Source: a virus
IMG/VR virus record: IMGVR_UViG_3300043419_002586
DNA: 64,000 bases
Direction: 5' to 3' (one strand)
How positions within the stretch are numbered: position 1 is the stretch's first letter; each line of letters begins with the position of its first letter. Made by a program: the position numbers and the translations under genes. The notes below the pieces were generated by a model that searched no databases, was not told the origin of the DNA, and was given only the letters and a program-made list of their open reading frames with translations. Of this stretch, positions 1 to 64,000 are shown one piece after another.

Positions 1-6
1 AATCTA

Positions 7-237
7 ATGCGTCAGTGCGAAGTTTGTATGGCTCAAGTACCTATGAATAGTGGTTTGTTTTTCTACTTGCCACAATACACAGAATACGCAAACTGGCAAC
101 AAGATCGTGTTGGCAAAAGAGTTTGTATTTCGTGTTTACCTCCTCAAATTCAAAAACAACTCACAGAAAAAACAGTCAATGCTTCAAAAAATGATTATAT
201 TGACAATCTTTTCGCAGAGATTTTCAAGGCAGACTAA
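7..237 (+). CDS. Small Zn-finger protein
   Basis: CEVC...CISC cysteine pairs; stop overlaps the next start (TAATG). Confidence 0.6.
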   Translation: MRQCEVCMAQVPMNSGLFFYLPQYTEYANWQQDRVGKRVCISCLPPQIQKQLTEKTVNASKNDYIDNLFAEIFKAD

Positions 238-512
238 TGGATTATATCAAATTAGCTCAATTAGTGCAAGAATTAGAGCAGAATGGTTTTGAAGAGGAAG
301 CTACTAATCTTGCTGACGCTATGGAAACAGAAGCTAGTCCGGATGTAATTTTTTCGAATGCTGATATTATTTCAGAAATGGATGACATTATAGGCGGGGT
401 TTTGTATCATTTAAGTATTGATAACAACCTAAAATTCATTGGAAATAATTTATCCCCGCAAAGTCTCAATGATATAAAAAATAGTTTAAATGGGATAATT
501 AAATCAGCTTAA
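237..512 (+). CDS. Hypothetical acidic protein carrying the shared KLAQ..LE..G tag (putative head-internal protein)
   Basis: N-terminus MDYIKLAQLVQELEQNGFEEEA; C-terminus IIKSA. Confidence 0.65.
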   Translation: MDYIKLAQLVQELEQNGFEEEATNLADAMETEASPDVIFSNADIISEMDDIIGGVLYHLSIDNNLKFIGNNLSPQSLNDIKNSLNGIIKSA

Positions 513-739
513 TGCCATTTGTGTTTTTTATAATCTTCTAAACAAGATTCGGGAATATCTTTAATTCTGCAATCTTCGCAATTTGTAGATAGATGCGTAA
601 TATAATCATCCCAAGTTTTTAATTCTTTATTTTCTGCTCGAGAGAATTTGTATCTATTTTTAAGTCCAGGCAAATAAAGTTCATCTTTTAAGAAAAAACT
701 TTGCCCACATTTTTCACAATAACAAGCTACAGTTGGCAT
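509..739 (-). CDS. Small Zn-binding protein (likely start MPTVAC at 739, not 820)
   Basis: CYCEKC...CEDC; ATG at 739 overlaps the upstream gene's TAA (TAATG coupling). Confidence 0.6.
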   Translation of the reverse strand: MPTVACYCEKCGQSFFLKDELYLPGLKNRYKFSRAENKELKTWDDYITHLSTNCEDCRIKDIPESCLEDYKKHKWH

Positions 740-1206
740 TACTTTACAAAATCCGACAATGTTTTTCCAGTGAATAATTGTAACACTGTTAGGAATGCTA
801 TTACTCCACCAATAGTCCACATAATTCTATTAATTGTATTTTTAACATCCCAATAAATTTTCTTCATACTTCTGATATCATCTTTAACTTCACTTATATC
901 AGAACCAAAATCTGAAATTTGAGCTGTGTATTCTAAAGTTGCCTCTTCAATGTCAGCATCTCTTTTAACTTGTGCCGATTGGAAGTTTTCAAATAATTTT
1001 TCTAAAACTGCATAATCTTTAGAAAGTTTCTTAAATTCATCTTCGGATAATATTTTTAAGGACTCTACACGAGATAATATTTCTTTTTGATTTGTAAGAA
1101 TATTAATAAGAGCCATATTGAAATCCAAATATGCCTCTGTTTGTGCTTTATAGACGCTCTTAAGTTGTTCTAATCCGACTTCGTTATCTTGCATTTCATC
1201 CTCCAA
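739..1206 (-). CDS. Coiled-coil protein with a C-terminal transmembrane helix
   Basis: Heptad-like charged helix followed by IMWTIGGVIAFLTVLQLF; GGAGG internal, abuts the upstream gene. Confidence 0.7.
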   Translation of the reverse strand: MEDEMQDNEVGLEQLKSVYKAQTEAYLDFNMALINILTNQKEILSRVESLKILSEDEFKKLSKDYAVLEKLFENFQSAQVKRDADIEEATLEYTAQISDFGSDISEVKDDIRSMKKIYWDVKNTINRIMWTIGGVIAFLTVLQLFTGKTLSDFVK

Positions 1207-1533
1207 TTAAAGAGCAGAGAGAACTTGTCGTAATTTCTTTGAAGATTCTGAGAGTTTTACAATTGTGTCATCTACGGTTTCAAGAATAAATAATTTACTT
1301 TTTGTTCCGTGATTAATATCTTTTTGTTTTAAGCTATATTTTTGATCTCTAAATTGAATAAATGATGCTGATAAATAATTTTTGATATCAAGGCCTTTCA
1401 TATAAAGTTCTTTTGCCTTTTCATTCATTATCAAATTTTTATTATCATCTAAAATATAAGCTGCACAACTAAATGTATCAAGTAGACCACAAATTAAATT
1501 TGATGGGTTGTTGCATTCTATATTTTGTTCCAT
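1207..1533 (-). CDS. Stand-alone PAS-like small protein
   Basis: LLDTFSCAAYILDDNKNLIMNEKAKEL resembles the N-terminal half of a PAS domain. Confidence 0.45.
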   Translation of the reverse strand: MEQNIECNNPSNLICGLLDTFSCAAYILDDNKNLIMNEKAKELYMKGLDIKNYLSASFIQFRDQKYSLKQKDINHGTKSKLFILETVDDTIVKLSESSKKLRQVLSAL

Positions 1534-1544
1534 TTATTAATGCC

Positions 1545-2288
1545 TCAAAGAAAGATTCTATTGTAATATTCTTCGTAAACTTGATAGCTTTCCTCGTCTT
1601 CCATTACGATAAAAATATTTTTTATATTAGATTCTTTCACTGATTGCAAATATGTCTTAATAGCTGCCAATTGAACTCTAGCTGTATCATTTATATCGTG
1701 AGTTCCGCAATCAGCAGGAATAATAAGTACATTTCTTGCTTTTTCGTCATCTGCTAGCAATAAAGCTTTTCTCATAGCAGACTTTAAATCAACCTCATTT
1801 ACAAGTCTACTTTCACCAGACACTGTAGCGTGATAAACTTTTTTTGCCTTTAATTTTGAGTTTTCACCGCCATTTGAAGTGATATAAACTGTTCCCATAT
1901 TAATAGGTTTTTGAAATTTATCAAGTTCGTTTTGTATGACACCACGAGACATTCTATTAAGCAATGGATCATCAATAGTTAGACCAATATTAGTAGGGTA
2001 AACGAGGATATCTGCCTTTACAAGATAAGGATTTTCTATCTTATGTATGCTGATTTTGGTTTTATTGTCAACTATTGGTTCTGGTTCTGGATTTGGTTTT
2101 GGTGTAGATTGTTCTTCTAATTTGTGTTTGAAAGTGCATAAATTAGCATTGCCTTGACAATCATTACCCCAAGATTCTACAACAACATCGAGCTGGATTT
2201 TTGTTAGAAACGAAGATAACCTTGGGTTAGACAATACTTTTACTAAACAATCACCAGAAGATAAATAAACTGGGCATAATTCTGACAT
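1545..2288 (-). CDS. Divergent macrodomain protein with a Cys-rich N-terminal domain
   Basis: ADILVYPTN, GTVYITSNG..LKAKKVYHA, LKSAMRKALLLA..NVLIIPA follow the macro (Appr-1-p) fold pattern; PKPNPEPEP linker. Confidence 0.7.
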   Translation of the reverse strand: MSELCPVYLSSGDCLVKVLSNPRLSSFLTKIQLDVVVESWGNDCQGNANLCTFKHKLEEQSTPKPNPEPEPIVDNKTKISIHKIENPYLVKADILVYPTNIGLTIDDPLLNRMSRGVIQNELDKFQKPINMGTVYITSNGGENSKLKAKKVYHATVSGESRLVNEVDLKSAMRKALLLADDEKARNVLIIPADCGTHDINDTARVQLAAIKTYLQSVKESNIKNIFIVMEDEESYQVYEEYYNRIFL

Positions 2289-2313
2289 ATTGTTTTTATA
2301 CTGTTATAAGCAG

Positions 2314-2346
2314 AAAACCCAGGGGTCTTTAGTCCCTGGGTTTTTT
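2314..2346. terminator. Intrinsic terminator, probably bidirectional
   Basis: AAAACCCAGGG...CCCTGGGTTTT stem with T/A tracts, directly after the stop of the 2345..3103 gene. Confidence 0.85.
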
Positions 2347-3103
2347 ACTTTACGCCATATTTGTTTGCAAATTCTTTATATTTTGGATCTTTTATTATTA
2401 TTTGATAATTATTTGCATCGTGATATTTTAAGTTTTCTAATGCAGACTTAACAGATTGATTTATCATATTTTTCAATTGTGAAGAATAATCTGGAACTGA
2501 ATTAGCTACTTGAAAAAATTCACTTAATTTTGGCTGCCATTGATTTATTGGCATTCTTGTTAATAAATTTGAAACTTGTGAACTAATGGTTCCTGGCAAT
2601 ATGTTATTTACAAATTCTTGTTTACGTTCTGGTGCAACTCCAGGAGCTAGATTTTGAGCAATAAATTTGCCAAAACTTACAAATCCTACATTTGAAAGAT
2701 TCATAAATTCTTGAGCTTTCATACCTCCAGATAATTGCATTTGAGTTAAGTATTTTCTGCCTTTTTCTGTTTTTGAAAGCTCTGCAAACTGAGCTGGAGT
2801 TAAAGTAGGTAAAATACCTGGGCCTTGAGGACCAAATTTTGATTTGTATGGAGAGAATCTGTCATACATACCACCGCCAGCAAATCCTGATCCAGCTGCA
2901 GTATCACTCATATTCTCATACATTGCATCTATAAGAGGATTGCCAGTTCTAGGAGATCCAGTAGATTCATAATCCCCTGGCATAGTTGGAAGGAGGTTTT
3001 GAGATGTTTTAATTAAATTCTCAATCTTATCAGATAAAATATATTTACCATTTTGATCAAGAATAAAAGCTATCTTTGTAAGCTTATTTATATTTAATGC
3101 CAT
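2345..3103 (-). CDS. Hypothetical protein with the shared tag (putative head-internal protein); likely start MALNINK
   Basis: KLTKIAFILDQNGKYILSDKIENLIKTSQ. Confidence 0.7.
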   Translation of the reverse strand: MALNINKLTKIAFILDQNGKYILSDKIENLIKTSQNLLPTMPGDYESTGSPRTGNPLIDAMYENMSDTAAGSGFAGGGMYDRFSPYKSKFGPQGPGILPTLTPAQFAELSKTEKGRKYLTQMQLSGGMKAQEFMNLSNVGFVSFGKFIAQNLAPGVAPERKQEFVNNILPGTISSQVSNLLTRMPINQWQPKLSEFFQVANSVPDYSSQLKNMINQSVKSALENLKYHDANNYQIIIKDPKYKEFANKYGVK

Positions 3104-3761
3104 TTTTGTCCAAATAATCACTTAATGGTGCAATTTGTCTCTCATATTGTTTGAGAATATTTGCCATATTTTGTTGTTTTTCAGCATTTGACATATCTGT
3201 TCTTGATGCAATTTTAGCCATATCAGTAAGAACAGTTTTAATATCCCAATTTGGTACTAACTTTCTCAATTCTTCAGATTGAGTTGTAGCAGAAGTCTTT
3301 ACAAACTTAGAATTTTTATTAGCTGTTGAGGTTCCATCTAATTTTGCTTTCATTGCTTTATATCTTTCAGAATTTTCTGGAACAGTTACATTTTCCAAAT
3401 TTTCAACAGGCTTACCAGTTACAAAATCTGTCATATTCTTAGGTGGATTTTTTTTGAAATCTTCTACGGCTTTTTTCAATTCCGGAGAAAGCATTTCATA
3501 AGCTCCTTGAGAATGCTTTGTGTCGTTATATCCTCTGTTTTTATCAAGTTCTAATGCGTGATAAAAAGCTGATGGACTGTATCTATCAGACCAACCTGGC
3601 AATAAAGCTGTCAAAAATTGCAAATTTTTCTTAATAAAATCTTCATCAAAGAAATCGGAAGACCCACCTTTAGAATCTAATAAAAAATTTAATGCTTCAC
3701 TGGAATTTGGCATATTAATACCTGAACCTTTTCCAGCAGCTATTTTTCTGAACTTACTCAT
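3084..3761 (-). CDS. Hypothetical protein with K-x-A/S motifs (putative head-internal protein)
   Basis: MSKFRKIAA; internal KFVKTSA. Confidence 0.7.
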   Translation of the reverse strand: MSKFRKIAAGKGSGINMPNSSEALNFLLDSKGGSSDFFDEDFIKKNLQFLTALLPGWSDRYSPSAFYHALELDKNRGYNDTKHSQGAYEMLSPELKKAVEDFKKNPPKNMTDFVTGKPVENLENVTVPENSERYKAMKAKLDGTSTANKNSKFVKTSATTQSEELRKLVPNWDIKTVLTDMAKIASRTDMSNAEKQQNMANILKQYERQIAPLSDYLDKNGIKYK

Positions 3762-4648
3762 TATATTCTTCCTCTAGAAATCAACTTAAATATTTTTGCA
3801 GCTTTATCTTCTCTATCCATTCTTTTTGATTCTAATTCATCATAAAACTCAGACATTTCAGGTTGAGAAAATTGCTTATGAAATTTGTGACTTTTAGCTT
3901 TGATAAGAATTTTATTCAATTCTTCTGTCATTAATTTATATGGTATATATTTAGCAGGTACATCCTTAACAGACAGCCAAGTCCATAAAGGATACATATC
4001 AATACCAAAATGATCTATTTCCAATTCACTTGGATAATATGTAGAAGGATCAATTTTTTCCTTGATAAGATGTTTTCCTAATAAAGAATTTGAATATATG
4101 TCTGGGTATTGTTTATCTAGAACTTCTGCAAGCTCTGGATACAAACTAACTATTTTTGTTATCCAATCCAATATTGATCCATCATACCAACCCGCTTTAA
4201 TTTTATCCTTTGGCTCTTTCATAAGTTTTGCAAGATAGCTTTGCAGATAATTTGTATCCACTGATGAATGTGTTCCAAATCTAGGATCAGAAGAAAATTG
4301 ATCAACATCTGTACCAGCATAAGGATTTTTTCTTGTAGGTGACAATGAATATCCTATTTTTGGACGATTTGAAATTTCTGAGAGAAATGAACTGTCCACA
4401 TCATCAAAACTCAAATTACCAGAAGATGTCCAAGGACTTACAGAAACATTGGTAAATCCAGCGGCCAAGAATTTGTTTTTCCAATCATTAGCGTTTCTGT
4501 TATCCATCATCGTAATAAATCTATCTACAGTGCCTGACGAATCAGTAGCATTTATTAAGAAAGATTGACTACGAGCAGCCTGCTTAACATATGAATTGTT
4601 TTCATCTGTTATGCTGACAGCTAATTTAATAATTTCTTGAACATCCAT
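3761..4648 (-). CDS. Hypothetical protein with K-x-A motifs (putative head-internal protein)
   Basis: MDVQEIIKLA...SYVKQAA; first gene of a 3-gene unit that ends at the 2314 terminator. Confidence 0.7.
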   Translation of the reverse strand: MDVQEIIKLAVSITDENNSYVKQAARSQSFLINATDSSGTVDRFITMMDNRNANDWKNKFLAAGFTNVSVSPWTSSGNLSFDDVDSSFLSEISNRPKIGYSLSPTRKNPYAGTDVDQFSSDPRFGTHSSVDTNYLQSYLAKLMKEPKDKIKAGWYDGSILDWITKIVSLYPELAEVLDKQYPDIYSNSLLGKHLIKEKIDPSTYYPSELEIDHFGIDMYPLWTWLSVKDVPAKYIPYKLMTEELNKILIKAKSHKFHKQFSQPEMSEFYDELESKRMDREDKAAKIFKLISRGRI

Positions 4649-4656
4649 AATAATAA

Positions 4657-4683
4657 ATTACTGAATGATAATTCTCAAACCCT
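4657..4683 (-). promoter_or_regulatory. Putative phage late-type promoter AGG-N20-TAAT
   Basis: One of about 8 intergenic AGG-N19/20-(G/T/A)AA(T) instances. Confidence 0.4.
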
Positions 4684-6036
4684 TCATTCAACAACAAAAG
4701 CATAAGGGTTTGAAACACAATCTTTACTAATTAAAACTTTTTTTGGCTCTGGATGATTTATTCCAAGCACTTCGAAAGCAGCTCCTGAAACAGATGCTTT
4801 CACTATAGAATTTAAAGCTCTTGTGCCTGTTCCTGACTTTATTGCTTTTTCAACAACCTCGTCATAATAATTTTCATCAAATTCAAGCTTTACATTAGAC
4901 TCTGCAAACATAATTTGATTTTTAATAATAGGAGAATCTTCAAGCTCCAGAAGACAATAAAGCATTTGTTCCTTTGAAAGAGGAACTAAAGGAACAATAG
5001 ATTGAATTCTTCCAACAAATTCAGTGGACAATCCATATTCAATCAAACTCTCTGCTAAAATTTCGTGAGATGCTTGGTTGTAAATTTCGTAATTCTTGAT
5101 TTGCGCTTGATAGTCTGCACTTTTTGTTTTTCTAAATCCAATAGTGCCTTCAGTAAGACCAAGTTTTTTTGCAACAATTTTCTCTAATCCATTAAAAGCA
5201 CCGCCAAAACAAAACAAAATACTTGACGTATCTACAACAACAGGAGGTGAGCCTTGTTCGCCAAGAGCAGAAGAACTTACTTTTACTTTTTTACCTTCTA
5301 TGAGTTTGAGTAATGTGCTTTGTGTGGAGTAATGAAAACTTTCAAGTCTTGTAGCAACACTCATATTAGATGCTAATTTATCGATTTCATCAATGAAAAC
5401 AACACCCTTTTCTGCTAATCCAGGCTCTCCATTTGATTTTACTAAAAGATCTGTAATTACTGAATCAGCATCGGAACCTTGAAATCCTGTAGGTGAAAAA
5501 GATGTTGCGTCTCCAGAAACATAAGGCACATCAAGGTATTTAGATATGGTATTGACAATTAATGTCTTTCCGCTACCTGATGGACCTAAGAATAAAATAT
5601 TTTGCTTGTCATTAATTTTGTGATGAACAATATTTCTCATATGTTCAAAAACTGCAATACTGATTCTTTTCTTAGCATTTTCTTGACCAACAACTTTATG
5701 GTTCAAATTTTCATAAAGATCTTGAGGGGATACTTTTTTGAATGTAGATAATTTTCTTTCAAATAAAAACTTTTTAGATAATGGAGCAACTTCAGCTAAT
5801 TTTTCTTTCAAGCTTATGATTGGTGCTTCATCTTCTGCATTAATTATCAAAGACATAATATTTTGGTGAATTTGTAATTGACCAAACTTGTTTCCAGTTT
5901 TATAACTCTTAAAACAATAATCACAAAGATAAATTTTTGATATCCTTTGTTCAAATATTTCTAACTCACCTAATACATCTTTGGTGGCAGGTCTATCACA
6001 AAAATTACAGGTGTGCACTAATGTCTTTTTATTCAT
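4684..6036 (-). CDS. clpX: ClpX-like AAA+ unfoldase
   Basis: N-terminal CNFC..CDYC Zn finger, Walker A GPSGSGKT, Walker B VFIDEIDK, GGAFNGL, IGF loop (TIGFR), EFVGRI, GTGTRAL. Confidence 0.92.
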   Translation of the reverse strand: MNKKTLVHTCNFCDRPATKDVLGELEIFEQRISKIYLCDYCFKSYKTGNKFGQLQIHQNIMSLIINAEDEAPIISLKEKLAEVAPLSKKFLFERKLSTFKKVSPQDLYENLNHKVVGQENAKKRISIAVFEHMRNIVHHKINDKQNILFLGPSGSGKTLIVNTISKYLDVPYVSGDATSFSPTGFQGSDADSVITDLLVKSNGEPGLAEKGVVFIDEIDKLASNMSVATRLESFHYSTQSTLLKLIEGKKVKVSSSALGEQGSPPVVVDTSSILFCFGGAFNGLEKIVAKKLGLTEGTIGFRKTKSADYQAQIKNYEIYNQASHEILAESLIEYGLSTEFVGRIQSIVPLVPLSKEQMLYCLLELEDSPIIKNQIMFAESNVKLEFDENYYDEVVEKAIKSGTGTRALNSIVKASVSGAAFEVLGINHPEPKKVLISKDCVSNPYAFVVE

Positions 6037-6062
6037 AAAAATCCCTCTGAAATATTATACAG
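6037..6062 (-). promoter_or_regulatory. Sigma70-like -10 (gTATAAT) and RBS (GAGGG) for clpX
   Basis: Minus strand reads CTGTATAATATTTCAGAGGGATTTTTATG. Confidence 0.55.
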
Positions 6063-6119
6063 ATAGGTAGGATATATGCCATTACGCAAATAATATTATA
6101 TTTAATTTGGAGGAAAAAA

Positions 6120-6353
6120 ATGGCAACTGTTGATAATAATTCACAAAATCGAGGCAATGGAAAGTGGAAAATTCAAACCTACAATCCATCAGCACTTATA
6201 GGACCAATTGAGGGTGTTCTTATAGTAAATAAAGATTTCTATACCATTTACAAAGATGAAAAGATGGTTATATGTTTATTCAATGTTCCAAGTCAAAATG
6301 TCGCTTTTGCGTATAATGAAGTACACGTACAAAACTTAGATATAAGTAAGTAA
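6120..6353 (+). CDS. Hypothetical protein
   Basis: GGAGG RBS upstream; 77 aa. Confidence 0.65.
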   Translation: MATVDNNSQNRGNGKWKIQTYNPSALIGPIEGVLIVNKDFYTIYKDEKMVICLFNVPSQNVAFAYNEVHVQNLDISK

Positions 6354-6354
6354 A

Positions 6355-6618
6355 ATGAGCCAAGAACCAGAAAAGCAAAATCCAACTTATGAAATGAAGA
6401 TTATCAAGATTGATGGCGAAAATGCTATCAGGAGACTTCTTGCTCTTCAGAAAAATTACAATCCTTCTAATATAGAAGTTGATAGAAAATTGAAAACATT
6501 ATTCAAATATTTGGAAGAAAGCTATGGTTCAATTGCTAACGTGAGATTATATTCAAAAGGAATGAGTTTGCAGCCAATTATATCAGAAGCTGTTTATCAT
6601 TTATTTGGCAAAAAATAA
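6355..6618 (+). CDS. Hypothetical protein
   Basis: Tightly packed ORF, 87 aa. Confidence 0.6.
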   Translation: MSQEPEKQNPTYEMKIIKIDGENAIRRLLALQKNYNPSNIEVDRKLKTLFKYLEESYGSIANVRLYSKGMSLQPIISEAVYHLFGKK

Positions 6619-6624
6619 TGAGAG

Positions 6625-7224
6625 TTGAATACATTAATTGAAATTTCCAATAAAATAACTCAATGCTCTCAAAATGATCGTTTGGAAATAATTATCAGTT
6701 TGAGAGCTTTTTTATTTGACAACCCTGTTCATTATTGGATTGATTTTACATATTCAAGTAATTACGAGCAAGACTTAATAAATTGTCAAATATCAAATCC
6801 AAATCTTTTTAAGAAAATCAATGAAGATAATATAAAAAGGATTGGAATAAAACCAATTGATTTATTTTTATTACCCAAAAATAAAAAACTATTTTTAATA
6901 AATCTTATTGAAGAAATTTTTGAAGATTTAGAAATTAAGATAGTCTACGATAAAATACGTCTCAACCCATTTTATGAAGATGAACTTTTTGATTTCATCA
7001 TAGATCATAAGGAACATTTTTCAAAAAATACTATTGATACTTACAAGAAAAGATATAAAGATGTTAAGTACCTATTAGAAGAAGCAAATATAGAAAATCA
7101 AATTTATGAAACTTGTTTTACCGTTGCTAGAAAAAATAAAATTATAGATTATTGGGTCAACATTTGGGGTGTATCTACAAATTACAAAGATTCAACTTTG
7201 ATCGAACACATTATTATAAAATGA
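6625..7224 (+). CDS. Hypothetical protein (very AT-rich)
   Basis: 199-aa ORF with TTG start, packed in the operon. Confidence 0.6.
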   Translation: MNTLIEISNKITQCSQNDRLEIIISLRAFLFDNPVHYWIDFTYSSNYEQDLINCQISNPNLFKKINEDNIKRIGIKPIDLFLLPKNKKLFLINLIEEIFEDLEIKIVYDKIRLNPFYEDELFDFIIDHKEHFSKNTIDTYKKRYKDVKYLLEEANIENQIYETCFTVARKNKIIDYWVNIWGVSTNYKDSTLIEHIIIK

Positions 7225-7796
7225 AAGCTTACTTGACATTTGCTAGAAGAAAAGAAGATGATGTTCATATGTTAGGTATAGAAAATCCATCTAACATTAA
7301 TGATATTTTATTCATTGGGCTTAAATCTGGGCAACCTATTTTACCAATAATTCAAAATAATAAAATTATAGCCTTTTATATTTTAGATGTTGAAGGTAAT
7401 TTATATCAAATAGTTGGAGAAACAGATTATTTATTTAATTTGAATGAGCTGACAGATTTATCCACAATAAATCTACAAAAATACAATCTAATAAAATATT
7501 TTGTCTCGCAAGTTTTTCAATGTCTGTCCATTCAAGAAGCAAAATATAATTCTGAAATATTTGAACTTTTAGAAGAAAAAATTTTTTATAACTTGCTGCA
7601 TATAGAAATAGATTTATATAAGATTAAACCAGCAATAATAAAAGAAATTAAAAAATCAGAGCTAACAAATACAATTAAAGATAGATTATTAATGTGTCTG
7701 ACTCAAGCTAAAAATCCTAATAATAGAATATTGAAAAAGAAAATTGATGTAGACTTATCAGGGTATTCTATTTATATCAATTCCTTTACTCAATAA
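7221..7796 (+). CDS. Hypothetical protein (likely start MKAYL at 7221)
   Basis: ATGA overlap with the upstream stop. Confidence 0.6.
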   Translation: MKAYLTFARRKEDDVHMLGIENPSNINDILFIGLKSGQPILPIIQNNKIIAFYILDVEGNLYQIVGETDYLFNLNELTDLSTINLQKYNLIKYFVSQVFQCLSIQEAKYNSEIFELLEEKIFYNLLHIEIDLYKIKPAIIKEIKKSELTNTIKDRLLMCLTQAKNPNNRILKKKIDVDLSGYSIYINSFTQ

Positions 7797-8255
7797 TCTA
7801 AGAACTTCAGCCTCATTAAATTTTATAGCAGTTTCATTGCATTTAGGACAGCAATTTTCACTCTTTTGCCAAACTCTTTTGCCATCTTTAATGCCTGGAA
7901 TTGATAGAATAGGTAATGTTTCAATAACACAATGACATCTATCGTGTAATGGTGGTAGTTGAATTAATGCTGTTGGATCATTTTCAATTTTCTGCACATT
8001 GTCTTGTAAATCTTCAAGAGTAAAATTATTATCACCAGAAGGATCATCTATTGTAATATCATCAAGGTTTGGTGTATCAGATTCATCCTCTAGTTGATCA
8101 TTAATGTCTTCATTCAAGTCATCAGCTGGTAATTCTAAAGGAGTTTCAGCAGTTTCAGTCTCATCTACATCTTCATCAGCAAATAAGTTGTACTTACGAT
8201 CTCCATAAATAGGAAGACCAAACATATTATATTTCTTAGCGAGTCGATACCACAT
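7758..8255 (-). CDS. Acidic protein with a MuF/SPP1 gp7-like Zn motif (putative minor head protein)
   Basis: PPLHDRCHC and WQKSENCCPKC; N-terminal WYRLA tag. Confidence 0.6.
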   Translation of the reverse strand: MWYRLAKKYNMFGLPIYGDRKYNLFADEDVDETETAETPLELPADDLNEDINDQLEDESDTPNLDDITIDDPSGDNNFTLEDLQDNVQKIENDPTALIQLPPLHDRCHCVIETLPILSIPGIKDGKRVWQKSENCCPKCNETAIKFNEAEVLRLLSKGIDINRIP

Positions 8256-8290
8256 ATTGGTTAATTCCTAATTTACTTTATAAAACACCT

Positions 8291-9280
8291 ATGACAAATG
8301 AATTTGATCCTAAAAAGATTATTGATTTTGATAAAGATTATTATGAGATTTTAGGATTGCAAAAACTTGATTTTCCTATTGGTAAGTCAAGAGCAGATGT
8401 TATAAAAACTTCTGAAATCCTTGAAAAAGCATTCCGTGTTAAAGCAAGAAAGTGCCATCCTGATTTTGGTGGATCTAATGAAGCATTTTTAGATATTGTC
8501 AGAGCAAGAAGAATTTTGGAAGATCCGCTGTTGAGAAAAATCTATGATCAAGGATTTTTTGAAGAATTTACCATTGTAAATGATAATGATAGCTTTCAAG
8601 TAGATTGGGGCAAAATTGGAACTTATCGTAAAGGGACGCCAGAGGATACTATTGGATTTAGTTTATTTTTGCAACTTTGTGATGATAAGAAAAACTTGGG
8701 ATTAATACCAGCATTTTTTCCAACAACTAACGAGCACAATTATGAGTGGGATTTTGTATTAGAAGAGCAAGCAAAGACTAAATTAGTAATTTCTATTGTA
8801 AATGATGAAAATGAAGTACTACGTTTAACATCAAATGAAGATGTAGAAAAAGCATTGCCATTTAAAATTTACATATGTATCCCTAAAGCTAACCTCGTTT
8901 TTGTAAGAGAAGAAAATTCAATTTTATCCCCTGATGGAAAAACTCTAATTAATGGGAATATTACAAAAGCAGGATATAACGATTTAGATTTACTTGAAAC
9001 AACAAACTTAGACACAGCAAATGAATACGTTAAAAATAAATTAAAAACAGATTTATTTAAATTCATAAACGGAGAACTAAAACCAACAGTTAAAGCTAAC
9101 CAAGCAAAGATGATGGATAGTGATGAAATGAAAAAATTTGACAAAGATAAACTTTCTGAAATATTAAATATTAGAAAATTTATTTTTGACAATAATGATC
9201 AAGCTGCTGAATTTTTAGAAAATATAGACAATAAAAGACCAATTTTTAAAAAATCCGCAAAGCCTGAATTACCTTTTTAG
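8291..9280 (+). CDS. J-domain protein (class C)
   Basis: DYYEILGL...KAFRVKARKCHPDFGG..F..I..A..IL.DP..RKIYD; C-terminal domain not recognised. Confidence 0.85.
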   Translation: MTNEFDPKKIIDFDKDYYEILGLQKLDFPIGKSRADVIKTSEILEKAFRVKARKCHPDFGGSNEAFLDIVRARRILEDPLLRKIYDQGFFEEFTIVNDNDSFQVDWGKIGTYRKGTPEDTIGFSLFLQLCDDKKNLGLIPAFFPTTNEHNYEWDFVLEEQAKTKLVISIVNDENEVLRLTSNEDVEKALPFKIYICIPKANLVFVREENSILSPDGKTLINGNITKAGYNDLDLLETTNLDTANEYVKNKLKTDLFKFINGELKPTVKANQAKMMDSDEMKKFDKDKLSEILNIRKFIFDNNDQAAEFLENIDNKRPIFKKSAKPELPF

Positions 9281-9355
9281 TAGGGCTTATAAAGCGCAAA
9301 AAAGAAAACAATACTGTGATTACAAAATCAACAAAAATGCGAGGAGACCAATAAT

Positions 9356-10723
9356 TTGGCAAAGCATATTTACATCATCGACACTTGTGTCTTACTTCAC
9401 GATCCCCTTGCTCTTTACAAATTCGGTGACAATGATATTTATATCCCATTAGCTGTCATCGATGATATGGACGACATCAAGACAAGAAAAGAAAATGTTG
9501 GATGGTCAGCCAGACAAGTATTCAGAAATTTAGAAAATTATTCACTTCAAGATCTTCTTAAAGGCGTAAAAATAAACGAACTTGGTGGAAGATTATTTGT
9601 CTACAATACTGAGTCACCTCTTCAAAAAAACGAAAGACCAAATATTATCAAAGTTCATTCCGATAATGCTATTATCGAATGTTGCTTGGCATTAAAATCT
9701 GCAAATCCTAGAAAGAAAGTAGCTATTATCACCAAGGATACTGGACTTCGTATTCGTGCTATTACCTGGGGTTGTGCAGCTGAAAATTACAGAGCTGATC
9801 AACTTAGTGATGAAGTTTATACAGGCATCAGAAAGTTCGAAATTAGTAATGACTTAGACTGGGCTTTGCTTTGGTCTGATTTCGAAATTGAATTAAAGAA
9901 ATTATCAGAAGAAACCATTGATAAACTTGGAGATGTTTTCCCCAATGAATTTGTTTTATTTTCTTATGGAGACAAAATCTGTCCAACTATTTATAGAAGA
10001 GGCATATTTAAAGTTCTTAAAGAAAAATCAAATACAAAAGAAGTCAAGGGATATTCTGGTGTTCAAGGAAAAAATTTAGAGCAAAAATGTGCTTTAGAAA
10101 TTCTTGCTGATCTTACTATTCCTCTTGTAACTCTTTCTGGACCAGCAGGTACAGGTAAATCATTCTTGGCTCTTGCAGCTGCTTTGCAAATGATCAATGA
10201 AGGTATCTATGACAAGATTGTTGTTATGAAGCCTCTTATTGCTGTAGGTGGCAAAGACATTGGCGCTCTGCCTGGTGATAAGTTTGACAAGATTTCTGCT
10301 TGGTTAGGTCCTATCAAAGACAATATTGACCAAATCTTAGGTTCTAAATCACTTTCTGCAAATAATATGTTTGAAGAAATGGTTAGAGATGGAATCATTG
10401 AAGTAGAAGCAATGGCTTTTATTCAAGGTAGATCCATCCCTAGATCTATCATTATTCTTGATGAGGCTGAAAACATTTCACCTAGAGAAGCAAGGATGGT
10501 AGTAGAAAGATGCGGAAAAGACAGTAAAGTCATCCTTCTTGGCGATCTATCACAGGTCGAAAATCCTTACCTTGATGCTAAATCAAACGGTCTTTCACAC
10601 GCTATATCTGGTGGAAAGAAAAGTGATTTAGTCGCTTCCGTTACATTAAGTAAAGTCGAAAGATCTGAATTGGCTGCTGTTGCTAGTGAAATTTTCAATA
10701 GACCAGAAGCTAGAAGAAATTAG
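9356..10723 (+). CDS. phoH: PIN-PhoH (PhoH2/YlaK-type) ATPase
   Basis: PIN: IIDTCVLLHDP, SDNAII, ITKDTGLRIRA; ATPase: GPAGTGKS, GALPG, IQGRSI, ILDEAEN, GDLSQ, ERSELA; TTG start with GAGGAG RBS. Confidence 0.92.
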   Translation: MAKHIYIIDTCVLLHDPLALYKFGDNDIYIPLAVIDDMDDIKTRKENVGWSARQVFRNLENYSLQDLLKGVKINELGGRLFVYNTESPLQKNERPNIIKVHSDNAIIECCLALKSANPRKKVAIITKDTGLRIRAITWGCAAENYRADQLSDEVYTGIRKFEISNDLDWALLWSDFEIELKKLSEETIDKLGDVFPNEFVLFSYGDKICPTIYRRGIFKVLKEKSNTKEVKGYSGVQGKNLEQKCALEILADLTIPLVTLSGPAGTGKSFLALAAALQMINEGIYDKIVVMKPLIAVGGKDIGALPGDKFDKISAWLGPIKDNIDQILGSKSLSANNMFEEMVRDGIIEVEAMAFIQGRSIPRSIIILDEAENISPREARMVVERCGKDSKVILLGDLSQVENPYLDAKSNGLSHAISGGKKSDLVASVTLSKVERSELAAVASEIFNRPEARRN

Positions 10724-10737
10724 TATTGGTAGTATAA

Positions 10738-13700
10738 ATGTCCCACGCTTTCATTTGGTCTGAAGTAAACGCTGATAATTCACAGTCTGAAATCTCAAGA
10801 GAAATTTCAAGTGCTGGATTTGGTACTAACATATCCGGCACTTGGAACAAAAAATTATTTAGATTGAAATGGATCAATACAAATGTCGATGATATACGAC
10901 TTTGGATTGATAATGAGTTTGCGGACATTTATACCAACCAACATTATCCCGCAATAAAAAATACTGACAATATCAAACTTCTTGAAGATTTAGGTTTTGA
11001 TATTAGATTCACATTATTTGATTCTTTTATCATAAACAAGCTTAATGCTGATGTAGCAACTTCAACCAACTTATCATCTGCAACAATTGGCGGTACGAGT
11101 GTTATTTTTGCCCCAGCTTATGTAGACGGAGTAAAACTAGACAACAATAAAGTAGTTCTAGTAAAATCCCAGACATCTGCTTTTCAAAATGGGCTTTACA
11201 GAGTTTCATCACAAGTTGGTAGTGGAACTATTGGAGCCATTGTTGCAGAGGATATACTAACAGCAGGTAAAATTGCTGCTGTTGGAAACTCTTCATTTTA
11301 TTTATATAGTCCATATCTCAATCCATTCGAAACCGCTGCATCTGGATCGACATCATTCATTTGGGTTGATAGAACAAATAGATATGCACTTAATTCTGTT
11401 CAATGTGCAACAATTTCAAATTTACAATCATCTGGTTCTGGTTTAACTAATTCATCAATTGTTTTGGACAATCATACTTTATCCATCAATGATAGAGTTT
11501 TAGTCAAAGATCAAACTACAAAAGCTCAAAACGGTATATATTACGTTTCAAGCCTCACTAAACCAAATGCATCATCTTTAATTAATCCATATACAAGTAC
11601 AGATTCTGCTGATGACTTTTGGAAGACAGCAATAAATTATATCAATGCAAATCTTCCAGTTAACGTTCAATTCATTAACGCTGGTGTGGCAAAAAGTGGC
11701 GGATATTTCAGATTTTATTCTGCAATTGGTCTTACTGGAGGTACAGCTTCAACTTCTTCTATGAAATGGTCAGATGCTACATATAATTATGGACACACAA
11801 ATGTAGATTATTATTATGAGATTACTTCTGGAAGTGCAATTGGATTTAGTTATGATTTTGGCTCAAATACTGGAACATTAACAAGCACTCCAAGAACGAT
11901 TACTAACTATTCAGGAGTAGCTACCACTCTTTCAATTTCCAACAGAATTTTAGTAAAGCACTACAATGAAAATTTCAGTGGCATTTATACTGTGTCAAAT
12001 GTAGGTTTTGGAAGCACTGGACTTTGGGTAAGAGCTACAGATTATGATACACCCGCTGAAATAAATCAAACTATAGTATATGCCTCTAATTCCAAAAATA
12101 CATTAGGGGGCAATATTTGGTATTTAGGAAAATCTACAACCTATAATTCATTTTTCAAATTAAATTTTGATGGGATTACAATACAAGAAAGATTTTATCC
12201 TTATACTTATGAGCCCGTTTCCAACTTGATTGTTGATAATCAGGCTGACTTATCTGATGTTAATGAAGTTAACTTTGTAAACTCAGGTATCGCAATTTCA
12301 CAAAGAGTTCTTGTTGCTGGTCAAACCGCTTATCCTTCTCAAAACGGAATATACAATGTAGCTTCCGTTTGTAAAACTGTTTATGGATTAGAATTCAAAA
12401 CAGATTATTCAGTACTAAGAGGAAGTATAGCAACTATTTCCAATGGTACAACAGGATCAGGTACTACTTATTTCTTGTATGCTCCTGGAAGTTCTACAGC
12501 TTCAGGATCTGTCGGTGTAACTTGGGTAAATATTACAAACCAAAATAATTTATTTGTAACTGCTTCTACAACTGTTGATAAATTTAATTCGACATATTTA
12601 TCTCCAACTGATTTTGATGTACCTGTAGCAATTGGTACATCAGTGTTAGTAAATACAAGTAATGATCTAGTCAATGGTGTTTATTCAGTATCTGCAATTG
12701 GTGCTTCAACAAAGCAAGTATTCAAATATGATAACAATTTATCATCTTGGACTCAAAATATATTTTCAAATATTCTAACAAGTAATGGAAATGGAACATA
12801 TGCAGTATCACCAAATTTGAAAAAAGAAATTTCAGGTGTATTACAAGTAGCTTCTATTGCTTCTACTCATTATGGCGAAATTTTTGTTCCTGAAGTTTTG
12901 TTTCCATCTTTTCAAAATTATGAAAATTATTTTAGTTCTGAAGGAAAAGGAAGTTCAATATTACAAGAGCTTGATTTTGATTGGTACGAACAAGATTATC
13001 AAAAATACAATGTAAAAGCTATTTTGTTTGTAAATTCAACTTCACAAATTCCAACAACTTCTGGAACTGCAATATCGAGCTTAATAAGAAGTACTTCTGG
13101 AACAGGAAGAACTATATTACAAAGCAACGATAGTATACTTGTTTTTGTTGGATCCGGTTATTCTTCATCAAGCGTTTCAAATGGAGTATATAGACCTTCG
13201 TTTACAGGAATTGGTAGTGTTTATTTTGCGCCTCACGAAGACTTTTATTATAATACTAAATTTGAATTAGGCTCTGATCAAAAATCATTAGCTTCTCCAT
13301 ATGAGAGACCTACATTAGTAAAAATTGATTATGGCTATATGGGTGCTGGAACAACTTTTTCTTATGATAAAGTTTATATGCAAGCTGAAGTTGGAATAAG
13401 AGAAGGAACTTTTGGCAGTGATTATGCTACCACAGACTTAGATAAATATTTACATACTGGATCTGAAGTTTATTATCAAGATTCAGAAGTAAGATTGAAT
13501 GCTAATCAATTGGATTTGTCAAAATTTCCAAGATTAGCGCCAATTCAACATATTTTAGCTGCAGATACAACTTTAGACACAATAAGCCAAGACATATTGA
13601 TTGTTAGAAGAAATGGTAATCAACTTTTAAGCAGCATTTCAGGAGATTTAGTTCAATATCCTTACGAAATTGATGATAGAGTTTTTTACTATTCAACTAA

Positions 13701-16563
13701 TGAAGACGCTTACAATTCAACAGTAAGAAAATCTACTAGCGGAATTTATCAAATCGTTTACATTGACACTAATTACAATTATTACCTGAGAAAAGTTAAA
13801 TATAATTCAGTAAATGGTCACCTAGATTATGCAAAAAGATTAGTAAGTCATTCTTCTTCTGCTGGAAATACTATCTATTTAGCAAGGCCAGAATCACCAT
13901 CTTCAATATATACTTGGTCAACTTCTAATTATGCAGATTCTTTGATAGATGTTTATGTAGTTTCAACAGGCGGAACTATTATAAACAAAACATATAGCAC
14001 TGACTATACAGTTAATGCTTCTAATGGTAGTTTGACAATTTCGGGTTCTGGATGGACTGGAACTCTTTATGCATACTTATATAAAGATTCTGAAGTACCA
14101 AAATACAATGAACAACCAAAACAATTATTAAATAGATATTATTACATCCCTCAAGTTCTTAAGGATAAATCTTTTGTTCTTTCTCCTAATGCAAAATTAT
14201 CATCAACTTGGAATGTAAATTCTGAAAATTTTCAAATTGTAAATGTAATTGGAACAGCAACCACAACAGAAATCAAATATAATAGGGATAGAAGCTCTTG
14301 GTTGTCATCTTTTGTTTCAAGCAAAAACTTTTCATCAAATGCAAATATAATTGTTGAAAATGATTCCAACACTGATTATTTTTTCACCAGTAGACTATCA
14401 CAAGATGGTTTTTACATCCAAACTGGTATTGCAAACAGTTCTACATTTAGTGGAAATTTCATAGATCCAGTATCATTAAATGCTATAGGCTTATTTACTG
14501 GAGATGTTTATTTAGAAAAAGCATACCAGCCTTCTGGATTTGCATTAACATCTTGGTATTCTGGACTTGGATTATCTATTGATACAAATGTTCTTGTTTT
14601 GAAAAATAAAACAAGAACAGATTATGCTGATACAACTATAGAATCGTCATTTACAAGCTCTTATTACGATGATATAAATAGATTAGTTACTCATAATAAA
14701 GCTGGAAAAAGAGATCAAAAACTCTACACCTTCAAAAGAGCTGAAATTCAAGAAGTAACATTGAATTACAGTGCGGCTTTTGGATCATCTTTGTATCCAA
14801 CCACAGTAAGATTGTCAAATTCTGCTGGCTTTGGTACTTTTAGTTTGTATTTCAATCCAGCAAGTACTAATATCAACACGTCAGCAAGATCTTGGATTGA
14901 TGTTTCTACTAGAACTACATTCTCTGCTGCTATAGGTAATACGGGAAATATACCAGATTTCAATAATATCACATATATACCAGTTATAGGACCTATGTCA
15001 GTGCCTTATGGTACAGGTAGTACTGCTATTTTAGATGGTTATACTATTTCTGCGGGTGATACTATCCTAATTAAGTCACAATCAGATAGTACAATCAACG
15101 GTATTTACACTGCTGTTTTACGTAATACTTATACTTTAAGTCGTGCTGCAGATTTAAATGCTACAAATGAATTATATGAGCTTGGACGAACAGTTTTCAA
15201 CAACAGAACATATGAATTAAATTTACCTGAAGATTCATCTGCTTACAATTTAGGAGCATCGGCTCTAAATACTCCTTTGTTTTGGAAAAGTGTTGGTGCG
15301 GAACATACTATTGATGTAGTAGGAGTTGGGCATACAAATTTTGCAAACTTAAATGCATTACCAGACAACATTAATGGAATTGCAACAACTCAAAATGATA
15401 AAATATTATTTATCGGACAGTCCACAAGTTCTGAAAATATTGTTGCAAGAATTAATAAAAAAATTGAACCAAATTTGATCAGAGTTGGCACTGGCTCTTC
15501 TACATCTGAATTTCAAATTGCAAGTTTGTTTGTAAATGATTTGAATAGAAACTTAAACTACGAGCTATATTTCAATCCATCAAATACATCAGTTGGAGTT
15601 GATGATATACAATGGTTCCAACAAGGATTGATTTCAAATTTTACTAACTGCTCATTTGCAAGTACAAATAATTTAAATCTTAGTTCAAATTTAAATATTC
15701 CTGGGTCACAAAAAGGTGATCGTTTATTGGTAAAAAATCAATCAAACAACACACAAAATGGAATATATTCAATTGATGAAATTATTACAAATTACTTAAA
15801 TAGACACGAGGCTATTGATAGTACTTCTGAATTAACTGTAAATCAAAGAGTAAATGTATTAAGTGGAACAGGTAATAGCGGGATTTATGCATTGGTTTTT
15901 GATGAAAGTTTGACACCAGTTATTGATTCAACAAATATTTTCTGGACAAAAGTAAATACAAATTCATATCTTACTAATGCAAAAGCTGCTACAGTTTCAG
16001 AAATATCGTTAACTAATCCACCAAGTAAGATTGATGATGTTATATTGCAAAAATATGACAGAGTTTTGGTTAAGAATCAAACTGATAAAACAACCAATGG
16101 TGTTTATGTAGTTTCATCTATAGGATCTTCCAATGTTTGGACAAGATCTACAGATTTTGATTCTAATAGTGAATTACTTCCTCAGCTTTCAATACAAGTA
16201 GGATACGGGACTACTAATGCTGACAAGAATTTTAGAATTAAATTACCTACCCCTAGAACAATAACAAACACACAAACAACAGCTTATATTTTTGGAACGG
16301 ATAATATAGATTGGATAGACACTGCTAATTTTCAAATTTATAACTCATCTCCAGAAACTTGGCAAAAACTGAGTTCTGGATATGCTAATTCTGTTTATTT
16401 AGGTGGTGCAAAGTTAGGTATAGACCAAACTGCAAAAAGTAAAAGTTTTGGAATTGCAGTTAAAACTCCAAGTTCTACGGTTCTTTCAACAAATAATATT
16501 ACCTCAAATGGGCAGGTAAGAAATATGAAATTTAAAGTAGAATACATTATAGCGAAAGATTAG
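10738..16563 (+). CDS. Giant virion fibre/structural protein with about 10 copies of the DRVLVKxQ..NGIY repeat
   Basis: Repeats such as NDRVLVKDQTTKAQNGIYYV, GDRLLVKNQSNNTQNGIYSI, YDRVLVKNQTDKTTNGVYVV..WTRSTD; S/T/N/G-rich. Confidence 0.8.
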   Translation: MSHAFIWSEVNADNSQSEISREISSAGFGTNISGTWNKKLFRLKWINTNVDDIRLWIDNEFADIYTNQHYPAIKNTDNIKLLEDLGFDIRFTLFDSFIINKLNADVATSTNLSSATIGGTSVIFAPAYVDGVKLDNNKVVLVKSQTSAFQNGLYRVSSQVGSGTIGAIVAEDILTAGKIAAVGNSSFYLYSPYLNPFETAASGSTSFIWVDRTNRYALNSVQCATISNLQSSGSGLTNSSIVLDNHTLSINDRVLVKDQTTKAQNGIYYVSSLTKPNASSLINPYTSTDSADDFWKTAINYINANLPVNVQFINAGVAKSGGYFRFYSAIGLTGGTASTSSMKWSDATYNYGHTNVDYYYEITSGSAIGFSYDFGSNTGTLTSTPRTITNYSGVATTLSISNRILVKHYNENFSGIYTVSNVGFGSTGLWVRATDYDTPAEINQTIVYASNSKNTLGGNIWYLGKSTTYNSFFKLNFDGITIQERFYPYTYEPVSNLIVDNQADLSDVNEVNFVNSGIAISQRVLVAGQTAYPSQNGIYNVASVCKTVYGLEFKTDYSVLRGSIATISNGTTGSGTTYFLYAPGSSTASGSVGVTWVNITNQNNLFVTASTTVDKFNSTYLSPTDFDVPVAIGTSVLVNTSNDLVNGVYSVSAIGASTKQVFKYDNNLSSWTQNIFSNILTSNGNGTYAVSPNLKKEISGVLQVASIASTHYGEIFVPEVLFPSFQNYENYFSSEGKGSSILQELDFDWYEQDYQKYNVKAILFVNSTSQIPTTSGTAISSLIRSTSGTGRTILQSNDSILVFVGSGYSSSSVSNGVYRPSFTGIGSVYFAPHEDFYYNTKFELGSDQKSLASPYERPTLVKIDYGYMGAGTTFSYDKVYMQAEVGIREGTFGSDYATTDLDKYLHTGSEVYYQDSEVRLNANQLDLSKFPRLAPIQHILAADTTLDTISQDILIVRRNGNQLLSSISGDLVQYPYEIDDRVFYYSTNEDAYNSTVRKSTSGIYQIVYIDTNYNYYLRKVKYNSVNGHLDYAKRLVSHSSSAGNTIYLARPESPSSIYTWSTSNYADSLIDVYVVSTGGTIINKTYSTDYTVNASNGSLTISGSGWTGTLYAYLYKDSEVPKYNEQPKQLLNRYYYIPQVLKDKSFVLSPNAKLSSTWNVNSENFQIVNVIGTATTTEIKYNRDRSSWLSSFVSSKNFSSNANIIVENDSNTDYFFTSRLSQDGFYIQTGIANSSTFSGNFIDPVSLNAIGLFTGDVYLEKAYQPSGFALTSWYSGLGLSIDTNVLVLKNKTRTDYADTTIESSFTSSYYDDINRLVTHNKAGKRDQKLYTFKRAEIQEVTLNYSAAFGSSLYPTTVRLSNSAGFGTFSLYFNPASTNINTSARSWIDVSTRTTFSAAIGNTGNIPDFNNITYIPVIGPMSVPYGTGSTAILDGYTISAGDTILIKSQSDSTINGIYTAVLRNTYTLSRAADLNATNELYELGRTVFNNRTYELNLPEDSSAYNLGASALNTPLFWKSVGAEHTIDVVGVGHTNFANLNALPDNINGIATTQNDKILFIGQSTSSENIVARINKKIEPNLIRVGTGSSTSEFQIASLFVNDLNRNLNYELYFNPSNTSVGVDDIQWFQQGLISNFTNCSFASTNNLNLSSNLNIPGSQKGDRLLVKNQSNNTQNGIYSIDEIITNYLNRHEAIDSTSELTVNQRVNVLSGTGNSGIYALVFDESLTPVIDSTNIFWTKVNTNSYLTNAKAATVSEISLTNPPSKIDDVILQKYDRVLVKNQTDKTTNGVYVVSSIGSSNVWTRSTDFDSNSELLPQLSIQVGYGTTNADKNFRIKLPTPRTITNTQTTAYIFGTDNIDWIDTANFQIYNSSPETWQKLSSGYANSVYLGGAKLGIDQTAKSKSFGIAVKTPSSTVLSTNNITSNGQVRNMKFKVEYIIAKD

Positions 16564-16626
16564 TAAAGGTATAACCCTAATCTAATTTAAAATATAGTAT
16601 TAACAATTTATCAAGAGAGATAAAAT

Positions 16627-17103
16627 ATGCAAAATTTAGAGTCCCAGCTACATACACTTTTAGAAGAAATTGCACCAGACGTTCACTCATTTGATGAACA
16701 GGCTAAAATAATTGCCTTAGCATCAGCAACTATTTCTAAAAAATTCACTGCAAGACGTTTTGCAAAAGCTGATGGAAGAGTTGTTGAATCTCAAATGACT
16801 GATGCAATTTTGGTTGCTATGTCTACGTTGTCTTCCTGGGATAATGAAAGTGATGAAATTTTTGACGCTAGAGGACTTTCACACAATCAACTAATTAGAA
16901 GGGTCGCTAATTCAACCAAGCCGAGCTGGGGCCAAATGGATATATTGAATCCTGATCTTATTGAAGATACATTCTCCTTTGAAGAAGATGACGAGCCAGA
17001 ATCTGAAACTAAATTAGAAAATGCACAACAAACTACTGAAGCATTTGATACACCAGGCAGAGGTAGACATCGTTCAGATTTTATTTCCGCACCAATTAGA
17101 TAA
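16627..17103 (+). CDS. Hypothetical acidic protein (putative head-associated)
   Basis: 158 aa; LIRRVA motif; downstream of an AGG-N20-AAAT site. Confidence 0.65.
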   Translation: MQNLESQLHTLLEEIAPDVHSFDEQAKIIALASATISKKFTARRFAKADGRVVESQMTDAILVAMSTLSSWDNESDEIFDARGLSHNQLIRRVANSTKPSWGQMDILNPDLIEDTFSFEEDDEPESETKLENAQQTTEAFDTPGRGRHRSDFISAPIR

Positions 17104-17104
17104 T

Positions 17105-17683
17105 ATGAAATACGTAAAATTAGCACAAATGCCTCCAATGGATCCTCTCGGTGGAATGGGAATGCCAACTACACCTATGGCGATGCCTGCTCCTGCTGAA
17201 CCAGCTTCAAGCCAAAAGCAAATTAAAGTACCTTTGGAAAATTTAGGATTAATTTTAGCTGATGCTGAAATTGAAAAAAAATTATTAGAACAACTTGAAG
17301 ATAATGAGCAAGGTATTGCTAATGATGTTTGGATTCAGTATGGTGGCAAGGAAGACGGTGGGGTTGACCAATCAAAACGTGGTGAAAGAAAAGATTCTGA
17401 AGAAGCTACAGAAGAAGAAATAAAATCCACCGACAAAACAAGATGGAAAAGATTACCAGAGGGTCAAAATTTATTAGACTTAGAAATTAGTCTTGATGAT
17501 ATGGCAAATGCAGTAAAATTTTTATCATTCGGATTTGCTAAAAACAAAAGCAAAGAACAAGGTGGAGCCCCTGGCGGAGGCGGAATGCCTGGTATGGCTT
17601 CAAGAAAACTCGATAATATGGTCAAATTAGCACAAAATTTGGATTTATTAGGTATGTATAGTGTAGCGGATCGCATTCTATAG
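17105..17683 (+). CDS. Hypothetical protein with the tag at both ends (likely start MKYVKLAQ at 17105)
   Basis: MKYVKLAQ-MPPMDP...; C-terminal MVKLAQNLDLLGMYSVADRIL. Confidence 0.75.
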   Translation: MKYVKLAQMPPMDPLGGMGMPTTPMAMPAPAEPASSQKQIKVPLENLGLILADAEIEKKLLEQLEDNEQGIANDVWIQYGGKEDGGVDQSKRGERKDSEEATEEEIKSTDKTRWKRLPEGQNLLDLEISLDDMANAVKFLSFGFAKNKSKEQGGAPGGGGMPGMASRKLDNMVKLAQNLDLLGMYSVADRIL

Positions 17684-17687
17684 TAAA

Positions 17688-17746
17688 TAGCCAAATTTGC
17701 TTGATTTCGGTATAATGCTGTGGTAACATAAATCACAGCATTTTTT
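17688..17746 (+). promoter_or_regulatory. Sigma70-like gyrB promoter overlapped by a hairpin plus U-tract
   Basis: TAGCCA-N17-TATAAT; ATGCTGTG..CACAGCAT followed by TTTTT. Confidence 0.55.
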
Positions 17747-17779
17747 ATGCCTGTATTCGGAATAAACGAAGGAAAGCAA

Positions 17780-19906
17780 ATGGCAAATCAATACAACGAA
17801 AACTCCATTCAAATTTTGGAGAGCCAGGAAGCAGTGCGTACACGTCCTGCTATGTATATTGGTGACACTGGTAAAAAGGGGCTACACCACCTTGTTTGGG
17901 AAATTTTGGACAATTCTGTTGACGAACATATGGCTGGTCATTGTTCAAAGATTGATGTAATTGTTTCAAAAGACAATCGCACTCTTACTGTAATTGATAA
18001 TGGTCGTGGTATTCCTGTTGCAATAAAGCAAGAAGATCCTAAAAAGCGTTCTACTCTTGAAATCGTACTAACAGAACTTCACGCTGGAGGTAAATTCGGC
18101 GATGATGGTTCTGGTTACGAAGCATCTGGTGGTCTTCACGGTGTTGGTGCTTCTTGTGTAAACTTTCTTTCATTAAATCTTGATGTTGAAGTTTGCCGTG
18201 ATAAGAAGAAATATCAATTGTCTTTTGAGCGTGGTATTCCAGTCTCCACCGTAAAGGAAGTAGGAACATCTAGCTCCACTGGCACAAAAATTTCATTCAC
18301 CCCTGACTATAATATTTTCGGTCAGTTTGCTGTTGAAGATGCTTTTCGTGAGTGCCTTGTTGATGATTTTGAAATTGATGAAGTTTTTGCTGAATGTTCT
18401 GGTAAATGGCGCAAAGCTTTAATTAATGGGCCAGTAAATGGCGTCACTTTCTTTGATATTTTTAAGGCTACTAACCTAAGTGAGCAACGTTTAGATATTA
18501 TTTACAGGATCTGGAACAAGCGCTCAAACGACAATATTCAATTTGACGAAGCTGTTTTGGTTCGTCGCTTGAAAGAAACTGCTTATCTTAATGGCGGTCT
18601 TAAGATTGTTTACAAGAATGAGCATACTGGAACCAAAGAAGAATTCTATTTTGAAGGTGGAATTGCTGATTACGTAAGTTATCTTGCATCTACCCGTTCG
18701 AACCCATATCCATCAAAGCCATTCTATTTTGAAAACAAATCAGGCAAAGTTAATGTTCAAGTTGCATTTCAATATGCAGAAGACGATGATGAAACAACTT
18801 ATGCCTACGCAAATAATATTAATACCGCAGATGGTGGAACTCATCTTAGTGGCTTCAAAACATCTATTACAAGAGTAGTAAATCAATTTTCTCGCTCTTT
18901 AGGTGTCATCAAAGAAAAAGAACCCAATTTGACAGGTGAAGATATCCGTGAAGGTATTGTCGCTATCATTTCTGTTCGCCTTCCACAGCCTCAATTCGAG
19001 GGACAGACAAAGGGTAAGCTTGGCTCTCCTGAAGTTGAAGGTGTTGTGAATAGGCTTTTTTCCGAAGCGCTCACTGAATATTTTGAGAAGAATCCATCTA
19101 TTCTAAAGATGATTGCCGAACGTGCTTTACGTGCTGCTCGTGCTAGGGCTGCAGCAAAGAAAGCTTCAGAATCTATCAAGCGACAAGGCTTTCTTGGCAA
19201 ATCAGGTTCACTTCCAGGTAAATTATCTGACTGTGATACTGAAGATGTTGCTATATCTGAATTATTCTTGGTTGAAGGTGATTCTGCTGCTGGCTCTTCA
19301 AAGGGTGGTCGCAATCCAATCACTCAAGCAATTCTTCCTATTCGTGGAAAGATCATCAATCCAGAAAAGAATGAACTTGCCAAACTTCTTGCAAATGAAG
19401 AAGTTTCTGCATTGATTTCAGCTATTGGTACTGGAATTCGTGATGATTTCAAGATTGAAGATTTGCGTTATGGCAAGGTCATTATTATGACTGACGCTGA
19501 TGATGATGGTGCTCACATTGCAGCTCTCTTAATGACATTCTTTTATCGTTTTATGCGTCCATTGGTTTTAAAGGGTCATTTATACCTTGCAAAGCCACCT
19601 CTATATCGTGTGACTGTAAAGAATGTTCACAATTACATTCACACTGAAGAAGAACTAAATTCCTATCGTGCCAAGTATGGTGATAAAATTGATGTGACAC
19701 GATTTAAGGGATTGGGAGAAATGGATGCTGATGAACTTGGACATACAACTATGGAAATTGGCACACGTCAAATTATCAAAATTGGTGTCGAAGATGCAGA
19801 AGAAGCTTCAAATATGCTCAGTATTTTGATGGGTAATGAAGTAGGTCCACGTAAAGCTCATATTATTAAGAAGTCTTTTGATCGTAGTAAGGAAGTTGAA
19901 AACTAA
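17780..19906 (+). CDS. gyrB: DNA gyrase subunit B (likely start MANQY at 17780)
   Basis: RTRPAMYIG, EILDNSVDE, DNGRGIP, HAGGKF, GGLHGVG, FEGQTK, PGKLSDC, VEGDSA, PIRGKIIN, MTDADDDG, RFKGLGEM. Confidence 0.97.
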   Translation: MANQYNENSIQILESQEAVRTRPAMYIGDTGKKGLHHLVWEILDNSVDEHMAGHCSKIDVIVSKDNRTLTVIDNGRGIPVAIKQEDPKKRSTLEIVLTELHAGGKFGDDGSGYEASGGLHGVGASCVNFLSLNLDVEVCRDKKKYQLSFERGIPVSTVKEVGTSSSTGTKISFTPDYNIFGQFAVEDAFRECLVDDFEIDEVFAECSGKWRKALINGPVNGVTFFDIFKATNLSEQRLDIIYRIWNKRSNDNIQFDEAVLVRRLKETAYLNGGLKIVYKNEHTGTKEEFYFEGGIADYVSYLASTRSNPYPSKPFYFENKSGKVNVQVAFQYAEDDDETTYAYANNINTADGGTHLSGFKTSITRVVNQFSRSLGVIKEKEPNLTGEDIREGIVAIISVRLPQPQFEGQTKGKLGSPEVEGVVNRLFSEALTEYFEKNPSILKMIAERALRAARARAAAKKASESIKRQGFLGKSGSLPGKLSDCDTEDVAISELFLVEGDSAAGSSKGGRNPITQAILPIRGKIINPEKNELAKLLANEEVSALISAIGTGIRDDFKIEDLRYGKVIIMTDADDDGAHIAALLMTFFYRFMRPLVLKGHLYLAKPPLYRVTVKNVHNYIHTEEELNSYRAKYGDKIDVTRFKGLGEMDADELGHTTMEIGTRQIIKIGVEDAEEASNMLSILMGNEVGPRKAHIIKKSFDRSKEVEN

Positions 19907-22425
19907 TGGCAAGGAATCTTAAAGTTAAGAATGTTGTTGAAGCATCGAACTTGACAGATACAGTTCTTGAGAAGAATTTTGTTGATCTTATTGATGAACG
20001 ATTTACTAACTATGCTTTTGCAGTTATGGAAGATCGTGCATTACCTGATGCTCGTGATGGCCTAAAGCCATCACAGCGTCGAACCCTTGTTGCTATGGAT
20101 GATCTGAAACTCCGTGCATCAGGTAAAACCAAAAAGTGTGCAAAGATTTGTGGTGATGTTTCTGGAAATTATCACCCACACGGAGAAGCTGTAGTTTATC
20201 CTACTCTTGTTCGTATGGCGCAATCTTGGTCATTGCGTTACCCACTTATCACACCTCAGGGAAACTTTGGTTCTCCTGCACCTGAAGATAAGCCAGCTGC
20301 AATGCGTTATACCGAGGCAAAACTCTCTTCATTTGGAGATTTGATGGTAAATGAATTATCTGACCAGGTAGTTCGTTATCAATCAAACTATAACGATGAA
20401 ATGATGGAGCCTACTGTTCTTCCATCACTCTTTCCTAACTTGATTGTTAATGGATGTAGTGGAATTGCAGTTGGTTGGGCAACAAATATGGCGCCTCACA
20501 ATCTACGTGAAGTTGCAAAGTTGGTTGATGCTTATATCAAGAATCCAGACATCACAATTGATGAAGCTTTGCAGATTGTCCCTGGTCCTGACTTTCCAAT
20601 ACGTTGCAAGGTTTTAGGTTTGGACGGCATTCGTTCATATTTCACAAATGGACGTGGAACTGTTCAACTTGAAGGCTATTACGATATTGTTCAAGAGCGC
20701 AATCAGGAAATTATCAAGGTAAGTGAATTGCCTTATGGTAGTAGTGCTGAAAGCTTTTGTCGTGAAATCAAAGACCTTGTTGAAAGTAAGAAAATTGAAG
20801 GTATCACTGGCCTTAAGAACCTTACAAGCAAAAAGGGTATGGATGTTCGTATATGGCTTCACAAGAGTGCAAGTTCTCAAGTTGTTCTTAATCAACTTCT
20901 CAAGCGTACATCTCTTAGAACAAGTTTCTCTGTCAATTCCACTGTTCTTATGGATGGTAAGAAGGTTGTTGAAAACGTATCTATTCTTCAATTAGTTAAG
21001 GCATTTGTAGATCATCGTAAAGAAGTTCTTACAAATAAATTTACAGCTGAACACGCAAAGAATAGCTCACGTATCCATATTCTTGAGGGTCTTCTTGGTA
21101 TCACAGACAAAATTGATGCAGTTATCAAGCTTGTTCGTAATGCTGACAACAAAGAAGAAGCAGCTAAAGAACTTATTGCACAAAAGTTTGTTTCATCACA
21201 AGAACAGGCTGATGCAGTATTAAGAATTACTCTTGGCAACCTCACTAAGCTTGACACTCGTGCATTACAAGATGAGTTTGACAAATTGACCAAGCGTAAT
21301 GAATGGTTGGCTGCTCAATTAGCTTCAGAAAAGAAAATGCTTGGTCTCATTTCAAAAGAACAGCTTGAACTTGCCGAAAAGTTTGGTGATGATCGACGTT
21401 CTGAAATTCTTGCCCTTGAAGATGAAATTTCTTACGAAGATTTGATCAAGGAAGAAGAAATCATTGTTTCTCTGACAAAAGATGGATATATCAAGCGTGT
21501 TCCTCTTGATACATTCAGGACCCAAAACCGTGGTGGTAAGGGTGTAATTGGAGTCAAGGGACGTGAAGAAGATGAAGCTTCTGATATCTTCAGCGGAACA
21601 ACTCACGACCTTTTCTTGTTCTTTACAAATCAAGGTAATTTGTTGAAGAAGAAGGGTTATGAAATTCCACTTGCTTCTCGTACTTCAAAAGGAACGCATC
21701 TTAATAATCTATTGAATTTGACTGAAGGTGAGACTGTTTCTTCAACAATTACACTTAAGTCTTTGGATGTTGATGGCTTCTTTATTATGGTCACTAACAA
21801 GGGATTGATCAAGCGTTCTGAAATCCGTGAATACAATACCAGCTTGCGTAAACGTGGATTGAAAGCTATTTCTCTAACTGAAGGTGACATTTTGAACTTT
21901 GTTATGACCACTGATGGAAACAAGGATGTAATGCTTGTAACATCTATGGGTATGGCTGTTCGATATAATGAAACTTTGGTTCGTTGTATTGGTAAAAATG
22001 GTCAAGGCAGTCGTTCAATGCTTCTTTCACCAGATGATAGTATTGCTGCTATGCTTGCAATTGATTCGGAAGCAGATCCATCTATCTTGGTAATTACAGA
22101 ATCGGGTAAGGGTAAGAAAACTTCAGCATCAGAATATCGCTCTACTGCTGGACGTTCTGTAAAGGGTCAGAGAACTATCAATCATCATAAGCGTGAGATT
22201 ACAGGAAAAATTGTTTCTGCTCTTGCGTTGAATGATAGTGATGACATCTTAGTTCTTACAAACAAGGGTAAAATGATGCGTTGTAATTTGGATAGTCTAA
22301 GAAACAAATCCAAGGCAACTCAAGCCACTACCATTGTTGCTTTAGATGACAATGATTCCGTACAAACTGCAGTGGTTGTTCCATATGTAGGCGAATCAGA
22401 GTCAGAAGAAGAATTTACAGAATAA
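19906..22425 (+). CDS. gyrA: DNA gyrase subunit A
   Basis: RALPDARDGLKP, YHPHG, catalytic AAMRYTE, GIAVG, GyrA-box QNRGGKG, C-terminal beta-pinwheel repeats, acidic tail. Confidence 0.97.
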   Translation: MARNLKVKNVVEASNLTDTVLEKNFVDLIDERFTNYAFAVMEDRALPDARDGLKPSQRRTLVAMDDLKLRASGKTKKCAKICGDVSGNYHPHGEAVVYPTLVRMAQSWSLRYPLITPQGNFGSPAPEDKPAAMRYTEAKLSSFGDLMVNELSDQVVRYQSNYNDEMMEPTVLPSLFPNLIVNGCSGIAVGWATNMAPHNLREVAKLVDAYIKNPDITIDEALQIVPGPDFPIRCKVLGLDGIRSYFTNGRGTVQLEGYYDIVQERNQEIIKVSELPYGSSAESFCREIKDLVESKKIEGITGLKNLTSKKGMDVRIWLHKSASSQVVLNQLLKRTSLRTSFSVNSTVLMDGKKVVENVSILQLVKAFVDHRKEVLTNKFTAEHAKNSSRIHILEGLLGITDKIDAVIKLVRNADNKEEAAKELIAQKFVSSQEQADAVLRITLGNLTKLDTRALQDEFDKLTKRNEWLAAQLASEKKMLGLISKEQLELAEKFGDDRRSEILALEDEISYEDLIKEEEIIVSLTKDGYIKRVPLDTFRTQNRGGKGVIGVKGREEDEASDIFSGTTHDLFLFFTNQGNLLKKKGYEIPLASRTSKGTHLNNLLNLTEGETVSSTITLKSLDVDGFFIMVTNKGLIKRSEIREYNTSLRKRGLKAISLTEGDILNFVMTTDGNKDVMLVTSMGMAVRYNETLVRCIGKNGQGSRSMLLSPDDSIAAMLAIDSEADPSILVITESGKGKKTSASEYRSTAGRSVKGQRTINHHKREITGKIVSALALNDSDDILVLTNKGKMMRCNLDSLRNKSKATQATTIVALDDNDSVQTAVVVPYVGESESEEEFTE

Positions 22426-22437
22426 TAGGTGTAAATT

Positions 22438-22824
22438 ATGGCTAACGCATTGTTTGATAGTGGAAGAGATGGATTCCTTAATGGTGAATTTAATTGGTCA
22501 GCAGATAATTTTAAAGTTATTTTGCTTTCTAATCAATACACTGTTGACCTAATCAATCATACTACTACAGCAAACGTTGGCGGAACAGTAGCTATATCAG
22601 GAGTTATGACAACCATAACTCCTGGTAAAGGTGTAGCAGATGCAAATGATTTAACAATCTCAGGGGTTGCAGGCACTACAGTTACTCAGTATGTAATTTT
22701 TCACGATTCTTCAAAAAGATTAATTGCTTATTTTGATACTTCTTCAAATTTACCAGTAATTCCGAATGGTGGAAATATTACTCTTCAATGGAGTAATACA
22801 TCAGATAGAATTTTCAAGCTCTAG
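22438..22824 (+). CDS. Small virion (minor tail-type) protein
   Basis: MANALF..G..FLNG..NW..D.FKVILL and LPVIPNGGNITLQW...IFKL pattern of common phage virion proteins; AGGTG RBS. Confidence 0.6.
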   Translation: MANALFDSGRDGFLNGEFNWSADNFKVILLSNQYTVDLINHTTTANVGGTVAISGVMTTITPGKGVADANDLTISGVAGTTVTQYVIFHDSSKRLIAYFDTSSNLPVIPNGGNITLQWSNTSDRIFKL

Positions 22825-22843
22825 ATTTTCTAGAGCTTTTTTT
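22816..22843 (+). terminator. Intrinsic terminator
   Basis: AAGCTCTAGA-ttt-TCTAGAGCTT followed by TTTTT. Confidence 0.8.
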
Positions 22844-22886
22844 GTAGGTAAAAGTTGTTGTCGAATAGGATTTCTTAATTTATATC

Positions 22887-23708
22887 ATGAACAACGCAAC
22901 TATAAAATCCTGGATAAACAGAGCTTACGTATTTGAAGAAAGTCACATCAATGCTTTCGTAGCATCTTCAACAGGTGGCACTGGTGGAACTGGTGGAACC
23001 GGAGGGACAGGTGGTACTGGAGGCACAGGAGGCACTGGTTCTGGAACAGGTTCAACCGTACTTTATTTTTCTGTTCCTAATTCATCATCTTATCCAGGTA
23101 CAGGATTTACCATTTTTGACTTAAGTGGCTATGGCAATAATGGATACCTTTACAATGGCACTAATTATGTAAATAGTGGCAATGCTGATTATTTATTTTT
23201 TGACGGTACTAACAATTATGTAGGTATTAATACAACTGTTACTTCAAATACAAATGATGTTAACATTACCACTTGGGTTAATTCTTCTATTGTTTCACAG
23301 TCAGGTCAGATGATTGTTTATGTAGGAAGTGAACAAAACCTTAATGGGTATGGAATTTCTATAAATAAAGAATATGTAACATCTGGCAACGTATATATAA
23401 GATATGGAAATGTAAGATGGTACAACTCTGGAATTGCATTATCATCAAATAGTTGGCATCATTTATCTCTCAATATTAAAAGTGACACATCAAATGACTT
23501 ATATGTAAATGGTGTATTAAGATATTCTGGCCCAGTTTCTGCAATTTACACTCCTACATTGCATACAGAAATTGGAAGAAGTGATTTTACTACTTATGCT
23601 TATCCAAGATATCTTAATGGAAAAGTTTCTGAAGTAATAATTTCAAGCGGAATCTTAACTACTAGTCAAATTTTGTCACATTACAACGCAACTAAAAATA
23701 ATTACTAA
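22887..23708 (+). CDS. LamG/concanavalin-A-like lectin domain virion protein with a (TGG)n linker
   Basis: SYPGTG..IFDLSGYGNNGYL, FFDGTNNYV, ITTWVN, WHHL, LYVNG, EIG, LNGKVSEV, QILSHYNA. Confidence 0.85.
   Translation: MNNATIKSWINRAYVFEESHINAFVASSTGGTGGTGGTGGTGGTGGTGGTGSGTGSTVLYFSVPNSSSYPGTGFTIFDLSGYGNNGYLYNGTNYVNSGNADYLFFDGTNNYVGINTTVTSNTNDVNITTWVNSSIVSQSGQMIVYVGSEQNLNGYGISINKEYVTSGNVYIRYGNVRWYNSGIALSSNSWHHLSLNIKSDTSNDLYVNGVLRYSGPVSAIYTPTLHTEIGRSDFTTYAYPRYLNGKVSEVIISSGILTTSQILSHYNATKNNY
22971..23039 (+). repeat. Thr-Gly-Gly tripeptide repeat (7-8 copies) with varied codons
   Basis: acaggtggc actggtgga actggtgga accggaggg acaggtggt actggaggc acaggaggc actggt. Confidence 0.9.
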
Positions 23709-23721
23709 ATGGAATATTGAT

Positions 23722-24039
23722 ATGCTAAACAATGAATATTTATCAGGCACAACACTTAAAATATATGCTCATCTTAAAAATGAAAGTGGTAGCGGAATTT
23801 CTGCAGACAATTTGACATTTTACATTACAGAGCCTGGTGGAATTGGATACACTTATTACTATGGAATTGGCTCTGGAAGTGGTAATTCCGAGCCTGTGCA
23901 ATCAACTGACACTTTGGGTATTTATTACAAACAATGGACACCTTCAAGAATTGGAACCTATAAATATTCTTGGAAAGCATCTGGAACTATTAACTCTACT
24001 TATAAGAGTTTTTTCGAAGTAAAAGATTACAGGTGGTAA
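23722..24039 (+). CDS. Small Ig-like virion protein
   Basis: GIYYKQWTPSRIGTYKYSWKASG beta-sandwich pattern. Confidence 0.55.
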   Translation: MLNNEYLSGTTLKIYAHLKNESGSGISADNLTFYITEPGGIGYTYYYGIGSGSGNSEPVQSTDTLGIYYKQWTPSRIGTYKYSWKASGTINSTYKSFFEVKDYRW

Positions 24040-24990
24040 ATGGCTTTTCCAGGCATACTTTCAAGAGGTGAATTTTCAACTGGCCTTAATACAAAAAGCA
24101 TTTGTGTTAATGGTGATTATCTTATTGTTGAAGAATGTAATATAAATCAAACACAAGATCACAGCCTCAATAATTACATCCAAGGTGGTCCAGCTTATGC
24201 AATTTACAATCTTGGAGCAAAAAAATATGAAGGTTCAATATCCTTTCCATTAAGAGTTGACCAAGATGGTAATTTGGAATCTGCTGCAATTACACTTTTA
24301 AGATATGCAGCAAAACCAATGTCTGCTTTGAGAATTGATACTCATCACTTACTATCGATGAGAACTACAACAGTTTTAAATCCAGGAACAGACGATAATA
24401 AAAATTTATCATTAGATTCTGTCGTAATAAGCAACTTAACTTTATCTTGTAGTGAAAATAATAAAGTTATGGTGAGAATTGACTTAACTGGTATGGTTGA
24501 TATAGAAAGTGAATCTGTATTTAATTTTAGTACGGATTTTATTTTAGGAAGAGCTTTAACTTGGGCTGACTGTAATGCAAGTAGAAAAGAATCTTCTATG
24601 AGAACGACATCAAGTTTAGAAGTTAATATTGTAAATGAATTAGTGACACCAGTTTTTTTGATGCCTTATCTTTCATATCCTGGAGCTGGAGTAACTGAAT
24701 CTAATGATCAAATAGAACTTATTGGAATTCAATCTACCAAATGGAGCGGAAATGTCTCTGAAGTTATTAGAAACGGTGCAGACTTACACACTTTTATACA
24801 CGGAGGATTGATGCACGATTCAAATTTAATTCTTCAGTTTGGCCCAGTAACAGCAACATTTCCAAATCCAGTTTTCAAAATTGGTCAAACTCCTTTGACT
24901 TCTCAAATAATAAGGAGAACTACTGAATGGGCTGGAATAAATAAACCTGATGCTTCTATGAACGACAATGGCTTATTCACTTTTGTTTAA
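24040..24990 (+). CDS. Tail-tube-like protein (paralogue of 25080..26102)
   Basis: LIVEECNINQ..IQGGP..IYNLG..YEGSISFPL aligns with YIVESASRSV..MQGSP..IMDIG..ETISIQAPI. Confidence 0.5.
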   Translation: MAFPGILSRGEFSTGLNTKSICVNGDYLIVEECNINQTQDHSLNNYIQGGPAYAIYNLGAKKYEGSISFPLRVDQDGNLESAAITLLRYAAKPMSALRIDTHHLLSMRTTTVLNPGTDDNKNLSLDSVVISNLTLSCSENNKVMVRIDLTGMVDIESESVFNFSTDFILGRALTWADCNASRKESSMRTTSSLEVNIVNELVTPVFLMPYLSYPGAGVTESNDQIELIGIQSTKWSGNVSEVIRNGADLHTFIHGGLMHDSNLILQFGPVTATFPNPVFKIGQTPLTSQIIRRTTEWAGINKPDASMNDNGLFTFV

Positions 24991-24992
24991 AA

Positions 24993-25018
24993 AGGTAAGC
25001 ATCAATAAAACAAAGAAT
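24993..25018 (+). promoter_or_regulatory. Putative late promoter AGG-N19-GAAT
   Basis: AGG TAAGCATCAATAAAACAAA GAAT ATTTT; the 56305-56330 site shares the CAAAGAATATTTT core. Confidence 0.55.
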
Positions 25019-25079
25019 ATTTTGAATAACCTAAAAAAACAAAAGAAGTAAATAAATCTTTTGAAAGTGAGTTGATAAA

Positions 25080-26102
25080 ATGCCTATTAATAATGATATT
25101 CTTGGTATTTACAAATCAGTGTTTATCACAGTTGCTGGTGGAACTGCTAGATCATACATTGTTGAAAGTGCCAGTAGATCGGTTACAATTGATGCACAAC
25201 CTAAAGTATTGATGCAAGGAAGTCCAAAGACTAGAATTATGGACATCGGTGGAGTTACTGAAACAATTTCTATTCAGGCTCCTATTTTGATTGGTGGTGG
25301 TGCTGCAGCGGACGGTAGAGCTATTGCCACACAAAAAATCAATGAAATTCTTGATCCTACATCTGCTACTTTACCAATCCTCAAGTCAGCTTCATTTAGC
25401 ATCAATGAAGGTGGAGGATCTGTTTCTCTTACATTAGAGAGTGATGGTGATTCTGGTCTTGGTACCTCTGCGTTCTATGTAGTTAACTCCAATACACCTC
25501 ACCCAACATTAAACCCTGTTGGCACTGGTGGTTCTGGTACTACAGCTTTTGGTCCAACTAGAGTTGCACGTTTTTACGACTTTAGAGCTCAAATCGGTGA
25601 TAGAAAATTCTTCATCCAAGAAGCAAATGTTGATGTAAACGTCGAAACTCAAAAGACCTATTTCATCAACCCTTATGACTTTGTAGATCCAGGTGCTGGT
25701 TACCAATTAACTGGTAACGGTGGTACTTCTTTACCATCAGTTCTTTCTGGAAACGGTATTTCTTACAAGTATGGTACTCAATTCCCACACATCGGTGTTA
25801 ATGGTTTAACCATCTCTGGTAAGGGCAAGGGAGCTGTTGTTGTAGGTTCAACATATGCATCTGAAACAACTGCTGGTGTAACTACTCAATCCGCAGGTAC
25901 AACTGTTCTTGCAAGTGCTGGTAGTGTAACATTCGCTCTTGAAATTGCACAACAAGCTGGTTTCAATATGGCAGCTTCACCATCTTGGACAAGTTTGATT
26001 CCTGGTATTGGTTTATCAAAGGCAATTATCAATGCTACCAACTTCTCAGTAAGCACTGGTATCTTGACTGTTGACTTTGACTTTATGTGCTACGTTGTCT
26101 AA
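25080..26102 (+). CDS. Putative major tail (tube) protein
   Basis: Beta-rich G/T/S/A composition, strongly biased codons (GGT, ACT, GCT) suggesting high expression, own promoter-like site. Confidence 0.5.
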   Translation: MPINNDILGIYKSVFITVAGGTARSYIVESASRSVTIDAQPKVLMQGSPKTRIMDIGGVTETISIQAPILIGGGAAADGRAIATQKINEILDPTSATLPILKSASFSINEGGGSVSLTLESDGDSGLGTSAFYVVNSNTPHPTLNPVGTGGSGTTAFGPTRVARFYDFRAQIGDRKFFIQEANVDVNVETQKTYFINPYDFVDPGAGYQLTGNGGTSLPSVLSGNGISYKYGTQFPHIGVNGLTISGKGKGAVVVGSTYASETTAGVTTQSAGTTVLASAGSVTFALEIAQQAGFNMAASPSWTSLIPGIGLSKAIINATNFSVSTGILTVDFDFMCYVV

Positions 26103-26107
26103 TTAGA

Positions 26108-26599
26108 TTAGTCTTCGTCGAACATAAAATTTTCATAATCCCAGTCTTCATCTAAAGGTTCCATATTATCCCAAACATTAGCAACTATATTCAAGTTGGT
26201 TTGGGATAATATGGACAAGATGATTCCATCACATAAAGATAAAATTAAGTAAAAATTATTTAAATTCTTATCAATAAATTTTACTGATGTATAAATTACA
26301 TCACCAACTTTATTTTCAATCTCAACACTCTCGACATCAGATTTGTATACATCTAAAAGCTTTATAAATGCTTGATGTATAGTTTGAATATGAGAATTTT
26401 TATGATAATCTTTAGCTACAAAAGTTAGCATTCCAGATTCATAAGAATTAATTTCACAAGCTGATTTTTTATCCCCATCACTAAGTACGACAAAAGATCG
26501 GCCTTCAGGGTTCACAACTACACTTTCAACTAGGATAGGTATTAGCTCATAACGATCACTGTTATCGAGAGAATGCCTATCTATTTTTTTATCACTCAT
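26108..26599 (-). CDS. Bifunctional nuclease (DUF151/BFN)-like protein (likely start MSDKK at 26599)
   Basis: FVVL..EI..YES..., TIHQ..LL..VESVEI..GDVIY..., LCDGIILS pattern; ATGA overlap with the upstream gene. Confidence 0.65.
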   Translation of the reverse strand: MSDKKIDRHSLDNSDRYELIPILVESVVVNPEGRSFVVLSDGDKKSACEINSYESGMLTFVAKDYHKNSHIQTIHQAFIKLLDVYKSDVESVEIENKVGDVIYTSVKFIDKNLNNFYLILSLCDGIILSILSQTNLNIVANVWDNMEPLDEDWDYENFMFDED

Positions 26600-26988
26600 T
26601 TTTTGATTCCACACTTATTACAATGACTGCATAATTTGTCATTGATAAAAGAAGATAAAGCCATCAATACACCGCCTGATATCATGAGAATATTAAATAT
26701 ATCAAAATGAATTTTATGATCCTCGGAATGATTGTGCATTAATCTGCCTAAAACAAAACTAAATATACCAAATGCCAGAATTGCCACTGCTTTATTAGAC
26801 TTGTGTTGTCTATATCCAAAACAAATATTTGTAATGTTAAATAAAAGAGAAACACCTAATAATAAGAATTCGAATGTTTCATTAATAAATAAATAAACTC
26901 CGGCAGTGGGAATTAATATCATTAATAAAGGCAAGATTGTACAATGAATTGCACAAATTAAAGAAGCCCATACACCTACTTTTTTCAT
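26596..26988 (-). CDS. MerC-family membrane protein
   Basis: GVWASLICAIHCTILPLL, GYRQHK, four TM helices, His-rich loop, C-terminal CxHCxxC. Confidence 0.85.
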   Translation of the reverse strand: MKKVGVWASLICAIHCTILPLLMILIPTAGVYLFINETFEFLLLGVSLLFNITNICFGYRQHKSNKAVAILAFGIFSFVLGRLMHNHSEDHKIHFDIFNILMISGGVLMALSSFINDKLCSHCNKCGIKK

Positions 26989-28676
26989 TTGATTTTTTCT
27001 TTTGCAATTTGGTGGATTAATAAAGATTTTTCCTTGATAGTATCTTTTGCAGATTCAAGAAGGCTTGACAAAAGTTCCAAATTTTGTGACTTTCCATCTT
27101 CTTCTATTGAATTCTTCAGATCTTTCAAGTCAATGATATCTTCACTTTCTAGCACATTTGTTCTAAGTAATTCTTCAATTTGAATTTCGCAATCATAAAG
27201 AAGATCGTGCATATTTGTAATCTTTCTAAAATATTCATCTTCTTCTTTGTATTTTTGTGCATCATTAATAATCTTTGAAATTTCTTCATTTGATAACGAT
27301 GCTTGACCAGTAATCTCAATATCTTTTTTAACTCCAGTGTCTAAATCTTGAGCCTTGACTGAAAGTATACCATTAGCATCAATTTCAAATGCAACTTCAA
27401 TCTTTGGCAATCCTCTTGGCTTTTTATCTATACCATCAAGCTTAAATTCACCAAGACATAGATTATCAACTGTTTTTGGTCTCTCACCTTGAAAGATTTT
27501 TACATCTACAGAAATTTGATTGTCATATGCAGTTGTAAAGATTTCCTTAACAACTGCTGGTACTTGAGTATTTCTAGGTATTTGAACACTCATAATTCCA
27601 CCTTGAGTTTCCACACCTAGTGAAAGTGGACAAACATCCAAAAGAAACACTTCTCTGCTTGATTTTCCTGTCAAAACTGATGCTTGAATTGCAGCTCCTA
27701 TAGAAACGGCTTCATCAGGATTAATTGACTTATTTGGTTTTTTTCCGAACTTTTCTTCAATGACTTTTTCAATCATTGGTATTCTAGTGCTTCCGCCTAC
27801 AAAAACTACTTCATCTATTTTGTCAGTTTTTACGTTTGCGTCTCTTAAAGCATCATTAACACAGGTCATTGTTTTGTCAATATATGACTTGATAGAATCT
27901 TCAAATTCTTCACGGGTAATTTTTGTTGGACTTTTACCAACCATGACATTAGCCACTGTCATATGAGAAAGCATCTTTTTTGCCTTCTCTGATATATTTC
28001 TCAATTCAGCTTGATCTAATGTGTTAGGAACTTTATTGCAAATTATTTCACTAATTGCAGTATCAAAATCTACACCACCAAGAGAAGTATTTCCTGATGT
28101 AGATTGAACGTGAAAATCTATACCATCCATAAGTTTGAGCAACGTTACATCAAATGTTCCGCCACCTAAATCATAAACAAGAATAGTTGCATCATTCTTC
28201 TTATCTAAACCATATGCCAAAGATGCAGCGGTAGGTTCGTTTATAATACGTAAAACTTTAAGGCCAGCTAATTCTCCAGCTGTTTTTGTTGATTGTCTTT
28301 GATCATTGTTGAAGTATGCGGGTACCGTAATTACAGCTTCAGTAACTTCAGAACCCAAATGTCTTTCAGCACAATTTTTAAGATATTTCAAAATATAAGA
28401 TGAAATTTCTTCTGGGCTGTATGATTTATCTCCAATGATAAATCTTTTATTGGTTCCCATATGTCTCTTAACGACACGTATTGTATGAGAAAAGGGCAAA
28501 TGCTGCTCCATGTCAACAGCATATTGCCCTACATATACTTCATCTCCAAATGACACAACACTTGGAGTAATTCTTTCGCCTAAATCATTTGGAATAACTT
28601 CTGCTTGATCGTTCTCATTAACATAAGAAACAACACTAAATGTACTCCCTAAATCAATTCCAATAGCATAACTCAT
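26985..28676 (-). CDS. dnaK: Hsp70/DnaK chaperone (divergent)
   Basis: IGIDLGST, TPSVV, TVPAYFN, IINEPTAA, YDLGGGTFDV, LGGVDFD, VGGSTRIP, NPDEAV, LLDVCPLSLG, PKIEVAFEIDANGIL. Confidence 0.95.
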   Translation of the reverse strand: MSYAIGIDLGSTFSVVSYVNENDQAEVIPNDLGERITPSVVSFGDEVYVGQYAVDMEQHLPFSHTIRVVKRHMGTNKRFIIGDKSYSPEEISSYILKYLKNCAERHLGSEVTEAVITVPAYFNNDQRQSTKTAGELAGLKVLRIINEPTAASLAYGLDKKNDATILVYDLGGGTFDVTLLKLMDGIDFHVQSTSGNTSLGGVDFDTAISEIICNKVPNTLDQAELRNISEKAKKMLSHMTVANVMVGKSPTKITREEFEDSIKSYIDKTMTCVNDALRDANVKTDKIDEVVFVGGSTRIPMIEKVIEEKFGKKPNKSINPDEAVSIGAAIQASVLTGKSSREVFLLDVCPLSLGVETQGGIMSVQIPRNTQVPAVVKEIFTTAYDNQISVDVKIFQGERPKTVDNLCLGEFKLDGIDKKPRGLPKIEVAFEIDANGILSVKAQDLDTGVKKDIEITGQASLSNEEISKIINDAQKYKEEDEYFRKITNMHDLLYDCEIQIEELLRTNVLESEDIIDLKDLKNSIEEDGKSQNLELLSSLLESAKDTIKEKSLLIHQIAKEKIK

Positions 28677-28691
28677 AAGAATAATTGTACA

Positions 28692-29045
28692 TTATTCTGA
28701 GTCATCTGGTAAAACAGTACCTCCAGGCACATAACCTTCCATTAATTCTTTTAGAGAATCTTTATTCTCAAGTTTTTTCTTAAAGTCCAATGTTTCTTTT
28801 TTTGTTATTGGCCCATTAGGAGATAATTTACTCTCGTCTTTTGGCAAATTTGATCTATAATCGTGAGCCATAGACATAAGTTGTGTGACTGCAAATGTGT
28901 CTTTGCATTTTGGGCATCTCATAACTGCATACACTTCAACTTCTGATTTAGGAAGCCACCCAAGATGAGAAGCTTTGGTAAATTGAGCTTTGCAATTACG
29001 ATTCAGACAACATTTAGGTTTGCCGACGATGGTTTGATGAAACAT
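28692..29045 (-). CDS. Zn-ribbon protein (likely start MFHQ at 29045)
   Basis: CCLNRNC...RCPKCKD; GGAGGT RBS before ATG 29045. Confidence 0.7.
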   Translation of the reverse strand: MFHQTIVGKPKCCLNRNCKAQFTKASHLGWLPKSEVEVYAVMRCPKCKDTFAVTQLMSMAHDYRSNLPKDESKLSPNGPITKKETLDFKKKLENKDSLKELMEGYVPGGTVLPDDSE

Positions 29046-29154
29046 AGCACACCTCCAATGCGCAATAAGCAATTTATTATTCCTTGCAAAGCATACCCTA
29101 ACTTTTATTAAGAAACCTTAATAGGACTTATTCTTGTCTATAGTGTATACTATT

Positions 29155-29196
29155 ATAGTCCACTGGCGGATAAATTGATGCTAGTGGACTATTTTT
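29155..29196 (+). terminator. 13-bp hairpin with a U-tract (terminator or attenuator)
   Basis: ATAGTCCACTGGC-N12-GCTAGTGGACTAT-TTTT (one G-U pair). Confidence 0.65.
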
Positions 29197-29213
29197 GTGT
29201 AAGGAGGTTAATT

Positions 29214-29285
29214 ATGAAAATTTTTGAACAAATTGAAGAAATGATGAATCAAGTTATTTCAGCATTATTTAGAGTAGAATTGTAA
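29214..29285 (+). CDS. Unannotated 23-aa peptide MKIFEQIEEMMNQVISALFRVEL
   Basis: Perfect TAAGGAGGT Shine-Dalgarno just upstream of the ATG; below the ORF-track cut-off. Confidence 0.55.
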   Translation: MKIFEQIEEMMNQVISALFRVEL

Positions 29286-29313
29286 GGCAACTTATAATCT
29301 ACAATGGCGTAGA

Positions 29314-31080
29314 TTATTTTAACTCATACATCTTCCAAGCACGTTCATTCTTATATACTTTCTTCCTCATATTTACGTGAGATCTCAAATTCTTATGGCT
29401 TGAAGCAAAATCAATAATGATAGCTTCAGGTTTTCCGTTTTTAATAGAGTCTTCAACATTCTTGCCTACACATCGAAGTACTCTACCAACTTGCTGATAA
29501 GTAGTAACTGGCGATGAACTAGTTCCAGCCAAAATCAAACAAGCAATCTTAGGAGCATCAACACCTACATTTGCCCATTGAGTTGCTATAAGAACAATTT
29601 CATTATTTTCAACAGCATTAAGCATTCTTCTGCGATAATTCTTTTCCTCATCAGTTGGGTCTATTTCACCCTTATCACCACCAGGAACAAAAACAGCATC
29701 CTCAATCATCCCCTCAAGAATATTTCCGTGTTCCATTCTTTCAACAAGGATTAGTGTTGGAATTCCTTTTGCTTTCATACCTTCAGCAAATTGTTTAATT
29801 CTAAAGTTTCTTTCCCAGCAATTTACAATATTTAGATTGTAAACCTCGTGATAAGTTTGACCAGGTTCTACAGTGCTGATATTTACAACAAAAATCTTAG
29901 GTGGTACAAGAAAACCACGTTCAACAAGATCGCTAGCACTTACTTCGCAGACTTTTCCACCCAATGTACCTTCAATCCTTATTTCTTGATTGTCAGTACG
30001 AAATGGTGTAGCACTCAAACCAAGCCTAAAATATGCCTTTTTAGCCTGATTTCCTATTTCTTCAGTAACAACAGCAGCCAAGTGTGCTTCATCAATAATC
30101 AAGGCATTACAGCATTGAATTACGTTTCTTACTTGCGCTTTCTGAAATAATGTGTCTTGTCTATTATCCCAAGCTGTTTGTGCCTTCTTATATGCAGCTA
30201 ATTCTGTTTTTACTAGTAGGCCAATTTCACGTTCATACTTTTTCCGTAGTTTGTCTGCATCTTTTGATTGATTTTCTTCTGCTGTTTCAACTTGAACATA
30301 CAAGTCAGAAAGTTTACCTGATGCAATTTGACGTGCTTTTTTGTATTTGGCTATAGCTTCATCTAATTCTTTTTGCAAGAGTCCAGTGGGTTTAGAGCCT
30401 TCACCAGTATCTTCTACTATTTTGTTATTGCTTTCCATATATTTTTTATCAAAAGCAATAAGGGCAGTTTGGTAGGTAATTACATTGATTCCTTCCATAT
30501 TGATATCGCAGAGACCACCTCCAGCGATACCAACTTTGACAGGCTGGCCATCAATTTTAAGATATTTCTCAAATTCTTTTTGAGTTTGCTTTAGTAGTTC
30601 AATAGCTGGGACAATGAAAACTACCGGCTTAACTTTGAGTTTATGAAAGATATAACAAGAAGTCATTGTCTTTCCAGCACCAGTAGCCAGAGCAAGCATT
30701 CCACGTTGATTCTTGAGTGCTAAATCTCCTGAAATCTTTTGGTAGTCACGAAGATCTTTACCCATAAAATCACAATCTATATTGTAATCTCTGATAGGTT
30801 TTTCTCTCTTGTCAGTAAATTTGTATTGCTCATTTAAATCGTCAAGTAAACGAGCAACACGCATAGTAAGACCTGTTGGAAATGATTGAGTTCTCTTTAC
30901 ATACAAAGATATCAGTCCATCCCATTGACCAGTCTTGTATTTAGCAGACCATTCAGAATCTGGAACTTTATATGATAATTCGTTTCTCAAAGCTTCTTGA
31001 TATGGATAAGGTAATTTACCCATTGGATCATTATGATTTATGATCACGCTTTTATCATTGTAAACTTCTATTTCTACCAT
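29314..31080 (-). CDS. SF2 helicase, UvsW/SSL2-like, with a helical insertion
   Basis: WDGLISLY..FPTGL, LRDYQ, ATGAGKT, DEAH, GLSATPFR, GVDAP, QQVGRVLR, IIIDF. Confidence 0.92.
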   Translation of the reverse strand: MVEIEVYNDKSVIINHNDPMGKLPYPYQEALRNELSYKVPDSEWSAKYKTGQWDGLISLYVKRTQSFPTGLTMRVARLLDDLNEQYKFTDKREKPIRDYNIDCDFMGKDLRDYQKISGDLALKNQRGMLALATGAGKTMTSCYIFHKLKVKPVVFIVPAIELLKQTQKEFEKYLKIDGQPVKVGIAGGGLCDINMEGINVITYQTALIAFDKKYMESNNKIVEDTGEGSKPTGLLQKELDEAIAKYKKARQIASGKLSDLYVQVETAEENQSKDADKLRKKYEREIGLLVKTELAAYKKAQTAWDNRQDTLFQKAQVRNVIQCCNALIIDEAHLAAVVTEEIGNQAKKAYFRLGLSATPFRTDNQEIRIEGTLGGKVCEVSASDLVERGFLVPPKIFVVNISTVEPGQTYHEVYNLNIVNCWERNFRIKQFAEGMKAKGIPTLILVERMEHGNILEGMIEDAVFVPGGDKGEIDPTDEEKNYRRRMLNAVENNEIVLIATQWANVGVDAPKIACLILAGTSSSPVTTYQQVGRVLRCVGKNVEDSIKNGKPEAIIIDFASSHKNLRSHVNMRKKVYKNERAWKMYELK

Positions 31081-31102
31081 TCAATCAGTATACCATTAAG
31101 CA

Positions 31103-31140
31103 AAACAACCATTTTGTTGATGTCAACAAAATGGTTGTTT
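31103..31140. repeat. Perfect 18-bp inverted repeat with a 2-nt spacer (terminator or operator)
   Basis: AAACAACCATTTTGTTGA-TG-TCAACAAAATGGTTGTTT. Confidence 0.85.
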
Positions 31141-31155
31141 GTAGAAAGAACAATC

Positions 31156-31590
31156 TTAACGATGATTCATAGCATTAAATTTATTAACAGCAATTTGAAT
31201 TTGCTTTGGCTTCTTACCTACAAATGTTTCTAAAGTAGAAAGAACAAGCACATGAATCTTATCTACATCTTCTTCAGAAAGTTCAATGCCCTTTTGAGCA
31301 CAGCCTAAACGAATAAATCTCACGAATTGATCTACTGCATCATCTTGTGAAAATTCTCCATCTTGAATCTTCTTAAGGCCTTCAATCCAAATATCTAAAA
31401 TGCCATCTGCTTTTGCACCAAGTTTGCTACGAAGAACAAGCTTGATAACTTCAAGAGTTTGTAAAGCTGCAGCACCCTCGGACTTCGATTTTGCTAAGAA
31501 AAAGAATACCACGCTGCCAAGAATGAAACAAACTACATAAACAATAATTTCATTCTGTGTTGAATTTAGAAAATTAGTAATTAATTCCAT
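31156..31590 (-). CDS. Holin-like membrane protein (LL-H-like), likely start MELIT
   Basis: Single N-terminal TM (IIVYVVCFILGSVVFFFLA); C-terminal AQKGIELSEEDVDKI resembles LL-H-type holins. Confidence 0.45.
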   Translation of the reverse strand: MELITNFLNSTQNEIIVYVVCFILGSVVFFFLAKSKSEGAAALQTLEVIKLVLRSKLGAKADGILDIWIEGLKKIQDGEFSQDDAVDQFVRFIRLGCAQKGIELSEEDVDKIHVLVLSTLETFVGKKPKQIQIAVNKFNAMNHR

Positions 31591-31592
31591 AA

Positions 31593-31811
31593 TTAGCAAT
31601 CCTTTGCAATAATTGAATCATCTTCATCAGATGCATTTGGGTCTAAATCCATATCTGTAGTCAAAGGAATAACTAATTCATCTTTGATTTGTGCAGTAAC
31701 AGCATCGTCTTTCTTTTCGTCTGCCCAAACAAGATTATCAGCCATTACTTCTTCGCCTTCAGCATTAGTAAACTTTTCAATCTTGCCTGTAGCTCTTTTT
31801 ACCATACTCAT
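31593..31811 (-). CDS. Small acidic hypothetical protein
   Basis: 72 aa, overlaps the dnaJ stop; AGGAGG within the dnaJ 3' end. Confidence 0.6.
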
Positions 31812-32791
31812 AACATTTGCCTCCTTTTCCTAGATTCGACATATGATTTTAAAAATTGTGATTCTTCATCAGAAATTTCTTTAGGAATTTTATACATTAT
31901 TTTGAGGTGTAAGTCAGAATATGTATCATTTGATGTTGGAATCCCCTTACTCTTAACTATATGTACGTAGCCATTCTTTAAACTATTACTAAATTTAAAG
32001 TTTAATTTATTTCCATTTACGTGATTGTATTTAAATTCAGGATTTATAAGTGCAGCAATCGGATCAATTTCAAACTCGTGAACAAGATTTAAATTAGCAT
32101 CAATTTCAAATTTTTCTCTTTTTCTGGTAATTACTTCAACAATAAGTGGCCCAGCCGCTTGATAAATATCTCCGTGATTTCCTCTGCCTTGGATCATAGA
32201 CGATCTGTAAACGTGTCCTTTGTTTATTGTCAGATCAAAATTTTCAAACATTTTTACATGACCAGAGCCGTTACAATAATTGCAAAATGCATCAAACTTT
32301 TCACCACGGCCATAACAACTTCCACAAGGACCAGCATAATTTCGAACGTGCATAAAACCCAAATCTTGAACTATATAATGTTCTCCTGATCCCATACAAG
32401 ACATACAAAGACTTTTATTTCCACTACCACCAACTCCTGAACAAGCTCCACAAGGCACTAAACGCTCATAATTAAGAGTTTTTACGACATTTTTGTAAAC
32501 CTCTTCTAATTCAAGTTCAATAGTAACTGTTATTGGAGTATTAAGATTTTTCCTAAATGGATTTCTAGTGGTATTTCTAAATGGATTTGCAGGTGGTTCA
32601 AAATGATGTTGCGGAGGAGGGGGATTTAAGATATCTTCATATGCTTGAGATATTTCTTTAAATTTTTCTTCTGATCCAGCCTCTTTATTTACATCAGGAT
32701 GGTATTGCTTGGCTAATTTTCTATAGGCCTTTTTTGCATCATCTACTGAAGCATTTTGTGGCAAACCTAAAACATCATATGGATTTGGCAT
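31808..32791 (-). CDS. dnaJ: DnaJ (class A-like)
   Basis: J-domain with HPD, four CxxCxGxG motifs, C-terminal peptide-binding region; G/F region replaced by a Pro-rich linker. Confidence 0.93.
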
Positions 32792-32798
32792 AAAGTCA

Positions 32799-33473
32799 TT
32801 ATACTAATTTGGATAACATATTGGTAATTTTATTAGAAGGACATAAAGTATTTTCACCAACGCCAATATCAGCGTGTTGTCCAGTTACACCAATTACTGT
32901 TCCTATAACAAGATTGTCAGTTCCAATTGCCATACCGCCAGATGAACCTTCAAGAATATCTGCATCTACAAAAATTACATCAGTCCAGGCAGGTAAATTT
33001 ATATCATTAATATTTTGATGAATATTTGAAACTCTACCAACAGTGGCTGTGTCGTGAAAACCCTCTGGAGAACCAATCACTGCTACAATATCACCAACTT
33101 CTATTGTATCACTGTTGGCAAACTGTAATGATGGGATATTTGATGGTATTCTTTCTGCTCTTATAGCTCCAGAGTCTATCGTGGGATCAGAAATTAAAAA
33201 TGTAGCTGGAATAAAATTTTTATTATCAAATGAAATAAGAATTTCTGTCAAAGTTTCATCTGCTGGGACAACGTGTCCAGCAGTTATGATAATATTATTG
33301 CCAATATGAAATCCACTACCTGACCAATTTTTCTTTCCAGATCTCACATAAATAGAACAAGAAGCTTGAAGTCCCAATTGTATTGTTTTTTTAATTGGAT
33401 CTTCAAGCTTTTCTGCGCTTTGGCTAGTCTTAATTAGACTATCCAAATAATTAACATCTAATTTAAAATTCAT
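32799..33473 (-). CDS. Trypsin-like (HtrA/DegP-type, no PDZ) serine protease
   Basis: [39 protein letters not shown]; N-terminal LIKTSQ. Confidence 0.9.
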
Positions 33474-33928
33474 TGTATTACTTTGTACAAAATCTCAGTT
33501 TCATCTACAGTTCCAAATCTTCTACTATCATCTGACTTTGGTAAATTATCACCGACAAGATAATAATGTTTTTTAGGAACCTTTAATTCCATCATATATA
33601 CGTCATCTACATTCTTTATTTTCAGAATTGAATGGTATGAATTATCAATTATTAGCTCATAAACACCATCTTTATTCATTATATAATAATAATATTCTTC
33701 CGGCGTATACAATATTCTTTTAACGATCAGAGTTCTATCATCACTCAAAGCAACTACAACATCACTTTTTTTGAAATTTTTAGTTTTTTTAGCTAACAAA
33801 ATCTGTCCATTTTTATAAGTTGGGAACATAGATTCACCAACAACAACGACCAATTTGTAAGGTTGTAAGTATGCTAATAAAAGTAAAATACAACCAATTA
33901 CCAAAGAAACAATTAATCTCTTTTTCAT
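33470..33928 (-). CDS. Signal peptidase I (S26)
   Basis: N-terminal TM, VGESMFPT (Ser), IVKRI (Lys), YYLVGDNLPKSDDSRRFG. Confidence 0.9.
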   Translation of the reverse strand: MKKRLIVSLVIGCILLLLAYLQPYKLVVVVGESMFPTYKNGQILLAKKTKNFKKSDVVVALSDDRTLIVKRILYTPEEYYYYIMNKDGVYELIIDNSYHSILKIKNVDDVYMMELKVPKKHYYLVGDNLPKSDDSRRFGTVDETEILYKVIQ

Positions 33929-33990
33929 GCTTCACCTCTTGTAATAAAAGGAGCTGAAGACATTTTTTCTTTTTAGCTTTTTGCTCGTAG

Positions 33991-34953
33991 TTAAGATTTT
34001 TTAACAGTGATAGTTGACCAATCAATATTTGCAAGTTTAGGAACACCAGGGCCCCAATTTTGTTCTTCTCCAGGTTGAACGTTTACATTTTGTAAACTTG
34101 AAATATTTCTTAATGCAGTCATCATATCTTCTTGGCAAAATTGGTAACCAAATTCTGGAAGAAGATTCTGATTTTTCAGTGCAGCTTTTATCAATGCACA
34201 AATACCAGCAACAAATGGAGCTGCTTGACTTGTACCTGACATTTTACAGTAGTTATTATTCAAGTGAGTTGAATAAATATTAGTGCCTGGAGCAACAATG
34301 TCCACTGTAAAATCCCTTGAGGTGAAAGTGGCTAAATTACCACTTTCATCCAGTGCAGCAACAGCAATAACTTCATCGTATCTTGCTGGGTAATTAACTG
34401 CGTGTGAATCGTTTCCAGCAGCTGCAACTACTATAATTCCTTTTGAAACTGCTTCTTTAATTAAGTCGTGAATAAAACTTGGTGGTTCAGATGGTGCACC
34501 CAGAGACATATTAATAATGTCCACACCTAAATCAATTGCTTTTCTCAAACCTGCAGCAATTGTGTCATAACTTCCACCACCACTATTGTCAAGAACTCTA
34601 ATGCAATATAGTTTTGCTTTAGGAGCTACACCAACAACACCAAAATCATTATCAGAGCCAGCAATAATTCCGGCTACGTGTACTTGATGACCGCTTCCTG
34701 CATCATACACACTTGCTTCACCTGTGCAATTGACTGCCTCATCGACCTTCCAAGCTTCTGCTAAATCTGCGTGTTCTGAAAAACCAGTATCAAGAACTGC
34801 TACTTTAATACCTTCACCTTGCTTAGAAACTTCCCAAACATCTTGAATGTTTGCAATAGCCATACCCCAGTTTTGAGTCTGCGATAATGCTGCAAACGGA
34901 ACCGATACAACTTTTAAGTCTTCTTCAGGAATAAATTGAATTCTATCTTGCAT
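33991..34953 (-). CDS. Subtilisin-like S8 protease, intracellular (ISP)-type (likely start MQDRIQF at 34953)
   Basis: VAVLDTG, GHQVHVAG, INMSLG, AAAGND, YPA, APG, SGTSQAAPFVAG; no signal peptide; GAGGTG RBS. Confidence 0.93.
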   Translation of the reverse strand: MQDRIQFIPEEDLKVVSVPFAALSQTQNWGMAIANIQDVWEVSKQGEGIKVAVLDTGFSEHADLAEAWKVDEAVNCTGEASVYDAGSGHQVHVAGIIAGSDNDFGVVGVAPKAKLYCIRVLDNSGGGSYDTIAAGLRKAIDLGVDIINMSLGAPSEPPSFIHDLIKEAVSKGIIVVAAAGNDSHAVNYPARYDEVIAVAALDESGNLATFTSRDFTVDIVAPGTNIYSTHLNNNYCKMSGTSQAAPFVAGICALIKAALKNQNLLPEFGYQFCQEDMMTALRNISSLQNVNVQPGEEQNWGPGVPKLANIDWSTITVKKS

Positions 34954-35005
34954 AATTTCACCTCGATACAATTATATTATTCAATATATATTTTTCCTTA
35001 TTCCT

Positions 35006-38000
35006 TCAGACTATGTGAAGAATTTGACTTTCTATTGGTGTTCCGTAAGTGGTTCCATCATAAGGCTTGACAATAAAAGAAATTGCCATATTTCTCAAAA
35101 CCACAGCAGAGTTTAATAAACTACCTTCTGCTATTTTATTTGACACTCCATTAGTCCATTCAAACCATTCAATGGTGGATAAATCTGAAGATCCATTAAA
35201 ATTATAATAGGCTTGAAGAACACTGTTGGCAGAAATTTTACTGTCAACTATTGTATTTGTTGACTTAATTTGAACATCGTACACATAAGGCGCAGACAAA
35301 CTTTTGACAATTATTGGTTGTGAAGTGTATGTGATTCCATAATCAAAATTATCATTAGGTTCAAGAGTAACATAAACTTGATCGTTTATGTTAAAATAAC
35401 CATTGGCAGCATTCAAATCTGCTTTTCTTTGAACCAATTTATCTCTGTAATTAGGTGTGGAATCTAATTCTTCAGTGGTTGTTCCGCCACCAGATGTTCT
35501 TGTCCTGTACCATCTTGTTCTTGGTTTATATTGCTGATTATCGGAAATATAACTGTAATCAACATACATTCTTGAAGAACTTGAAATTTGTTTTGTAGAT
35601 CCGACAGATGCATAAGAAACATCTGAATTGATTACTAAACTTTCAGCTTTCAATGATGGAATATTAGTATTCAAATAATGAGAATATACATTTGAATTTG
35701 AAACAGTATTATGAGTAAATTCAAAGTTATAAGTTGTTGATGCAGTAGAAGAATATGTCTCTACTTTTAATCCCAATCTATATGTTGAACTTTGAAGAAT
35801 GAATAAAGTAATAATATCGGTTGCAGATTTATTAGTATCAAATATAATTTTGCCATCATATCTGTCTAACTTGTATCCACCACGAACTATCTCGTTGTTG
35901 ACAAGCACTACAATCTTGCTGTCTTCAGGCCATCTTCCATTTACAGCATAATAGTTCTTGTAATCTGTAGAAACTGTACCTTCACCATAAGCTTCATACC
36001 TTGAACCAGTTCTACTAATTGAAACTTGAACAATGTTTCCTAATGGCACTTCTTGTCGGAATGTTATAGTTCCATTTACATTGTCAATAGTGTAAAGATT
36101 GGTAGCAACAAGAGAAGAATTTAAATAAACTTCAACATTGTCCGAAAGAAGCCAAGTAAATCTAGTGTTGTCATTATATACAAAGTAAGTAAAATTATTA
36201 TTTACAGACTTTACGCAGGTAAGTTTGTCATAAAATAAAGCATTTGTATATTTGTATGATCTTTGTCTTGAAGAAATTATTCCATTTTTATTTTTGATTA
36301 ATTCTTCATAATCATTCCAATTTGTACTGTTTCCTTTGCATATGCCCCAAGTCAATTTAGCTTTATCAGTGTCAGAATAGTCTGTTGAAAGAATGTATTC
36401 AAAAATATCATCTGTGGAAGTTAAAGCAGTTGTAAATAAATAGTTGACAGCTGGAGATACTTCAGTGTAATATAATTGACTTACATAAGGAGAAATTGGT
36501 AGACTGGTAGAATTATTCCATCCTTCTGTCATATTAATTTGAAAATCTAAATTTGTAATTTCTTTATTAACAATAGATGTGGCAGTTAATGTAATCCAAT
36601 CGCTGTAATTCTTCTTATCTGTGGAATATTTGTATTTGACTACGCAAGAACTATCTACACTTTGCCCTGTAGAAACTGTGTATGCTGTAGTAATTGATTT
36701 TATAAATTTAGAAGTTTCAAATTCTACAGATTTATTCCAAGAACCAGCAAATATTGTATTAGATCCACCGTGCAATAAAGCTGTAGTAATTCCAGACCAA
36801 TAAGAGCTAGAAGCATCAAAATACAATCCATCTGTATTTTGCACTAATTGTCTTATGTTTCCAGTGTTTGTTTTATCATCCACACCAAATACAACTAATT
36901 TTGTACCTTGATTGCCCCAGCTGTAATTAATATTGTCTTCAATACTCTTAATAGAAACTGATGTATTGTTATCAGCATCAGAAACAATAAATGTTAATGG
37001 AATGTATGAACTAGCCAATCTTTCCATCATATATTTTGAAACTGTAGGATTGTTTGGAATTGAATCTGCCAAGCCATTCCAATCTTGTCTTAAATATACT
37101 TCTACTTGATCTGTATTTCCAATTGATGTAGTAAATGATACTTTGCCTGTAGATGGAATTACTGTATATCCTGAACCTAAAACTGCACCATTCTTAATTA
37201 CTTCAGCATATGGATAATCTGTAGTATTCCAAGTAAATGTGTTTGTACCATCAGTTGAAAAAGTAAGTGTAGAGCCAATAGAGCTGCCGATTTTAGGAAC
37301 AAGATTTAATTGCTTATTGCTTTCATTCTTGTATCTTTCTTTTAATAAATCGAGTCTTATTAAGTTTTCATCTGACAAGTAATCCTTGTAAGTTGAAATT
37401 AAAGATGTGTCTGCTATTCCTGAAATTGCTGCTGGTTGTTGTCCTATTAAAGCATATTCAAGACAGTCATATAAATTACTATTTTCACCATCAAGTTTTA
37501 AGGAATTGATTATTGATGTTATAGCTGTTCCTGAATTTGTGAAACCATTGCCCGTTTCGTGTTTTATAGATGTGCCAAAAGTCCAAAGGTCTGCAAAAGA
37601 AAATTGAGCATAATATTGTTGATTTGTTCTAGCAAAAATATTTGTCAAAAGACTATTGTATCCATTTACAAATCCTGACGACATTTTCATAGAAGCAGAA
37701 TTATCAAATACATTAGAAATTACAAATTTTGGCTTAAGATACAAATAACCATCATCGCTAGAAATTACACCTTTGCTAACACCGCTATCCCAATTTACTT
37801 CGGTGTTATCATAATTGCCAATAGGAACAATGGTTTCTATTGGAGCATATGAATTGTCATAATGAGCTCTGAAGAAAAAGTCATAACTTGTGCTAATTCC
37901 AGTCCAACTTATAGCGTTTGAACTTGAATATCCTAATCCTGAAAATGGATTATTTGTTGATGCTTTCTTCCACTTAAATAGAGGAACAGAGCTTGCAGTT

Positions 38001-41000
38001 TCTTTTATGACAAGTGCTAATGTTGTTGATCCTGTACCTGGAATATCTAATGCACTTATGAGATTGAAACTTGTAAATCCACCAACATTAACGCTAGAAG
38101 ATGTAATAGGACTTGACGCAGCTAATTGTGTTTGTGGTTTTACATTGGCATCTACAGAATAAACATAAGCTGTTAAAGTTGTATTTGCTAAACTGTCATT
38201 GTAAGAAGAATTGGAAAGTCCATCTTGTTCCCTAATTGACAAGAATGCAGATACTTTTGATATTGTGCTTGCTGTTGATGATGTAGTGAAAGTTTGAGCT
38301 AAATATCCAACAGAGCCACTATCACTTGCAATGAATCTTATGTCATTTGAAGGCTTGGATGAGAATAAAACTGGGCTATATCCTTCACTTGTATTCTCAC
38401 CAGTTCTATACCAGCAATCACCATCATCAAGAGTATACCAAATTCCGTTATTCGTACAAGCCACCAAAACATTTTGAGTAATAGAATTAAATGTGGAGGA
38501 AAATACTTGTAGATCATAAACACAAGTTGGCAGAGTACCGATATAATCAGATCTTTCAAAAGTATTTCCTTCATCGAAAGATCTATACACTCCATTATTT
38601 GTTCCGATATAAATTTTTGATCTACCAGGAGTATTACCAACAGCAGCTTCAGTGTCAATAGCATAAGAGAAACAATGAAGTCCTCTTAAATATCTACTAT
38701 CAACAATAAAATCAGAAGAATTTACATCATCAGGGTAAGAATATTTCCAGTTTCTTACCTTTAAAATTCCATCATTTGTAAGGATAAACAATGAATTTGC
38801 ATATGTAGTTGTATTTGTTGAAGAAGGAACACTATATGCTTGGAAAGATTTGTAATACTTGCTTACACCTTCAGGATTGCCAGAAATAAACATTTTTCTG
38901 GGAACGAGAAATGATGAGAATGATGAATATTGAGTGTCATTACCCATCACAAAATAACCATCATCTCCTGCTGCGTGTAAACTTTCAAATTCTTGCACAT
39001 TACCTAAACTATTCTTGATATATGTGCCCTTGAAAATTCCATTTACATTATTAGTAGTAAGTTTCAAAAAATCAGATAAGAAATTGGTTGTTCCTAATTT
39101 GACACTTAATCCATCACTTGTTGCAAATGCTTCGAATAAAGTGCCATTCCAGAAACCAGTGAGATAAGCATTTTGTCTTGCTGATGATGTTTGCTTTATC
39201 CAAGAACTGTCATATTTCCAAAGACCATTAGAAGCGCCAGCAATTACATTAAGATTTGGATCAAGAGCAATATAATTAGCATCAAAAGCGCCATCTAATG
39301 TGCTTTCAAGTTCCCAATATTTAGTGTATTTCCAAACACCCTTCTCTGTAATAATTCTAGTTCCAGTACCATCTTTTGTGAGATTGACAATTCCCTTAAC
39401 TTGAATTGGGTCGCTTTCAAAATCATTTACAGTAGGAACAAGTTCAGTTCTATTTTTGAATGATGAATTTAAGCTATCAAATTTAGCATTACTTGAAAAA
39501 TTATCAACTAGTAATGTATTTTTCAAACCTCTTGTATCAGTCTGTGAAATTGTTGGTGCAGTGAAATCAAAAATAGTTGAATTTAATGATTTGATCTTTC
39601 TTGCTAATTCTTGAATATTAGAATTATTTTCTGATGCTAAATTGTAGGTTTGGTTGGATATAGCAAGATACAAATCATCTTCCAATCCAGATACAATCTC
39701 GTTTTTTATTCCATAAACTTCAGCGCCAACGTCGTAAGTAGTTGTGCTTGTAAGTCTTGCTACAGATAAAGTTATTTCAATAGGAAATACAGTATTGTCA
39801 ATAGATTTAACTACTGCTATTTCATATTTATTACCAGCTTTCAATTGTATTAAAGAATAATTGCTAATTCTCTGATTGATATATATTTTAGTATCAGTGT
39901 TAGAGTTTGCTTTCGCTAATAATGCAATAGGCGTTTTAGTCTTGAAAAGGGGTACATAAGTAGAAGAATGTGGCTTTGTTCCGGCATCAGATATTGTTGG
40001 AAAATCATTTACTATAGATATCTTTACATTATCGACATCGTTCTTTAATACTGACTGTGTAAAAGTGATTTTGCCTTCAGATGGACTGGAATAAAATGGA
40101 ATAGTGCTAGGTTCATTGTTTATATAAGTAAAAATTCTAGTACTGTCTGTTTGTGTGTCAGTCCAAGGGTCAGTGGTAAATGTATTAAAACTCTTTTCAT
40201 AATATAACTGATCGCCTGAGACATAGGTAGATCCCATAGCTACTAATTGATATGGATAATTTAAAGTAAAATTAGATACTTGATTATAATTTTTATCAAA
40301 TACTGAGAATTCTGTCTCATTTTCAGAAAAAGTATCGTTAGGTCTTTTCCATCGATAATTCAAAGAAACTGTGCTGGATACGTTTACATCTTGCCACAAT
40401 AATTCAGTGCTAACAAAGATGCCATTTGTTGTTCCAGCATACAACTTACCAAAATTACTGCCATCATCATAACTGTAAAGTGCATTTGTCGAACCTTGGA
40501 AGACAGGCTCCCAAAAAAGTTCAGAATAGGCTACAGATGTTCCTAATGATGATTCTTGGACTCTTGCAATGCCATTAGAATGTCCAATGAAATAATCTGT
40601 TGGAAATGTTGTTGAATTTCTTTGAACAACACAATTGATGACACTACTTGAACCAGCTCCAGAAGGTGTTGAATTTTGATATATCTTTAATCTTTGAATT
40701 TCCCATAGCACATCAGAAGTGCCAAAATCAAATGCATCTTCAATAACAAGATACCAAGTACTGTCGTTATTTACAATTCCGTTTGATACGTATACTGTTT
40801 TCCAATTAATAAATTCAGCATTTACATCAAGTTCGGTTGATCTAGTCCAACTTCCAGCAGATACAATATAAATTCCATTTTCAGCTTTATTAGTTTGATT
40901 TTTGACAAGAACAATATTACCAGCAATAACAGCAACACCATCAATAGTTTGCGTTCCAGTGAGTGCTATATCTTCTGTTGTGGCGCATAAAGCATTTGAG

Positions 41001-43588
41001 AAAGATGTTGATGTTTGTGAAAATGGAAGAGACCAATACTTACCTGTAGCATCTTCATAATATTTTGCTGTGTGAGTGATAAATGCCTGATAATCATTCC
41101 ACCAGATAAGATTATTTTTGTATGCGCCATCTTTAATCCAATAAATTCCCTTTACTGGCTCGTTAAATATTTGAGATAATTGGCTAAAATCACCAAAGTA
41201 TAAACCTTTCGTACTAGTGCCAATTGCTCCAACATACAGTGCTCTTTGAATTGTAATGTCATCAGTCTCACCAGAAACAAATATAGTTTTCTGTGTTGAT
41301 ATTTCTTCAATTCCAGAAAGATTATAAATATTTGTAATTGCTGTACCTGAAGAATTGTAGAAAGAGGAAATTTCATTCCAATTCCAGTTTTGATATGCTG
41401 TATTGTCAGGAATTATAGCATAGTAAACTTTTTCAGATGATAAACCATATTGATAAGTCTGATATGTTCCATCAGCTAATTTATCAGAAGAAATCTTAAA
41501 GCCAACTAATGTTTTTGCAATTCCACTAGTGTCTGTTGGTAATTTCAAATTTTCCCAAACATTACTTGTATTGTTATAATAAACTTTACCTAAAGAAGTG
41601 AAAGCATAAACATTCTTAAAGTAGTTTTCATTTGTTGGATAAATTATGTTATCTTGAAGCGATAAAATTTTTCCATAATCATTTTGCCAGTTAGTTGTTT
41701 GCGCTGTGTTACTACCTAAATTGAAGCTAAACAATCCTCTAGAAGATGATGTGTAAATCAAATTCAAACTAGTAATAATGTTTGCACTCTTATAGAAGTA
41801 GCTAATGTCATCGTTGTATTGAATGTAAGAATTTGTATTTTGAGGATACAGATATGACTTTCCAATTCCAGTGGTTAAAAATTTGTCTGGAGTAAAAGTC
41901 AAAGGTTGCTTATATCTATTCTCGCTGTAATGATTGATCTTTAAATTATTTATTGAAACCTTGCCTGTAGATATGCTATTGGCAGATAAATTCTTTATGT
42001 AATCATTTGTAAGATTGTTTATAATTTCAGTCTTACGTGTTTTAATTACAACAGATAAATCAAGGAAAGTATATTGATCATAATTAGGTATAGAACTTTT
42101 CAGTAATATACAGCCAGAATAAGGATTAACTGTATAGTGAACTGGATCTATCAATGTTTCTGCCAAATAAACTTCAGCAGTATCATATTGAAAATTTGTC
42201 CAAGAGAATAAGGTGTAAAGGTCAGTGGTTAGACCAGAAGCATTTGTGTATTGATAAATTGTTCCATCACTTAATTTGATATATGTGTTGAATGTAAGGG
42301 CTGTAGATAATAATTCTTGGCTACTATTTACTGCTATTAAATTTTTATCAACAGCATATGGTAAATACACCTCAAGCTTGGATGTTGATTTGATGCTTTG
42401 GTTTAGATAAATCTTATATGGGCTACTTGATTCACTTATTGTGTATTCTGAACTGGAAAGAAGAATGCCATCAAGTTTAACAATAGGTGTACCGTATGAA
42501 GAAATGGTGTCATTAAATAAGGTTCCATCAGAATTCTTCAATACAAAAATTGAAGAATTTTCATAGCTTGAAACTCCATCATTAGAAGAAGCTATCAAAA
42601 CTAAATAATTTTTAAGATCTATCTTTGCTGCAGTGTTTATTTCACCCAGATGCTTATGCTTCAAATAAGATAATTGAAGTTGTCTCTGAAATTCTCCAGC
42701 AGTTTCATTTATTTGATTTCTTCTTTCTTCGTATATAATTTCTGAAACAGTATTGAAATCAGTGTATGTAGTGTCTGCTTTGTAAATTACTGTGGCTAGA
42801 TATACAGCATTTGAATAAGTGTTATATTTTGCATCTGGAATTGATGGAAAAGATATATTGCAAATTTCATCTGATAAGGTTGATATTCCAGATTCAGCCC
42901 AAGCATAAAAAGTATTTGCTATAGTTTGTCTAAAATAACGGGGTTTTTCAGTTTTGGCAGCATATTTATCAATAATTCCATCACCTGTACTAACTTTTAT
43001 GCATTGTTTGAAAGCATCTTGGAAATAGAGGTTTGATGAGCCTAAAGTAAAGTTTGTTGATGAAACTGCGCCAAGCCAAAGTGTTTTTTCGTTAGTTGAT
43101 CCAGAACTTACAAAAACAACAAAATTATCAGAATAATCAGATGTTGTATTGAGACTTGAATGTCTTGTCCAGGTTGAAGATGAAACAGTGTAAACGCCAT
43201 TTTGTGTAGCTGTAGATTGATCTTTTACTAATACAATATCGCCAGCAACAACAGAAACTCCATCAATAGTTTGTGCGCCAGAAAGAGTGATATTTATTGT
43301 GGTAGCTGCTAAACAAGATACAGTGAAATCCAGATTTAATAGTGATAACTTTTGTCCATATTCACTTGTAGCGCTTGTATTATATCCATCTAGAAGTAAT
43401 ATTTGATCAGCTCTATTTTCTGATAATTTAGATACATCCCAGCCATTTATAACTCCAGGACCTAAAAAAGAGTATATGCCTGAAAAATTAGATTCAGCTG
43501 TAAGCATATTTTCATAGTCATAACCTGGATACCAAATATCGCCAAATTGTGAAAATAAAAACTTGTAAATTGATGTACGATTAGCCAT
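35006..43588 (-). CDS. 2860-aa multidomain virion fibre/baseplate protein
   Basis: Two SG/TGxQTIDGV..VLVKxQ..NGxY..WTR repeats, HKH motif, beta-propeller with Asp-boxes (YRSFDEGNTF), vWA-like DNSAS, C-terminal Ig-like repeats. Confidence 0.8.
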   Translation of the reverse strand: MANRTSIYKFLFSQFGDIWYPGYDYENMLTAESNFSGIYSFLGPGVINGWDVSKLSENRADQILLLDGYNTSATSEYGQKLSLLNLDFTVSCLAATTINITLSGAQTIDGVSVVAGDIVLVKDQSTATQNGVYTVSSSTWTRHSSLNTTSDYSDNFVVFVSSGSTNEKTLWLGAVSSTNFTLGSSNLYFQDAFKQCIKVSTGDGIIDKYAAKTEKPRYFRQTIANTFYAWAESGISTLSDEICNISFPSIPDAKYNTYSNAVYLATVIYKADTTYTDFNTVSEIIYEERRNQINETAGEFQRQLQLSYLKHKHLGEINTAAKIDLKNYLVLIASSNDGVSSYENSSIFVLKNSDGTLFNDTISSYGTPIVKLDGILLSSSEYTISESSSPYKIYLNQSIKSTSKLEVYLPYAVDKNLIAVNSSQELLSTALTFNTYIKLSDGTIYQYTNASGLTTDLYTLFSWTNFQYDTAEVYLAETLIDPVHYTVNPYSGCILLKSSIPNYDQYTFLDLSVVIKTRKTEIINNLTNDYIKNLSANSISTGKVSINNLKINHYSENRYKQPLTFTPDKFLTTGIGKSYLYPQNTNSYIQYNDDISYFYKSANIITSLNLIYTSSSRGLFSFNLGSNTAQTTNWQNDYGKILSLQDNIIYPTNENYFKNVYAFTSLGKVYYNNTSNVWENLKLPTDTSGIAKTLVGFKISSDKLADGTYQTYQYGLSSEKVYYAIIPDNTAYQNWNWNEISSFYNSSGTAITNIYNLSGIEEISTQKTIFVSGETDDITIQRALYVGAIGTSTKGLYFGDFSQLSQIFNEPVKGIYWIKDGAYKNNLIWWNDYQAFITHTAKYYEDATGKYWSLPFSQTSTSFSNALCATTEDIALTGTQTIDGVAVIAGNIVLVKNQTNKAENGIYIVSAGSWTRSTELDVNAEFINWKTVYVSNGIVNNDSTWYLVIEDAFDFGTSDVLWEIQRLKIYQNSTPSGAGSSSVINCVVQRNSTTFPTDYFIGHSNGIARVQESSLGTSVAYSELFWEPVFQGSTNALYSYDDGSNFGKLYAGTTNGIFVSTELLWQDVNVSSTVSLNYRWKRPNDTFSENETEFSVFDKNYNQVSNFTLNYPYQLVAMGSTYVSGDQLYYEKSFNTFTTDPWTDTQTDSTRIFTYINNEPSTIPFYSSPSEGKITFTQSVLKNDVDNVKISIVNDFPTISDAGTKPHSSTYVPLFKTKTPIALLAKANSNTDTKIYINQRISNYSLIQLKAGNKYEIAVVKSIDNTVFPIEITLSVARLTSTTTYDVGAEVYGIKNEIVSGLEDDLYLAISNQTYNLASENNSNIQELARKIKSLNSTIFDFTAPTISQTDTRGLKNTLLVDNFSSNAKFDSLNSSFKNRTELVPTVNDFESDPIQVKGIVNLTKDGTGTRIITEKGVWKYTKYWELESTLDGAFDANYIALDPNLNVIAGASNGLWKYDSSWIKQTSSARQNAYLTGFWNGTLFEAFATSDGLSVKLGTTNFLSDFLKLTTNNVNGIFKGTYIKNSLGNVQEFESLHAAGDDGYFVMGNDTQYSSFSSFLVPRKMFISGNPEGVSKYYKSFQAYSVPSSTNTTTYANSLFILTNDGILKVRNWKYSYPDDVNSSDFIVDSRYLRGLHCFSYAIDTEAAVGNTPGRSKIYIGTNNGVYRSFDEGNTFERSDYIGTLPTCVYDLQVFSSTFNSITQNVLVACTNNGIWYTLDDGDCWYRTGENTSEGYSPVLFSSKPSNDIRFIASDSGSVGYLAQTFTTSSTASTISKVSAFLSIREQDGLSNSSYNDSLANTTLTAYVYSVDANVKPQTQLAASSPITSSSVNVGGFTSFNLISALDIPGTGSTTLALVIKETASSVPLFKWKKASTNNPFSGLGYSSSNAISWTGISTSYDFFFRAHYDNSYAPIETIVPIGNYDNTEVNWDSGVSKGVISSDDGYLYLKPKFVISNVFDNSASMKMSSGFVNGYNSLLTNIFARTNQQYYAQFSFADLWTFGTSIKHETGNGFTNSGTAITSIINSLKLDGENSNLYDCLEYALIGQQPAAISGIADTSLISTYKDYLSDENLIRLDLLKERYKNESNKQLNLVPKIGSSIGSTLTFSTDGTNTFTWNTTDYPYAEVIKNGAVLGSGYTVIPSTGKVSFTTSIGNTDQVEVYLRQDWNGLADSIPNNPTVSKYMMERLASSYIPLTFIVSDADNNTSVSIKSIEDNINYSWGNQGTKLVVFGVDDKTNTGNIRQLVQNTDGLYFDASSSYWSGITTALLHGGSNTIFAGSWNKSVEFETSKFIKSITTAYTVSTGQSVDSSCVVKYKYSTDKKNYSDWITLTATSIVNKEITNLDFQINMTEGWNNSTSLPISPYVSQLYYTEVSPAVNYLFTTALTSTDDIFEYILSTDYSDTDKAKLTWGICKGNSTNWNDYEELIKNKNGIISSRQRSYKYTNALFYDKLTCVKSVNNNFTYFVYNDNTRFTWLLSDNVEVYLNSSLVATNLYTIDNVNGTITFRQEVPLGNIVQVSISRTGSRYEAYGEGTVSTDYKNYYAVNGRWPEDSKIVVLVNNEIVRGGYKLDRYDGKIIFDTNKSATDIITLFILQSSTYRLGLKVETYSSTASTTYNFEFTHNTVSNSNVYSHYLNTNIPSLKAESLVINSDVSYASVGSTKQISSSSRMYVDYSYISDNQQYKPRTRWYRTRTSGGGTTTEELDSTPNYRDKLVQRKADLNAANGYFNINDQVYVTLEPNDNFDYGITYTSQPIIVKSLSAPYVYDVQIKSTNTIVDSKISANSVLQAYYNFNGSSDLSTIEWFEWTNGVSNKIAEGSLLNSAVVLRNMAISFIVKPYDGTTYGTPIESQILHIV

Positions 43589-43594
43589 TACTAC

Positions 43595-46500
43595 CTACGG
43601 AGTTGGATTAAATTTAATGCTAGCATCTCCTATATCAAGTTGTACGGCAAAATCATACACCATAGAAGGAGTTGATCCTACGCTTGTAAGGAAAATTCCG
43701 AATCTGATTTTGCTTGATGCTTCTGGTAATTCAAAGGTTTGGTTTGGATCGATTACTGTAAAGTTTGCAAAATTGAATGTTTCATTAGTGTCATCAGATG
43801 TTGTATATCCGTACACGATGCTACCATTGTTTTTTAATTCGTTAGAAGAGAGTAAACCTCTTTTGATCATTGGAGCATCAGTGTCGTAATTAGCAGTATC
43901 AAACATTCTAGTAAAGAAATAACTTCCTGATGATGATGTGTAGGAAAGGGTCAAAGACAATAATTCTGGAGTGATATTGGGTGTTGCTGTGATGAGCTCA
44001 ACCTTGTATTGCAACCATTTTCCAGAATATGCTGAAAGATCTACAGCTAAAGATTGTGCAGTTGTTGGAGCTAAGCTATCATTGATGCTTGACAATGATT
44101 GAGCATCACCGTAAGAAGCTGCAATACATTCTGCTCTTGTATTTCCAGTCTTTACATAAATCTTTACCTGAGTTCCATTGTCTAAAGTTGTATCTGGAGT
44201 TGATGGGTATTTGTTTAAAATTAAGGCAACAATCTGTGTCCAAGTAATAAGTGTTGGTACATATATTGGCTGAACTTCATAAATACCATACTCTCTGATT
44301 TTGCGGTCAGGAGCGTAAACTGGGTAAGCTCTTGAAGGGGGAACATAAATCCCCTTCCTAGATAGCGAGTTGTCAGCATTCTTTTGAATTTGATAGATAA
44401 CGCCTGAATTATTAGTTGTAGATAAATTCTGGTTATTAGTATTAGTATTTGTCGTTGTTGTCGATCCAGTGCCAGCATTTACCTGTCCTTGTGTTGGATT
44501 GTTGGTTTGATTATTCTGAGTATTTCCGGTGACAGGATTTATTGTTGTATTTGAATTAGAAACAACAGTAGTATTTGAATACTGAATGAATGAACTTGTG
44601 TTATTTGCAGTATTAGCTACTTGAATCATTCTGTCACTAATAACTGGAAAACCACTAGTATGAGCTGGCAGGGATACACCTTGAATATTTCCAGCTTGAT
44701 CTTTAAATCTAGCATAAATGTATCTACTATTATTTTCATAAGGGGTGGTAGTAAATTCATAAACACTACCATCCATACCAGCACCATAGAATGTGTTGCC
44801 GATGGATGTCACTGATTTGATTTTGCTTGAACCGTAGAATTGTGAAGAAGGTACTGCCTCAAAAGATTCTCCAGTGTTCTTCTGCCATAAGAATTTAAAA
44901 GTAGTACCAGAGCCTACATTGTTTGTTGTCTGGAGCTTGATTTTTAAAATATCTCCTTCAAGAACATTGAATGCATTTGCTGAGTAAAGAGTTGAAAGTG
45001 TAGTGGATTGGTTATAATTTCCTATTTGCAAAGTATCGTTAACAAATAAATTATATCCAACACTGCTATCAATTCTAAATGATAAAGCACCGTCTTTTGA
45101 GGCTAAAATTGCACCTTCAAAAGTTACAGAACTATTTGTAAATCCAGTAGGTGGAATGAATGAACTACCAATAGCTCCAGTATAGTTTATTGCTGATGTT
45201 TGACCTCTGTAAGCAATAAAATTATAGCTTTCAAGATCTCCGAGATCTGTCCAAGTAATTCCAGAACCAGTGTAAGATCTCCAGGTTGAGTTTAATAAAT
45301 TTGTGTCATATGAATAAGAAACAATTTTCTTAAAACCATTTATTGACTTAAAATATCCATAAGTTCCATTGTCAGCGCTAACATAAATATAATTAGCATT
45401 TGGATCATCGTATATGCTGAAAATATGATCAGCATATGTATCATAAAGTTTAGCCCAAGAATTAGCTGTTGCATTTGTAAAAGATAACTCCCAGATTTGT
45501 CCGCCTCTAAATCCAGCTAAAACCGAATTTCTAGTAGATGATTTAGTTAAACACTCAACATTATCAAAATTTGATGATAATGTTTGCACCCATTCAGCAT
45601 TGTAGTATTTATAAATTGCTGATGCTCCACTACCGTAAGCTCCTCCAACACCAACATATAAAGTAAATTCTTTTGCCGTAAGAGCAGAAACTTGGTCATA
45701 AGATGTGAAAGTTTTTAGTTCTGTAATAGCTTTTCCATTATATTGATAAACAGAACAAGAACTAGAAGCTCCTTTTGTGGAGCCTAAAAAAAGATTATTG
45801 CCCAAGGAAGTCATAGAAATGATGGGCTTTAATAGTTTATAATTTGTGGTAGACAGTGGATCTTTTGCATTTAATATGCTCCAGAATTCACCATTGAAAG
45901 AAGTGAAGACTAAACCATAATTAGTGCCTGCATAAGCTCTTCCATTAAATACGTGGATACAAGTAATTTGATATTTTTCACCAATAAGAGATTCATTTAA
46001 TATTTCATAAATTTCTCCACTCTTATATACAAACATTTTATGATTGGCTGCTATTAATATCTTGTCATTGAATGAAGCAATAGCAGTGATTTCGGAAGCT
46101 GCATTGCCTGTCTTCTTTGACCATAAATAAGCAGCATTAGTAAGATCAATATTAGTGTATGTTGTTTCACCAGTTGAAAAATCTATAAAACCTTTAGAGT
46201 TAGCATTTGGAAAAGAAGTAGCATCTCTAAAGTCAGCAAATCTTGAAATTTGTGCTGAAACAACATCTGAAAATTGATCATAAGCAGCAAGAGTAATGTC
46301 GCCTCTTTGATCTATAGTAAAGTAATCTCCGTGATATGCAATTCTAGCAGCATAAAGAGAGATGGGAGTTGTGAAAGTGAAATTTAAATAATCAGTGGTT
46401 TCAGAATCTGCAATATTTTCAACAATATCTTCCCACTCTGAATTTTTAGTTTTCTTAACTTGTAATTTATATGTTTTTGTATTTTTTGCAGTGGCTCCAA

Positions 46501-47443
46501 CAATTAAATTAGTAACTGTTGGGTATATATTGTTTAATGAATTTAAGGCATCTTCATACACAGGATTAAACTTTTTGTATATGTAATTTGCCTGATCATT
46601 TCCAATAACTTCAAATTTAGAAAGATCAGAACTTCCACCATACACAGATACTTCTTTCAATGGTACTTCATATATATCAAGTAAATAATCTTTTGATGAT
46701 AATTCTGCAGATGCTGTATTGAATGCTGTAATTTTATAATAAGGTGAAGTATTTGCTATCCTTATCCAGGTTAAATTGTCAGAATCGTAATAAGCAAACT
46801 CTGAATCATTGTTTGTGAAATTTGCAATATCTACAGTGGCAGAACCAACAGTTGCCATTGGTAAATTATCTAATGAAATATAGATCCAATAAGTTGTGTC
46901 TATAGATAATGTCAAACCTGTATTAGAGAATGAATAGGAATCAAATGAAGTGGTTAGATCATTTATTTGGATACTTGAAAATGACCCTAAAAGTGTTGAA
47001 GGTGCATCATTTGTAGCATCGTGGGTATAAATTGAAACATTTATTCTGTCGCCAAGATTTACGATGCTTCCAGTTTTTTTAAGCTTGAGAAATATTGTTG
47101 ATATATTTTGATCTTTATCAGAAACAATTTTAAAAGCATTTATGGTTCGTGAAAATGAATAAGATGAAGTGTTATCAGTGTATTCTGTAGTTGTTGAAGA
47201 ATATCCAGTGCCTGAAAAATAATGTACTTTGATACCTGGATCAACATCATCTGCCTTTCTATTTAATATCAAAATACCTTTAGGAGGAACAGTATCATAA
47301 ATAACACTAGCGTTAGGATAAAATTCAGATTTTACAAAAATATCTGTAGTTTCATCATCAATTTCAAATCCTATTGAAGTGCCATTATTTAATGCTTCAT
47401 TCCAATATTTAGGATCGAAAAACCCGTAGTTATCATACGCCAT
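43595..47443 (-). CDS. Virion protein with a beta-propeller and a PA14 domain
   Basis: [51 protein letters not shown] (PA14); FKDQAGN; N/T/Q-rich linker. Confidence 0.75.
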
Positions 47444-48950
47444 AATTTGATATCAAGAGCGGTTCAAAATTTGCAACATAATTATTAGAACTATCTTTTA
47501 ATGCTGCAGTTCCGCCATTCCCACTGTAACCAACTTTCACGACACTATTATAATTTATTTTATTGTAAAGCGTTAATTTGACATCTGTTGAAAAAGTAAT
47601 TCCCAAACCTGTTGCTATTTTGATCGGAGTAAATTGCCCATCTATTGAAACATTGAAAGTTTGAATTCCTGTAGATGGCAACATTGGTCTAGAATTATTT
47701 TCTGTAAACTTAAGGTAAATGTCTTGCCCGTTTTTATCTATGTAACTATTTGTTATGTCCAAAGTTGGAGCAGTTGTATCTGTCAAACTATTTGTAGCTC
47801 TAATAGGCGTAGATAAACTTGCAACTTTATTAGCGTTAGAGGTTCTGTCAGTTATAAAATTGGATGCTGGTTGCGTGTAATTTATCGTAATAATGTCTTC
47901 AGGGCCAAAATAAGAAGACATTGTGATCAAGTATACTGTAGTTGCTACACCACTGAAAACTAAAGCTGATGCACCAATACTTGAAATTGTTTTAGCTACA
48001 TTTGTGTATGAAACTCCAAATCCTGATGGAGACGCTGGAGTTGTAGTTGTAGACATTCTAACATAAACAATATTTCCAGAAACACCAGTGCCAGTGTATG
48101 CTTGAGTAATCCTTGGTAAAAAAGTAGTGCTTGTAAGATTTGTTACAGCATTACCAGCAAATGAAACTGCATAAGTAAGACCAGTTCCAGTGCTATCCTT
48201 TATTTTATAAAAATCAGAAACTGGTTGATTATATGTTAATGTAATTGGGTTTGTTCCGTCATTTACACCTAATCTCGAATTAAGATCTAATACAATAACT
48301 TTTCCATTTGTAGGGCTTGATGGGTCTAAAACATATGCATTAGAAATTGCAATACCAGAATTATTTTGACTTACAGCAAAGCCACTTATATTTGTAGATG
48401 GTAAAAGGGGTGGAGTGGCCTCAGTGTAATAAACGTAAACTTTAGTTCCGTCTGTGCTTGTAGTTGAATAATTATAAACAGGAGGATTGGCTTCTTTTGT
48501 AAGATTTGTAATTCCAACGCCTGTAAATGATGCTACGAATGATTTTTGAGTATCATTATCTGATAATTTTGGAATTGTACTGCCAAATCCAGTAGAGTTG
48601 TATGAAACAAATACTGTTTGAGCAGTTATGGCTACCCCACTTCCATTATACGAAAAATCAACAATCCTATCAGAGTCTGCCAAAATCAATTGTAATGTTT
48701 TTGGAGAACTGGCATCAACAAATGTAGATGCAGGTGTAACTGTAGTTGCAATTGCTCCAAATTTTTTAGTGACGGAAAATCTTAGCTGTAATCCTGTAGC
48801 AGGCTCAAGCCCAGTGCTATCTATGTCTTCAAAGTTTAAGTAAATTCTTTTACCATCAAATGAGGTGTATGATAAATTTGTTAAACTTGTAGAGATTCCA
48901 GGACTAGCACCACTGAAAGCTATGAATGTGTTTCTTAAATCTTCGCTCAT
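47433..48950 (-). CDS. Virion protein made of about 4 SwmB-like repeats
   Basis: Repeated S/T-x-DG-x-x-I/VY-L-x-F/Y-xE, F-x-V-S, I/V-x-V-x-Y, I/L-x-D..N..ASF..I/VTN. Confidence 0.7.
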
Positions 48951-51916
48951 TATGGTTTGATATTTCCATAGTGTCCACTCAAAAACAATTTGCCTTTATA
49001 ACTTATTGCTGTTAAAGGCCGAATGACACCGTATAAAGTATAATTCCCAGCATTATCAAATATTTTTTTTCTTTCAAAAGTAATATCTTCTAAAAACCAA
49101 CTTTCTGCATTAGAGTTATAATAAAAAATCTTACTTTGTCTATCATTTGGATTTTCAGAAATTTTGTCGCTTATAAACCCATCAGTAGCACAATATAGTG
49201 TTCCATCGTGGTAAGTGAATAACCTAACTCCACCTGTTGAAGGAAGAACAACAGATTGATTAAAATCAATCGTTTTAACATTTGTAGGTTCATAAGTTTC
49301 ACCAATAATAAAAGAAACATCCATATAGCCTACTAAAGAATCTCCTGCATTATTATCAATTTTTCCAAACTGAATGAATGGATGATCATAATCATTGGTA
49401 TTAGCGTTAGCATCTAAATATTTTGAACTATACGTGTCCAAAGAAATGAAGTTTTTCTTCTCTATAAATGGATTTTTTTGTTGACCAAGATAAATCTTTA
49501 TATCTCTATCTTCTACAATCCATCTTATTTTTGAAAGTTTATTATTTATATCAAAAACATCTTCATTTGATTGTATTTGTATCAAATCAATAACAATCTC
49601 ATTAGGTCTATCATTATTTTCTGGAAGATCTGCAAATTCAATTTGTAGTTTGCCAATAGTTCCTTTCCAAATTGGTGAAATTTTATATTGTATGTATTCA
49701 TCCGAGGTGTGCATAGCTGTATCTGCACTTATATTGAAAATTCCACCTTCATAAGCCCAATAAGCTTTTATTTTGCCAAGACATAATGTTTTTGATTTTG
49801 GTTTTGCTTTTACTCTAATTGAAATTACAGAATTAAGATCTACTTCTAAATTTAAGTTATCAATTACAATACTAGGATTTCCAGTTAAAGCAGGTGTGAT
49901 TTTTAAAACATATTTTTCATAAGGATCATTAAAAATATCATAGTTTAATTCTGTGGTTGCTGATAAATTCGAAATAAATTTACCAATAACCCAAGATTGT
50001 TCATCAGAAGAAACAACACCATTATTAATTGAATAAAATTGCCAATCAGCTATTAATCCTGTAGTTATAATATCTTTTTCAATAGAATTCATACCACTTG
50101 ATAATTTCATTTTTGTTGAATTAAATTCTATTGAATATTGTCCATACAGATCTGCTATTTTAAATCCTTGATATCCATCAAGTGAATTCGTTGGTATTTG
50201 CTCTGAACTATTCAATGTAGTTTCATTGCGTAAATCTAAAGATGTTGCAGCTTGACTAGTATTTAAATTTATAACTTTAGTTTCTAAAGTGTAGCTAGGT
50301 TTATAAACTACAAAATTTCCTGATGTTAAATAGTCAGAATAATTTAATAGATATCTATTACCTGTATTGATGTATCCAGTTTCAATGTAAAATCCCAAAA
50401 CTGTACTACCAGATACAATATATTGAGTAATATTTACTAATGATGGGGTGTTGTTTATACCATTGTAAACATACACACCATTATAAATTCCATTAATTCC
50501 AGATACAGTTTGATCTTTTAGCAAAAATAAGTCATTTATTACTAAATCGTGTCCATCAATTGATGTAAAATTATTCCAACTGGAGATAGCTTCCCAGGAT
50601 GCACACTTTACATTAATATAATCTTGACTTGGTAAATTTTCACGGAGAAGCTGTTCCCAATCAGATCCTTCAGAAATTTCATATAATCTTGAACCATAAG
50701 AAGTGGCGCCTGTTGAAGAAACTGTATTTCCCTTGATAACTAAAAATTCATTAAATTGTTGATGATTATTTTCTTTTGGAAATCTTGCGATAGCTACATT
50801 ATCATCATTTCTTGAAAGTGTATTACTATCATATGAGTAATATTGAGCTGGAGCTGGGTCATTCATAAAAATTTCATCAAAAATTATTGAAGTCCAACTT
50901 TCATCAGTTTCTGGATTTGATAACGGTATTTCAGTGTAAGACCATATTTCTGGTTTTTTATCAATGCCAGCAAGAACTTGATTTTTTCCTACTGCTAAAC
51001 ATCTAATACCAAAATCTGAAGCTTCGTAATCAGTAATATTATTTGAAATAATTGTTGAAGTTTCTAAAGATTCAGTCTCTGTTTCCTTGACTATCACTTC
51101 TTCTGTAATAAGATTTGTAGGTTCAGAAAGAGAAATAGTAAGTGTTCTTGAATATCTATGTATTTTTTTGTTTAAGCTTCCTAGGAACAATTTATTGTAA
51201 GCAGAAACCATAGAAAGAATGCCACCAGAATTTGCTGCTAATTGACCAAATGGATAAACCTGTTCCCACTGACTGCCATTATATGCAGAACTTAATTTTG
51301 CTCTAAATAATCTTGGCAATTGATCAGAAGCAACATACAAATAAGGTTCAGTTTCGTGCTCAAATTTGTGTGATATCATTGCAGAAGCTGATAAATCTAC
51401 ATTATTTTCTTGAAGAATAAATACTGGTCCACTAATGTATTCACCATTGTAGAACCAAATTTTTCCAGAAACTCCAGAGAGATAAATACCATCGTCAGAA
51501 GCAACCATAGATGTAATTGCTCTTTCTCCTTGATTAGAAAAATCAATTATCTTTTCAAATGAAACAAGATTAGCTGTATGAATTGATGCGTAATATTTTT
51601 CTAAAACTACATTTATAGTTGAAGCAGAAATTGGTGTATCAAAAATTAAGTAATTTTTGTAATCGTCAACACCATAATTTACAGAAGAATTGACTGTAAG
51701 TTCATCTTGAGAATTTACTTTGTAAATTCTACCTAGGTCTTCTGGATTGGTGCCAACAAGCTTAAATGCAGTACCAGCAGTGTATGAGGGATCCAAACTA
51801 TCTACCAAAGATATATTTGTAAATCTTTTCTTTGTAATGCCAGAAAAATATAATATTTTTTCGCTGTCGTTTGGACCTTTCCAAGAACAACTAGCTGTAA
51901 AAATTGTTGACACCAT
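48950..51916 (-). CDS. Virion structural protein (propeller plus carbohydrate-binding-like module)
   Basis: [17 protein letters not shown] repeat; [24 protein letters not shown] jelly-roll-like segment. Confidence 0.65.
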
Positions 51917-54900
51917 TATACTTTTGGTCTCCTAATTGCATTCCACTTAACTTCAGGTTGAGTAATATTATTTCCAAAGTCTCTAAACTTAATTTCAACT
52001 TTCTTAACTCCATCACTTTCGCCCGTAAAATCAACCTTTACATATGGTGAATAAGGAATCCACTCTGACCAAGAACCATTTCCAGTATCTAATAGTCTTC
52101 TTATTTGAAAATCCTTAATTCCAGACACCAAATCAAATCCATCAATTTTCATCCAAGATTGAGGTAAATTAGATATTAAGGTTTCTTGATTTGTTTTAGG
52201 ATCAAAGAAACTTACTGTTCCAAACGGCTCTTGTGTATCTACTAAAGCTTGAGAAGTAGCAACAAAACTCACAGGATTTGATTCAGATACATTTCCCATA
52301 AAGTCCATCAATTGAACCCATATCTTTCTTTGACCAGAATATCCAATGTTTTGATTTTGGAATGCTGTGTTTTGAGGACCCAAAGCATAATAGTTTAAGT
52401 GTCCATAAAGATACAAATAATATTTATTTTCTTCATTTACAATAAACTTATTCCACGGCAACCAAGGACTGTAATTTATAAAAGAATTATCAATCTCTTT
52501 GCCTACTCTAAATGCAAGAATTCCAGATTCATTATCTTCAGCTTGGATAGATAGTTGAACCATTCTTAAGGTAGATTCATTTGCAACTAAAATATTTGGC
52601 ACATCACCAAGATAAGTTGGCGGGTTAATATCTACTCTTGAAGGAACACTTAAAGTAGTTGGGTAACTTGAAATATTTCCGTGTGATAAAGTTCTTACTC
52701 TGTATTGAATAGAATTATTTTGTGTAGAATTTACAGCTTTTTCTTCATATCTAGTATGCAGTTTATGCCACAGATTATTGGCTCTTCTATATCCAGAAAA
52801 TTCACCATTTTGGATGTAATCAACATTGGAAAGTTCAATACCATTAGCTCTTCCAAGCGCTGAGTTAAATGGAACTGTTATTGCCACCCAAATTACATCT
52901 GATTGAGATACATTGTTAGTCCAATCTGAATCATCAAATTTTACTTGAACTAAATTGTTATTAGGGCTATTAGTAAAACCAGCTACAAATGGGTTGTATG
53001 AAACAGATTTCCACGAAGTTAATGGATTATTATAATTTGGTAAAGAGCCTAAGTTTCCAAAAAATCTTATTTTTAATTCTTGCATTGGGAAAGATTTATC
53101 ATTCCCATTCCAATGTAATTTAAACTCAAATAATTTTGGTTTTGTTGAGGAAATAAAACTTGAGATTTCACCTAATGTAATTGCCTTGAAAAAAGTAGTA
53201 CTGATAAATCTATCAACTAAATTTCCATTAAATGTTACTTCTGATTTGTACCAGTTTGTATTAGCATTTATAGTTCCACCAGTTACTCTTAAGGGTAAAT
53301 TGTAATCTGTAGTTGTTATGGCAAATCCAGATACTGATTTTACATAAACACCATTTTCAGTATTTTCTATTTGATCCTTAACTAAAATTTTACTTCCAAT
53401 TACCAAAGATGAAAGTGAAGTACCATCAATTGTTAATGAAGTAATATTAGCAATTGAAATATTTGTGCCTGTAGTTGCTAACGAAATTTGTTCTACTTCA
53501 GGCTGAACTGCAGAAAAAGTTAAATTTGAAGTTCCAAGCACTATAGGATCTGGTGTTGTTAGGTACCACTTTGTACTTGCATAAGCATAATCTATTGGAG
53601 TTCTAACCAACATACCTGAAAATACTTCTTCACTCGAGTTCATTTCTGGAACTCTTTCTAATCTCCAGGTCGTTGAAGCAGTTCCAACTCTAGTTTGATA
53701 ATAAACGCCATTTTGTGAAGTTGTTGCTTGACCTGCTACTAAAATATAATCTGAAGTAGACAACACATTATTTCCATTGAGCACCAATGTACCAGCAGTT
53801 CCAGCTGTCAATCTATTTGATGAATATGTTGGAGAGTTTGGTAAAGCAGTAAAACTATATTGTTGGACTTCAAGAGTCAATTTTGGAAGTGTATTAGCTG
53901 TTTCGTATTGATAATCAATTAAATCAGTTAGTCCACTTAATAATTTTTGTCCAAGATAATGTTTTGCGTTTGTAAATCCTTCGTCAGAAAGAAGTGTAGT
54001 TTTGATTGTACTATCATTATCAAATTGTTCTTTGTAAACATTTGGAACACCAGACCATTTCAAATCTTGAAAATATGTTGAACCATCATTGTTGTAAGAA
54101 CTTTTTCTTACTCCAAAGCCTACAAAGTACCCTAATCCTGAAGTGTTAGAATTTACAGGTAAAAGCATATCAGTAACACCGATCAGATTGATTCCGCTGC
54201 TAGTAATTTCTTTAACCAGTAAATATGTTCCAGTAGATGTTCTGTTTTTATACCTGCCAGTATATGAGTTTGGCAATTGATCTGTCAATTCAAATAAAAA
54301 TTTTGTGATTTCCGTTTTTGGTTGATATGATCTTAAGACTTGTCTTCTTAATTTATTATCTTCAGTTCTATAAGATACTGATATTTCATTTTTCTCTCCA
54401 CTAAACTTAACTAAAATAGTTGGGGCATTAAGTGGAGCGTCAGTGTATGCAAAGCCATCATCACATCTTACTCCAAAAGGTCTGTCCCAATTCACAGTAA
54501 GATTGTTTTTAGTATGAGACCTGAATGATGATACTGAACTAAAAGCAACATAAACATCATCAGAACCGTGCTTGAAAGCTAATTCAAATCTACATTTATT
54601 ACTCAATGATGGTTTATATAATTGTAGTTCGTAATGTAAAGGAACAGTATAGGCATTTAAATTATCAAGTTTATCTACCTCATACAATAAAGATGTAATA
54701 TTTGTATTGAAAGATAAATCATTAGGTGCGTCTGTAAGAACAATAAAATCTTCATTAACTGAATCACTCCATCCGTATTCAATTTCTGTCACAGGAGCAT
54801 TCATAATTGACAAATCATCGTTCGTACAATCACCGATATCTATGGATAATTTAGATTTACCTTGAGCTAAAAATAATTCTTCTACTACTAATCCACCAGA

Positions 54901-56271
54901 AAAAGAAGTGCCTGTAGCTTGTGAAATTTGATATCCAAATGCACTTCCTACTGACGAAGTGCCAAAAGATGATAGGATAGAATTACCAAGCAAATAACTC
55001 TTTTTTGATGCAATAGATTGATCTAAATAAGGTGTGTAGTAAGCTTCTACCATACATAAATTTGTAGTACCCATAGATGAGTAATACATTTCCATTACAC
55101 CACCTGATTTTAACAAAGGTAAAACGCTATGCGGTAGTGTTGTAGTTTGCTTTATGACACTGTCTGTTCCATTTATTCTTGTGTATAGATATGCTATAGG
55201 ATTATCATTATTTGGAATATCTACTCTACATACAATCTCATTACCATTGGCACTTGTATCAGGAGCAGCATAAAGTTTCATAAAAGCTTGGGAAGTAACA
55301 GCTACTCCAGAAGTTGTAAATGAAAATCCAGCTTGAGTATAGAAATCAGATTTGTTTGTTGATGGCACTAATTTTGACTTACTATAGAAAAATGCGCCTT
55401 TTCCATAACTCGCACTTGTAAGACCAATATTTGCACCTAAAGAAATTGAAGATGAAGAATAATTTCCATCAAAAAATCTGTAAGTGTTTAACGTTGTTGA
55501 TGCTATAGATGCTGAAGGAATAAGAGTTCTTTTGATATTATTGTGAGCAGAGTAAGCATCATATGTACCACCAGTATTAGAAATTTCGTATATACTTGCT
55601 ACATATCTACCAACGCCTGATGATTCTGTTTGTGCGGAAACTTGATTTCCACTTACAAATGAGAGTAATGTATTTTTACCAACATATCCAGATTTTGCGC
55701 TCGGTATCTCTGGGAAATCTGGATTTACAGGTATTTGACCCTCCCATCTAATTTGATCAAAAATACCATAGCCCATTGGATACTCAATATCTGTTCCATT
55801 AGGACCCTCAAGAATAGCTTTCATATAAACAGTTGAAAGTCCACCTGAAGCACTTAATGGCCAATTGTAAACCTTAAATAATCCTGTTCCTCCAGATGTT
55901 GGAGCCGCCATAGTTCCTTGAGATAAAGTAGGATCAAAGAAATATAAAGGATTCAGAGTATATTCGTAATCGAAATCTGGGTCAAAAACATATGAACTTG
56001 AAGGCCAGTTTGTAATTGCTATTGTGGAAGTTGAATCAAATTCTGGATCATTAGAAAGATAAAGAGTCTTAATTCTTCTTAAATAAGTAATTTCACGAGT
56101 GCCACTATCTCTTACTTCAAAACTAAATGTAAGAGTATTTTGGTTACTATCAAGAGTTGGATCTTTCGAATATGAATTACTAGAATAAGGTTGCCCCAGA
56201 TTTATGAATTCACTTTGAAGGTATCCACTTGTAAGATTGTTGGGTAATATTATTGAAACGTTATATGGCAC
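51916..56271 (-). CDS. Virion structural protein with two VLVKDQ-type repeats and C-terminal Ig-like modules
   Basis: DYILVAGQATTSQNGVY, SKILVKDQIENTENGVY; DFMGN and DFGNN motifs; GTG start. Confidence 0.7.
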   Translation of the reverse strand: MPYNVSIILPNNLTSGYLQSEFINLGQPYSSNSYSKDPTLDSNQNTLTFSFEVRDSGTREITYLRRIKTLYLSNDPEFDSTSTIAITNWPSSSYVFDPDFDYEYTLNPLYFFDPTLSQGTMAAPTSGGTGLFKVYNWPLSASGGLSTVYMKAILEGPNGTDIEYPMGYGIFDQIRWEGQIPVNPDFPEIPSAKSGYVGKNTLLSFVSGNQVSAQTESSGVGRYVASIYEISNTGGTYDAYSAHNNIKRTLIPSASIASTTLNTYRFFDGNYSSSSISLGANIGLTSASYGKGAFFYSKSKLVPSTNKSDFYTQAGFSFTTSGVAVTSQAFMKLYAAPDTSANGNEIVCRVDIPNNDNPIAYLYTRINGTDSVIKQTTTLPHSVLPLLKSGGVMEMYYSSMGTTNLCMVEAYYTPYLDQSIASKKSYLLGNSILSSFGTSSVGSAFGYQISQATGTSFSGGLVVEELFLAQGKSKLSIDIGDCTNDDLSIMNAPVTEIEYGWSDSVNEDFIVLTDAPNDLSFNTNITSLLYEVDKLDNLNAYTVPLHYELQLYKPSLSNKCRFELAFKHGSDDVYVAFSSVSSFRSHTKNNLTVNWDRPFGVRCDDGFAYTDAPLNAPTILVKFSGEKNEISVSYRTEDNKLRRQVLRSYQPKTEITKFLFELTDQLPNSYTGRYKNRTSTGTYLLVKEITSSGINLIGVTDMLLPVNSNTSGLGYFVGFGVRKSSYNNDGSTYFQDLKWSGVPNVYKEQFDNDSTIKTTLLSDEGFTNAKHYLGQKLLSGLTDLIDYQYETANTLPKLTLEVQQYSFTALPNSPTYSSNRLTAGTAGTLVLNGNNVLSTSDYILVAGQATTSQNGVYYQTRVGTASTTWRLERVPEMNSSEEVFSGMLVRTPIDYAYASTKWYLTTPDPIVLGTSNLTFSAVQPEVEQISLATTGTNISIANITSLTIDGTSLSSLVIGSKILVKDQIENTENGVYVKSVSGFAITTTDYNLPLRVTGGTINANTNWYKSEVTFNGNLVDRFISTTFFKAITLGEISSFISSTKPKLFEFKLHWNGNDKSFPMQELKIRFFGNLGSLPNYNNPLTSWKSVSYNPFVAGFTNSPNNNLVQVKFDDSDWTNNVSQSDVIWVAITVPFNSALGRANGIELSNVDYIQNGEFSGYRRANNLWHKLHTRYEEKAVNSTQNNSIQYRVRTLSHGNISSYPTTLSVPSRVDINPPTYLGDVPNILVANESTLRMVQLSIQAEDNESGILAFRVGKEIDNSFINYSPWLPWNKFIVNEENKYYLYLYGHLNYYALGPQNTAFQNQNIGYSGQRKIWVQLMDFMGNVSESNPVSFVATSQALVDTQEPFGTVSFFDPKTNQETLISNLPQSWMKIDGFDLVSGIKDFQIRRLLDTGNGSWSEWIPYSPYVKVDFTGESDGVKKVEIKFRDFGNNITQPEVKWNAIRRPKV

Positions 56272-56304
56272 TTGTAACCACCGCTAAACAGGGAATATTA
56301 AAAT

Positions 56305-56330
56305 ATTCTTTGCCAGCCGATGTAGCCCCT
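56305..56330 (-). promoter_or_regulatory. Putative late promoter AGG-N19-GAAT
   Basis: AGG GGCTACATCGGCTGGCAAA GAAT ATTTT upstream of the giant structural operon. Confidence 0.55.
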
Positions 56331-57294
56331 ATGAAAGTTGAAAATCAAACTGGAAAGGTATTGATTTTTGTACAGTTAATGGGCAATGAACATCAAAATA
56401 CATAAATCCATCTACATAATCTATATTGTTATATCTGCCTTGTTTATAAAATGTAAATGAAGCAGAATACATTGAAATATCATTAGTTGTATCAGACGAA
56501 ACGAAATACATTCCAACATACACTGGTGCTTTAACAGTGTCCAAACCATTCGGAAGATAAACCTTAAGTTGTAAGTTTGGTGAAAGTTCTCCAGCAACTA
56601 AAGTATTTTCAATAATAGTGTTGCAAATTATCTTAAAATAAATCGTTTTGGAAATTGGACCATTTCCATTATTGTAATATTCAATGTCATCAGTTGAGGA
56701 ATTTGCATCGATCAATGCTGGAACAGTTGAAATAACTGGATTTCCTTGCCTTACTGGTCTTGGAATAGATAATGAAGAATCATCATAACTTCCGATTGAA
56801 AATTCAGGCATTTTGCAAGTTTCATCTATTACAAATGGATTAGTTGCATTGAAGGCTTTGAAATTTTGAGTACTGAAATTTTTTGTAAAAAAATTAATTT
56901 CAGAAATTTTTAAACTATTATCAGGTTTGTCTAAAACAATCAATAAAGTGTCATTAGATTCAAAGCTATATTTTGTATTATTAAAATCGATAACATAATC
57001 TTTATCGCCTCTTGAAAAAATTATATAATTCGAATCAATTTCTACAATAGAATCAAACTTGAATTTGATAGAAACAAATTGAACGTAGGAAATTATTTTT
57101 TCAAAATTTATTTCAAAATAGTCTTGTGATACACTTAAGTTTGCAACAGTTTGTTTTTTCAACTGCAATCTTATATTGCTGTCATTTTTATTTATGAGAA
57201 AATTTCTATCGTAAGACGTAAATTCAAATGATAAAATATTTTCATCATCAATAACATTTACTATTGGTTTATCGTTTTCTATTTGAAGATTCAT
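56329..57294 (-). CDS. Hypothetical (structural-region) protein
   Basis: 321-aa ORF within the structural operon. Confidence 0.65.
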   Translation of the reverse strand: MNLQIENDKPIVNVIDDENILSFEFTSYDRNFLINKNDSNIRLQLKKQTVANLSVSQDYFEINFEKIISYVQFVSIKFKFDSIVEIDSNYIIFSRGDKDYVIDFNNTKYSFESNDTLLIVLDKPDNSLKISEINFFTKNFSTQNFKAFNATNPFVIDETCKMPEFSIGSYDDSSLSIPRPVRQGNPVISTVPALIDANSSTDDIEYYNNGNGPISKTIYFKIICNTIIENTLVAGELSPNLQLKVYLPNGLDTVKAPVYVGMYFVSSDTTNDISMYSASFTFYKQGRYNNIDYVDGFMYFDVHCPLTVQKSIPFQFDFQLS

Positions 57295-57298
57295 AAAT

Positions 57299-60200
57299 TT
57301 ACTCGGAAACTAAAATATTGTCATTTGAGATAATACGCATCCCTTTAGGGTGAAAGAGTTCGTTATTATCTCCCCAGGTTGATAATATTGCTCCAGAATT
57401 ATTAACTAAATGTAATCTTGAATTTGCACCAAAATTAATTACATCATCAGTTAATACATAAAAGTTAGAATTATCTGTTGCTGGTCCTGGAAGAGCTTTA
57501 ACTACATCATTATTAAATGTCAATTTTGTTTCGATATATCCATTAGAGACATTGTAAACTTGTAATTTACCAGTGTCATTTGAATCAAAAGCTGGACTAC
57601 CTAAAAGTACATTGCCATTTTCTAGCAAATAAGCAGAACCTAATTTATTGTCGTAGTATTTAACTATGTCTGAAGTAATCGCCCATTTTAAATCTAAAGT
57701 TAAATTATTAGAATAGCAAAGCACAGAATTTGAATGAGGTTGTGAAATTACAATCAAAGATCTTACTTCGTCATATTGAACTGACAATGGGTTGTAAATA
57801 TTTGCGAAATATATAGGTCCTTGCAATAAATCTAAAATTACATCATCAGTTTGGGAATTTGGTCCATACATAGTTGTTGTTGAAACTACTCCATCACCAT
57901 TATAATCAGTGATAGAATTTACAACAGATTGAGTTGTAGGAAGTCCTGTTGTCACAGAAGATGTACCTGTTATAGAAGTGCTTATGCCAGCCACAAATTG
58001 TTGAGTTCTATTAATTGAAGATACATTGGATGATGGTATTGTTGCTGAAAGGGCGTTATTTGTATTTAAGGAAAATCCAGAGTTAGTAAAACAACCTTTG
58101 TCTAATCTTACTTTTTTAGTAAGAGAATTTTTTATTGCTGTATTTAATGCTAACCCTTCAACTGTGTCTTTGATGGTAAAAACATATGTTGCAGAAGAAT
58201 CAAAAATTGGATCTAAATAGTCTCCAGATAATCTTGTATCATCGCCCCTTACTGATATGTTGTCGTATGTAACATAAATTTTAGATAAATCTACAAAAGA
58301 TATATTTTGTGAAAAAGCAATAAATATTTTTCTTGTGTCAGGATTAAAAGAAGCAGATAAAGCGACAAAATCTCTAGAAGTTAATTTAAGTCTTATATTT
58401 CCTTGGATAATTTTTGTAAACACTCCATCTATATCTGTCATAATAATTCTATCATTTTTACTATCACAAATGATATTTCCACCAGTTGATAAAGCTTGAT
58501 AGTCAGTAGGAGTATCTAATCCGTAGTTTGTTGATTTTAAAAATATTTGATTAGGAGTGAGATAATTTCTCAAAGTTCCATTATCTATACCGTCTTCGAT
58601 TGTATTTTCTAAAACATTATTTGCTGCGGATATTAAGTTGTTGTTTCTTAAGTAAACCCAATTGCCAACATTTGAAGTATCATAAATCTTAAGATAGTTT
58701 GTATCATCTGGATTTGTAATTCCATATCCAGCATTTTTATTGTAATAAACATCACTAACCCAGCCAAATTTTTGATTTGAGGTGTTAGTGAAATTTCTAT
58801 CATAAGTTCTTGTTGTTGCGCTTCCTACAGTAGAATAATTGATTCTTAAATTATTTACGACAGGTGCAGAACTTTGAAATTCGTTTGCATAAAGAGAAAA
58901 CAAAACATCAAAATATCTACCAGTGCTTGAACTTGTATTTGGAGAAGCAATAATTATATCAGTTTCAGAAAGAGTTTTAAAATTATAAAACAAATCTGAA
59001 CTTACATCAGATCTACTTTGAATAGTGTATTTTGTTCCAGAAGGTACATCAATATCATACTGTATTTGATTAAACTGTGTGTTTAAATCTCCAGAATCAA
59101 ATCTTAATAAGAAATTAGCATTTTTGTATTTATATGCATCATTCCAGACAAATACAGCAGAAGTTTGATCGATAGAATTACGTCTAGCAAGAACTAAATT
59201 GTCGTTATTTCCTGAAGAATTTATTTGAGAGTCTGTGGGAGTGATAAGTTCAAACTTTGTCTGCTTTTCAGCATTCCAGCCTTGATCTGTAGAGAAGTAG
59301 AAACCAAAACCTAATACAGAAGATTTTAAACTAACATCACCAAAATCTGATAAGTTTACAGAAGAATAAGTTGCAGAAGAACCAATAAATCCATAAGTTG
59401 TGTCGTCAAATATTTTTACATTAGTGGCTGGTGAGATATAAATTGTAGAAGATCCAGTACCAGTGTTTGGAGCAAAATCAATTTTTTGATCATATTGTAA
59501 ACCTGGATCTGTATTTCCATTTCCTACAACCAAAAACATATAGATTTTTCCTAAAGCTGCACCTGTTTCTCCAAGTCCAGCAGAGAATCCAAATCCAACC
59601 TTTGAATCAAAATCTAAAGAAATTGGCTGATTGAAAAGTGTATAGGCATATAAACTAGTATCAACTTTAACTTTATTAGAAGCATATGTTGTAGTAAATA
59701 CCAAACCTGTGTCCCAAGAACCAGTTGTGTCAAAAATACTTGATACTGGTTGTGATAAAGTTAAGTAATTTAAAGGGGTGTCTATTGTAAAACTTCCCGT
59801 TGTAGCTGATCCTGAAATACTTATATTGCTAAAAAAATTATTGATAGTAGACCCTAAAGAAGATGCTACAGTTTTGGCTTGTAAGAAATCATTTTGAACT
59901 ACAAAAGATTTATCTCCAACAAAACTGCTTGATGTAACAGACCCACTTATTCCTGAGCCTGATGTATTTGGAGAAGAGTCATAGATTGTTGCTAAAGTGT
60001 ATTGACTTGGTACTGATGATGTTTCTTTAAAATTAGCAGAATTTCCAGTTGAAGAGTTTGCAGAAGTGTTGGGATAAATACCTGGAACATAAGTCAAGGT
60101 ATTTATCTGAGTTGAGTCAATAAAAGTAAATCCAACACCACCAGATTTTTTCAACGCAATTAACATTTGTAATCTGTTTGCTATTGATAAGTCTGACATT

Positions 60201-60964
60201 TTATCATTAGCATCATTATTAACAACAGCTAGTAAAGCAGTTTCTAATTGGTCGTGATTTAGATTCCCTTTATTCTCTAATGTATTGTGGCTTATTGAAG
60301 GTAATCTAGACGAATCAAGTACACCTGATGTTATTTTAGAAGCATTTATAAAACCAATATTTTCGCCTGTTATTTGGTTCTTAACTTCGGATGATAAATC
60401 TATAGGTGAAGGATTACCTGTCCCACCAATATGTTTGTGATTTTTTATAAGATATGAAAGAGATGAGAATAAAGTTATATCTTGTCTATTAGTTTCAAAA
60501 AGATTTATTAAGTTACTAGCTACATCAATTTCTAGATAACCCAAAGAAATATAATTTACAGGATCGTTAATTTGTGTAAGAGATGCAATAAAATCAACAT
60601 CCCCTGTGACAGCTGTATTTGAATTTTCGTATGCATAAACATAAACTTTAGATATTCCAACAGTGCTTGGAATTGTTGGTAGAGATACATCTTTGGAAGC
60701 TATTGTATTTCCAGCTTTATAAGATACAAATCCTTTACCTGAAGAAATTGAAATTTTTGTTAGTTTGAATTCGTTTGAGTAAGTTTGAATACGCCAAGAT
60801 GGAGTTGATGGATTTTCTTCAATAATACCATTCTTGAAAATTTGATACAGATTGTACATTTGATTTTCAATAGCTTTAAAACGAAGCTCATCTAAATCAA
60901 TGTTTTCTGAAAGATCTTGGTTTGGTTCAATATATCCAAACCCATAAATTGGTGTATTTCCCAT
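57299..60964 (-). CDS. Virion fibre/baseplate protein; N-terminal region paralogous to the 2860-aa protein; C-terminal propeller
   Basis: HKHIGG..IDL, ASKITSGVL..RLP, NHL-like IICDSKNDRII and FHPKGM repeats. Confidence 0.7.
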   Translation of the reverse strand: MGNTPIYGFGYIEPNQDLSENIDLDELRFKAIENQMYNLYQIFKNGIIEENPSTPSWRIQTYSNEFKLTKISISSGKGFVSYKAGNTIASKDVSLPTIPSTVGISKVYVYAYENSNTAVTGDVDFIASLTQINDPVNYISLGYLEIDVASNLINLFETNRQDITLFSSLSYLIKNHKHIGGTGNPSPIDLSSEVKNQITGENIGFINASKITSGVLDSSRLPSISHNTLENKGNLNHDQLETALLAVVNNDANDKMSDLSIANRLQMLIALKKSGGVGFTFIDSTQINTLTYVPGIYPNTSANSSTGNSANFKETSSVPSQYTLATIYDSSPNTSGSGISGSVTSSSFVGDKSFVVQNDFLQAKTVASSLGSTINNFFSNISISGSATTGSFTIDTPLNYLTLSQPVSSIFDTTGSWDTGLVFTTTYASNKVKVDTSLYAYTLFNQPISLDFDSKVGFGFSAGLGETGAALGKIYMFLVVGNGNTDPGLQYDQKIDFAPNTGTGSSTIYISPATNVKIFDDTTYGFIGSSATYSSVNLSDFGDVSLKSSVLGFGFYFSTDQGWNAEKQTKFELITPTDSQINSSGNNDNLVLARRNSIDQTSAVFVWNDAYKYKNANFLLRFDSGDLNTQFNQIQYDIDVPSGTKYTIQSRSDVSSDLFYNFKTLSETDIIIASPNTSSSTGRYFDVLFSLYANEFQSSAPVVNNLRINYSTVGSATTRTYDRNFTNTSNQKFGWVSDVYYNKNAGYGITNPDDTNYLKIYDTSNVGNWVYLRNNNLISAANNVLENTIEDGIDNGTLRNYLTPNQIFLKSTNYGLDTPTDYQALSTGGNIICDSKNDRIIMTDIDGVFTKIIQGNIRLKLTSRDFVALSASFNPDTRKIFIAFSQNISFVDLSKIYVTYDNISVRGDDTRLSGDYLDPIFDSSATYVFTIKDTVEGLALNTAIKNSLTKKVRLDKGCFTNSGFSLNTNNALSATIPSSNVSSINRTQQFVAGISTSITGTSSVTTGLPTTQSVVNSITDYNGDGVVSTTTMYGPNSQTDDVILDLLQGPIYFANIYNPLSVQYDEVRSLIVISQPHSNSVLCYSNNLTLDLKWAITSDIVKYYDNKLGSAYLLENGNVLLGSPAFDSNDTGKLQVYNVSNGYIETKLTFNNDVVKALPGPATDNSNFYVLTDDVINFGANSRLHLVNNSGAILSTWGDNNELFHPKGMRIISNDNILVSE

Positions 60965-61191
60965 TACTTAGTTTCTTGTGGTTTATATTCAGAAGTTACT
61001 TTTTCTACGCCCCAGTTTGCATAACCCCAGCGTAAAACATCTTGCTCTTCTATTATATTATTTTTATTGACATTAATAACTTGTAAAGCTTGAGTTACAT
61101 TTGACCTTAAAGTCAAACCGCTTTGCATATTAATTGTATTTTGCCTAATTTGATCATTTATTACAAAAGACAAAGATTGAAATAATGGCAT
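60964..61191 (-). CDS. Small structural-region protein
   Basis: 75 aa, coupled on both sides, RWGYANWG. Confidence 0.55.
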   Translation of the reverse strand: MPLFQSLSFVINDQIRQNTINMQSGLTLRSNVTQALQVINVNKNNIIEEQDVLRWGYANWGVEKVTSEYKPQETK

Positions 61192-64000
61192 TTACATTCC
61201 TCCTAAAGAAATTGGCATATTTGTTCCTCTAACTTGAGCAGTAATCAAGTTGTTAGCTTTATCATAGCTATAATCAACAGATTGATAAACATATTTATCT
61301 GTTGAATTAACTGTCTGTCCTTGAAACACATTGATCATAAACTTGCCGTGAAAATTTAAGGGTTTGGCAACATAACAATTAAAAGAAATTGAACTAATAG
61401 GAGTTTTTGAAACTAATTCAATACTATCTGTAATTCTTTTTAAAACTTGTTGATCAGGAATTTCGTTTCTTTGCATTGACCACATAATGTATTTTTTGAA
61501 TCCGACATATGGTGGTTGTGAAGCATTGAAAGGAGCGTTTTGTAAATATCCTAATAAATCTACCTGAGATTGTATTGGTAAATTAGCGATAGAAACGGAG
61601 CCAGGAGAATATCTTTCGTCAGCCAAGAATCCAGTCATTGCTACACCAAATACTCTCACTCCTGATGCTAAGTTTTTAGTATCAGTGTTTATCTGATATT
61701 CATCTACTAAGAGACCGTGTATGTCATTTTGAAAATTTGCAAGATAATTTGTTGTGTTAGATGCGTTACTATTAAAAATATAAGCAGTACCAGCAGAAGA
61801 TAATCCAGTAAATTTTAAATCATTATCAACAAAATTATTTCTGCATTCAAGCTTGAATCCATATCTTTCAGCCCATCTAAAAGTAGGTAAAGAATAAGGA
61901 TTATTTAATCTTTCAAGTAATTTTCCTAGTTTTTCATATATTCTATCTAAAGGATTGAGCTTTATTAAATCCTGGTTGTTTACAGAGTTACTATTCAATC
62001 TTAGGTCTATTCCATAAATTGAACCGCCATTTGCTAAATCGGCATTATTACGAGAATAAAAAGACCAAAATCCTGTGCAAGCCATAACTGAGTCAATAGC
62101 AAGGTCATGTCGCATACCAGCGATCATCATATTTTTATCAAAATACAAATTTTCTAAAACAAATGATGCAATATCTGTACATTCGATTGTAAATGTACTA
62201 TCATTGCCTTTTCTTGAATATCTTGTGTTTGTAATAAAACCTTGAAAATATGGATACAAACTACCTTGAACATATCCAGCATCTATAGAAACTACAAGTA
62301 AGTTATTTTCAATTGCATTTATAAATTTTTGACCATCTAATGAATCAATATTCTTAAGTGTTATTGATGCAGTTTTTTTAATTTTTGATAAATTAGATAA
62401 TTCTGCTACACAATTTACACTCCAAGTTTCCACCCAAGAAGTGATATCTCCAACATCATAAAAAAGTTGACTTAATTGGGGGTTGACAAATTTATAATCA
62501 GTTGCATTTGAGCTTCCACTACCTAAGTCTGGGAATACAGTTGCTAGTACTCCAGGATGCGGAATTTCTACCTGTAAAAATGCTGGACCTTCTATTGTGC
62601 AATTGTATAAAAGCTTAAATAAAAGAGTTTGTCTATCAGGGTCAGCACTTGATGAAGATGGCGATGTGTATTCAGTAATATTTGCAAATTGAGGACCAGA
62701 TAATCTTAAGTCAGCAAAATATGAAATATTCTTATCTTTTGGATTGTCATCATTATAGCCAGTAGTTTGTGGCGATTGATTAATTCTATAAGATGACTTC
62801 TCAAATGAATCTTTAACAACTCGTAAAAATGAAACTATGTCAGGAATTTTTTTCTTAGAATACTTAAATTCTGCTGTTAAATAGTTTTTTGTCTTTAGTC
62901 TTGGCTGATTGTTATTAAAATTATTAAATATAATTGCTGAATATCTAAACTTAAGATTTGTATTTGATAATGATATTTCTACAAAAGTTTCTGGTGGGCA
63001 AAAAACCTCTCTACCACTAAAATTAATTACAGTGTTCCATCTAGTGATATCGGGACTAAAACCAATCAATAAATTTGGACCTACAAAATGAACATAGATA
63101 TCATAAGAGCCCATATTTGTCTTATCAAATACAGGTGCTATCAAATCTGTCTGAGTTATGTATGCTTTGCTATAAGGATCATATATTTTTAAGACTGGCT
63201 TGCTATCAATCTTAAATTCTATAAAAAAATCATTGATAAAATTATTATTTGCAACTTGTGGTTTTACTGCAATTTTTATAGCTGATGAAGTTTGTTGCAT
63301 ATTACTTACAGAAAAATTTATGTGAAAACCATTATTACCATTACTGCCTCTTGCTAAAATTGGCTCTGAGGTCCCATCTGGATTAAAAATAAAAGCATCA
63401 TTTTGATACACAGCATCATAAGAGGTTGGAAATATTCTTCTTATAGTAGTATTAGTTTTTTCTGATGTAACTTCAACTTGAGACCCACTAGAAGGATCTT
63501 TCACAGTTCTAAGTGTCCCAGTGTTTGCTCCTGAAATAGCTGGACCAATGTACTTATAAGCGTTAGTTGTACCGTCAATTATATGCCAAATATTGTAGGT
63601 AGTTAATACATTTCCAGCATTTACAAATGGGATTCTTGGAACGTGTTGAGATAAATCTGTAAAACTTTCAGATTGAGAACTTACAGATCCTTGCGTAGGG
63701 CTATCTACAAAAACTGGACTGTATCCAGTTGATGGACCTTTTAATCTATTCAATACTGGATCTACTTCACCTGGAACAATTGCACCAAAAGCAAATGTAC
63801 AAGATGATGCACTTATTGATGTGTTGATTTCTGGAATTCTTGCATTTTGTAAAGAAGATAAAACTTTTAATCTAGTGCTATATTTTGATTCAGTATTTCC
63901 ATTTGAATAAGTGTACGAGGGTTCAAAATCATAATTTAAAACGTTTAAATTGTCTTGAGACTTTGTAGCTGTAGAAGCCGAATATTCTCCAGAAAAAAAT
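61192..64000 (-). CDS. Baseplate hub/tail-tip-like protein, 5' end beyond the window
   Basis: Frame stays open from 63753 to the window edge; SIDAGY..YFQGFITN..FTIECTD resembles hub (gp27/Tal-like) proteins. Confidence 0.6.
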   Translation of the reverse strand, partial: FFSGEYSASTATKSQDNLNVLNYDFEPSYTYSNGNTESKYSTRLKVLSSLQNARIPEINTSISASSCTFAFGAIVPGEVDPVLNRLKGPSTGYSPVFVDSPTQGSVSSQSESFTDLSQHVPRIPFVNAGNVLTTYNIWHIIDGTTNAYKYIGPAISGANTGTLRTVKDPSSGSQVEVTSEKTNTTIRRIFPTSYDAVYQNDAFIFNPDGTSEPILARGSNGNNGFHINFSVSNMQQTSSAIKIAVKPQVANNNFINDFFIEFKIDSKPVLKIYDPYSKAYITQTDLIAPVFDKTNMGSYDIYVHFVGPNLLIGFSPDITRWNTVINFSGREVFCPPETFVEISLSNTNLKFRYSAIIFNNFNNNQPRLKTKNYLTAEFKYSKKKIPDIVSFLRVVKDSFEKSSYRINQSPQTTGYNDDNPKDKNISYFADLRLSGPQFANITEYTSPSSSSADPDRQTLLFKLLYNCTIEGPAFLQVEIPHPGVLATVFPDLGSGSSNATDYKFVNPQLSQLFYDVGDITSWVETWSVNCVAELSNLSKIKKTASITLKNIDSLDGQKFINAIENNLLVVSIDAGYVQGSLYPYFQGFITNTRYSRKGNDSTFTIECTDIASFVLENLYFDKNMMIAGMRHDLAIDSVMACTGFWSFYSRNNADLANGGSIYGIDLRLNSNSVNNQDLIKLNPLDRIYEKLGKLLERLNNPYSLPTFRWAERYGFKLECRNNFVDNDLKFTGLSSAGTAYIFNSNASNTTNYLANFQNDIHGLLVDEYQINTDTKNLASGVRVFGVAMTGFLADERYSPGSVSIANLPIQSQVDLLGYLQNAPFNASQPPYVGFKKYIMWSMQRNEIPDQQVLKRITDSIELVSKTPISSISFNCYVAKPLNFHGKFMINVFQGQTVNSTDKYVYQSVDYSYDKANNLITAQVRGTNMPISLGGM

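Follow-up and report, generated by a model that had tools for sequence, protein, structure and literature searches.

Two related terminal tags on unrelated proteins of a jumbo phage related to Bacillus phage G, with head targeting as a candidate role

The internal proteins of bacteriophage T4 are loaded into the prohead by a 10-residue capsid-targeting sequence (CTS), which is removed after use. The cargo-loading peptides of encapsulins, with a consensus of the Gly-Ser-Leu type, play a role like that of the T4 CTS. Domains of polyvalent proteins have also been described as packaged and injected, T4 Alt being their prototype (PMC5512222). The window analysed here, 64,000 nucleotides of the IMG/VR virus record IMGVR_UViG_3300043419_002586, is part of the genome of an uncultured jumbo phage (~360 kb) that is related to Bacillus phage G; the capsid protein of cultured phage G is 49% identical to that of the clade. 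About one gene in ten of this clade encodes an otherwise unrelated protein with one of two related terminal tags. The relatives compared include G005, with a genome of 358 kb, whose 385 genes were scanned for leaders. It should be mentioned that the relatives G005–G009 were recruited via ClpX, so that their ClpX content is biased by this selection.

The first form of the tag is an N-terminal leader of 6–8 residues, worded M-W-Y-[KR]-x-A, M-x-Y-x-K-L-A-Q or M-S-K-F-[RL]-K-I-A-A. The second is a helix-Gly-helix hairpin of ~30 residues with the consensus phi-x-K-phi-A-x-x-L-D-x-x-G-x-Y-x-x-A-D ... phi-phi-K-[TI]-[AS]-Q; the leader's phi-[KR]-phi-[AS]-Q element recurs in both its first and its last turn. 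The tags occupy the extreme N-end or, less often, the C-end, usually with a flexible linker between the tag and the protein body. Leaders are kept among orthologues, yet are also gained and lost. Synonymous codons differ within the tags, and the constraint therefore acts at the protein level. The tags are real, terminal and act at the level of the protein. All 13 peptide strings quoted in the first-pass annotation of this DNA were found where it had placed them, and its picture of terminal tags on unrelated proteins, one of them a protease, was borne out.

Three copies of the hairpin lie in the window, at the N-ends of the 237–512 and 2345–3103 proteins and at the C-end of the 17105–17683 protein. 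The hairpin profile recovers each copy with an E-value of 1e-11 to 1e-15, and the bodies of the three proteins are unrelated outside the tag by blastp, which confirms the earlier suggestion of a longer helix common to three dissimilar proteins. In the 91-aa protein (237..512, plus strand), the leader M-D-Y-I-K-L-A-Q runs directly into the hairpin (residues 1–30, nt 237–326; HMM E 1.4e-11), and the chain ends in I-I-K-S-A (nt 495–509). The tag is retained in the orthologues of G001, G004 and G005, and in those of G001 and G005 so is the C-terminal phi-phi-K-[ST]-[AS]. The 192-aa protein (17105..17683, plus strand) is tagged at both ends: after the leader M-K-Y-V-K-L-A-Q (nt 17105–17128) come a linker rich in P/M/G, a globular core, a second linker rich in G and the hairpin (nt 17603–17680; HMM E 8e-12). 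The pattern x-phi-x-[KR]-[LI]-[AS]-Q, the Pro/Gly linker and the C-terminal hairpin are retained in orthologues with as little as 46% identity.

The 252-aa protein (2345..3103, minus strand) carries its hairpin at residues 6–41 (nt 2981–3088; HMM E 5e-15), ending in L-I-K-T-S-Q, and a disordered linker of ~65 aa and a helical domain follow. The AF2 model places one helix at residues 2–17 and another at 21–36, separated by a turn (pLDDT about 70–80); residues 35–101 have pLDDT below 50, and residues 103–249 are mostly helical at pLDDT about 50–90. A fold search of this model against BFVD gave no match. In an alignment of 13 members of the family, seven columns are invariant, and all but one of them (D16, G19, D25, K32, S34 and Q35) are found in the tag, the seventh being P103; in this family the tag is the most conserved part of the protein.

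Other genes of the window carry the short motif. The 225-aa protein (3084..3761, minus strand) opens with M-S-K-F-R-K-I-A-A (nt 3735–3761) ahead of a G/S-rich linker; G001 and G002 retain the leader, with P/S/G-rich linkers after it, and the G005 and G004 orthologues lack it. The 295-aa protein (3761..4648, minus strand) has an N-terminal module of ~28 residues (nt 4565–4648) bracketed by I-I-K-L-A and Y-V-K-Q-A-A. These brackets are conserved in G002, and the G004 version reads I-I-L-Q-A ... F-T-K-I-S-Q. An acidic protein of 165 aa (7758..8255, minus strand), with a C-terminal zinc-ribbon-like motif, starts with M-W-Y-R-L-A-K (nt 8235–8255), and the M-W-Y-[KR] leader has been lost in G007 but persists in the orthologues of G001, G002, G004 and G005. 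The start M-S-M-V-K-R-A-T of a 72-aa protein (31593..31811, minus strand) may be a weak leader, although this is uncertain; it is conserved in all relatives and lies outside the M-W-Y / K-L-A-Q consensus. Pfam and PHROG searches assigned no family to the tagged proteins of the window.

The short hydrophobic-hydrophobic-[K/R]-x-[A/S] motif had been thought to recur near N-termini or domain boundaries, and the N-terminal part of this claim stood. Within the first seven residues, the loose 5-mer is found in six genes of the window (those at 237, 3761, 4648, 8255, 17105 and 31811) against 0.74 expected (p 0.001). Over the whole window there are 46 matches, compared to 34.8 ± 5.7 in 1000 residue shuffles (p 0.036). 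Matches inside proteins occur near the chance rate, and single internal ones such as F-V-K-T-S-A and I-R-R-V-A are indistinguishable from chance. The N-terminal 5-mer is present in 31–33 of the 385 G005 genes (7.3 expected, p 1e-11 to 1e-12), where a reversed-motif control gave 7 against 7.0 expected, and in 20–21 of 254 genes in G007 (4.7 expected). Tunturi_5, a distant phage without ClpX, has the loose pattern in 19 of 331 genes (7.9 expected) and no recurring leader, and the loose pattern therefore has a generic N-terminal bias of ~2.4-fold. The decisive statistic for the leader is W-Y at positions 2–3, which was counted 14 times in G005 against 0.19 expected, 9 times in G007 against 0.17 and 5 times in G001 against 0.08. 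M-W-Y starts occur in 12 of 12 clade loci and hairpins in 11 of 12; neither was seen at 67 unrelated phage ClpX loci (~1.2 Mb). Pro/Gly-rich runs follow the leaders, and residues 8–47 of the M-W-Y proteins have more disorder-type residues than other proteins (p 1.5e-4). The sequence after the leaders is polar, Pro/Gly-rich or acidic, which does not correspond to a Sec or Tat signal peptide, where a hydrophobic core comes behind a basic N-region.

A search of 1.84 billion proteins with the hairpin profile returned 142 representatives at E≤1e-3. About 128 of them are not TPR arrays, and most match at residues 1–35 or at the C-end; the true TPR arrays (~14) scored weakly. TPR repeats are helix-turn-helix units of ~34 residues with a TPR signature, arranged in tandem; the phage hairpins occur singly and at the protein ends, and Pfam detects no TPR in them. 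Hairpins in G005 and G007 are N-terminal in 24 cases, C-terminal in 4 and internal in 1, and some metagenomic proteins have two or three, spaced 100–200 residues apart. No recurrent partner domain emerged from Pfam and PHROG tallies of 74 metagenomic hairpin proteins. An ESM Atlas search with the hairpin gave noise-level scores, a tblastn comparison of hairpin proteins with cultured phages gave no relevant match, and the related-locus search with the hairpin alignment or distant members gave no useful match.

Two proteases bear the element. An HtrA/DegP-like S1C serine protease without PDZ domain (32799..33473, minus strand; Pfam Trypsin_2 4.5e-17, PDB DegP 6e-13) carries L-I-K-T-S-Q, the closing half of the hairpin, in its N-terminal extension (nt 33420–33437). 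Its orthologues have L-V-K-T-S-Q (G005), L-I-K-T-S-Q (G004) and F-L-R-E-A-Q (G007) at this place, with diverging flanks. Enzymes of the HtrA/DegP family favour small aliphatic residues, rather than Gln, ahead of the cleavage site. Being of this S1C type, the enzyme was rejected both as the prohead protease and as a Gln-specific protease of the 3C/Spl kind. The prohead protease, which was also sought, was located outside the window as the N-terminal domain of a 1383-aa protein. It shares 39% identity with phage G gp19 (E 1e-37) and also matches phrog_18299; its identity rests on these two matches. PDB and NCBIfam searches did not recognise it. The fusion protein starts with M-Y-K-V-A-K-G-G ... 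I-I-K-T-A-S, conserved in five genomes.

The expected presence of the motif in head proteins was found in part. The C-terminal extension of the portal has Y-K-L-A-S behind a Pro/Gly linker, and at least four of the nine genes from TerL to portal are tagged (six of nine counting two looser N-terminal variants). ORFans of the head module are among the carriers. The major capsid protein, a 282-aa HK97 fold, is untagged, and no tag was found on gyrase, the UvsW-like helicase, DnaK, PhoH, TerL or the giant fibre proteins. Tagged enzymes comprise an ART-PolyVal protein (2e-11), an LPD26 protein (weak, E 0.0018) and a GNAT protein matching the polyvalent phrog_10691; a J-domain protein and an FHA protein are tagged as well. 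Many tagged genes stand in tandem arrays a long way from the head module.

Head targeting, in the manner of the T4 CTS, is our best reading of the tags, held tentatively and at a little under an even chance. The tag would be a docking peptide for a common receptor inside the prohead, with scaffold, portal region and inner surface of the capsid as candidates. By means of the tag, the assembling head would enclose the prohead protease along with internal proteins and host-takeover enzymes, and this cargo would be ejected together with the DNA. Such a role fits the tags on the prohead-protease fusion, the portal extension and the TerL–portal genes, and it also fits carrier enzymes typical of virion-delivered polyvalent proteins (ART-PolyVal, GNAT and LPD26). 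It is supported by the tag-linker-domain layout, as seen in the AF2 hairpin with its 65 disordered residues, in the Pro/Gly runs and in the disorder behind M-W-Y. The gain and loss of tags across orthologues resembles the behaviour of short linear signals. Further points in its favour are the specificity seen in the 67 tag-free ClpX loci, the lack of tags on proteins such as gyrase and DnaK, and the analogous leader of phage G. Against head targeting, the J-domain and FHA carriers are not obvious head cargo, the tagged arrays lie far from the head module and the capsid protein itself has no tag. The mild N-terminal enrichment of the loose pattern even in a phage lacking the system also counts against it.

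Compared to T4, where one short N-terminal peptide is shared by IPI–III and Alt, the clade likewise has one short N-terminal peptide on several unrelated proteins, an ADP-ribosyltransferase-type carrier and a prohead protease in the system, and the role proposed here, prohead cargo loading for ejection with the DNA, would be the same. The peptides, however, have no sequence relation. The clade has in addition a folded 30-residue form that may be C-terminal, and its carriers are far more numerous, at about 10% of genes. PF03420 and PF07068, for T4-type gp21 and gp23, were not found in the clade, and the control genomes were silent too; the protease is like phage G gp19. Clade tags end in [AS]-Q or A-A rather than in the Glu of gp21-type removal after L/I-x-E, and no family has a Glu at the tag boundary that would allow phiKZ-type S/A/G-x-E propeptide cleavage. 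With encapsulins the clade shares a terminal peptide, a flexible Pro/Gly/Ala-rich linker, unrelated cargo and a minimal HK97-fold shell, but the tag consensus differs and the tags are mostly N-terminal, whereas encapsulin peptides are mostly C-terminal. ART-PolyVal, LPD domains, GNAT and peptidases are effectors shared with polyvalent proteins, which are thought to be head-delivered (Iyer et al. 2017, PMC5512222); in the clade they are separate, small and individually tagged proteins instead of domains on a giant MuF-anchored polypeptide. If the tags load heads, they would mark out what an entire clade of giant freshwater phages, and phage G as well, pack as cargo. Dozens of anonymous genes would then probably encode ejected host-takeover proteins, and the leader and the portable hairpin could serve as simple handles with which to load foreign proteins into large capsids.

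The tags could alternatively be recognition or tethering peptides for the phage ClpX, acting with phage or host ClpP, either as N-terminal degrons that time protein removal or as SspB-like tethers to the ClpX zinc domain. We consider this unlikely, yet the phage ClpX and the ClpP of relatives make it a live rival. The window encodes a genuine ClpX (4684..6036, minus strand; PDB ClpX 6vfs E 6e-53, Pfam AAA_2) with an N-terminal Cys4 zinc module, pore-1 G-F-Q-G and an intact IGF loop, and its gene heads the co-oriented run of tagged genes from 4648 to 2345. G005, G007 and phage G also encode ClpP, and in G005 its gene adjoins a hairpin gene. A short terminal peptide, partly basic and hydrophobic, on a flexible linker is as typical of degrons and adaptor tethers as of head targeting. 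The motif N-motif-1, which Flynn et al. reportedly described in 2003, is said to read roughly phi-phi-basic-phi near the N-end, and the leaders fit this pattern. N-terminal classes of ClpX degron do exist (PMC12723719). Both tag-bearing lineages, the clade and phage G, have ClpX, and the ClpX-less Tunturi_5 has no recurring leader, although this comparison covers three lineages only, with G005–G009 selected through ClpX. The 67 tag-free loci indicate that the tags are no general companion of ClpX. A folded 30-residue hairpin is atypical for a degron, and a degradation signal would make little sense on a prohead protease or a portal; the tags also occur on structural head proteins. Should phage ClpXP read the tags, they would constitute the first degron system of this breadth to be encoded by a phage.

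It is more doubtful still that the tags form a proteome-wide address read by the phage ClpX, be it as an unfoldase feeding tagged cargo into the prohead or through timed ClpXP clearing of a tenth of the phage proteome, or that dozens of proteins are zipped together in an inner body by pairing between hairpins. Equally improbable, in our estimate, is a general role of the hairpin and its half-motif in docking or oligomerisation, for example within a replication or takeover body, by which the proteins would be glued to one another or to a hypothetical hub in the infected cell with no encapsidation. As the same element opens and closes the hairpin, a lone leader could pair in trans with another helix. 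Metagenomic proteins with two or three hairpins would be multivalent, the hairpin resembles a single TPR unit and its profile weakly picks up true TPR arrays, and the arrays of tagged genes away from the head genes would suit such a body. Docking, however, leaves the strict terminal position without a reason, and the tagged protease, portal and head-module genes point to the head.

A cleavage site at K-x-A/S or K-x-[AS]-Q, by which a phage protease, possibly the trypsin-like enzyme, would mature the cargo, is very improbable. The tags do end uniformly in [AS]-Q or A-A right before flexible sequence, K32, S34 and Q35 are invariant in the 2345–3103 family, the HtrA-like and prohead proteases both bear the element in their own N-terminal regions, and the removal of the T4 sequence offers a precedent. 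Against this, the HtrA/DegP-like enzyme belongs to a family that does not prefer Gln, T4-type gp21 and gp23 were not found, no pattern is seen in the residue behind the tag, and a cut at a C-terminal hairpin would release nothing since the hairpin ends the protein. The general K-x-A/S code of the first-pass annotation also fails here, as internal matches are at the chance rate. Paralogy of the carriers is ruled out by the absence of blastp similarity beyond the tag, and a nucleotide-level signal by the codon variation.

Phage G has its own wording of the leader, M-K-R-L-I-K-K-[AS], counted in 49 of its 668 genes (17.8 expected, p 4e-10), several of them in the head module. It shares with the clade an N-terminal leader on unrelated proteins, but lacks both the hairpin and the M-W-Y start. 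No account of the phage G leader was found in the literature searched. Roughly two dozen unrelated proteins of phage G open with a basic phi-K-K-[AS] leader, and this version makes the idea testable in culture. Some of the leader proteins continue with Y-H-G-T-S; these have no blastp link to the ART-PolyVal protein of the clade and, as a weak lead, look like H-Y-E-type ADP-ribosyltransferases, with a single non-significant PDB match (E 0.2).

Proteins of this phage carry two kinds of tag, a short N-terminal leader (M-W-Y, K-L-A-Q and M-S-K-F types) and a helix-Gly-helix hairpin of ~30 residues. In the window they are found on small proteins at 237, 2345, 3084, 3761 and 7758, on a doubly tagged protein at 17105, and in the N-terminal extension of an HtrA-like protease at 32799, where the element phi-phi-[KR]-x-[AS]-Q (phi, hydrophobic) is retained down to 53% identity. 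Apart from the protease, none of the tagged window proteins has a Pfam or PHROG family. The three long and ten short strings quoted in the first-pass annotation are all present where it placed them, and its claim that dissimilar proteins share one longer helix holds: the carriers are otherwise unrelated, and the hairpin profile matches each of the three window copies with E values of 1e-11 to 1e-15. The module is ~30–35 residues long, with the consensus phi-x-K-phi-A-x-x-L-D-x-x-G-x-Y-x-x-[AS]-D-x-phi-x-x-phi-phi-K-[TI]-[AS]-Q. The AF2 model of the 2345–3103 protein predicts a helix, a turn and a helix for the tag; beyond it come ~65 disordered residues and then a distinct helical domain. Seven columns are invariant in the family of this protein, six of them within the tag and the other being P103. 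The profile found 142 matches (E ≤ 1e-3) among 1.84 billion representative proteins. Ordinary TPR arrays make up about 14 of these; in the remainder, anonymous metagenomic proteins, the module lies at residues 1–35 or at the C-end, and some have two or three copies. In the more distant, near-complete IMG/VR relatives G005 (358 kb) and G007 (300 kb), the hairpin is N-terminal in 24 cases, C-terminal in 4 and internal in 1.

The recurrence claimed earlier for the short motif, hydrophobic-hydrophobic-[K/R]-x-[A/S], stands at N-termini, where it is found in 6 window genes against 0.74 expected (p = 0.001), but inside proteins it is unremarkable (46 matches in the whole window against 34.8 ± 5.7 after shuffling). 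Within the first seven residues, this loose pattern occurs in 31–33 of 385 G005 genes (7.3 expected; reversed-pattern control, 7 against 7.0) and in 20–21 of 254 G007 genes (4.7 expected). It overstates the enrichment, since Tunturi_5, a distant phage of the same capsid family lacking ClpX, gives 19 of 331 against 7.9 expected, partly from signal peptides, with no recurring leader among its 331 genes. It is the specific W-Y leader that settles the N-terminal enrichment: W-Y stands at positions 2–3 in 14 genes of G005 (0.19 expected), 9 of G007 and 5 of G001, a close relative of the window. The consensus is M-W-Y-[RK]-x-A-[QIAV], conservation ends after residue 7, and Pro/Gly/Ser-rich sequence directly follows the leaders. 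Codons vary synonymously within tags. Orthologues keep the tag while swapping its wording (M-K-Y-V-K-L-A-Q for M-S-K-F-L-K-I-A-A, for example), and some families have gained or lost it. The family of 6355–6618 (+) is a clear case: the leader is absent in the window, G001, G002 and G005, and the orthologues start M-W-Y-Q-A-L in G004 and M-W-I-K-L-A-K in G007. Tandem arrays of 4–5 consecutive M-W-Y genes occur at G005 225735–230558, together with two hairpin genes, and at G007 270234–274327, where one of the genes encodes a J-domain protein.

Few domains can be recognised in 52 tagged proteins from G005 and G007 (ART-PolyVal, PcfJ, FHA, DnaJ and LPD26), and a GNAT that bears a tag hits a PHROG of polyvalent proteins. 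Iyer et al. (PMC5512222) describe domains of this kind as effectors that are packaged in the head and injected, T4 Alt being the prototype. No tags were found on replication enzymes, TerL, fibre proteins or the capsid protein.

The head module of G001 runs TerL, nine genes, portal, a 1383-aa protein, an acidic 555-aa protein, a 216-aa protein and the capsid protein, a 282-residue HK97 fold (NF042927, 4e-56) with 49% identity to gp27 of Bacillus phage G. Of the nine genes that separate TerL from the portal, at least four bear a leader or a hairpin; a further two begin with looser variants. The 1383-aa protein begins M-Y-K-V-A-K-G-G ... I-I-K-T-A-S, conserved in five genomes; its residues 89–246 share 39% identity with phage G gp19 (E 1e-37; PHROG match phrog_18299), which is listed as the head maturation protease (PMC12484599). 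The prohead protease, for which the first-pass annotation had advised a search, is thus one of the tagged proteins and is encoded outside the window. Its gene occupies 4821–8972 (-) of locus L031 (G001 137821–141972). The protease domain takes up the first ~250 residues and contains an insert with several Cys and one His, zinc-ribbon-like by eye; the remaining ~1100 residues have no assigned family. In the portal protein, encoded at L031 9098–11470 (-) (G001 142098–144470), Y-K-L-A-S follows a Pro/Gly linker. A long Pro/Gly/Ala linker of this protein leads to a DUF559/Vsr-like domain of endonuclease type at the C-end (phrog_503; NF007294, E 7e-5).

The best reading, which we hold tentatively, is that the tags are docking tags for head assembly, each of which would dock its protein while the head is being built. 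Docking of this kind would account for tags being terminal and set off by a linker, for tags on the protease, the portal and the head-module carriers, and for the effector types and the T4 precedent. The main rival, in which the tags work with the phage ClpXP system as degron or tether, draws on a true, full ClpX encoded among the tagged genes of the window (4684–6036, minus strand), with its IGF loop intact. ClpP is encoded in G005, G007 and phage G, both proteins were detected by phage G particle proteomics, and degrons and tethers share the layout of terminal peptide plus linker. We nevertheless consider it unlikely: none of 67 unrelated phage ClpX loci (~1.2 Mb) has a hairpin or M-W-Y start, whereas M-W-Y starts occur in 12 of 12 and hairpins in 11 of 12 of this clade's loci, and a degron on a prohead protease would make little sense. 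The window ClpX also has a Cys4 zinc module, its pore-1 loop reads G-F-Q-G in place of G-Y-V-G, and the G005 ClpP gene (206392–206925) adjoins a hairpin-tagged gene. A general docking or oligomerisation role seems less probable still. The K-x-A/S cleavage code proposed earlier, with tags as cleavage sites, is not borne out and in its strict form is very doubtful, because sequence beyond the tag is not conserved, a C-terminal tag forms the very end of its protein, and the S1 enzyme is HtrA-like.

Phage G has neither M-W-Y nor the hairpin; its leader is worded M-K-R-L-[IMF]-K-K-[AS]. With gene calls made here on the 497-kb genome, the pattern lies within the first ten residues of 49 of 668 proteins against 17.8 expected (p = 4e-10; reversed-pattern control, 17 against 16.8). 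Several carriers belong to the head module (gp10, gp13, gp17, gp20 and gp38). No description of these leaders was found in the literature searched. In several phage G proteins (163172–163849, 178671–179204 and 245994–246467; L167, L171), [YF]-H-[GT]-T-S comes a few residues after the M-K-R-L leader. It is similar to the opening motif of diphtheria-toxin-type ADP-ribosyltransferases, a likeness for which a non-significant PDB match (E 0.2) is the sole support.

The window DNA is densely coding, with 29–37% G+C, and has no DNA-level match to cultured phages. Its close IMG/VR relatives are G001 (169 kb at 47% completeness, implying a full genome of roughly 360 kb), G002, G003 and G004. Gene content includes gyrase B and A, DnaK, two DnaJ-like genes, PhoH/PIN, a UvsW-like helicase, a cassette of S8, S26 and S1 peptidases, and a series of giant fibre-like genes spanning 29 kb. 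The 273-aa protein encoded by 22887–23708 (+) contains seven successive Gly-Gly-Thr repeats close to its N-end; its gene belongs to a group of small genes, structural-looking, that follows the gyrase genes. Between large fibre-like genes of G004, eight tandem paralogous genes of ~230 aa each (54190–59781, L021) start M-G-[ILV] in seven cases and M-P-L in one.
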